Shown here in pieces: positions 1-52,046 of a stretch of 52,046 bases of DNA; positions within the stretch are counted from its first letter, which is position 1, and every line of letters begins with the position of its first letter. This DNA comes from Chiloscyllium plagiosum (lineage: Eukaryota). The notes beneath the pieces are model-generated. The model saw nothing but the letters and a program-made list of their open reading frames with translations, was not told the DNA's origin and searched no databases. A program made the translations under genes and the position numbers. The stretch spans positions 40,996,969 to 41,049,014 of the forward strand of contig NC_057719.1 of assembly GCF_004010195.1 (NCBI RefSeq). Direction: 5' to 3'.

Positions 1-349
1 CATGATGCTTCTGCATTTCAGTTTGCACTTCACCAGCAGCTATCATTGTAATGGTGCAAAGAGGACATTATATGATCAGGGACACACAGTCAGTTCATGG
101 ATTGGATCAGGCTGTTTCTTTGGGTTTTCTGATTTCTGTCAAAGTGCACACTCACTCTGAGCCTTACCTTGCCTTTTTGCACATTGCCCCCTCAGCCGTA
201 TGTACATCTGTCCTGCTGAGCTATTTAGAGTAGACACATAGCCAGCAAGCTTGCCACAGTTGTCAGCAGGCTTCAGTCCAGTCAAGGGCCATAGCCTTTG
301 CTCAGGATATCCTGGCATAGTCAAGAATTTTCGCCAATACCTATTGAGG

Positions 350-943
350 CCTTGCTTAGGGAGGCCAGAGTCAGCATATACTCTTCATAAAGTGTGAGGA
401 GCTGAATAATGGGCAGCCCACCAGCTGTCATGACCATTTCTGCTTTACTGGGTTCTGTTCACCTCCTGGAAGAGAGAGGCAAATATTTTGGGAGATGAAA
501 GTGAGTGCTGCAGTTGGTGCTGTTAGTGCAGGTAGGGATGTGTCCCAAACAAGTGAGTGGACAGTGTAGAGGATGTGTGGGGTTAATGGTGCCACAGATT
601 TGATGCAGATAACCTCAATAGTGAGAATGGCAAGGCATAAGCCTTAGTGGGAAGTCGGTGCAGTAGGAGAAAGACAGACAGAGAGAGAGACAGATAGAGA
701 GACAGAGACAGAGTGAGGTAATAGGGAAAAGATGGTAGAACATACCCTGGTGGAGTAGAGAAGTTCACTGACCTTCTTCCCATAGTGCTGGCCAGTCCTC
801 TAGATGACTGAGACTGCTTCAACTTTGATGCTTCCTTGGCACTGCTGGTCCTATGGATAGAAATCCTACATGTTCACCACTCCATTTAGTAGGGCATCTA
901 GTATCATGCCCACAAAGCACAGTGCTGGATTTTGTCCTTCATC
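350..943 (-). pseudogene. Decayed two-exon Myb/SANT-like (Harbinger ORF1 / NAIF1-type) gene
   Basis: Minus strand 943-746 reads in one frame DEGQNPALCFVGMILDALLNGVVNM*DFYP*DQQ...VEAVSVI*RTGQHYGKKVSELLYSTR, then a GTATG donor at 745. A ctctctcttccAG acceptor ends at 466, followed after a frameshift by SKAEMVMTAGGLPIIQLLTLYEEYMLTLA, resembling the TGGG motif that follows Myb_DNA-bind_5 domains. Multiple stops. Confidence 0.55.
674..715. repeat. (GA)n/(GACA)n microsatellite
   Basis: gacagacagagagagacagatagagagacagagacagag. Confidence 0.8.
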
Positions 944-2689
944 TGAAACACTCTGGACAAATATCAGGAACTGCACATGGCAGCTCCAGCCTGACAGATC
1001 TTCTCTGATTGCAAGCTGACCTGTTTAGGACTGCACTGGGGTTAGAGGTGCAGGGATGTTCTGGAATCCTGAGTAGTGAGTTGCTCTGGAAATGCATATG
1101 GTAAGTTTGGCAAAGTCGTGCATAATATTTGCCATAGGGCTAAAAGGGCAAGAAGTGCAATGTGTTTGGTAAGACTTGGCAGGAAATCCCATCCTGTCTT
1201 GCTGTAAGATTCACTCTGCAAATCTTGACATGATTTGAAATTAGCTGAAAAACTTTAAGATTCAGGCCATTGTGTTTATAAAGCATATGGGCCTCAAGAT
1301 GTCCCAAAGCACTTCATAATCAATGAAATATATTTGTTTTGTGGTCACTGTTTTAATTTGTGCCCTCAACTCCTTGCAATACATATCATCCAACTTCCTT
1401 GTAAAACTCCCTTGTGCCTTAGATGGCCTATAACTACAATACTTTCTTGGCTCACTTGCTATGTCTTCCAATTTTGGCCATTCATCTCCCCTGCTGAATA
1501 TTTATGTCTGGATTCCAACCCCCAGGCAAGTTAGTTTAAATCCTCCCCAAGTGCACGGGCAAATCTCCCCAGCGTGACACTGTGTTACAAGTTTTGCAAG
1601 CATGAGCTAGATATGGTCAAGTACCTTGCTTGTTCCAAATAGGCAAAGGGACATGTTTGATGTGATCCACCAAGCTTTGGGATGTTTGGTTTATATATCT
1701 GGCGTCACACCAGCACTGAAATTCATATATGCTTTTACTCATTTTTGTGATTGACAGAACAGACAAGCTAAAAAGACAAATTTTGTCAATGTATTTTATG
1801 GCAATACTAAAATCCCATACGACAAAGAACTATTTTATGTTAGTTGCTTTAGATTTGGGATGTCTTCCCATTTTCATGTCTTTCCTCTTACGGTTGTTTT
1901 AATTTGATTGGAGTTGGAGGGATTTACAAAATGTTGAATATTTCCTGTGATCTGGCAGAATTTTTAGCCACTGCTCATTAACATTCAAATATAGGATTTT
2001 ATAGTTCAGTTGAGAATTGGGGAGTGTGCATTAGTGCCACCAGTGAGTCAATCAGTGATACTAATAACATGTTTGAAGGAGTAATGAAAGGTATGCTATG
2101 CATGTTTTGCGTTACCTTATAGTAGTGCTAGACTGAACAAGGCGGCCTGTGTAAGTAAACAAATACGCACAGATTTTGCAAACTTCCTCAAGGTGCTGAA
2201 TCCTTTTACAGCTCTGTGAATTTGACCTCCTTTATTGCATAAAAAGTATTAGCCTGTTTGATAAAATCTTCCTAGGCAACACTCTGTGGTGAGATGGTTA
2301 CCATGATTAAAAATGACCTCCTTACTACTTGCTCAGCATGGCATCCAGTGAATTATCTGAATAAATGTGCAGATGATCTCCATGGAGCTTGCAGGCCCCT
2401 AGCAGAAGAATCACTTTCAAGAACAGGCAGGGAAACGAACATGCTAGGGAGCTGCACATGTCAAAGGAAATTGAGATGTTGTGATTGGTTCCTGCACTCT
2501 CCTTACTTTTATGTAATTTCAAATATAACTTTTATAAGGTTGCTGTTTTTACATTTCCTACTCTTCTTGTAAGTATTTCTCTCTGTTAAAGCGATTTCAT
2601 TTCTGCCATTGGTCTTCCATGGCTGCTAGTTTTCATCAAATGCAAATATGTTCAGCTTTGTTACCTTTCACACCTATTCATACCAGGAT

Positions 2690-3017
2690 GCATGCAGCTC
2701 TAACAACACTTGACTCCCTTCCCTATCAGTGCAGCACCTACAAAAAACACTGCAATTGCTCATCAAGTATCCTTTTGTCAGCACTTTCCAACCCTGTGAC
2801 CTCTACCATCTAGAAGGTCTCAGGTGACAGACACATGGTAACATCACCACCTTCCTCAATTGGAATCTTAGTGTTGTTCCTTCACTGTCACTGGGTCAAA
2901 ACCCTTCCCTCTCTAACAACAGCACCATGTGTGCATGTACTTTAAATCGACTGTGTCACACCCTACTAGGGCACTCGGGGATGAGCAGTAAATGATGGCC
3001 CATGGACAACTGAAAAA
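2690..3017 (+). mobile_element. Old 3' fragment of CR1/L2-group LINE (GGGATGGGCAATAAATG-tail family)
   Basis: Degenerate match to the copies at 12735-13290 and 20118-22269 (gttccttcactgtcactgggtcaaaa, ggggatgagcagtaaatg, A tail). Confidence 0.6.
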
Positions 3018-5105
3018 AAGGCTTTATTTTCAACTATTGTCAAGATTACAAGCTCCTCTGATTTGCTGTCTGCATCTTCTTTGAAGTTACATGTTAGACA
3101 GTACTCTTTGTGAATGATACCAATATATTGTTACAATCTGTAATCAGTATCTCATCCTGGTTTTCTTTTATAATATTAATACATCTGTTATAAAGGAGGT
3201 TGACAAGTTGTGCTGCCTCTTGTGCAAACACTTTTCATTTCAAGTACAACCAATACGTCCTGTTTGTTGGAACAATGACAATGATTGCTTGCAACAAGAA
3301 ATTGTATCATGGTATGTTTATAGTTATTCCAGAGGATGGGTTCAAGATTGCCAGCATATATAACAAGATAAGTAAGCATCAGTGGGAGTGAACAAAGTGA
3401 CATCTGAGAAGAACAGTTTTATTATCTGCATTCTAATTCTTGTCTCTTGGAGAATAGGGAAGTCTGATGCTGACTACAAATCCTGTGGCTGACAGATACT
3501 ATGGAGGGTGCAGGTAGCTGGCTCAGTTTGTCCACTCGGGAGAAATAGGTATCTGGCCAAATATCTTTATAAGACTTCACTTCTTCCTAGTTATACCCTG
3601 AACAATACATATGAATAGAAAAACAAACTAATTAAAATTCACTCTTCTTTAGATGTCAAACCAATTTTCCTACTTAAGATTGAGTTACTGACATATTTAG
3701 AGAGGTGATCGCCTCCAAGTTGCAACCACACCTAGTGGGAAAGATCAGTTGCTTTAAATTTCTATTACATTTTTCATGCAATAAAATGCATTTCTTTTTT
3801 TTTTGTTCAGGTTTTACCAGAATTGTTTCTGCAGTCACAATTTTCTCAAGTGCAAAGTACAGGCATACATAAGGCAGGGGATAACGGTTTGGTCCATTTT
3901 ACTCTCAATACGTGAGCCTACAGTAGTTTTGTGTCTTTTATGACTAGACATTAAGCTCAGTCAGTTACTGTGGCTTAAGGTGGCACAATTCTCAGTTATC
4001 TATCATTCAACAGCAAACAAAGCTTTTAACATTTAACACTCACTACAGTTGATGTGGTGGATCAATAGAATCAATCTATTACCAGGAGGAATTATGGTCA
4101 CTGTCAGCGAGGCCAACATGTTGATGGTGATAAAGGGACAATGTTATGATCGCGGGCACTATTTTATAACACCAGGTTGTGAATAACACCCTGGAGAGCT
4201 ACAGAACTGTCTCTAACATAGTGACGACTGCCTAGGACACCTGCTTCCATTCTCTTTATGTACAAAAACTCTAGCATTGGCAAATTTTGGGAAGTAAAGT
4301 ATGAGGTAGAGCAAGGTATCATACAGAAAACAGCAGAAGGATTTTAATTTTATTTCAACTGTATTTCAGTGGCAAAGATAATATGTCATTCCTAGTTTAA
4401 GACATTACTTTTCATTACAGCAGGTCACAGAAAACTTTGAGGAACTTCTGGGAGATTCGGATCACAAAGGTCAGGTCAAGAAGACCATTGTAAAGGGAAC
4501 TGACCTCTACAGTCTCAAGTGGCTGCTTGGTTATAGTTATTGAAATCTGAGATGCCAATGCTAATGAAACTGTTAATTATATTAAGATGTAATGGATCAG
4601 TTAATTATACCAGACATTGTGTGGAGGATTCTGGTTAGGAGTTGTGTTGAGGTAGATATGCCGTGACAGCTGTTCTACTCTTACTTTGGAGTGCTGTGAT
4701 TCCTGCAGTTTAACTATGTGCTGCTACACCATTCTATCAAGGAGTAATTGTTTTCCCATGTTATAGCCAGTGTAGCTGCAGCAACAATCTCACTGAATTG
4801 TCAGTGACTATTTTAGATCACAGCAAACATGTTCGATGGATAGTTTACTCACAATTGATACTTTTCAGATGTTAGGGGAAGGAAGCCATGTCTGAGATTA
4901 TTGGGTTTGTCTTGTTTGCCCTTGTTTCACATTTCTGGTAACCAATCAGGCATTAATGTTTAAACAGCTAAATAAAACAAGGGAAGGAGGTGCCAAAATG
5001 GTCTCCTCCATTATTCTCTTTCTTGTACACTGATCATATATTGAAACAATATCAGCAACAACTTGCATTTACACTGTATCTTGAATGTAATAAAATATCA
5101 GTAAA

Positions 5106-5375
5106 GCGACAGTATAGTGGTATTAGTGCTGAACTATTAATCCAGAGACCCAGATAATGTCCTGAGACTTGAGTTTGAATCACATCATAGCAGAAGGTGG
5201 AATTTGAATTTGAATTTGAATTTGGTTCACGAACACCTGTTAAGTAGAGAACTATGCTGTCCTTACCTGGTCTGGCCTACACGTGACCCACACTAATGTG
5301 TTTGACTCTTAGGAATGGGAAATAAATGCTAGTCTAACTCAGGATGCCCACATGTTGTGAATTAATGTTTTAAAA
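5106..5375 (+). mobile_element. tRNA-derived SINE sharing its 3' tail with the CR1/L2-group LINE
   Basis: A-box-like tatagtggtattag, B-box-like gagtttgaatc, body ccttacctggtctggcctacacgtgac, tail ggaatgggaaataaatgct...gatgcccacat. Confidence 0.65.
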
Positions 5376-5420
5376 ATCACAGAGTGTTTCACAAATGAAA
5401 GTGCAATCTTGAGCCCGGTA

Positions 5421-7405
5421 CGCTCCCAGATTAACGAGTTCAACACGCGGCGTGACATCGAATAATTCTTCCGCCGCCTTCGCCTCCGTGCCTACTTCTT
5501 CAACCAGGATTCTCGCCCACCCTCTGACAACCCCTTCTCCCACCTCCAACACACCCCATCCACCTGGACACCCCGTGCTGGCCTCTTAACTGCCCTCGAT
5601 CTCTTCATAGCCAACTGCCGCCGCGACATTGACCGCCTGAACCTGTCCACCCCTCTCACCCACTCCAACCTCTCACCTTCGCAAGCCATGACCCCACCTC
5701 CCACCACCATACCATCATCTCCCAGACCATCCATAACCTCATCACCTCAGGGGATCTCCCATCCACCGTCCCACAACCCCGCATCGCTCGTTTCTACCTC
5801 CTGCCCAAAATCCACAAACCTGACTGCCCCGGCCGACTCATTGTCTCAGCCTGCTCCTGCCCCACCAAAATCATCTCTGCATACCTCAACACGGTCCTGT
5901 CCCCCTTAGTCCAAGAACCCCCCATCTATGTTCGGGACACCATATACGCCCTCCACCTCCTTCATGATTTTCGCTTCCCTGGCCCCCAACGCCTTATCTT
6001 CACCATGGACATCCAGTCCCTATACACCTCCATCCCCCATTACAAAGACCTCAAAGCCCTCTGCTTCTTCCTTTCCTGCCGACCCAACCAGTACCCTTCC
6101 ACTGATACCCTCCTTCGGCTGACTGAACTGGTCCTCACTCTGAACAACTTCTCTTTCCAATCCTCCCACTTCCTCCAAACCAAAGGAGTAGCCATGGGCA
6201 CCCGCATGGGCCCCAGCTATGCCTACCTCTTCGTCGGATATGTGGAACAGTCCATCTTCCGCAGCTACACTGGCACCACCCCCCACCTTTTCCTCTGCTA
6301 CATTGATGACTGTATCGGTGCTGCCTTGTGCTCCCACGAGGAGATTGAACAGTTCATCAACTTTACTAACACCTTCCAACCCAACCTCAAATTTACCTGG
6401 ACCGTCTCAGACTCCTCCCTCCTCTTCCTGGACCTCTCCATTTCTATATCGGGTGACCGACTCAACACGGACATTCACTATAAGCCGACCGACTCCCACA
6501 GCTACCGAGATTACACTTCCTCCCACCCTGCCCCCTGTAAAAACGCCATCCCATATTCCCAATTCCTTCGCCTCCGCTGCATCTGCTCCCAGGAGGACCA
6601 ATTCCAACATCGAACAACCCTACGGTCTCCTTCTTCAAAGACCGCAATTTCTCCTCAGACGTGGTTGACGATGCTCTCCACCGCATCTCCTCCACTTCCC
6701 GCTCCTCTGCCCTTGAACCCCGCCCCTCCAATTGCCACCAGGGCAGAGCCCCCCAGGTCCTTACCTACCACCCCACCAACCTCCAGATACATCGTATCAT
6801 CCTTCGTCATTTCCGCCACCTCCAAACAGACCCTACCACCAAGGATATATTTCCCTCCCCACCCCTATCAGTGTTCCAGAAAGACCACTCCCTCCATGAC
6901 TCCCTCGTCAGGTCCACAACCCCCACACCCCGGCACCTTTCCCTGCAACCGCAAGAAATGCAAAACTTGCGCCCACACCTCCCCCCTCACTTCCCTCCAA
7001 GGACCCAAGGGATCCTACCATATCCGTCACAAATTCACCTGCACCTCCACACACATCATTTACTGCATCCATTGCACCCGATGTGGCCTTCTCTACATTG
7101 GGAAGACAGGCCGCATACTTGCGGAATGTTTCAGAGAACACCTCTGGAACACCCGCATCAACCAACCCAACCGCCCTGTGGTTGAACACTTTAACTCCCC
7201 CTCCCACTCTGCCAAGGACATGCAGGTCCTTGGCCTCCTCCATCGCCAGACCATGGCAACACGACACCTGGAGGAAGAGTGCCTCATCTTCCGCCTAGGA
7301 ACCCTCCAACCACAAGGGATGAATGCAGATTTCTCCAGCTTCCTTATTTCCCCTCCTACAACCTTATCTCAGTCCCAACCCTCGGACTCAGCACCGCCTT
7401 CTTGA
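5421..7405 (+). pseudogene. Disrupted PLE reverse transcriptase / GIY-YIG endonuclease ORF
   Basis: TAA at 5463. Internal deletion and frameshift near 5684 (the usual KPADKG motif is absent). Open frame from about 5687 through the RT core. Compensating frameshifts near 6620 and 6925: the linker reads in the 6661..7185 frame (DDALHRIS...LTYHPTNLQI). Confidence 0.9.
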
Positions 7406-7557
7406 CCTGCAATCTTCTCCCCGACCTCTCCGCCTCCACGCCCTCTCCGGCCTATCACCCTCACCTTAACCTCCTTCCACCTATCGCATTCCCAACGCCC
7501 CTCCCCCAAGTCCCTTCTCCTTACCTTTTACCTTAGCCTGCTTGGCACACCCTCCTC

Positions 7558-7593
7558 ATTCCTGAAGAAGGGCTTATGCCCGAAACGTCGATT
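7558..7593 (+). ncRNA. Minimal hammerhead ribozyme motif in PLE terminal repeat (core intact)
   Basis: CTGAAGA(7562-7568) A GGGC TTAT GCCC GAAA(7582-7585) C GTC. Loop-less palindromic ACGU stem III, predicted cleavage after GUC at 7589. Stem I is very short. Confidence 0.8.
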
Positions 7594-8351
7594 CTCCTGC
7601 TCCTTGGTTGCTGCCTGACCTGCTGCACTTTTCCAGCAACACATTTTTCAGCCCCGGTAAGGTGATATCAGATGACGTGATCTAATAGAGATGGTTTTTG
7701 AGGCAAGTTTCTTGAAGTAGGAAAGTGAGATAGAGAGGCAAAGGGTTCTTATACTGGGACTTATACAGTTGAAATCACAGCTATCAATGGCAGAGAAATT
7801 AAAACTGTAGCTGCAACAAGGCCAGAAATAAGGAACGCAGATATATCTCAGAATGTTGTGAGGTTGGAAGGATTACAAGGATAGGGAAAATGAGATTATG
7901 AAGAGATTTGAACAAAAAATAAATGAGAATTTTAAAATCAAAACATTTCTTGATGGGGAGCCCATGCAGTGAGCACAGTGGGGTTTTGTGAACAGGACTA
8001 ATCACAAATTAAATGATGGGCTACAGAATATTGACCTCAAAAATGTCAGAGAGTAGGTAGGAGTATGTTAGAATATTTGAGTCCACAGTTAACGTAGGCA
8101 CGAATGAGGTTACCGCAGCAGATGAGCCAAGGACGGGTGAAAACAAGTCATGTTACAGAGGTGGAAAAATGTGGTCTTAGTGAAAGGACAAATATGGGCT
8201 CAGAAGTTCATTTCCAGTTTGAATGGGACCAAGGTTGTAAACAGATTAATTTGAGTCTGCTGTCAAGGTAAAGAGTGGAATCGATGGTTAGACAGTAAAG
8301 TCAGGAGCAGGGACCAAAAACATTCTTTGTGATGGACCTTGAAATCAATGT

Positions 8352-8552
8352 TGATTGTCAGAAAAACCCATCTGGTTCAATAATGTCCCTGATGGAAGGA
8401 AACTGCCTTCCTTATCTTCTCTGGCCTACATATGATTCCAGAAACCACATAAATGTGGTTAACTCTGAACTGCTCTCTTGGGCAATTAGGGATGGGGAGT
8501 AAAAGCTGTCCTGGCCAGCAATGCCCACATCCTATGACTGAATTTTAAAAAA
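8352..8552 (+). mobile_element. 3' part of the same tRNA-SINE family as 5106-5375
   Basis: aaaacccatctggttc...ctggcctacatatgattccag...gggcaattagggatgggg...gccagcaatgcccacatcc. Confidence 0.7.
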
Positions 8553-9515
8553 TGAGAACATTGGAAATGTACAATTGTTATGATTGTCAAAGACATTGAT
8601 GCAGTTCAGAAAGCTATTTAGATTTCCAGTGATTGACTAGAATAATCATTTCATGATTTTAAAGTTTTATAACTTTTACTGTGATAAGCCAACTAATAAT
8701 AATGTTGATTAAATACTGTTTCAGTAAGTAACTTAAATAAAACTATTCTAGCAGTAATAATATTTGTTAGAATCATTAATGCTGTTCACTTTCCATAAAC
8801 CTTTACTATCTTTAGCAGAGAATTCCAAATTCACAGTCTGGTTGACAACTTAGAGATGTTGTTAGCTATATTTGATGTGAGATTATGAATTCATGTTGGC
8901 TTGCTTAAATAGAGAATTAAATACATAAAGGTTATTCAAAATTTTTGAATGGATTTTCATGAATTAAAAAATAGAAGTTTTCTTCAGCTATATTAAAGTC
9001 GAGATGAAATATTTAAACATAGAGACAAAACTGTTTCTTTTATTTGATAGTATGCAACATATTCCAAATAGCCATTTCCAAATCAACATAAATGTTAACG
9101 AGTGTGTTGCCACAGTAAGCCAGGCCCCTTGGTTAGTTTAGCTGTCTAGCTAACAGATGCCAATAGCATAAACTCAATCCCCATTCTGGCTGAAGGGATT
9201 TCAAGGCCTTGTCCTCCCTGTGGTGGTAATTGTATGGCTGTGGTTTGCACTTACCTTAGTGCAAAGATGAGTTTGTTTAACCTTAACATGACTCCTGAGG
9301 TCTTCCCATGGTGGATACTGAGAGAACTGGTGTGGAGGGAGTAAGAGCAAGGATGATGGATGAGTGGGCATTAAATTGGCATAAGGGGCTATTGGGAATG
9401 GGTGGGAGGGTATTGCCTGGGGTGAATGGAGCATGGGAAGTGGATGGAATTTAAGAGGTTATAATGGTTGAGGCCAGAGGGCCTAACATCTGACAAAGCA
9501 ACCAAGCTACACCAT

Positions 9516-9768
9516 TTTAGATTACTTAGATTACTTAGATTAGATTAGATTACTTACAGTGTGGAAGCAGGCACTTCGACCCAACAAGTCCACACCGACC
9601 CATTCCCCTGTATTTACCCCTTCTTCTAACACTACGGGCAATTTAGCATGGCCAATTCACCTAACCTGCACATTTTTGGATTGTGGGAGGAAACCGGAGC
9701 ATCTGGAGGAAACCCACGTGGACACGGGGAGAATGTGCAAACTCCACACAGAGAGTCGCCTGAGGCGG
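9516..9768 (-). mobile_element. HE1-like V-SINE, 5'-truncated, with (TTAGATTAC)n-type tail
   Basis: V-domain gggaggaaaccggagcatctggaggaaacccac...aatgtgcaaactccacacag, CR1-like tail and tandem ttagattac. Confidence 0.85.
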
Positions 9769-10089
9769 TTTTAAACAGCACTTTCGAGCCACTTTGGCTG
9801 CCTCCAACCTGCGTTTGGTGGTGACTGCCCTGACGCCACCTAATAAACACCACTCCCTGACCGCAGAGTGAATATCCTGTCATTTCGGGAAGTACCACCT
9901 GGTTGTGGGTGCAACAAACCAAAAGATTTCCTGAATTGGGCTTCATGCCTTGTGAATGAGAATTTGGGCCTTATTTGCTGAGGCATATCTTGTTTCCTTA
10001 TTCCTCCTACCAAAATATACCTCATCACACTATGCTACTGTTAATTTGCAAATGACATGCACATTCTGTTAACTGTTTCCTGCAATTTG

Positions 10090-10335
10090 GTGCGGTTATC
10101 TTCTGTATTAACTCTCCCTTACAATTTGTCATAGTCTGCAAGTTTTGAAATTATACTTCTGACTCCTGAGTCTAAATCATTTATACAAATTGTAAACGAC
10201 ATAGGTCCCAGCATTGATCCCTGTGGAATATCACATTCCACTTTTTGCCAGTTTGAGTAGCTGCTGTGATCTCCCTACTCTCTGTTTTCTGTTTCGTAGC
10301 CAGCTTGGTTTTCTACTTGTCCCTAGACTCCATGT
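10090..10335 (-). mobile_element. Old CR1 RT fragment
   Basis: ggtcccagcattgatccctgtggaa (GxPQGSxLGP motif on the minus strand) and gtcatagtctgcaag (near the FADD motif). Confidence 0.6.
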
Positions 10336-10964
10336 GATCATATTGTGATTCAGCAGCATGCTCATATTGGTAGATGATTAGTACTGTATTTCATTGAGGT
10401 GGTGGCTGGGGGGGGGGGTTGGGGAGGGGGGGAGGGTTGTGAGAAGGACAATATAAAGCTATTCAAACTGAGCTTGATGGCAGTCTAACTGACTCTGTAC
10501 TAGTGACCTGTGACTTGTTTTGTCATTCTCATATTCCACTCAAACAGTGCACAAAACCAAATTTATATTGTTCAGTAGTGACCTTAACCCGTAACTAGCA
10601 TGACAAACACAGCAAAGAAAGGAAAACGTAACCCTAATAGAATTAAAATCATTAGGCTGACAGGAAGACAGCATAAAATTGACAAAGACCATCTGCTCCA
10701 TGCACATAACCTGCAGCTATTACCACCAGCTGATGTCAGTCAGTCACATGGACGTTGGAGAAAGCCTAACCCCAGCACATGCTCCTCTCTCACACCCCAG
10801 CAGGCCAATCTAAAAAAAATCCAACAGACAATCTGATTCAAATCCAAACATACTTAATGTAATTCTATTCAGTCCTATTTATTTTTTCTCAATTTACTTG
10901 ATTTTAAAACCAAATTAAATAAAAGAAATCCTTATATTTTGTGAGTTGATAGTTCAGGTTGAGT

Positions 10965-11278
10965 TTAGATTAGATTCTCTACAGTGTAGAAACAGGCCCT
11001 TCGGCACAACAAGTCCACACCGCCCATCTGAAGAGAAACCCACCCAAACCGATTCCCCTACCCTATATTTATCCCTGACAACGCATCTAACCCTGTGGGC
11101 AATTTAGCATGGCCAATTCACCTGACCTGCACATCTTTGGACTGTGGGAGGAAACCGGAGCACCCGGAGGAAACCCACACAAACACGGGGAGAATGTGCA
11201 AACTCCACACAGAGAGGTGCAAATCAAACCCAGGAGCTGTGAGGCAGCAGTGCTAACCACTGAGCCACCGTGCTGCCC
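10965..11278 (-). mobile_element. Near full-length HE1-like V-SINE
   Basis: Minus strand begins GGGCAGCACGGTGGCTCAGTGGTTAGCACTGCTGCCTCACAGC (tRNA-like A box), followed by the V-domain, a CR1-like tail and (AATCT)n. Confidence 0.92.
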
Positions 11279-11857
11279 ATTCTATAATCAGTTGGATGTT
11301 TCCTACATAGCAGCATCTGAAACTGGAAGGACGGAACAGTTTAAAATTGTTTCAAACAAGTCAAAGAGAAGGCCTCTTTAGAACATGGATATTAGGACAA
11401 AATCTTGATTGCTTCTTACATTGTGGTAAGCAGCATTTTGCGGCCGACTAATGACTGTTTTCTCAACTATTATATCATGTGACTCAGCTCATCTATGTGC
11501 TGTCAAATTATGAAGAGTTATTTTTCTTAAGATGATGATAAAGTAATTAAAATGAAGGAGATAGACACGAATGAACACAGAGAAATTTGATTTGAACATA
11601 GACATTCCCTTGTAATTGATGAAAGTAAATATCTCACTGCTCTCCATTAGCTCTGCTCGTGATAATGCAATTTCAAATCTTCATTCTTATAGTTAAGCAC
11701 ATGGCTTTGCATGCCATTGCAATGCAAACAGGTTAGAATGAGCAAATGATGTTAACGTAGAGATAAATGTAATTAAAAAGAAAAAACCTGCAAAAGCAAG
11801 AGAAGTTGGAAACACATAACAGCAACTTGAATTAATATAGTTGCTCAAATGTATAAA

Positions 11858-12424
11858 CATAGAGACACAGAGTCATAGAGATATACAGCACGGAAATAGA
11901 ACCTTCGGTCCAACCCGTCCATGCTGACCAGATATCCCAACCCAATCTAGTACCACCTGCCAGCACGTTGCCCATATCCCTCCAAACCCTTTCTATTCAT
12001 TTGTCCAACCTTGTGCCTTTTAAATGTTGCAATTGTACTAGCCTCAACCACTTCCTCTGGCAGCTCATTCCATACACGTACCACATCTGGATAGAAAAAG
12101 TTGCCCCTTAGGTCTCTTTTATATCTTTCCCCTCTCACCCTAAACCTATACCCTCTAGATCTGGACTCCCCCACCACAGGGTCTATTTATCCTATCCATA
12201 TCCCTCATGATTTTATAAACCTGTATAAGGTCACCCCTCAACCTCTGACGCTCCAGGGAAAACAGTCCTACCCTATTCAACCTCTCCCTATAGCTCAAAT
12301 CCTCCAATCCTGGCAACATCCTTGTAAATCTTTTCTGAACCCTTTCAATTTTCACAACATCTTTCCAATAGGAAGGAGACCAGAATTGCACGCAATATTC
12401 CAACAATGGCCTAACCAATGTCCT
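11858..12424 (-). mobile_element. CR1 LINE 3' fragment (HER1-like)
   Basis: ORF 12155..12418 VRPLLEYCVQFWSP...LFSLERQRLRGDLIQVYKIM; ORF 11947..12177 VVRVWNELPEEVVEA; CTATGACT-type tail. Confidence 0.93.
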
Positions 12425-12734
12425 AACATCTCGAATAATTTAGAGAGAAGGCTGAAAGCTAAGCTTTGGTAGAAAGGTTGAGAGAGATAACTGATTGGCA
12501 GGTTGATAAGATTGGCTTTGTGAAATTCTGAGAAGTAAAGAATGGAAGGGTACAGTGAAGAAGAGAGGCGTAGGAGAAAAATTCAGCTACTAATGTTGAG
12601 ACAAAATGATATGGGCAGTGAATCAGATGGAGGCCAAGACTGTCTACTAAGGGCAATTATACTTTCAGTCGAAGAATATTTACAGGGTAGACATGACAGG
12701 AGCCATGTAATAGTGAGATCAGATCACGTGTAAC

Positions 12735-13290
12735 TCTGGAGGACTCCAACAGCTCCAACAACACCATCCAGGATGAAGCAATCCACTTGACTGGCACCAT
12801 AAACATCCACTCCTTCCACCACCAATGCTCAGTATCAGCAATGTGTACCGTCTGCAAGATAGACTACAGTAATTCACCAAAGATTCTCAGACAGCACCTT
12901 CCAAATCCACGACCACTTCCATCTAGGAGGACAAGGGCAGCAAATACATGGGAACACCACCCTCCAAGCCACTGACCATCCTGATTTAGACATTATTTCT
13001 CATTCATTCACAGGGATAAGGGCATAATTGGTGAGACCAGTATTTATTGTCCCATCCCTAATTGCTCAGAGGGCAATTTAAGTGTTAACCACTGTGCTAT
13101 TCCTTCACTGAGGCTGGGTCGATACCCTGGAATTTCCTTCCTAATGGCGATGTGGGTATACCTACATCAAATTGATTGCAGCAGTTCAAGAAGGGAAATC
13201 ACCATTATCTTTTCAAGGAAACTATGGACAGTCAATAAATGCTGGCTCAAACAGCTGTGCCCACATCCCATGAGTGAATTAAAAAAAAAA
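12735..13290 (+). mobile_element. CR1/L2-group LINE 3' fragment containing an inverted SINE-tail insertion (about 12995-13095)
   Basis: TIQDEAIHLTGTINIHSFHHQCSVSAMCTV-like C-terminus and tail caataaatgctgg...cccacatcccatgagtgaattaaaaaaaaaa; internal minus-strand tail atttattgtcccatccctaattgc. Confidence 0.8.
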
Positions 13291-13372
13291 TCTGTCCTCT
13301 TTTACCATCTTCTATATATAGTTATGTTCATAAAACCTTTGCTGTTCACTCTCAGGAATGGAGATCAGACAT

Positions 13373-13720
13373 TATTACATGGTGGCAGTAGTACCCAGAC
13401 CCATAGAACTGAAGGCGGGCTCCAAGAACCTAAGACAGAGATGGTTAGGATAACCCACAAGACTGGGCCATGGGGGAAATACCTGATGTGAAGATCAGCA
13501 GTGATAGGGCCTGACTAGCAATGGACTTTGAGGCATATTTTATATTTGAGTTTGCAGCTATCAATAGGAAGTGACATCAAGCCATGGTGACACTGTGTAA
13601 GAACCTATTCCGATAAAACCATGCAGGGAACTCTCCCTGCTCTGTACCTACCTTATATTGTTAAGTAAAGAGTTCTGGTTACAGAGGCTTGTTCCACACC
13701 TATCTCTAAGAACATCGACA
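13373..13720 (+). mobile_element. Possible solo LTR
   Basis: About 350-bp unit with ATAAAA and AGTAAA poly(A)-like signals and an ...ACA end. No partner LTR or TSD confirmed. Confidence 0.3.
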
Positions 13721-14946
13721 ATGTGAAGGCAGCATTAAAAGAACAACAAGATCATCTTGTAGGAATGATAGTGTCACCTGATTGTGCCCCCAACTTAAGC
13801 AAAAGTTGAAAACAAAGGCAGTTCGCAGCAGCAGCCACATTCCAATGCTAAAAGCAGGGTTGGTCGGCAAGTGAGAAGTAATCTTTAAAACGAATGGCAG
13901 TTATGGACCCAAAGCAAAATTTACCAGCAGTTACAACTTCCCTCTGAAATTTTATAAGTGGCTGCATTTTTCTAGATTGGCTTATTAGGACATTGATAGC
14001 AAAAATAATCATCCAAATTTTGTAATGTAGAACTAGATCTGTGGTTAACAATGACAACTGGATTGGGGGAGGGTAAAAGTGAACTGTGTGACAAGGTGGA
14101 GCACTATACAGTGCCACCAATGGTGAAGATGTAAATTGCATAATATTTAAACTTGACTTGTGGAAATCTTTGTCTCTGGAGGTGGTGTGTTGGGAGGCAG
14201 GAAGAATCCAGATGTGTGTTGGTATAGCCAGGGGCCACCAACTTCCAGCTTCCAAAAGAGCTACATTCTGGGTGGGAAGGTCTGTGGTCCACCTTCCTGT
14301 CTTACCACTAGTTGAGGTCATTAAGTGAGCAATAAAGGACCACCTGAAGGCATCATCCCACTGCCCCCAGGGATTGTCTCAGCTCTGGGCAGGCATGTTG
14401 CCATGCAGCATGCCAGCTAGCTATCCTGTGGCAACTTGTCACCCTGGAGTGTGGAGGAGGCAACCTTGCTTGAAGGAACTCAGTATCTGAATTAAGGGCC
14501 TAGACTTTATGCAGGGTGGTGCTCCGGGGAAACTATTTCTCCCTTCCCTACCCTGACCTTCTCTGTCCCCCAACCTGAGAAACCACCCCTTTACCACTTC
14601 ACCTTTGTCCTTGACCCTCTCCAATGCTGGGACTTTGGGGGTGGTCTTCCATCAGCAGCCACATTATCTTCTCCATGGCACTGCTGACGATAAGAGGAGG
14701 TTTGCAAATTGGCACCCTTTCAAAACTGAATTTTTCTGGAACTTTGCTGTTACAGTGGTAACTCACCTCCTCTGAGCATAAACAAGTGCCTACTTCATAA
14801 AAACACAAGGAAGGAATAAGTAAAGCCACACGAATCTCCTGGATCACAGAGATCACAATATTCCATGGGACTGACATTTACAATTTGTCTGACTCCATAT
14901 GAACTTTATTATTAATGTAGTTTTTGTGTAAACAACATCATCTTGA

Positions 14947-16575
14947 CATAAGACCAGCAGATACGGGAGTAGAATTAGGCCATCATGTCTGTTCCACCAT
15001 TTGATCATGGCTCATATGTTTCTCTGGAATGAGAAAAACAAAAAAAAATTAGAAATGTTTCTCAGTCTCATTCTCCCTGTAACCTTTGTACCACTTAATA
15101 ATCAAGGAACTATCTATCTTTGTCTTAAATACACACAATGACTTGGCCTCTACAGTCCATTGCAGCAATTAGTTCCACAGATTCACTATCCTCTGGCTGA
15201 AGAAATTCCTCCTCATTTCAGTTCCAAAGGGGCATCCCTTCACTTTGAGGCTGTGCCTTTGGGGCCTAGTCTCTCCTACTAGTGGCAACATCTGCTCTAT
15301 ATCCGCCTATTCAGGCCTCTCAATATTCTGTAAGTTTCAATCACCTCCCTCCTCATCCTTCTGAACTCCATTGAGTACTTACTCAGAGCACCCATATGAC
15401 AGGCCCTTCATCTCTGGGATCACTCTTGTAAAATTCTTCTTGACGCCCCCTCCAAAGCTAACACTCTGTTTCTTAGGTATGGGGACCAAAATTGCTCACA
15501 AAGTTCCCTACCTGCTCATACTGTATTTCATCAGCAGAAACTCTTTCCTTTTTCTACCAATATCATTGGGAAATATCTGGACCATGACAACTGGATCTTT
15601 CTTCTCCCATTCCAACTTCTTTTGCAGCACAGATAACATATCCTGAACTCAGGCACCAGGCAGGCAACATAGCCAATACTCCAAATGCCATCTGACCAGA
15701 GCCTTATATAGCCTAAGTGATACGTCTCTGCTCTTGTATTTCAACCCTCTTGAAATGAATGCTGACATTGCATCCACCTTCCTAACTGCCAACTGAACCT
15801 GCATTATTCCTGATGAAGGGCTTTTGCCCAAAACGTCGATTTTGCCTGTCCTCGGATGCTGCCTGAATTGCTGTGCTCTTCCAGCACCACTGATCCAGAA
15901 ACTGAACCTGCATGTTAACCTGACGAGAAACCCGAACTAGGACTCCCAAGTACCTTTGTGCTTCAGATTTCCAAAGCTTGTCCCCATTTAGAAATAGTCT
16001 AGGCCTCTATTTTTCCTACCACAGTGCATAACATCATATTTTCCCACATTGTATTCCATCTGCCATTTCAATACCCATTCTCCTGACCTGTCCTTCTGCA
16101 GCCTCCCTACTTCCTCAATACTCCTTGTCCCTCCTCACATCTTTGTGTAAATTTAGCAACAATACCCTCAGTTCCTTCATCCAGATCATTAATATATAAC
16201 GTGAATACTTGTGGTCCCAACTCTGATCCCTTTGGAACTCCACTGGTCACTGGCTGCCATCCTGAAAAAGACACCTTTATTCCTCCTTGGTGCCTTCTGT
16301 CAGTCATCCAGCCATGCCAGTACCTTGCCCCTAACACAATAGGCTAAATAATCTTATTAAGCATCTAATCTTATGTATCAGTCTCTTGTGGCACCTTGTC
16401 AAAGGCTTTGTGGAAATCCAAATAGATCATGTCCACTGCCTCTCCTTTGTCAATCTTGTTCGTCACCTCCTCAAAGAATTCTAGCGGATTTATCAGGCAT
16501 GACCTCTCTTGACAAAGTCATGCTGACTTAGCCTATTTTATCATGCACATCCAAGCACCCTGCAATCTCATCCAG
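14947..16575 (-). mobile_element. CR1 LINE ORF2 (RT and 3' end), decayed, with internal insertions
   Basis: ORF 16107..16337 [35 protein letters not shown] 15649..15831 LKYKSRDVSLRLYKALVRWHLEY; CR1 3' tail at 14947-15010. Confidence 0.9.
15805..15899 (+). mobile_element. 95-bp PLE-tail insertion (hammerhead motif plus 3' tail) with 14-bp TSD
   Basis: AACTGAACCTGCAT at 15791-15804 and 15900-15913. Inside: CTGATGA A GGGC TTTT GCCC AAAA CGTC, with the G of GAAA mutated to A. Confidence 0.9.
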
Positions 16576-17229
16576 AGTTTGCTACACTTTTCGTTCTGAT
16601 TTTTAATTTAGCCCCTATCTGCTCATATTTCACCAGCAGAACCTCTTTCTAATTATATTATGGGTTCCTACGTGGACCATGGCAATTGGACCTTTCCCCT
16701 CCCAGTCCAAGTTCCTCTGGAGTACTGATAATATATCCTGAACCCAGGCATGAAGGAGGGAACACAGCATTTGGGACTCTCGATCCTAGCCACCAGGAAC
16801 AGTGTCTATTCCCTTGACTATACTGTCCCTGATTGCAACTACAGTCCTCTTTTCTTCCCAATCTTGAATGGCTCCCTGTTACCATGGTGCTATGGTCAAT
16901 TTGCTCGTCCTCCCTACAGGTCCCATTCTCATCCACACAGTGAGCAGGAATCTCAAACCTTTTAGGCAAACTCAAGGGCTGAGGCTCCTTCTGCACCACC
17001 TCCTGGATCCTCTCTTTGCATCGCTAGTAGTCACAGCCTCCTGTACCTGACTACTGACCACTGTCCAGGTAACTCTGTCCCACCTTGATGTGCTCAAAGC
17101 TCATATTACAGCTCATGAATTCTGAGATGGCATTCCTTAAGCAACTAACACTTGCTACAGATGTCAGTGCCAAAACGTGTGGTGCTGGAAAAGCACAGCT
17201 GGTCAGGCAACATCCAAGGAGCAGGAGAG

Positions 17230-17262
17230 TTGATGTTTCGAGTATAAGCTCTTCATCAGGAA
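17230..17262 (-). ncRNA. Degenerate hammerhead motif
   Basis: Reverse complement: CTGATGA A GAGC TTAT ACTC GAAA CATC. Confidence 0.6.
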
Positions 17263-17923
17263 AGTGGGAGGGGGCCCAAAGGAGCTGAGAGATAATTGGG
17301 AGGGGTGGGTGGGGCTGAGGGAAGGTAGTTAGGAAGGCGATAATAAGATGAAGGTGGGGTGTGATGGTGATAGGTCAGAGAAGAGGGTGATGCAGATAGA
17401 TGGTAAGGAAGATGGACAGGTAGGACAATTCAAGATGGTGGTGCCTCGTTGGAGGGTTGGATCTGTGATAAGGTGGGGCGAGGGCAGATTAGGAAACTGG
17501 TGAAATTGATATTGAGGTAGCGGTGGAGGAGGCCCAAGACTTCAACTCCTCCTCCCACTCCACCAAGGACATGCAAGTCCACCTGTGCCTCCTCCATCGC
17601 CAAATTCTAGCCACCCAATGCCTGGAGGAAGTACATTCATCTTCCCCCTTGGGGCCCACTAACCACGTGGGATCAATGTCGATTTCACAAGTTTCCTGAT
17701 CTCCCCTCCCCCCACCTTATCCCAGATTCAACCCTCCAACTAGGCATCACCATCTTGAACTGTCCTACCTGTCCATCTACTTTCCCACCTATCCGCTCCA
17801 TCCTCCACTCTGACTGATCACCATCACCCCCCACCTTCATCTACTTATCGCATTCCCAACTACCTTGCCTCAGCCCACCCCCCTCCTATTTATCTCGCAG
17901 TGCCAGTTTTCCCCCACCCCCAC

Positions 17924-17956
17924 ATTCCTGATGAAAAGCTTATGCTCGAAACCGCA
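17924..17956 (+). ncRNA. Degenerate hammerhead motif
   Basis: CTGATGA(17928-17934) A AAGC TTAT GCTC GAAA CCGC. Confidence 0.6.
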
Positions 17957-19431
17957 ACTCTCCTGCTTATCGGATGCTGCCTAATCGGTTGTGCTCTTCC
18001 AGCACCACACTCTTTAACTCTGATCTCCAGCATCTGCAGTCCTCACTTTCTCCCACTTGCTACAGATGTGGTCACTAAGAACCACAATGGAGCCAACAAC
18101 ATATCATTTGGCCCTGTAACTCTATTTTAATTACGAGTTCTTGATTTGATTTTTAAACATCACGCACTGGTCTTTTAGCTTGCAGCCTGTAAAATAAAAC
18201 TCCGACTTACCTTCAATTTGAAAGTGACCTATAACAGATGGTTGAATTAGTAGCTAATACCAACCAATGAACTTCCAGTTTATCTGTGATGTCACAGTTT
18301 TGCTGGGCTCCTGATCCTGGGCTTGAATTTATCCTGTTTAAACATTGCAAACTGTGAGCCCAAGGAAAGGCAAGCAAAAAATACCTCTTCCCCTCTGCAT
18401 TGACTTCCTAGGCTGCCTCCAAATTTCCTGAACTATTTTTTCATTTTGGCTGTGTCTCACTTTCTCCTTCCTGAACATGTGAAGTTTCCATCTTGAATAG
18501 CTTCTCCATGATTATTGGCCAACAGGATTCTGACAAATGTTTGATGAGCATAGGTTGCCAAATCCCCCAAATAAGGTATGTATAAGAACAAGAGTGGGGC
18601 TGGTGTAGGTTGGGGGAAGTGAAGTAGAGAGTTCTAGGGTACGAGTGGTTCCTTCATTGGGAGAAAACCAGGAGTTCTCTACATCAGCTCAAGGGAAGAG
18701 CAAAGACTGTTTGTCAACCAGAGACTGAGAGACATCAGGGATGAACAGTTTACCACTGCAAAGTGTAAGAATCCACCACTTCAGCCTCTCTGCTCGAGAG
18801 AATGGCTTTGGGATTGGGAAGGTATTCTCACCTGTGACACCTCGTATATTTCCTGTCCGCCATGAATTAAATAATGCATTTTATGTAAAACTGATGCTTT
18901 GCAACAATGTAATAAGTTACATGAAAATTCCTTAGAAATGGTTGATGACCTCTTCTTAAGTCATGAAACCCCAAAATGATTAGCTGATAGCTCTCAGTGG
19001 ATGGAGATCCCACTCCCAGGATCTTGATACCAAGGGAAGGCTTGCCATTGGTCTTAGTAGTATTTGATTGGCGTATGGCTCAGTGGGCCTTCTCTGGATT
19101 AGACAACACTAGTTTATGGGCAACTCTACAGCCCGCCAGAAAGATACTTGATGCCTCAAAAAGACTCCCCCTGCCAGATTAAACTGAGCACATCAATATG
19201 ATACCCAGCTAGGCTTGATGGGAACAGCACTATGGGAGACTCTTTCTGAACACCATAAGTATATACTAACGAAAGACATGGCACCATTGCAGACTGTCAT
19301 GTATTAGTTAGGGTTAACAATCCTCCAGGAATTAAAGATTATCTCCTACAGTTGTTGCTGTGAACAATTTGGCAGAAAAAATATCATTGGAGCATAAGGA
19401 CAAAGTTGTGCTTTTCTTCAATTTTCTTTGA

Positions 19432-19714
19432 TGTGGAGGTGCCAGTGTTGGACTGAGGTGGAAAAAGTAAAAAATCACAGGACACTGGGTTATAGTTCAA
19501 CAGGTTTATTTGAAATCGTAAGTATTCGGAACCCTACCGCAAGCTTACAGTTTCAAATAAACCTGTTGAACTATGGAGATAAGGCAGGAAGAGGATACTG
19601 ATTAGGAATGATCAGCCATGATCATATTGAATGTGCAGGCTCGAAGGGCTGAATGGCCTACTCCTGCACCTATTGTCTATTGTCTATTGTCTAACCCAGT
19701 ATCGTGTGGTTTTT
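19432..19714. mobile_element. Short fold-back remnant of the second PLE family with 12-bp TSD, interrupted by a CR1 3' end
   Basis: AATTTTCTTTGA at 19420-19431 and 19715-19726. Arms ctgggttatagttcaacaggtttatttgaaa and tttcaaataaacctgttgaactat[CR1]aacccag. Similar to 29990-30080. Confidence 0.8.
19575..19692 (+). mobile_element. CR1 extreme 3' end with (CTATTGT)n tail
   Basis: ggagataaggcagg...gaatggcctactcctgcacctattgtctattgtctattgtct; same family as 37411-37733. Confidence 0.85.
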
Positions 19715-20117
19715 AATTTTCTTTGACCACTTTTGTTTATTATTTATAAAGATGTTGCGGTCAGGGAATTGAGATGGAAAGGCAGGTTAATTGGACATCA
19801 TGCGAGGAACTATCATGTATTTCCACCTACAGTTGAATGCAGTACTAGTAGGTTTCCAGTTGGTCATCTGGGGTATCAAGTGATTATCAAGCTCCTATTA
19901 TCAAAGCATACCTGTGACTCAGGTATCACTGTACTGGAGCAAATTTACAAGAGCACTTAGTTCATCACACTGGACATTGGTGAAGCCCATTCAAAATTGC
20001 TATCTATTTTCTAACTCCACCAAATCCCGTTCACCTAATTCCCCTGTGCTCAGTGACCTCAATTAACTCTCAATTTTAAAGCCCTCCATGACCTTAGCCA
20101 TCCCCATATTTTTAAAA

Positions 20118-22515
20118 AAATTCATTTGTGGGATGTGGTCATTGCTGGCTGGGCCAGCATTTATTGCCCATCCCTAGTTGCCCTTGAGAAGGTGGTAGTG
20201 AGCTGCCTTTGTGAACTGCTGCAGTCCACCTGCTGTGGGTTGACTCGCAATGCCATTAGGGAGGGAATTCCAGGATTTTGACCCAGCGACTGTGAAGGAA
20301 AGGTGATATATTCCCGTCAGGATGGTGAGTGGCTTGGAGGAGAACTTGAAGGTGTTGGTGTTCACATATATCTGCTGCTCTTGTCCTTCGAGATGGAAGT
20401 GGTCATTGGTTTGGAAGGAGATAGCTGAGGATCTTTGGTGAATTTCTGTAGTGCATCTTGCAGATTGTACACGCTGCTGCTACCAAGCATCAATGGTGAA
20501 GCGAGTGGATGATTGTAAATGCAGTGCCAATCAAACGGGCTGCTTTGTCCTAGATGATGTCATGATTCTTGAGTGTTGTTGGAGCTGCACTCATCCAGGC
20601 AAGTGTTCCATCACACTCCTGATTTATACCTTGTAGATAGTGGACAGGCTTTGAGGAGTCAGGATGTGAATTATTAACTGCGGTATTCCTAACCGCTGAC
20701 CTACTCTTGTAGCCACTGTGTTTATGTGGTGAGTCCAGTTAAGTTTCTGATCAATGATAACTCCCAGGATGTTAATAGTGGGGGAACTCATTGATGGTAA
20801 GATGATTGATGAGATTGTCTTTTATTTATGATGGTCATAGCCTGATATTTGTGTGGCACAAATGTTACTTTTCACTTGTTACTTGTTGCATTTGAACACG
20901 GACTGCTTCAGTATCTGAGGAGTCGTGAATGGTGCTGACCATTGTACAATCATCAGTGAACATCCCCACTTTTGATATTATGATGGAGAAAAGGTCATTG
21001 AGGAAGCAGCTGAAGATGGTTGGGCCTAGGACATTATCCTGAGGAATTCCTGCAGAGATGTCCTGGAGCTGAGATGACTGACTTCAAACAACCATGACCA
21101 TCTTCTTATGTGTTTGCCCCGATACCCATTGATGCCATTTTTGCTAGAGCTCCTGATGCCAGACTTGGTAGAATGCAGTCTTGATATCAAGGGCTGTCAC
21201 TCTCACCTCACCTCTGGAATTCAATTCTTGTCTGTTTGACTCAAGGCTGTAATGAGGTCAGGAGCTGAGGGGCCCTGGTGGAACCCAAACTGGGCGTCAC
21301 TGAGCAGGTTATTGCTGAGCAGGTGCTGCTTGATAGCACAGTAGATGCCATCTTCCACCACTTTTACTGATGATCAAACGTAGACTGGTGGGGTGGTAAT
21401 TGGCTTGGTTGAATTTGTCCTGCATTTTATATACAGGACATACTTGGGCAATTTTCCACATTGTCGGATGGAAACCAGTGATATTATTATACTGGAACAT
21501 TTGGCTAGGGGAGTGGCAAATCTTCAGTACTATTACCAGAATGTTGTCAGGGCCTGTATCCTTTGTTGTATCCAGGGTCTCCAGCTATTTCTTGATAACA
21601 CATGGAGTGAATTGAATTGGTTGAAGACTGGTATCTGTAATGCTGGGGACCACTGGAAGAAGCTGTGAAAGCTTCAGCCTTATCTTTTGCACTAATGTGC
21701 TAGGCTCGTCCATTATGGAGGATGGGGATATTTATGGAGCCTCCTGCTACAGTGAGTTGTTTAATTGTCCACCACCATGACTGGATGTGGCAGGGCTTAG
21801 ATCTGATCCATTGGTTGTGGGATTGTTTAGCTCTGTCAATTATTTGCTGCTTATCCTGTTTGGTATGCAGCTAGTCCTGTTTGGTGGCTTCACCAGGTTG
21901 ACCCTCATCTTCAGGTGCTGCTCCTGGCATGCCCTCCTGCATTCTCCATTGAACCAGGGTTGATCCTCTGGCTTGATGGTAATAATCAAGAGGGGATATG
22001 CTGGGCCATGTGGTTACAGATTGTGCTGGAGTACAATTCTGCTGCTGTTGATGGCCCACAGTACCTCATGGATGCCCAGTCTTGAGCTGTTAGATCTGTT
22101 CAAAGTCTGTCCCATTTAGCACGGTGATAGTGCCACACAACATGATGGAGGTTATTCTCAATGTGAAGGTGGGACTTGGTCTCCACAAAGGCTGTGCAGT
22201 GGTTGCTCTTACTGATTTTGACTTTGACAAATGCATCTGCAGTTGACAGATTGGTAAAAATGAGGTCCTACTCAGGAAACACTGAGTATGGCAATGGCAC
22301 AAAATATACTCTGGGTAGGGGATTTTACTATCAAGAGTGGCTCAGCAGTAGTACTACAGATCAAGCTAGCTGGGTCCTAAAGGACGCAGCTGCTAGACTG
22401 GGTCTGTGGCAGGTGGTGAGGGAACCAACAAGAAGGACCTCATTTTTACCAATCTGTCAACTGCAGATGCATTTGTCAAAGACAAAATCAGTAAGAGCAA
22501 CCACTGCACAGCCTT
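20118..22515 (-). mobile_element. CR1/L2-group LINE, about 2.2 kb of decayed ORF2 with an inverted 5' part (22270-22515 on +)
   Basis: Tail gcatttattgcccatccctagttgcccttgagaag; ORF 21309..21500 PTMWKIAQVCPVYKMQDKFNQANYHPTSL; GIPQDNVLGP-like motif near 21020-21050; endonuclease region LGLWQVVREPTR on +. Confidence 0.88.
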
Positions 22516-23625
22516 GAGAACACTTTTTTACAGATAGGGCTGCTGAAACAGTTATTATAAGAAGCATTACAATGTCTTTTAAGTTTTGATATAGGGATAA
22601 AAACAGAAAATAAGAGTTGACAGAGAAGGCATTCGTCGGCATTGTAGAGTGTACAGATAATTTAATGTTTTGAGCTTGGATCTTTTCTTGTGACATTGTG
22701 TTATGGTAATTCAGTCAGAGACCAAATTTACTAGTTCCAGCATGAGAGATTTTATTTTGATTATTTCCTTCATTTTACTGTTTTTTTAATTCATTTGTGG
22801 GACTTCGGCATTGTTGGCTGGCCAGCATTGATAGCCCATCCCTATTTGGAGGGGTGGGGTCTGAGGGCGGAGGTGCGGGATGTGGACGAGATGCGTTGGA
22901 GGGCATCTTTAACCACATGGGAAGGGAAATTGCGGTCTCTAAAAAAGGAGGCCACCTGGTGTGTTCTGTAGTGGAACTGGTCCTCCTGGGAGCAGATACC
23001 GCGGAGGCGGAGGAATTGGGAATACGGGATGGCATTTTTGCAAGAGGTAGGGTGGGAAGAGGTGTAATCCAGGTAGCTGTGGGAGTCGGTGGGTTTGTAA
23101 AAAATATCAGTGTCAAGTCCGTCGTCATTAATGGAAATGGAGAGGTCCAGGAAGGGGAGAGACGTATCAGAGATGGTCCAGGTAAATTTAAGGTCAGGGT
23201 GGAATGTGTTGGTGAAGTTGATGAATTGCTCAACCTCCTCGCGGGAGCACGAGATAGCGCCAATGCAGTCATCAATGTAGCGGAGGAAGAGGTGGGGAGT
23301 GGTGCCAGTGTAATTATGGAAGACCCCACCCCTCCAACCGTAACAAGGACAGAACGCCCCTGGTGCTCACCTTCCACCCTACACCAACCTTCACATAAAC
23401 CAAATCATCCGCCGACATTTCCGCCACCTCCAAAAAGACCCCATCACCAGGGATATATTTCCCTCCCCACCCATTTCCGCCTTCCGCAAAGACCATTCCC
23501 TCTGTGACTACCTGGTCAGGTCCACGCCCCCCTACGACCCACCCCCCCATCCTGGCACTTTCCCCTGCCACCGCAGGAACTGTAAAACCAGCGCCCACAC
23601 CTCCTCCCACACCTCTATCCAAGGC

Positions 23626-23978
23626 NNNNNNNNNNNNNNNNNNNNNNNNNNNNNNNNNNNNNNNNNNNNNNNNNNNNNNNNNNNNNNNNNNNNNNNNNNN
23701 NNNNNNNNNNNNNNNNNNNNNNNNNNNNNNNNNNNNNNNNNNNNNNNNNNNNNNNNNNNNNNNNNNNNNNNNNNNNNNNNNNNNNNNNNNNNNNNNNNNN
23801 NNNNNNNNNNNNNNNNNNNNNNNNNNNNNNNNNNNNNNNNNNNNNNNNNNNNNNNNNNNNNNNNNNNNNNNNNNNNNNNNNNNNNNNNNNNNNNNNNNNN
23901 NNNNNNNNNNNNNNNNNNNNNNNNNNNNNNNNNNNNNNNNNNNNNNNNNNNNNNNNNNNNNNNNNNNNNNNNNNNNNN
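23626..23978. other. Assembly gap (353 N)
   Basis: Run of N. Confidence 1.
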
Positions 23979-24055
23979 ATTGTACTCTATGCTACTTTCT
24001 CCCCACTCCCACCCTCCTCTAGCTTATCTCTCCACGCTTCAGGCTCTCTGCCTTT

Positions 24056-24091
24056 ATTCCTGATGAAGGGCTTTTGCCCGAAATGTCGATT
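24056..24091 (+). ncRNA. Minimal hammerhead ribozyme motif (core intact)
   Basis: CTGATGA(24060-24066) A GGGC TTTT GCCC GAAA(24080-24083) T GTC. Confidence 0.75.
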
Positions 24092-24892
24092 TCGCTGCTC
24101 CTTGGATGCTGCCTGAACTGCTGTGCTCTTCCAGCACCACTAATCCAGAATCTGGTTTCCAGCATCTGCAGTCATTGTTTTTACCTCTATTGTGGGTTGA
24201 CCTACAATGCAGGTAGGGAAGGAATTTTGACCCAATGACTGTGAAGGAACAGCAGTATATTTCCAAGTCAGAATGGTGAGTGGCTTGGAGGGGCATGTGG
24301 CTTGAAGGATATGGTCATGAGTTTGGAAGTGCTGTCGAAGGATTTTTGGTTAATTTCTGCAGTACACCTTGTAGATCGCACACACTGCTGCTATTGAGCA
24401 CCGGTGGTGGAGAGATTGAATGTTTGTAGATGTGGTGCCAATCAAGCGAGTTGCTTTGTCCTAGATGGTTTCAAGCTTCTTAAGTGTTGTTGGAGCTGCC
24501 TCCATCCAGGCAAGTGGGGAGTATTCCATCACAGTCCTGACTTGTGCCTTGTAGATAGACTGTTGATAGCAACACAGCCACTTGCAATTACACCTATGCT
24601 CAGCCAAAGCCTTGATGAAATTTCTAACTGACCCGCACAGGGTGAAATGCCAGGTAGTCGTAATGTCCTTTTGAATGGAAACTGAGTTCACAAAATACTT
24701 GAGCCAACATAATTATATTCATTTTTTAAAATAGTCTAGAGTAGAGCAATTTTGTTGTCAAGTATTTAAAAGTAACTACCCATTATTGGTTTTGAGTGAC
24801 AGCTGTAGGATATAAAGTAGTAAGAAACTGAGTGAAAACACTTTTTGTAATTAAGGATTTCCTGCTGGATGCACAAATGAACATGCAAACAT

Positions 24893-25560
24893 TTGAATTA
24901 TGAGCAGAAGTAGACTATTCAACTCCTCAGGCTTTCTCCTATATTCAGTTAGATCATCACTGGTCTGTTTGTGTTTTGAATTCCACACTCTCATGTACAC
25001 CTAACTTAACCTTTGTTTCTGCTGCTGAACAACAAGTATTTACCTCACCTTAAAACTAACAAATGAGCCTTTCTTCACTGCCTTCTGAGACAGAGAATTC
25101 CAAAAACTTGTATGAATTCCTCTTGGAGAGAAAAAAGCACAATTCCAGTGCTCTGTAGTTCTGGGCTCAGCCACAAGGAGAAACCACCTTTCAATATCTG
25201 GCTTGTTGTTAAGGATCTTTAATCAAATCATCCCTCAATCCTCTAAACTCCAGTGGAAACAAACCCAGCCCATCCAACCTTCGCTCAAGCCAACCTTCTC
25301 ATTCAATGTATCAATCTAGTAAACCCCTCTAAACCATTCCATTGCATTTATATTCTTTCTTATGTAAGGTACTAAAGTTGCACATCGTATTTAAGATGTG
25401 GTCTCACCTATGCCCTGTAAAACGGAAGTAACATTTTTATTTCCATGCTAAAAACATTTCTTGTAATAAACAAAATCATTTAATTGGCCTTTTTAATTAT
25501 TTGTCATATATTAATTCCAACATCTTGTGACACATGCACTAGAACACCTAGATCTCTCTG
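24893..25560 (-). mobile_element. Old CR1 3' fragment
   Basis: gagcagaagtagactattcaactc tail-type sequence; atgtggtctcacctatgccctg (LVRPHL motif on minus). Confidence 0.65.
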
Positions 25561-28500
25561 TTGGGGCCCTCCAAACTTCCAACAGCTATGAGGAATGCAG
25601 CACTGCCCAGTGCCCTCAGCAACCAGAGAATGGCCACTGACTACACAGGAAGAAAGGGACCAAGGTTGCAAGCTGTTCAATAATGGGACAGGAGTCCATG
25701 AGGAGGAGCAAAATTAGCTCATTCAACTTGGTCATTAGAAGGGATGAAAAGAAATCAACATGTGAGTATAGGGGAAAGCAATCTTGCAAAAATATGCCAA
25801 ATATATATCATGGATGTATTATATCGAGCAATAAATATCTATCCTCTTTGGTTCTTTGTCACATCACTTAGAATGTAGATGATTTATTTACATTGTGTTT
25901 TATTTATTTCATATTTATATTATATATTGTGGCTGAAAATCTTGCTTTGAAAACTTTGTTTCCATATAAATAGTTTTGATTTAAATAATGGCTTCCCAGA
26001 ATATATCTATGACTTAAAATGGGGCATTCCTTTATTGAACTGTCATTGATAATATTAGGATTGATATATGAACTTAAATCTAAAACAGTGTTGTGGAAAT
26101 GGATATTATTGACTTGCAGGAAAGCTTTAAAGTCCTATTTCAGCATGGTGTGATGAACTGAGATATGGTTATTTTGTGTTTATTTTAAATAAATGGCTCA
26201 GTTCGCTTGTTTCAGAGGGCTGTATTTTAAATATTTTAACAATGCTGCTTCCGTTTATCTGTCGATGTGCTACCTCAGTCATTGTCAGCATCACTTGAAA
26301 ATGCAAGGGCGTCTAGTACTCAAATTGCTCATTAATGCCTCTGATTGCTTGACGTCTATTGTCATTGGCTTAGCCTGTCACTTTCCCTTCCTCGGTCTCT
26401 TTTATTCTCTTAAGTACCTCATTATTCATCCCATTTTATACATTGCATCACATTTATCAGTCTCCATGCTTACTCCTCCAAATTCTCTTCTGTTTCTCAG
26501 GTCACTTTTTTTCCTCTCCCTAACAAAGCAATAACACGAAAAAGACTTTGCGGCCAAAGTGTTGCTCCTAATCTTTTTTTCTTTTTCAGTAAGTGTCCTA
26601 GAATTGCCTGTGTTGCCATCAACTCAAATTGCAGGCTGTTCTCTGTCAAAACAATTTTTGTTGCACTCCCTTCATGTTTTTTGCTGTTCAGTTGTTGGTT
26701 AACTCTTAATTAGAAGAAATTATCTTCAATTTTGCTTGTGTTTTATGTTGAAAATCTTGATGCTTTTGCTGAATATCCCTTTATATTCACAGGTCTTTTG
26801 TGGTGATGTTGGTGGTATGTATGCACAAGAGCTTTGCTATTTTTTTCGTTTTTAAAACATCATTTTTCCAAGCAAACTTTCATATGACATTAGCTTCCTT
26901 GCTAATTAGTTTAGCTGGTATCAATAAAACAAAAGGATCATGCTTACTCCCACCTTTGCTGCAAGTTTTTTTGCATGCAGTGATATAAACACGAAGTTTT
27001 GAGTTATAGGTCAAATCTCCACAAAAGATGGTTTTCTGAAAATTAGTGGGCCAAATCAATCATGATTACTGCATTCAATACATAATTCCATATATTTTTA
27101 TAAACAACACCATCCCTCTTCCACGTTTAACATGCTTTGCATGGGGCTTTGATTAGAGAATATGATGAAGGGAAATCATCCTGGATCGAAGATTCTATTT
27201 CCAGTTCTAATGGTATCTATACAATTTTTAAGAAAATAATATCCCAATAACAAATCAAATCAAATAATCAAAATAGTACTAAACGAGTCAATTCTTCATT
27301 CAATATAGAAAGGGCTTGTTGAATCAATTGTTGACAGTTGACATATTTAATATTTAATTCTTATTATTTTACACAATATTTATTAAACCAACTGTCAGTT
27401 CCTTCTCCAAATTTACTTCCAATTCATTTTATTTTGCAACGTGATTTAGTGCAGAAGGAAACATTTCAAATTTTATAATTGCTTAGCTCTAAGTAAAAAG
27501 GTAGATGTTCTTGTTGGTGCAATATTTTGCTAAACATGAAGGATAAGCAGAGAATCCATTTGCATCACTCACAGTTTCAGAATTAGCAGGTTAGGAGATA
27601 AGGTCTGACCATCTTCAATGACTGTTGACCTTTGCAGAGGTATGTTCACTTGTCCAGGGCATCTCTATGCCTTTGGTTAATCAGTGTTGCTTAGAATTGC
27701 GGAATTTCTTTGAAACTGTCGTAAGGTAATAAAGACAAATAACAGCAGAGAACCAGTCAAGAGGAAAATGCTCTGGGCTACTATTAAACTATTGCTTGCT
27801 GTCTGTCAGATAAATGCTCAAGAACTTTTAATGAGAAAACTCTTAAGGGAGTCAGACAAATTAGCCAAGTTGGTGTCATCCTTTTTACATAAATTATACT
27901 GTAATATTATAAAACCATAACTTTTATTGAAGCTAGGAAAATAAAGTAATAAACTACTTTGTATGTTTAAATGTAGATAAAATCAAGCAGCTGCATTTTC
28001 AAACCTTTCAAGATAATCTGTTTATAAAAAAAAGCTTTTAGAGGCTCAGTGCATTATTATTTACACTAAAAGCATTTAAAATGAAACATGATGCTGTTTA
28101 TAAGAATGAGTGAACCATGAAGTGAACTGAGCCTGGCTAATGTGATGTGGGACTCTAAAGGAGCACAGATTGCTCACTTTCTAGGAGTCAAACATTTTGA
28201 AGAATCTGAATAATGGTCCTTCACCCCATAAGGACTTGTATCATGTTTTAAAGGGATCCATTCAGTTCTGACCATGGTTCAGCCATTTGTATTAACTGAC
28301 CCATTTCATGAGATGAGAGTTTATTATCGAATATGAATAAGTTGCCATCTCAACATTCGCTGTAATAAATGCTGATGATCCTGAACGTCACCTTATGTTG
28401 CGAATGAAATTTTCATCTATATTATTGTCAATGGATTCTTTCTTCAAATGATTTAAAGGTCTTTGATTTTTATTGCCTTTTTTGTTCTTCACAGCAGCTT

Positions 28501-29474
28501 TACAATTCAGTAATTCTGCAGACCTACATCAAATGTGTCATTCAAATCAAATATCCAGTTGTTACATTCTGATTCTCCTGTCTTTCTGCCCTCCCTTACC
28601 TTACAAAGGGAAAAATGTGGTTTTCTCCTCATCCTTTTTTTTAACACAGGTTAGCTTTTTTTTGTCACAGGTTAGCCTGTTTGTTAAGACATTACAGATA
28701 ATGTATTTTACTGTGTGGACAAGTCAATGCAGAAAGGTCAATCACTATGAAAATCCACTCGATCAAATAGTGAGTGTGCCGAATGCATTGTATTCTGCCA
28801 CTGAACAGCAATGCTGAGTATTCAGAATGCTGATTAAATCAGAACATTTAAGATTGTTTTGCATGCAGGTGCCAGGAGCAGTTGAATCAAGCTGCCACAA
28901 AAGACCAAATTACTGATAGACTGAAACCCTGGTGCTCTAATTTAAACACACATAATCAGAAGAGAATTTGGAAGAGACAGTTATACCGTCTTACAGGCTC
29001 TGACTCTCTGGTTATTAGCCACAAGGTATTATCATAGACATTAACATATGTTTTCCAAATTGCTGATTCTCATTAAACACTATCCACAATTTAAGCAAAA
29101 AAATACAAAGGCTTTAAAATTAATAATTCCCACCCTCACCATTAAATTGGTTCACTTTCATGTGCTAATTGCTACTTTCCTGTATCATAATGGCAATCCA
29201 GCCTGGCATTGTAAAAACACAATCAAATCCAGTCTCTGTTAAATGGGTCCTTCTTACTGTAAAGAAGGAATGAAGTTTCTTATTTGTAAACAGGGTTTCG
29301 ACAGAGAACACACTTCTTTGAGAAAAAGAAGATGTAACATTTTGTTTAATCTGAAAATTACATTTTATCCCACACCTCTTGCTCTGAATGTTCCATTAAT
29401 GTTAATATTTTCCTTTGGTTTCTACAAAACAATGAAGAAGCAGACTTTAAAAAGTTTATTTATGATAATGGTTT

Positions 29475-29915
29475 CTTGGGATGTGGTGGTACCATTTCCA
29501 CCTCTGAACCAGAAGTCCTGGGTTTAAGTCCCACCTGCTCCAAAGGTGTGTCGTAAGACATCTTACGGATTTATTAAAAATACCCAAATGGTGATAAGAG
29601 AAATTATACCTGATAGTGCAGCAGGTAAATACTGTAGGCTAGGGAGGTCTTGTGATGGAGTGGGCAGCTTCCCTACCTCTGGGTTTGAGTCAACCACTGG
29701 AACTTTATAGCCACAGAGAATGTATCCATAATAGTTTGACTATCTACCTGAAAGTCATTGCAATAATCCTATAGCAGGCAATAAGAGCAAAAGAATATCC
29801 TGGTTAGCCAATACCTGCAGAAGGTAATGGGAAACCATTGCAGTACCTTGTCAAGAATAACCATGGACCAACACATGGAAGTCCTTGCTAACCAGTGCTC
29901 TACATGGGGCCTGAA
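29475..29915 (+). mobile_element. Decayed tRNA-SINE fragments (two head-like segments and an RTE/BovB-like tail)
   Basis: cctgggtttaagtccc B-box-like segment; gtaatgggaaaccattgcagtaccttgtcaagaataaccatggac. Confidence 0.45.
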
Positions 29916-30077
29916 ATACCAAGATCCTTGATCTATTCTGTTAATTACATATTAATTGTATTTTGTTTGAATGCAGGATCTAATGAAGTTATGATTTGGA
30001 GGTGCTGGTGTTGGACTGAGGTGTACAAAATTAAAAACCACACAACACCAGGTTATAGTCCAACAGGCTTAATTGGA

Positions 30078-30114
30078 AGCACTAGCTTTCGGAGCACTGC
30101 TCCTTTATCAGGTG
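30078..30114 (-). ncRNA. Minimal hammerhead ribozyme motif of the second PLE family (one core substitution)
   Basis: Reverse complement: CAC CTGATAA A GGAGC AGT GCTCC GAAA G CTA GTG. Stem I CAC/GTG, 5-bp stem II, palindromic AGCU stem III, G8-to-A change. Confidence 0.75.
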
Positions 30115-30487
30115 GTTGTGGTGGACGCAATTGTAAGACACAGAATTTATAGCAAAAGTTTACAGTGTGATGTAACTGAAATTATACATTGAAAAATACC
30201 TTGATTGTTTGTTGAGTCTTTCATCTGTTAGAATGACCATGATAGTTTCACTTCTTTCATATGTAAATCACAAAGCTTTTTTTAAAAGTTACTTTCTCAG
30301 GTTAACTGTAATAATTGGTGTCAGCCAGATAATATGTTGAAGGTATTAGCCCCTGTGCCCCGTCTGTGCCATAATGTTCAGACTGATTCTAATCTAAAAA
30401 GTGAGTTAACAGAGTCTTACATGGATTCATGCAGTTTTTGAGCAAAGTACAATGTAACTCTGCAAGTACAAATTCACCCCACAAACG

Positions 30488-30656
30488 TATATGTATATGT
30501 GTGCATGTGGGTTTGTGTGTGTGTCTGTCTGGGGTTGGGGGTTGTGAGTGTGAGAGAGAGTGTATATGTGTGTGTATGTGAGCGTAGAGTGTCTAAGTCT
30601 GTGAGAAGGTGCATGCGTGAGTGTGGGAGTGTGTGTGAGTGTCTGTGTGTGTATAT
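30488..30656. repeat. Imperfect (TG)n/(GA)n tract inside the PLE 3' region
   Basis: gtgtgtgtgtctgtctggggttgggggttgtgagtgtgagagagagtgtatatgtgtgtg... Confidence 0.8.
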
Positions 30657-31044
30657 AATGCAATGGTGGTCACCTGTAGTGTGACATGAACCCAGGGTCC
30701 CGGATGAGTTCCTCCCTATGGGTACGGAACTTAGCTATCAGCCTCTGCTCGGCCACTTTTTGCTGCTACCTGTCCCGAAGTCCGCCTTGGAGGATGGTCA
30801 CCCGAAGCTCCGAGGTCGAATGTCCTGGACCGCTGAAGTGTTCCCCAACTGGGAGGGAACCCTCCTGTCTGTTGATTGTTGTGCGGTGCCCATTCATCCG
30901 TTGTTGTAGCCTATGCTCGGTTTCCCCAATGTACAATGCATCAGGGCATCCTTGCCTGCAGCGTATAAGATAGACAACGTTGGCTGAGTCACATGAGTGC
31001 CTAATGAATGTTTTCATTTTACTTGCCTTCACCAGAGTCTCATG

Positions 31045-31550
31045 CAGTACATTCCCTGTCCAAACTAATCATCATGTAAAAACACTTTTCATCATATTCC
31101 TTTTCCTTCTTTTGCCAATTATTTAGAATCTCTACCTTCATGTTCTCAATTGTTTCACAGTTTCTCCTTACATATCTGTCTGTTTCTACATGGAAAGCAG
31201 TTCTAACTTCTCCAAATGATCTTATAGTTGAAGCTCCTTAATCCTGGAACCAATCTCATAAGTCTCTCCTGCACCGACTCTAATATCTTCACATCTTTTC
31301 TAAAGTGTAGCACCCAGATCTACATATAAGGCTACAGCTGAGTTCAAACTGCTGTCTTTTAACCTCCTTGCTCTTGTAGTTTAAGCATAGAATGCTGCTA
31401 TGTTTTACTAACTGCACTCTCAACCTGTCTTGTCATCTTCAATGCTTATGCACATATACAATCAGCTTCATTTTATCCTCTAACCCCTCTGTATCCTTTA
31501 TTTTATACCATCATTCCTTAGTCTTCCTAGCAAAATGTATCACCTCACCT
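31045..31550 (-). mobile_element. Old CR1 3' fragment
   Basis: catcttttctaaagtgtagcacccag and ctctcctgcacc (W(A/S)PxFRKD / RVQER-like region on minus). Confidence 0.55.
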
Positions 31551-32231
31551 GTCCTTCACAGTGTTTGCAATGATTTGTCAGCAAGCAAGAGGTCATTTTA
31601 TTAGATCTCTGTGTGAACCTTGAGCTTTTGCAGACTGCCATCTGCTCTGAACTGAATATGCCTTCTTATCTTAAAACATTTGAGTGCACACAAAGCATGG
31701 TTGACCTAGAGCTAATAGGCAACATTTTTGTGCCGTTACTGTATACAGGAGACATATTGAGGTACCATGCTTTTGGAAATGTGTAGGTAATCCTGGTCAT
31801 CTTTTACAAGTCCAGAGCTGCAGCTAATTATTTGCGTTCATGTTAACACCATTCCTGATCCAATTTGCAGTCTCTAATCTTTTCAGGGTCCTTACCTCTC
31901 TCCTTTGTTGCAACAGACATTCTTCTTTCACAAAGTCTCCCATTCGAATGGATCTTTATTTGAAAGGGATTAAGTTAGTTATAATTTCTAGCGACTTTTA
32001 TGAACGTTCATGGATTACTATGTTAAAGCCCATTACCAGGTCAATGAACAGCATTTAAAGGTCATTGTTATTTCCAATGGATTTTTCTTGAACTAGATTT
32101 ACTGTAAATATCATGTTGATCATTCTTCTTCAAAAAGGAAAGCCATTCACTGACTCTATAAGATAAATGACAGTCCTGTTGAGAGTAATACTTGCGTGAT
32201 TTATTTTTCCCAGTGAAACATTAAATTGTTT

Positions 32232-32426
32232 CTTTACTACAAAGGGCTGTCAAGGCTGCGTTGTTAAGTGTTTTCAAGGCAGAAATAGACAGATTTCTAA
32301 TCATGAAGGGAATCTGGATACGGCAGGAAATGGAAGTTAAAGATGATCAGATCATCTCATTAAATGGTGAAGTAGACTTGATGAGCCAAATGGCCAACTT
32401 CTGCTCCTACATCTTGTGGTCTTATG
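32232..32426 (+). mobile_element. CR1 3' end fragment
   Basis: FKAEIDRFL; gatgagccaaatggccaacttctgctcctacatcttgtggtcttatg. Confidence 0.75.
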
Positions 32427-34371
32427 AGCTTGATTCCTTTCTATTTGTAAAGGTGAGTCTTAGAAACATCATTCATTCTGAAGATTGTTAAAGTGCTCTG
32501 CCATAGAAGGAATCTTATATAGGTTCTTCAGACACTGATTGCTGTCTGCAAGGAGGATGGTAATTGTAATGTTGTGATATGCCCAGATCTGGAGTGAGGT
32601 TCCCCAGTTCATTCAAATTCCAAATAGGATACTGAAAACTGATCAGCTCCTCACTGAGCAGGGATGAACTGGCATCCCTTTCTTATTCTCCTACACCCCT
32701 CTGTTGGTTGGTTGCAATAACATTATTTTTAAAAGTATCCTCTCCTTTCTCCAAAACCAATTAACTTATGCTTTATAAGGAGTCAATTTAGTTAGGCTTT
32801 CTCAAACTAACAAAAAGAGTGAGCTTATTAATTATTAAATGTGAAAAGAAATACTAACAGAACACACCTGCATGCAAATTAGAAATTAGAAGTGAGTCCA
32901 AAGGATTAGCCTCTGAATTGTTCACAAAGAATGGCTATGTAGTTGTGATTGTTGCAGTAGAGGTTAGCAGTAGCATTGATGTTGGTAGCTGAACAATCTA
33001 TCTCATGATCTTTAGTTTTGCAGATTGAGCTTCTGTATTTCTCATTCCTCTAAACTGTGAATAATTTTCAGAGGGCGAGAGAGAATCTTTTGCTGTCCTG
33101 TTTCATTACTTAACTGGTTTGCAGCAGTTGGAGTGCGAGAAGGTCTTTATCTGTAACACAGAGGTCATTAGGTGATAGTTCTTTGACTGAGATCTTCATA
33201 GCATGATAATGCTTGAACCCAGGATAGTATACATGAGAACCTTTGGTCCCACTAACACACTCCAGTAGAATTAAAAACTGGGCTTTGTGTGTTCTTCAAA
33301 GGGGAAAACACAAAATGTGCAGTTTGGGACATAACCTGCAGATGGTGGAGAAAGGTTCATCAGTCCCTTGTTATTTTTGTATTCATAAGAGATTACAGTC
33401 TAGTTTGTTTGAATCTGCCTCTTCTTTTGTGTTGAGTTTTGATGGTTTTCCCATGCATCTATAAGTGTGAAATTCTGTGGTCTTTCTCTTCTCAGACAGC
33501 TACTTAATTAACCTGGGTAGCCATTTTTGTCTGTATCAGTTCTCTTTTAAAAATGTATTTTGGAATTAACAATATAAAGATCTACAATGCTTCACTGCTC
33601 TAACCCATAGTTATCACAATGTTTTTGGAAGTGTAGATAGCAGACCTTCACGGACAGCCATCAGGTTGTGCTTCCTCAGGCTCTACCATGTTTTTCTCCC
33701 ACAGCTTGTTCTTTCAGTCCTCACTTTCTCCTAGTTGATCTTTCTCTCTCTTAGTTTGGTCTGTAGTTGATGTTCAGCTTGATGGTTTTTCTCTTGCTGG
33801 TGCTACTTCTGTCAGGCCAGACGTATCTGTGAGATTGTGCACATGATCTAATAGCTTGATCTATGGCTTAGTTAATCTGATCAAGCCAATCTTGGCACTT
33901 GCGTTTGATTATTGACGTTGTTCTGAGTGATATCTCCTAACTTCTTCCAAGAATCCTCAATTTCTATTTCATCTTTTGGGATACTGGCAAAGTCTATGGT
34001 TGATTTTTGTTCTAGTTCCTATCTCTTGATTGAGTTTTTTTAAATCATTGTGTCAAGCTTCCTTCATATTTGACTTTCTGTCATAGCATTTTTGGCATTA
34101 TTTCCAAATATATGATGCTCCTGACAACTTAATAATCGGACCAACATACTGTCAAAGAACATGCCCCTATAACAATACTAAAATTTTGTTTGTTTGGTTC
34201 TGAGTTATGTGCTTGTAATGTATAACTCTATAAATGTCAAAAGATTGGTATAAGTTTTAACCATTAACAATAGGGAATAGAACCATAACCCAATTTTGTG
34301 CTAATGCCCTGTTATGCTACACCCCAGTGATACCATCCACACATACCATGTTAGATATTGTATGTCATATA

Positions 34372-34565
34372 ATCATAGAGATCGACAATGCAGAAAAAGA
34401 CTATTTAGCCCATTACATCCATGGCAGTCAAAAACAACTAACTAACTATTCCAATCCAATTTTCCAGCACTTGGCCCACAGCCTTGCATGCCTTGACATT
34501 GCAAGTGTATTGTCTAAACACTATATAAATGTTATGAGGATTTCTGCCTCTATCACCCTTACTGC
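34372..34565 (-). mobile_element. CR1 3' end fragment
   Basis: atcatagagatcgacaatgcagaaaaagactatttagccca; similar to the reverse complement of 39270-39700. Confidence 0.6.
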
Positions 34566-35120
34566 TGACTAACCCAGCTGGACTGCAACACCATTTCACT
34601 CAAGCCTTTCACTGCCTCTGTGTTTGTCAGACATTTATCTCTGGATGAACCTAACTTTCCTCCAGTTAATTTTCATTAAGATGAGGCTGTGAATTGGCCC
34701 TCACTGCATTCTCTAACAGTCAATTTTATTCTCCTTCCTCAGGCATTGTCTTAAGGTGACCATGTGAAAATTCAACATTCTCTTTGACACTAAGTTAAGC
34801 ATCTGGTACGATATCCTTTAGGTCACAAAGACAGTCTAGAGATTAAACTCTAAACTTTCCTCCCCCAGTGTCTCCATCTCTCTTTTTCCTCCTTGGATGC
34901 TTCTGCTTTTACCAAGCTCCCGGCCTCCTCTCCTAAAGCCACTGCCTTTAGGTCTAATTCCTCTCCTGGGCAGAACCTGGAGATGTTTCATAACATTAAG
35001 GTGTTTCCTGTATGGAAAGCATTGTTGTTGTAAGTTAGTTGATCACAGTTAGGGCGGGAGCAAAAGTGTTACAGTGCTCCTAAGCTAGAGAAGAGGCAAA
35101 ACAAAACCCAGCTAAATTTA

Positions 35121-35453
35121 TCATAGAGTTACATATAGAATCATACAGCATGGAAACAGACCCTTCGGTACAACCAGTCCATGCCAACCGTAATCCCAAA
35201 CTAAACTAGTCCCACCTGCCTACACGTGGCCCATATCCCTCCAAACATTTCTTATTCACAAACTTATCTAAATGTCTTTTAAAAGTTGTAACTGTACTGA
35301 TATTCTTCTGGAAGTTCATTCCACACACAAACCACTCTGTAAAAAAATTGCCCCTCATGTCTTTTTAAAATTTTTCTCACCTCACCTTAAAAATATGCCC
35401 CCCCCCCCCCCCCCCCGTCTTGAAATACCCCACGCCAGGAAAAGGCAGCTATC
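35121..35453 (-). mobile_element. CR1 3' end fragment
   Basis: catacagcatggaaacagacccttcggtacaaccagtccatgcc; poly-C at 35398-35416. Confidence 0.8.
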
Positions 35454-36004
35454 ATTATTAGTTAACGATGTAGACTGAAAGTGCATACATGTTAATTTTG
35501 TGTCAGGACAGGTCTGGACTCCATTGCAATGTTGGCATGGTGAAGGGCTCATCAATACTCAAATGATGGTGCTGTTAGAAATAATCTTTTGGGTAAAAAA
35601 TCTAAGATCTACTGTGCAAACATATCTAGGCATCAGTCAGTACCTTCTGGAGAGGAGAAGAGGGTGCAAATTGGAAGGAAAAACAAAATAGATGGCGTAC
35701 AGTTAAAGTTGTTTTTATGTTTTTATCCATATATTGATCAAATCACTACCAACGGCTTCAGTCATTACAAATAGTGTAGTACACAGGATGATATTGACTT
35801 CATTGTTATTGCTGGGTAAGAATGAAATCAATCATTACTTTCTGCTTTCGCAATGAAGACAATCAATTTAAATTCCAGCTTGCTTTAATCTCTGTAATTG
35901 ATTTTTATTTTACAGATCAGCAACTACAGATCTGCTTTTGTCTCCTTTTCTGAGAAATATTTCCTGAGAATATTTGTCTCCCCTGTCTATCTTTTAACAT
36001 GACA

Positions 36005-36250
36005 AACACTTGCATTTATATAGTGCCTTTGATAACCTTGGTACTATGTACACCCAAAAGTGTTTTACGCCAATTTTGAAGTGGGCAGTTACAGAGCAGT
36101 AGGGAATAACGCACCTGCGTATTAATTATGCAAACTGTGCAGAGTAAGGTACCACACATAGCAGTGGTGATTATGATTAGATAATCTGTTTTAATGATAT
36201 GCATGAAGGAGAAATATTTGCCAGGGCAGTTTAACAAAAAATACATACTT
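36005..36250 (-). mobile_element. Old SINE 3' part with L2-type tail (DeuSINE-like)
   Basis: cttgcatttatatagtgcctt...cacatagcagtggtgattatgattagataatctgttttaatgat. Confidence 0.55.
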
Positions 36251-36794
36251 GTGGGAGACGATTATTCCAATATCTTAATCTCTTAATCTTGAACTGCTGA
36301 AAGTATGTGCAATAGCAGGAAGTTCCCCATTAGTTTGTAGAATTGCAGGGAATTTGCTTCTGCTGTCTAAAGTTGGCAAATTGTATGTTTTATTTTTTCC
36401 TGACTTCAAGGAGTTTAGCCAGACACTCCCAGTCAAGGGCCAGTATTTACCATTCATTTTGGTTGAACAGGGAGATTGAAAAAGGCACCACAAAGTAGTG
36501 CAAACTGTTTACTAATATGTAAATACTATCACCCTTTAATGGTTTCAACTCCATTGCGAGCTGACCTCAGTCACAAGTACTTCAATAACAGCTCACATCA
36601 TCTCCTCCGTTTGATTATTGACATGTAACTATGCCTGGAACATTGTCATTGACTGCAAAGGATGTCTGCTCACATTGAAGTGTCTGACGGGCCCCCTGCA
36701 TCATGTGACTTGAGCTGACCTGGTGCAACATGAGGACCTCAGAGCAGTCCTTCCCACATCTTATTTGATTGAGATTCTGTTTGGATTCTTTAAA

Positions 36795-37238
36795 ATGTCA
36801 ATCTATCCTTTCTTAAATGCCGGGTCCAAAACTACACACAGTATTCCAGGTGGAGCTTAATCAACATCTAGCTGTGACAAGACTTTCCTGTTTTTAAACT
36901 CCCAAACCCTGAACAATAAAGACCAAAATTCTATTTGCCATCTTAAGGATGTGCTGCACCTGTATTCCAACGAGTTATGTTTCATGCATAAAAAGACCCC
37001 GAATGGTTTGCACTGTACTTCTTTTGGAGTCTCTGCCTCTGTTTAAATAACAGCTCGCTTTTTGAATTTTCATACCAAAGTGCACAATTTCACAATTTCC
37101 TGTATTAAACTCCAGCTGCCAAATTTTACCCGATCAGTCTAGGCTATCTATATTCACATGCAGATTCTTTATACCCTCATCACAACATGCCTTCATCACA
37201 GCATGCCCTCCTACCTATATTGTATCATCGGCAAATTT
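36795..37238 (-). mobile_element. Old CR1 RT fragment
   Basis: tgtatcatcggcaaatttt (KFADDT on minus); aactacacacagtattccaggtg (HLEYCV on minus). Confidence 0.75.
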
Positions 37239-37239
37239 T

Positions 37240-38940
37240 GGTATGGGCGAAATCCTACTTCAGATTCAACGAGATAGGTCTGAGAGCTCAATTACCATAT
37301 TTCCAGACTTCTTACTGACAACAAACAGAGATATGTTGTTATCGAGAAAGAAGTACTCACAGAAATTTGGCATGCATGACCATATATTTGGCCGACCAAT
37401 CAAAATTGGACACTCTGGAGGCAAGAAACATGTTTCCACTGATGGGTGAGTGCCGAACCAGAGGACACAGCTTAAAAATACGGGGTAGACTTCTTCACCC
37501 AGAGAGTGGTGGCTGTGTGGAATGCTCTGCCCCAGAGGGCAGTGGAGGCCCAGTCTCTGGATTCATTTAAGAAAGAGTTGGATAGAGCTCTCAAGGATTG
37601 TGGAATCAAGGGTTGTGGAGATAAGGCAGGAACAGGATACTGATTAAGGATGATCAGCCATGATCATTTTGAATGGTGGTGCAGACTCGAAGGGCAGAAT
37701 GGCCTACTCCTGCACCTATTGTCTATTGTCTATAATTAGAACTGGCCACAAGCCATTGCCAACTTTATTAAACACAAAATAACTCAAAAGGATGCCTCTT
37801 AGAATCCAGATATCTCAACTGTAGTTGATACAGAATGACATAGTTATAGCAAATATAAAAGTGAAACACCAGATAGCTCTTGATAATCTATCAAGAATTC
37901 CCATCAATAACCCAGACAAAGAAGGTGAAGCTTTCCTTCAAGGAGTCAAGTGCTTCATTGGCTTCAATGCTGAGTATTTACCATCCACACTGAATTTGCG
38001 GGAATTTCATGAGGTTCAATTGTATGATGAAGAATATGTGCAGATCTGTATGGTTTAGCTTTGATGACTGGCCAGAGAAAGTGCACAGTAATCCTATCCT
38101 ACTGCAGTTTTGAATAAAGCTGTCACTTCTGTGTTATCACTGACCATTTGGTTTCTGATGAGAGGTTGGTAATCCTATGAGCTTTCCATTTGATCATCCT
38201 CCAGAAAATCTACCAGGGACAACTGAATAGACAGCTACAGCAATCTGAATGGTGTCCTGGTATCTCCAGTTCCCTTAAGTCCATGGTCTCCAACTGCATC
38301 ACCTGCACTACTCAGACAGCCCCTTGCACTCTCCTCTTTTCCAGCTAGGTTATAGACATGACATACAATTGATCTATTTGAGTTTAAGGGAATTATTTGT
38401 TGCCATGTTGGTCGACTATTGTTCCTAATAGATTCAAATCCACGGTCTCAATGGTGTCACCTAACAGACTATAGTAACCTCTTTGAAAACCACATTTTCC
38501 ACCATTAAATCCTGGACATCATTACTTCTAACAATGGACCAGTTTTCTAATGAGTTCTCATTATCCTTTGTGCACTCCTATAGTTGTGTCCTCATTACAA
38601 GATCACTTAGCAATAATATCTAACAATAATAATTAATAATAATATTAAAAAGTCAATAGTGAACCTCAGGTATCATTAGGTTGGGTGGGTAATATTTACC
38701 ATAATTATTACTGAGGAAAAGGAAATAAAAATTGTCAGTTTGCCTTGAAGCACTGACTATCCCTTTTCCATGTACAATCCCAACTGTCGCAATGCAGCAC
38801 TATGAACTAACAAGTCAGAAAGAAATATCTGTTAGGAAAGACCGGGATGGCACCTTCAAATAGAAATACCAGGTTTATGCCCTTCCTGTTCCAGACCAGG
38901 GAGTCAAGGTGTGGTGCTAGGACCAGCAATGTGAGGGCCG
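37240..38940 (+). mobile_element. Decayed Gypsy LTR-retrotransposon pol (RNase H - integrase)
   Basis: GMGEILLQ...QRYVVIEKE; TGHKPLPTLLN..RMPLRIQ; ALDNLSRIP; DERLVI..ILQKIYQGQL; IDLFEFKG...VDY; DIITSNNGP; KVWC*DQQCEG. Many stops and frameshifts. Confidence 0.8.
37411..37733 (+). mobile_element. CR1 3' fragment inserted in the Gypsy RNase H
   Basis: RTRGHSLKIRG; FFTQRVVAVWNALPQRAVEA; (CTATTGT)n tail. Gypsy reading resumes at TGHKPL. Confidence 0.9.
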
Positions 38941-38984
38941 CGTGCTTGTAAAATTGTTACAACTGAGATCATGGCAAACAGCAC

Positions 38985-39695
38985 TGCACTGGAAAGGGTG
39001 CAGAAGAAATTGATTGTTGCCCGTGCTGGACAGTTTTACTTATGAGGAGAGATTTGATAGACTTAAGTTGGTTTTCCTTGCAGCAGAGGGGACTGAGATA
39101 GGGGAGGAGGGGGCACATGATTGAGATGTTGAAAATTATGAGGGCATAGACAGAGGAGATAGGTGGAGGGGTCAATGACCAGGGACACAGATTTAATATA
39201 AGAGGCAGGATGGTTATACAGGATGCGAGGAAAGGTTTTTTTAAAATCACAGAACATTGGGATCCGGAACTCGCTGCCTGTAAGGGTGATAGAGACAGAA
39301 ACCCTCATAACATTTAAGAAGTATTTAGATCTGCACATGTGATGTTGAAGTACACTTGACAATGGGTCAGGATTAGAGTGGTGCTGGAAAAGCACAGCAG
39401 GTCATGTAGCATCAGAGGAGTAGGAAAATCGACATTTCGGGCAAAAGCCCTTCATTAGGAATGTTCTGCCCAAAGCGTCAATTTTCCTGCTCCTCGGATG
39501 CTGCCTGACCTGCTGTGCTTTTTCAGCACCACTCTAATCTTGACTCTAATCTCCAGCATCTGCAGAACCCACTTCTGCCGCACTTAACATTGGACCAAGT
39601 GCTGGAAAGTGGGACTAGAATAATTAGGTGGCTGATTTTGACCGAGCAGACTCAAGGGCCTGAAGGGCCTATTTCTGTGCTATCGGCCTCTATGA
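38985..39695 (+). mobile_element. CR1 3' fragment interrupted by a PLE fold-back
   Basis: gcactggaaagggtgcagaagaaa; ggaactcgctgcctgtaagggtg; tail gggcctgaagggcctatttctgtgctat. Confidence 0.8.
39366..39580. mobile_element. PLE-tail fold-back element with a degenerate hammerhead (minus, 39430-39460)
   Basis: gtcaggattagagtggtgctggaaaagcacagcaggtca and tgacctgctgtgctttttcagcaccactctaatcttgac are inverted arms. Degenerate TSD CACTTGACAATGG (39353-39365) / CACTTAACATTGG (39581-39593). Core CTAATGA..GGGC TTTT GCCC GAAA TGTC. Confidence 0.85.
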
Positions 39696-40009
39696 TACTA
39701 GGACTGCTTTAATTTTGCTAAATAAAATTGAAGCCATTAGTTGTACTGTGTGCACCCCCTGAGGAAACATAGTTACGACCATAGGAGAGGAGAGTTGAAG
39801 ATCCTCGGAGAAACATGTTGCTATCCACAGATACTGTACAGCCTCCAAAGGACATGGACACACATACAGGGGGATTAGTGAAACTGCTCCAGAGGTTTTC
39901 CCTGTGAAGGAAGGGGATTATTTTTTGTGGGGATAGGGCAAACTGAAGGGCAGATAAGTAAATAATTCACAGCGTAAACATCAATTAGAAGAGTGAACTT
40001 GAGGCAAGA

Positions 40010-40226
40010 TGTGAGGTAAAATTTAACTGTACATTTTACTCTAAGAATGCCTTTGAGCATGTGTATAAGGAGCTGTGTCATAAGGAATTGGTATGAGCAA
40101 CTGTTGGATTCCAGAAAATTTCTTCTTTAGACCCTCTCATGCATTACTATGTTTAATGAAGCTCATTTAAATGTTCATTCACCTGAGTGTGGGTCTGACC
40201 TTGCTACGCATCTCTCAATCTACACA
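40010..40226 (+). mobile_element. Possible 3' LTR of the Gypsy relic
   Basis: Starts TGT after purine-rich ttgaggcaaga, contains TATAA, ends ...CTACACA, and lies downstream of the integrase. No 5' LTR in the window. Confidence 0.3.
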
Positions 40227-43200
40227 TTTCTCTCTCCTCCTTTCAGAAAATATAGTACACAACTGGAGCAGAAGCTAACTGAAGGGAGAGAGGTTGCTCC
40301 CCTCAAGAGGAGAATATGCTGGCCTTGATCGGAAAGGCAGTTGCTGAAGCCACAGAAGTGGTTGGGTTGAATCCATGATTGGCAGCGTCCTCATACTTAA
40401 TCATCTTTCAAATGCAGATGTTGTAAGCCTGCCTGCCCTCAACACAACTTTATCTTGTGCTTTTTTTCCTTTCATTTCCCTAAAAACTGCAACAGGCCAG
40501 GCAATGAAGTACGTGGGCAGAATTGACATGAAATGCAAACTATTTACATTTAATGGCACTCTGCATCGCAGGAGACTCTGGAATTCTTGCAAATCTTTTT
40601 CCCGTTGTATCTGCTCAGAGGGACGTGTGGCGACAGTGCATAGTAGATTTCAGAGATGATCTACTTACTGAAGCATGGAGGTCTCGAAGATCGTTTCTCA
40701 TTGAGGTCTGTGCTGAAGAATTGTTCCATGCTCATTCCAGCCAAATATGCCTTTGGACAATCTTGCCTCACCTCCTTATCTTGCTGGAGCTGGCATTCAT
40801 ATATGGCTGGAACTGATTTCTGATAGAAGCCTTGAAGTATTTCATCAATTCCCCATCACTCCCTTTAGCCATTTGAAATTTAAAACAACAATGGAAAGCA
40901 CCTTCCTGTTCTTTCAATTTTGTGGGCCGCTCTCCTGTATCTGAATTATAAATGTCTGAAGCTAAATGGTGTGTCTTTGTTTGTTCTTACCCACTCGACA
41001 TTTTAATACTCTTAAGGAATCCACAACACTGATTTACAGAAGTCCTCAATAACAGTGGACCACGTCAAGGGCAAAAAAAAAATTTAAATTGTATCTATAA
41101 AATTAAAGCTCTTCGTGGAAGAAAAAATGCAATAAGTGCGAACAGGAACAAAATAAGATTCCTAATATCAATATTTAGCTCATTACTGCTATTCTGAAGC
41201 AGCCCTATTCAATTGGAGCGGTCATTGGTCATAAAAATCCAATTAAAACTCAAGGTCAAAAATATTCTCAACCTAAAGGTCCTTTTGGGAAGACATTTGC
41301 ATTTGTAATGAAGAAGTCTATAGTTGAAATGAAATTATACAATGGAAAATCTGATTCAGCTTGCATTAGAGAGAAGCAGCATTGTACAATTGAATATCCC
41401 AATATGCAACGGCTGCCATATGCTGTTGAGTCAAGGAGCTTTTCAATAAGGCAGAGAATAGCCTGCAGCAATAGACATGACATCAAATAAGCAAATAATG
41501 AATATGTCTGATGTTTGCACATGAACTCATTAAGCTACAAATCTGAAACAGTGTGTCAAACTATTTCTTACAACAAAATCTTATATGATTTCCTTGCTTT
41601 CTCTTGTCATTTGTAAAGATATTAAATTCAAAAAGTCATGCTCATCTGGTTTCATCGGACCATGTTTTAATCATAATGAATGGTGCAATATTGCTAATAT
41701 TTCTAACCTGATATATTCTTGGACTGCAGGGGATAAAAGAATAATTTATAGATAAAGATAATTATAGTAAAACTAAAACCAGAAAAGCAATCAAAATATT
41801 TCCTGAAACAAATATATTACAGCATTTGTTGGGACTTTAATCTCTAGAACTCCCTTCCCAAACTTCATCCCCCTCTTCTGCTGTCTCTCCTTTACAAATC
41901 AGTTTAAAACTTATCTCCATGTCCAAGTATTTGGTCACCTGTCCTATGTCTTGGACATTTTACTGCTTTGTGAGCATTGTTGATAAATAAGCAAAATGAG
42001 TTGACTTTCTCATGCAATCATTTTTTCACTACTTGCAAAACTACAATATTTGCCTGAAACAATTTGAGTTAAAGTTTAAATGTTCTTTTTGCACAGATGG
42101 GTGAAAATCAAGATTTTCTTAGATCTGTAGCAGGCATACAGATTGTCTAGGAGAAAGAGAATAATGTAAACTTGGCCAGGTTAGCTCACAAGCCTGTGGA
42201 CAAACCATTCTGGTTTGTATTCCATTTAATTTTCTGGTGAAATCTCTGCAGTTACCTTTCTAGGTGGACCTGTCTGTCCAGCTTTCTAATATTGGAAGCA
42301 CACAGGTAATCCTTCCTCTGGGCCCAGAGACACAGAAATTCCCTCCAGTAGATTCACAATTGTGAAAAGATGTGTCAAATACTGGGGCAGCTGGGAATAC
42401 TGGAATTAGCAATGCAAATGCCTCTTGCAAACCCTTTGATATTTGAATTTTTAATCAAATACGGCTGTTCATTACGATCCTAAACAGCAGCATGTCATGC
42501 TAAGAATGATTAAAAATCTGTGAATGATTTTGAATTATTGATTGTCAGGTTCAAACCTAAATGGTTGAAAATGTAGCAGAAGAAAATAAGCATTGAGTAT
42601 TTTTTAGGTGAACAAATGTGATGCAGGAATAAAATTATAAAGCATATTTGTATCCGATGGCTGAATTTCCTTGTCTGCTCTTAGTATACTGGTAGCTGTT
42701 CTCAGTACTCCATGTAACGGCACTGATACCTTATTTTACTTCCAAGACAAAATGCTCTTAGAGAAGCAAGGGATTTGGTCAAAAGAGAAACTTAAAAAGC
42801 ATCACAGAGAAAAAGAATGGCATTTGCTGAAAATCTGGTACAAAAGCAGAAAATACTGCAAATTCACTGCAAGTCTGTAAGAAGAAATGCCAGTTCCATG
42901 CTGTTACAGACAGGTGGGAGAAGCTGAATTAAATTACTTTATGGTCCTACTCTTCCATCTGCAAGACAGGTGATTTTTAATCTTTTTCATATTTCTGTTA
43001 TGTTCGTACTTTTTCCTTTTGAAATAAGCCATGATATGTTCCTTCAAATTCCTTAATTGCTTTTTAAAAGTCCTCGCAACAAATTCTCTGCATGATTAAA
43101 ACAAAAGAATAATTTGATCATGCATTCAAACCCAGAGGATAATTTTAACAATGCAACACACACAAACATACAAATAAGAAAGAAATGAAAATACATTGCA

Positions 43201-43474
43201 GTTATGAACAACAAAAATAAGATAAGGCAGTAGTTTATATGAATCGGTGTCTAGTAAGTTAATGTCCACTGAGCATTTTCATAGTTGTCTGATTTTGTTT
43301 TAGTATTTCTTTACATAGGATCGTGGATGCAGTCGGGTGCAGTTGAATTCTTGGAGATGGGAACTTGTTCACTTTTCAGGGAAGTTACAGGATTCTTCCA
43401 GAAATAAGATTTGAGAGATGTCAAGCTTTAATTCATTTGCTCATTGTCTTGTGTTGATGTTAACATGACAATCT

Positions 43475-43612
43475 GAGAATCGACTTTCGGGCATCAGCCC
43501 TTCATCAGGGATGACTTCATTCCTGATGAAGGGCTTATGCCCAAAACATCGATTTTTTTGCTCCTCAGATGCTGCCAGACCTGCTGTGTTTTTCCAGCAC
43601 CACACTCTCGAC
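43475..43612. mobile_element. Short PLE-tail insertion with two head-to-head hammerhead motifs
   Basis: Minus: CTGATGA(43508-43502) A GGGC TGAT GCCC GAAA GTC. Plus: CTGATGA(43523-43529) A GGGC TTAT GCCC AAAA CATC, followed by the PLE tail. No TSD seen. Confidence 0.85.
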
Positions 43613-44677
43613 ACCAGTTCAGCCCTGAAGTGTTTCAATCATCTTCCCTGTTCAGATCTACCTGAGGTAGACACAATAGCCCAGATAGCCAAAGATTCAC
43701 TGGAACAAATGTAGACTGAAGTTGCATGTTGACACCATACAGAATCACTGATGCAGTTAATTCTGTGAGAATGGCCCAGGAAATTGAGATTTCTAAATGG
43801 TAATTAATACAATTCCTACAGTCCTCAGTTCCCACTCTAGTTTCTGAAGAAGTTCCATCACAGTGTGTTAGGACATACGGAGACTGCCTCAGTACTGTGC
43901 CTCGCTCATCCCCAAGAAATAGAGTTGGGGTTGAAAAATGCAGTTCTTCTATCGACTGCACTCATCCTACAAGACCCTGTGGCTGTGACCTCTCCCTGAG
44001 CTCACTCTCTGGGGTGACCTGCTGCTATTCCTGGAAGTTCCTGGACCTCATGCATCTATCTTTACCTTCTTAAGAAGATAACCACAGTGACAACATCCCA
44101 TTAGCAGCTGGGAAAATCACTCTTGCTGTTAATGACATATCCTGGTAAAATGAGTATCATAATAAGCTCTCTGCTCTGATAACATACCCTGAGAATGAAG
44201 GCTGCATATATTTTCCTCTGACAGTGAAATATGCAGTACCCACAAGGCTGTGTCTTCATTATTCATTCAGTATGTGCACCAATTTAATGAAGCATTAGCT
44301 GAGTGACCAACACATTACATTCAAAAGGCAAGTGTCTGCCGCTCTCAAACACGCCAAACCATCCCAGACCCACGTCAACCATGAAATTTATTGTTGTATT
44401 CAGTAGAGTCTGTGGAAATACATACAAGATAAATGTGGAAGCGACCATCTCCACTTCCCACAGCATCCTTGCAAATTTCATAAGTGATGCATTGTTTTTG
44501 TCCAATAGTCACCTCTTTTTAAGTCATTGTTGCTAATTGAGATGCCAATGTTAGCTAGAAATGACCCAGAGCAATTAATCTTTGACTAGCACTTGAAGCA
44601 TAAGCACATTCAGTCTGCCTGCATTCCAAATGGGCAAAGGAATGATTGCAATTAAATGTGGCAGCAGTCTTAGTATG

Positions 44678-45159
44678 CATAGAACATAGAACATTACAGC
44701 GCAGTACAGGCCCTTCGGCCCTCGATGTTGCGCCGACCTGTCATACCAATCTGAAGCCCATCTAACCTACACTATTCCATGTATGTCCATATGCTTGTCC
44801 AATGACGACTTAAATGTACTTAAAGTTCGCGAATCTACTACCATTGCAGGAAAAGCATTCCATACCCTTACTACTCTCTGAGTAAAGAAACTACCTCTGA
44901 CATCTGTCCTATATCTATCACCCGTCAATTTAAAGCAATGCCCCCTCCATCACCACACTTGGAAAAAGGCTCTCCCTGTCCACCCTATCTAACTGTCTGA
45001 TTATCTTATATGTCTCTATTAAGTCATGTCTCAACCTTCTTCTCTCTAACAAAAACAACCTCAAGTCCCTCAGCCTTTCCTCGTAAGACCTTCCCTCCAT
45101 ACCAGGCAAACATCCTGGTAAATCTCCTCTGAACCCTTTCCAAAGCTTCCACATCCTTC
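44678..45159 (-). mobile_element. CR1 3' fragment with (TTCTATG)n tail
   Basis: KDVEALERVQRRFTRM; LPGMEGRSYEERLRDLRLFLLERRRLRHDLIETYKII. Confidence 0.92.
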
Positions 45160-48100
45160 AGCAGATGTGGATACCATGCTTTTGACATCAAACTGACACT
45201 GGCAAAGCCCATCATGGGCATTTTCCCAGCCGTTTTCAAGTTGTGGTTAGGGTTCATTTAACAGTAAGTGATGGCAGGGAACACAGTGTGCGGTAAACAC
45301 TGTCAACACCGGGCTATGCCTGGTTGCCAGGTATCCCCTCACAGCCTCCATTTATGTGGTACTACCAAACAGTCCATTTTCTAACCCCCACATGTAGTAA
45401 TCCACCCCATTGAACTCTGCCTCCAACTGTCCTCCTTGCCCCCGAGTCCCACAGTTACGCTTTAATGGTGCCCACCCTGATCCTCTACACTCCCCCATTG
45501 GAGGCCACAGTGGAGGTCACTGTCAACATCCCCCTCTGTCTATTAGCCTTCCATTCCCTGTGATATTGTTCCATATTCACCCTTAAACCTTGAGATTCTC
45601 TCTAACACTGTCCCACTCTCAGCATATGCTTCTACTTTCCACCCCTGGCATTGACTGGCACAATTCCTTTTGACAATGAGCCCCACTTTGTCCCTACAGT
45701 TCCCCTTACACTCTCCTCAATAATCAGTACGCAGACACCCAGGACTGTATTTATCCCAGATCTCTAACCAGTTTCAATAAGCAGCCCTTAGAGATGACTG
45801 AGCACACCCTCTGATCACTGTCCTTGCAGCTCTTCCATTGCTAATAGCCCGACTACTTATGACTTACAGGACATAGCCCATTACAGGACCCCATTTCCCT
45901 TCTATATTTGTCATATGCCCTGATTGTGAGCAGCCTGACTGTCTTTGTCACAGAAACAGCCCCTGGACTACGTGTGGACTGTGTGGTACTGGGATTCTTT
46001 GACTGACAGCAACTCCCCCTTGACGAGAATGGACTAGTCCCCACTGATCAAATGCTAAGAGAGGAAATGTACAGCCCTGAGATGCAACCTGGAGGAATCT
46101 ACAAGCTGGGTGCCTGCCCCTATACACAAAGTGTCGTTCAATGCTAGTTGCCCACAGGCCCTGCAATGCAGCTCTGTGTTGCCTAAATGTCTGGGACTGG
46201 ATCAGAGCGGTGCCGTGAGGATCCTAAGGGGTTGACAAATATCAGCTGTTAATGTCCATGGACAAGCTCGTATCTCTGGATCATGCACTGAGATGCTATT
46301 GTGTGGTGAAGAACATGGAGGGTCTTTGCAACCCATGATGAGCTGAAGTTCTGTAACATGTCGAGAATTTTCAATATTTGGTTTGCTCACAGTGGATGGT
46401 GGAATGGGAATCTGCACATAATGAGATGTGCAGTTAATAATGTTGTTAAAAAACAGTAATTTCCCTAAATAGGCAACACGTTGCTGCCTAGTATACATGT
46501 TGCCTCAATGTCTGAAACTAGTTAAAAGATGCAACATATTACTCCCAACACTGAGATAAGCCTTGTTGGACATCTGACACCATTCTGCCCCATTTCCCAC
46601 CATCATCCATATCCAGGCTCCCATACGATTCTCCAAATTGCAAACTAAAATTATTAGATTGCATAAAAATAAGGCAGTTAAAAGTCAGAAAAATGTTTCA
46701 CTCCAGATACTTGAACATAATATCTACATTGACAATATTAATACTGAAGATCCCAGTGCAAGAGATCCTTCTCCTCTCTAAGATGATGTAAAGCACAGGA
46801 CCAACTTTACAGAATTATTGGGGCATTCATATTTGTATTCGGGTCAATATACATGCTCAACTAACATCACTAAAAATCCCCTATGTAGCCCCCATTGTGT
46901 TTCCCACTTTATTAGTGTGACTATGCTTCAAAATGTATTTATTTGGCTGTAAAGCTTTTCAGGAATCTTGGTGCCATAAATGGCATTGTATCTTTCTCAA
47001 TTAATGAAATGTTTTGAAAATAAGTTCAGGTTGTGTTAAAAGGAATTTTCATGATTTATTTTACACTTTGTGTCCTGTATGAGTTTGTTTACAGCTTCTC
47101 TTAAAGATGGCAACTTGGGCTATGGGTCCATAAAGGCCTGACAAACCGTTCAACATACATCTCTATAGTTTGTGTGTTTTGGAAGTCTGTTTCGCACCAG
47201 TGATGGGGAACACCATAACTGACCTGACATCAACATCAACATATGTACACATTCTAGTAAGGGACTCAGTATACATTGATTAGTAACTGAAATAGTTACG
47301 ATGAACAGAAATCCATTCAATATTGTAACTTCCGACATGAATTTCATGTATGCTAGATTTAAATAATCAGCTGACCTTTTGATGTGTGCATACCTCTAAT
47401 TTACTGTGGCAATGTTTATACCTTGGATTGGAAAATTGTCCTTGTATATATACATGTAATAGCACCACTGATGATGATAACCATTATCATTTTTCACCAA
47501 CTATAATTTCAATATAATTGTCCACCTTCAGTTACAGACATTCCTAATCAACCTGTGTCAGAGCTGTTGTGACACAGATCTGGAGCAGGAGGAACTTGAA
47601 CCCAGATCTCTAGGCCCAGGATATGGTCACCACAACAACACCCCTCATCTTTAGTTATATTTTTGTTGATTGGAAAACAAATTTATTACTACATTTATTT
47701 CATTCTTGCTTCTGATCACGGCACTCTCAAACATTTCACTAAAACAACTCTCACATTGTTGAAAAAATCTACTCAGCCATGGATAAGTGTCTTTTGTTGC
47801 TGCAATATTTTTGTATTTAAAAATGTGTATATTATTCTAAACTATGTAACTAGTTATCATAATTCTGAGCAATGAAACTGAACTGTTCCATACAATGCAT
47901 TATTGATCTGTGAATCATTTCTGAATGCTGCCGATGCCCAGTGAAATGTTTAAACGGTCTTTTTTAAAGCTTTTAAGTAATGAAAACAAAATTAATGTTT
48001 CAATTCCCTTACTATACACGTGAATGGAATAGCATTCTCAAGCAGCATGAAATTATTATCTGTTTCCACTCATTCAGTGAGAGAATTTCCATCCTGGTGT

Positions 48101-48329
48101 AGTGCTGACTATAGCGATCTGGAAGACCCTAGTTTTACTTTGTTACTTTACCTCAGCTGGAGCAACATTAGGTTTGAAAGTACTTGACTCCTTGTTCTTG
48201 GTTCAAGGAGGGACATTCAGCTGGGGTTGCCAGACCAGAGAACCTTCATATTAATAACTTTTCATTGAATGGTAATTAATTATATCATCATGCGAAGTGC
48301 TCAGAGACTTGCAATAAAGTAAATTTAAG

Positions 48330-49140
48330 TTTTTTCTGATACATCCACAGGATATGTGTCTTTGGCTAGGCTGATATTTATGGTCCATCCCTTGTAGTTC
48401 TCAAGAAGGAGGTGGTGAACTGCCTTCTTGAACCACTGCAGTCCATTTAGTGTGGGTACAGGAACAAATCTGTTAGGCAGGGAGTTCTAGGATTTTGACT
48501 CAACAACACTGAAAGACTAGCGAGACATTTTCAAGTCAAGATGTTGAGTGGTTTGGAGGGGATCTTGCAAATAGTGGTGGTCTCATTTATCTGCTCCTCT
48601 TGTCCTTCTACGTAACAATGAATTTAAAAGTTACTGTCAAGGTAGCCCTAGTGAATTCCTGCACTACATTTCTAGATGGTACACATTGCTATAACTGTGC
48701 ATTAGTAAGGGTGTGAATGTTTATCAATGTGGTGCCAATCAAGTGGGCTGTTTTGTCCTGAATGGTGTCAAGTTTCGAGTCCAGGTTAATAGGGAGTAAT
48801 TCTTCATACACCTGACTACCAGTGTTTCCTTTCAGTGTGCAGCCATGCAGTTGCTGGGAACCTCTGCACATGCTCATCGGTGTGCTGACGCATAGATTCC
48901 ACTGATAGAGGCTGCTGCTGTGCATGGGCCTCAGCGGTCAGCACAGCGGGATGAAAAATGAGAGGGAACGTTGCTGAATAATGCCTTATAGATATTAGAC
49001 AGGTATTGGGGAGTGAAGAGACGGGTTACTCAAAGCAGTATTCCTAGCCCCTGACCTTGCACCCATTCTATTTATATGGCTAGTCCAATTCAGTTTCTGC
49101 TCAGTGGTAAGCCCCAGGATCCTGATAGTGGGGAATTCAG
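48330..49140 (-). mobile_element. CR1/L2-group LINE 3' fragment (older copy, with an unrelated insert at about 48780-48975)
   Basis: KLDTIQDKTAHLIGTT; tail atttatggtccatcccttgtagttctcaagaagg. Confidence 0.7.
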
Positions 49141-51400
49141 TTTTTTTATTTTCATTCATTCATGGGACACGGGCAATCTTGGCTACCCAGCATTTATTGC
49201 TTGTCCCTAATTGCCCTTGAGAAGGTGGTGGTGAGCTGCCTTCTTTAACCGCTGCAGTCCACCTGCTGTGGGTTGACACACAATGCCATGAGGGAGAGAA
49301 TTCCTGGATTTTGACCCAGTGACAGTGAATGAACGGTGATATATTTCCAAGTCAGGTGGTGAGTGGTTTGGAGGGGAGTTTGCAGGTGGTGGTGTTTTCA
49401 TGTAACTAGATGTAAGCGGTCATGGGTTTGGAAGGTCCTGTATGAGGATGTTTGGAGAATTTCTGTAGTGCATCATGTAGACAGTACTCACTGCAATGAC
49501 TGAGCATCAGTAGTGGAGGGAGTGAGTGCTTGTGGATGCTGTGCCAATCAAGTGGCTGCTTTGTCCCAAATGGTGTCAAACTTCTTGAGTGTTGTTTGAG
49601 TTGTATCCATTCCAGGCAAGTGGGGAATATTCCATCATACTCTTGACTTGTGCCTTATAGATGATGGACAGGTTTTGCAGAGTCAGGAAGTGAGTTACTC
49701 TCTGCAGTATCCCTAGTCTCTGACCTGCTCTTGTAGCCACTATATTTATTTGGTGAGTCCAGCTGTGTTTCTCATCAATGGTAACCCCCAGGATGTTGAT
49801 ATAGAGATATTCAGTGATGGTAATAACATTGAATATCATTGTCTTGCATTGGTGTGGCATGAATGTTACTTGCTACTTGTCAGGCCAAACCTGGATATTG
49901 TCCAGATCTTGTTGTAGTTGAACATGGACTCCTCAGATACTTAGTAGTCATGAATGATGCTGAACATTGTGCAATCATGGGCAAACATTCCCACTTCTGG
50001 CATTATGATGGAGAGAAGGTCATTGATGAAGCAGCTGACGACAGTTGGACCTAAGACACTATCCTGAGGAACTCCTGAAGAGATGTCCTGGGATGGAGAC
50101 GACTGACCTTCAACAACCTTAAATATCTTCATTTGTGCTAGGGTATCAGTGAGCCAAATATTGCTAAGCATGTGCTGTATGATTGCACAGTGATGACCCC
50201 TTCCATTACTTCAACAATAATCAAGAATAGACTGATGAGGAGATAACTGGCTATGTTAGAATAGTCCTGCTTTTTGCATACAGGAGATACCTGGATAATT
50301 TTCCACATTGTCGGGCAGATGCCAGAGTTATTACTGCATTGGAAGATCTTGGCTAGGGGAGTTGCAAGTTCTGGAGCTCTTCAGTACTATTGCTGGAATA
50401 TTATCAGGGCTCATAACCTTTACAGTATTGAGTGCCTTCAGCATTTTCTTGATATCATGTGGAGTGAATGGAATTTGCTGATGACTGGCACTTATCACAC
50501 AAGGCGCCTTCAGAGGAGGTTGAGATAGATCATCTGCTTGGTATTCCTTGCTGAAGAATTTTGGAATGCTTCACCTTTATCTTTTGTACTGATGTACTGG
50601 GCTCCTATTTGTGGAGCCTCCAGAGTCTTATTTAACTATCTGCTGTCAATCACAACAAAATGTAACAGGATTTCAGCAGTTGTGGATCATAGAATCCCTC
50701 CAGCGTGGAAACAGATCATTCGGCCCAACAAGCTCACATTGACCCTCTAAAGAGTAAACCATCCAGACCCATTCCCCTACCCTACACTTACCCCTGACTA
50801 ATGCACCTAACTTACACACCCATGAACAATATGGGCAATTTAGCATGGCCAATTCATCTAACTTGCACATCTTTGGACTGTGGGAGGAAATCCATACAGA
50901 CACGAGGAAGATGCGCAAACTCCATACAGACAGTCACTCAAGGCTGGAATCAAACCTGGGTCCCTGGTGCTGTGAGGCACCAGTGCTAACCACTGTACCA
51001 CTCCAACAGGATCTCATGATCCTGACTGCTATTTGTTGCTTATGTTGTTTGGTATGCAAGTAGTCCTGTGTTGTAACTTCACCAGGCTGACATCTCATTC
51101 TTAGGAATGTGTGGTGTTGCTCCTGCCATTCCTTCCTGTTCTCTTTGCTGAACCAGGGTTGTTTCCCTGGCTTGACAGTAATGGTAGAACAGAGGGTATG
51201 CCAGGCCATGATTTTGCAAATTATGTTTGAGTATGATTCTGTTGCTGTTGCCATCAACCACCTCATGGATATCCAATTCTGAGTTGCTAGATTTGTTCAA
51301 AGTCTATTTCATTTAGCACAGTGATAGTGTCTCACAACTCAATGAAGGACACCCTCAGTGTAAAGGTGAGACATCATTTTCATAAAGGCTGCGTGGTGGT
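49141..51400 (-). mobile_element. CR1/L2-group LINE, decayed ORF2, interrupted by an HE1-like SINE
   Basis: SGVPQDSVLGPTVVSCFINDL...MFAHDCT; ILGVTIDEKHSW...IYKAQVKSMMEYSPLAW; T-run and tail at 49141-49230. Confidence 0.9.
50687..51003 (-). mobile_element. HE1-like V-SINE (with internal deletion)
   Basis: Head tggtacagtggttagcactggtgcctcacagcaccagggacccaggtttgattcc on minus; V-domain; CR1-like tail. Confidence 0.9.
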
Positions 51401-51463
51401 GTGGTTATTTTTAATGTGGTAAAGTACATTTTTGCTGCATGATAGTTCCCTCACCACCTGCTA

Positions 51464-51606
51464 CAGACCTCATTCCCCTACTCTACATTTACCCCTGACT
51501 AATGCACCTAACTTACACACCCTTGAACAATATGGGCAATTTAGCATGGCCAATTCATCTAACTTGCATATCTTTGGACTGTGGGAGGAAATCCATACAG
51601 ACACGA
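51464..51606 (-). repeat. Local duplicate of the HE1 segment 50764-50905
   Basis: Near-identical and shares the same private deletion (gggaggaaatccatacagacacga). Confidence 0.85.
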
Positions 51607-51617
51607 TGAAGCACTCT

Positions 51618-52046
51618 TTGCTAGCACTCTTCGGGGGGGTTTAAACTAATTTGGCAGGGGGATGGGATCCGGACTTGTAGTCCAGCAAGTAGGCTATCTG
51701 TTTGTCAGGATGTCCAAGAATGTAGGGAGGCTGTGGAGAAGGTAGCACTGACAGGGAATACTTGCAGACGCAGAGATGGTTTCAAGTGTGTATACTTCAA
51801 CACAAGGAGTATCAGAAATAAGGTGGGTGAACGGTACCTGGGACTACGATGTTGTGGCCATCACGGAAACGTGAGTAGAAGAGGGACAGGAATGGTTGTT
51901 GGAAGTTCCTGGTTACAGATGTTTCAGTAAGATTAGGGAAGGTGGTAAAAAAGGAGTGGGTGTGGCGTTGCTAATTAGCAATGGTATAACGGCTGCAGAA
52001 AGGCAGTTAGAGGGGGATCTGCCTTTGGAGGTAGTATGGGCTGAAG
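51618..52046 (+). mobile_element. CR1 LINE: end of ORF1 and start of the ORF2 APE endonuclease (runs off the window)
   Basis: gggggtttaaactaatttggcagggggatggg junction; FKCVYFNTRSIRNKVGE; WDYDVVAITET*; PGYRCFSKIREGGKKGVGVALLI. Confidence 0.9.

What the first reader, a model, noticed from the sequence alone, without database searches (positions are those of the whole stretch)
7558..43550. Nine minimal hammerhead ribozyme motifs in PLE termini, with covariation across families
Seen: CUGANGA-stem II-GAAA cores at 7562(+), 15810(+), 17259(-), 17928(+), 24060(+), 30111(-), 39458(-), 43508(-) and 43523(+). Stem II changes compensatorily: GGGC/GCCC; GAGC/GCTC (consensus of the two 17-kb arms); GGAGC/GCTCC. 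Stem III is a loop-less 4-nt palindrome that also covaries (ACGU with GUC site versus AGCU with CUA site). Established: PLEs carry minimal type I hammerheads that are thought to cleave as dimers. Inference: these are self-cleaving RNA motifs invisible to ORF annotation. Only 7562 and 24060 keep a fully canonical core, and stem I is weak (2-3 bp).
Basis: partly seen in the sequence, partly recalled or inferred. Interest (0 to 1): 0.7.

Follow-up and report, generated by a model that had tools for sequence, protein, structure and literature searches.

The report
Penelope ribozymes at transcript start
These nine motifs are real hammerhead-ribozyme-shaped ends of Penelope-like jumping genes, a known arrangement present in over 130,000 copies in this genome; the copy boundaries suggest the ribozyme likely sits just behind the RNA's start and was usually uncut when copies were made.

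Summary
All nine motifs are at the stated coordinates. They come from seven insertions of two Neptune-type Penelope-like (PLE) families; eight of the nine belong to one family. They fit the minimal type I hammerhead described for PLEs in 2014, so the kind is known. Four patterns count 132,325 intact cores genome-wide. Stems I and II covary across families, and GAGC/GCUC is a real subfamily (253 copies against 13-19 expected). Most window copies are decayed, mainly at CpG sites. Cleavage was not tested, and the Rfam scan found no hammerhead.

Added here, from 120 evenly spaced 10-kb loci: copy 5' ends almost never fall at the cleavage site (4 of 190; 0 of 69). In three families they pile up about 30 nt downstream of a TATA-like box, 4, 8 and about 23 nt before the core. 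Head-to-head pairs carry one short and one long 3' end (32 of 44; 17 of 19). The likely reading is run-off copying of uncut, promoter-started RNA from both sides of the DNA break. Earlier notes of this scan had already reported the head-to-head stubs on other DNA.

The parts
5421..7651 (+). 5'-truncated Neptune-type PLE copy (family 1), short 3' end; imperfect TSD at about 5412-5420 / 7650-7659
5633..7405 (+). Open frame, 590 aa: RT (PF00078, E 2e-8; YIDD), CX4CXXC linker, GIY-YIG-type endonuclease with CCHH residues
   Evidence: relative L146 also hits PF01541
7562..7589 (+). Minimal hammerhead, fully intact (stem II GGGC/GCCC, ACGU palindrome, predicted cut after GUC at 7589); predicted RNA start A at 7558
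15805..15899 (+). Solo 95-nt stub beginning at the predicted RNA start; core 15810-15837 (G12>A); 14-nt TSD at 15791-15804 / 15900-15913
17165..18053 (.). One head-to-head insertion of the GAGC/GCUC subfamily: short-ended minus arm (core 17232-17259) and long-tailed plus arm (core 17928-17955), both decayed; 16-nt TSD at 17149-17164 / 18054-18069
19429..19574 (.). Head-to-head stub resembling family 2, both arms cut short of the CUGANGA core; source of the sub-threshold MIR7696 Rfam match
22846..24185 (.). Inverted family-1 PLE fragments (RT on minus 22846-23323; linker/EN on plus 23323-23625; N gap 23626-23978) ending in core 24060-24087 and a long tail
29990..31012 (-). 5'-truncated copy of the second Neptune-type family: GIY-YIG piece (about 30775-31002), 3' UTR, hammerhead, tail
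30145..30151 (-). TATAAAT box starting 40 nt before C3; predicted RNA start A at 30119
30083..30111 (-). Family-2 minimal hammerhead (GGAGC/GCUCC, AGCU palindrome, CUA site; G8>A)
39366..39580 (.). Head-to-head stub: short minus arm with core 39431-39458 (G5>A) and long plus arm starting inside stem II (about 39464); TSD 39353-39365 / 39581-39593 (11 of 13 match)
43473..43612 (.). Head-to-head stub: cores 43482-43508 (minus, one base lost in stem III) and 43523-43550 (plus, G12>A)

Best explanation
These are minimal type I hammerhead motifs in the terminal repeats of two Neptune-type Penelope-like retrotransposon families; they likely form the first structure of the element's RNA and likely cut only as protein-assisted dimers, while the inserted copies were likely made from uncut RNA. 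Steps: (1, inferred) A promoter in the terminal repeat, with a TATA-like box about 30 nt upstream, starts RNA 4 nt (family 1), 8 nt (family 2) or about 23 nt (family 3) before the core. (2, shown in vitro for the anole element, inferred here) The RT-endonuclease nicks both target strands and starts reverse transcription at two internal sites about 36 nt apart downstream of the ribozyme, one per strand. (3, inferred) Starting at the 5' repeat, both cDNAs read through the intact cleavage site, run off the RNA start and are joined head to head, giving 100-250-nt stubs with one short end, one long end and a TSD. Starting at the 3' repeat gives long, usually 5'-truncated copies. (4, inferred) Active master elements keep the fold under selection; cleavage of paired motifs would remove a 30-50-nt capped leader and/or release unit-length RNA for circularisation. 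(5, shown) Inserted copies then decay, mostly at CpG sites.
For: PLE context; motif at both ends of L266. Covariation: G-C to A-U switch in 253 copies against 13-19 expected. In an 11-sequence cross-family alignment, 7 of 10 pairs change on both sides, 86% of cells pair against 68% shuffled and 18-39% with partners slid. 5' ends: per-base ending rate 7.1% at -25..-34 against 0.2-0.9% away from the pile in family 1, and 4.2-5.2% at -25..-44 against 0-0.9% in family 2; exactly at the cut site 4 of 190 and 0 of 69. Reference-free support: 36 of 44 and 14 of 19 close pairs have at most 75-76 nt between the two cut sites. Promoter spacing: TATAAA in 37 of 48 family-2 read-through copies; TTATCT at -34/-36 in 65 of 73 family-1 copies; Inr-like A at -32 in 11 of 13 references. 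Discriminating test: family 3 has its TATA box 53 nt before C3, and its pairs join farther out, 171 with 31-61-nt spacers against 42 with 0-30, and 26 of the 50 listed at 44 or 46 nt. 3' ends: one long plus one short in 32 of 44 and 17 of 19 pairs (p 3e-8 and 7e-6 on the 34 and 17 classifiable pairs). Decay: CpG positions 13-26% changed against a mean of 3.8% at other core positions; core intact in 65 of 103 and 23 of 46. Literature: PMC11167929 (two RT start sites, uncleaved template, protein-assisted cleavage); PMC4209133 (low dimer-dependent activity).
Against: No cleavage, RNA start or circle was observed. One raw RNA run showed reads on both strands and no pile of starts or ends; a second laid no reads. 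Rfam finds no hammerhead. A model built without family 2 missed 30111 and found only about 6 of 30 intact family-2 cores, at E 0.04-0.5. The ACGU/AGCU switch is a single family-level event and was not in the counted alignment. Related sequences can exceed shuffles without any structure (tool caveat). Alignment-based 5' ends are biased where subfamilies diverge just upstream of the core. The family-3 mode at 46 nt sits on a 10-nt palindrome that could itself seed joins. The family-1 box is not a canonical TATA. The cap-G signal is weak (15 G against 7 A; 7 of 9), and several of those G's are explained by the opposite arm or the TSD. Short copies starting beyond +15 could not be seen by my method.
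Confidence: 0.75

Rival explanations
1. The ribozyme fold or a protein bound to it arrests reverse transcriptase, or its inverted repeats seed template switching, so stub ends mark the structure and not an RNA start.
For: Ends in families 1 and 2 lie within about 10 nt of stem I. Short microhomologies are visible at many junctions. Family-3 joins centre on a palindrome.
Against: The end position shifts with the TATA-like box (-4, -8, about -23 from C3) and not with the core. TSD-bounded solo copies, with no partner arm, also start there: about 6 clean family-1 cases at -21..-34 among 28 TSD hits and 2 family-2 cases at -35/-37 among 9, with 4 and 2 control hits. An arrest would be expected on the 3' side of a fold (inference).
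Confidence: 0.12
2. Dimeric cleavage at both terminal repeats followed by ligation gives a circular RNA, and this circle is the main template, which is why copies read through the cut site (model of PMC4209133).
For: A circle restores the intact junction and would regenerate the upstream promoter. It is compatible with the read-through copies (68 of 215 family-1 cores). Retrozymes with type I hammerheads do circularise (PMC7229834 passages).
Against: A circle has no end at TATA+30, where most stubs stop. L266 has both repeats, and its 5' repeat begins at the predicted start, which fits a linear template (n=1, internally deleted).
Confidence: 0.08
3. The motif is kept as a protein-binding or promoter-proximal structure and is catalytically vestigial in these families.
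For: Templates were uncut. Cleavage is dispensable for insertion in vitro (PMC11167929). Naiad PLEs spread without hammerheads (bioRxiv 10.1101/2021.04.23.441226 passages).
Against: All core positions and an NUH triplet (GUC, GUU, CUA) are kept in the family majorities while N7, loop II and the stems vary. The anole motif does cleave with protein and responds to C3/G8 mutations (PMC11167929).
Confidence: 0.05

Closest known systems
Minimal type I hammerheads (min-HHR) in pLTRs of metazoan PLEs, including fish Xena, Poseidon and Neptune (Cervera and De la Pena 2014, PMC4209133)
   Same: Core, extra base after A9, G10.1-C11.1 pair, loop-less palindromic stem III, short stem I, many families, mostly truncated single or opposite-strand copies
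   Different: At least 132,325 intact cores here against about 4,000 (coelacanth) and 9,000 (Xenopus) there; stem I 3-4 bp; no shark terms found in the one searchable supplement with hits
Poseidon_Ac (PAc) of Anolis carolinensis (Frangieh et al. 2024, PMC11167929)
   Same: Hammerhead followed by two 3' ends a 'tail' apart; copies read through the cut site
   Different: Neptune-type linker zinc finger here; the pairing of one short with one long end per insertion is counted in a genome here and not reported in the sections read; whether the ORF starts inside the ribozyme, as in PAc, was not established
EN+ PLE insertion units with inverted pLTR, one-sided tail and TSD (Adineta Pen2a, PMC3846280; Craig et al., bioRxiv 10.1101/2021.04.23.441226)
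   Same: Head-to-head layout, 30-40-nt tail on one side, TSD, TATA and Inr-like sequence in the pLTR
   Different: PMC3846280 explains the inverted junction by self-priming on an antisense template; the data here favour two sense-templated run-off cDNAs
Non-LTR retrozymes (PMC7229834; bioRxiv 10.64898/2026.07.22.740005)
   Same: Type I hammerheads in non-coding repeats related to pLTRs
   Different: Retrozymes are head-to-tail tandem arrays; here close pairs are head-to-head (44 against 6 direct, 19 against 3)

Membership tests
PLE minimal type I hammerhead | Core CUGANGA...GAAA with U16.1 and H17 | tested here: met
   Family majorities; complete in 4 of 9 window sites: 7562, 17259, 24060, 43508
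PLE minimal type I hammerhead | Extra nucleotide between A9 and 10.1, and G10.1-C11.1 pair | tested here: met
   Extra A or U in all family majorities; G-C in 9 of 11 aligned copies
PLE minimal type I hammerhead | Palindromic 15.1-16.1 without loop III | tested here: met
   ACGU or AGCU majorities; perfect in 3 of 9 window sites
PLE minimal type I hammerhead | Compensatory changes in stems I and II across families | tested here: met
   no phylogeny-aware test such as R-scape was run
PLE minimal type I hammerhead | Located in both pLTRs of a PLE | tested here: met
   3' copy in 22 of 29 other ORF loci; both ends seen in one locus only, L266
PLE minimal type I hammerhead | Self-cleavage as a dimer | not testable with these tools
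   Needs a bench assay; RNA reads were uninformative
Rfam hammerhead families | Covariance-model match | tested here: not met
   No hammerhead family at E<=1 in the window
Neptune-type EN+ PLE | Single ORF with RT and C-terminal GIY-YIG carrying CCHH | tested here: met
   PF00078 above cut-off, PF01541 just below cut-off; motifs read in translations
Neptune-type EN+ PLE | CX2-5CxxC zinc finger in the RT-EN linker and DKG motif | tested here: met
   L146 and L289 translations; the linker finger is shared with Nematis
Neptune-type EN+ PLE | RT phylogeny groups with Neptune references | not tested
   No reference sequences were fetched; the label rests on motifs
Non-LTR retrozyme | Head-to-tail tandem units, each with a hammerhead | tested here: not met
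   No such array in the window; head-to-head pairs dominate

The most novel reading that the evidence does not exclude
PLE stubs are a fossil transcription-start map. They show that the PLE hammerhead sits 30-50 nt behind the cap of a TATA-driven RNA, where it would act as a dimer- and protein-gated decapping switch and not as the processor of the insertion template, and that each insertion is written by two RTs using a different start site on each strand.
Probability: 0.3. Interest if true: 0.6.

Novelty: new member of a known kind. Interest (0 to 1): 0.33.

Why it matters
The role of hammerheads in endonuclease-bearing PLEs is still called unclear (Craig et al. passages). If stub ends mark the RNA start, the ribozyme's position relative to the cap is known and a decapping or circularisation role can be tested directly. 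The one-short-one-long rule gives genomic support for the two-start-site mechanism shown in vitro. The nine motifs themselves are ordinary, mostly decayed members of a class described in 2014.

Tried and rejected
Rfam scan: no hammerhead; the MIR7696, mir-980 and SCARNA7 matches are below threshold, and the two miRNA-type matches fall on PLE hairpins. Monomer folding gives no hammerhead fold for any of the nine sites, which is expected for a dimer motif and so uninformative. Own covariance model R1 generalised poorly to family 2. First family-2 count (222 copies) was contaminated by a reference holding a family-1 insert; L074 was dropped and the count redone (69). Pair distances were biased by anchor choice; values are used. 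Family-2 rows were misaligned in A1 and left out of A2. RNA: no RNA holder listed; X19 gave reads on both strands and no start or end pile, X20 laid nothing, and contig runs cannot show ends; this is not evidence either way. Cap-G test inconclusive. No intact full-length element was found among 20 widened loci or 30 N-terminal loci; L266 is internally deleted. Flanks for families 3 and 4 could not be fetched genome-wide, so their stem I rests on 6-12 local copies per family. Retrozyme and chance-motif readings were rejected. Literature searches returned no papers; others returned no paper that, from listings and the passages read, ties stub ends to a promoter. The library lacks most subscription journals, bioRxiv supplements are closed, and one supplement file of PMC4209133 could not be searched.
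Full report
Observation. All nine motifs are at the stated places. Five keep the 11 core bases and four have one core change; only 7562 is intact in every part. Descriptor hits exceed shuffles in the window (3 against a mean of 0.07) and in 120 evenly spaced 10-kb loci of the same genome (109 against 1-9). Rfam reports no hammerhead. The nine motifs are seven insertions. TSDs were read at four of them: 7562 (imperfect), 15810, the 17-kb pair and the 39-kb pair.

What carries them. The frame 5633-7405 encodes an RT (PF00078), a CX4CXXC linker and a GIY-YIG-type domain with CCHH residues. Of 29 other ORF-bearing loci, 22 have a sense motif after the frame. L266 has the motif at both ends. The 30111 motif belongs to a second family with the same protein motifs (L289; GIY-YIG match just under cut-off), and 21 of 25 loci of that family carry the motif downstream. 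By the motif criteria in Craig et al. (passages) both are Neptune-type; no tree was built. The genome is 3.56 Gb; that it is shark-like is recalled and echoed by earlier notes, not tested.

Abundance and covariation. Exact matches: 84,546, 29,383, 17,678 and 718, total 132,325, with reversed-pattern controls of 0-2. The G-C to A-U switch in stem II occurs in 253 copies; single changes number 1,156 and 892, so 13-19 would be expected by independence. Family majorities keep the core, the extra base after A9, G10.1-C11.1, a 4-nt palindrome and an NUH triplet, while stems I and II change in pairs. In 11 real copies spanning five families (family 2 left out for misalignment), 7 of 10 pairs change on both sides and 86% of cells pair, against 68% shuffled and 18-39% slid. 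Relatedness can inflate this, and the ACGU/AGCU switch is one event. A model built from these 11 copies found 8 of 9 window sites (one was in training) but missed 30111, and recognised about 6 of 30 intact family-2 cores weakly.

State of the copies. Among sampled copies that span the core, it is intact in 65 of 103 (family 1) and 23 of 46 (family 2). In family 1, CpG positions are changed in 13-26% of copies, against 3.8% on average at other core positions. The three head-to-head pairs in the window are predicted to fold into long hairpins (69-79% paired). These copies look like decaying records and not like selected ribozymes.

Where copies begin and end. In the 120 loci (1,153,780 non-N bases) I found 190 family-1 and 69 family-2 copies covering the tail; 17 and 2 were censored by edges or N. 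Only 4 and 0 begin exactly at the cut site. The per-base ending rate peaks at -25..-34 in family 1 (7.1%) and -25..-44 in family 2 (4.2-5.2%), against 0-0.9% away from the pile. Within 600 nt, pairs are head-to-head 44 times (tail-to-tail 3, direct 6) in family 1 and 19 times (3, 3) in family 2. In 36 of 44 and 14 of 19 pairs the two cut sites lie at most 75-76 nt apart, which needs no reference. The 3' ends fall in two classes about 36 nt apart, and pairs hold one of each in 32 of 44 and 17 of 19; the rest are mostly unclassifiable, with 1 long-long and 1 short-short in family 1.

Why the ends pile there. Family 2 has TATAAA 38-40 nt before C3 (37 of 48 read-through copies), and one peak of its truncated copies starts at an A 8 nt before C3, with another at 4-5 nt. 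Family 1 has TTATCT at -34/-36 (65 of 73) and an Inr-like A 4 nt before C3 (11 of 13 references). Family 3 has its TATA box 53 nt before C3, so a start-site model predicts ends roughly 20 nt upstream, whereas a ribozyme-arrest model predicts ends at the core edge. Genome-wide, family-3 pairs number 42 with 0-30-nt spacers and 171 with 31-61; 26 of the first 50 listed have 44 or 46, which puts arm ends near -23. A palindrome at that spot confounds the exact mode. TSD-bounded solos agree in the few clean cases. An untemplated cap G, a lead from note e1-8639255, stayed inconclusive. RNA reads gave no start or end signal.

Mechanism. Most likely (0.75): a TATA-driven RNA begins just before the ribozyme. 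The RT-endonuclease primes from both nicks at two internal sites, copies the uncut RNA to its start and joins the two cDNAs, producing stubs; priming at the 3' repeat gives long copies. The ribozyme is kept by active masters and probably cuts only as a protein-assisted dimer, removing the capped leader or releasing unit-length RNA. Shown here: sequence, context, covariation, end positions and decay. Inferred: RNA start, cleavage and its purpose. Rivals are arrest or template switching at the fold (0.12), a circular main template (0.08) and a catalytically vestigial motif (0.05).

Literature seen. PMC4209133: parts 1-2 of 4 of the text and a supplement search with one file unavailable. PMC11167929: parts 1-2 of 4. 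bioRxiv 10.64898/2026.07.22.740005: part 1 of 5 and passages. bioRxiv 10.1101/2021.04.23.441226, PMC3846280, PMC2377424 and PMC7229834: passages. PMC8455134: listing only. Minimal hammerheads in fish PLEs, inverted pLTRs with a one-sided tail, two RT start sites and uncleaved templates are all in print. I found no paper tying stub ends to a TATA-spaced start, within a library that lacks most subscription journals. Earlier notes of this scan describe the head-to-head stubs in at least 15 genomes; these are unchecked AI notes and not support.

Verdict. Interest 0.33, resting on the copy number and on the boundary evidence about where the RNA starts and whether the template was cut.

Noticed in passing
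G000 genome-wide; L082, L106, L200, L223: Further hammerhead families absent from the window: a long-stem-II family with 17,678 exact matches and a GGGUC/GACCC family with 718. Their ORFs were not examined.
   Followed up: partly
L266 (3' side of the 5' repeat): The long tail ends in a branch-point-like and pyrimidine-rich run followed by TAG just before the ORF region, which resembles a 3' splice site; PLEs are known to hold introns. A second PLE stub is nested inside this 5' repeat.
   Followed up: no
family 1, about 34-36 nt before C3: The conserved TTATCT box is a reversed GATA-type site (recalled, not tested) at the spacing where the other families have TATAAA.
   Followed up: partly
L258, L261, L266, L272, L276: Five of 30 N-terminal loci are internally deleted PLE copies that still end in a hammerhead and tail.
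   Followed up: no
window 20119-22203, 24191-24558, 48363-51400, 12761-13294: Decayed repeat family with a weak RT match on the minus strand (PF00078, E 2.6e-4); probably a CR1-type LINE (label recalled).
   Followed up: partly
window 9537-9755, 10962-11268, 50681-50910, 51464-51611; 19574-19687 / 37616-37733: Short interspersed repeats that look like SINEs (label recalled); one interrupts the 19.5-kb stub.
   Followed up: no
window 22188-22272 / 22431-22515: 85-nt inverted repeat at 98% identity, 158 nt apart, unrelated to the PLE ends.
   Followed up: no
window about 6620-6930 (P0001 aa about 330-430): The open frame departs from relative L146 in this stretch and then rejoins it, which suggests compensating frameshifts.
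   Followed up: no
L146:1498-4179: 893-aa open frame with a tandem 120-nt duplication near its N-terminal end.
   Followed up: no
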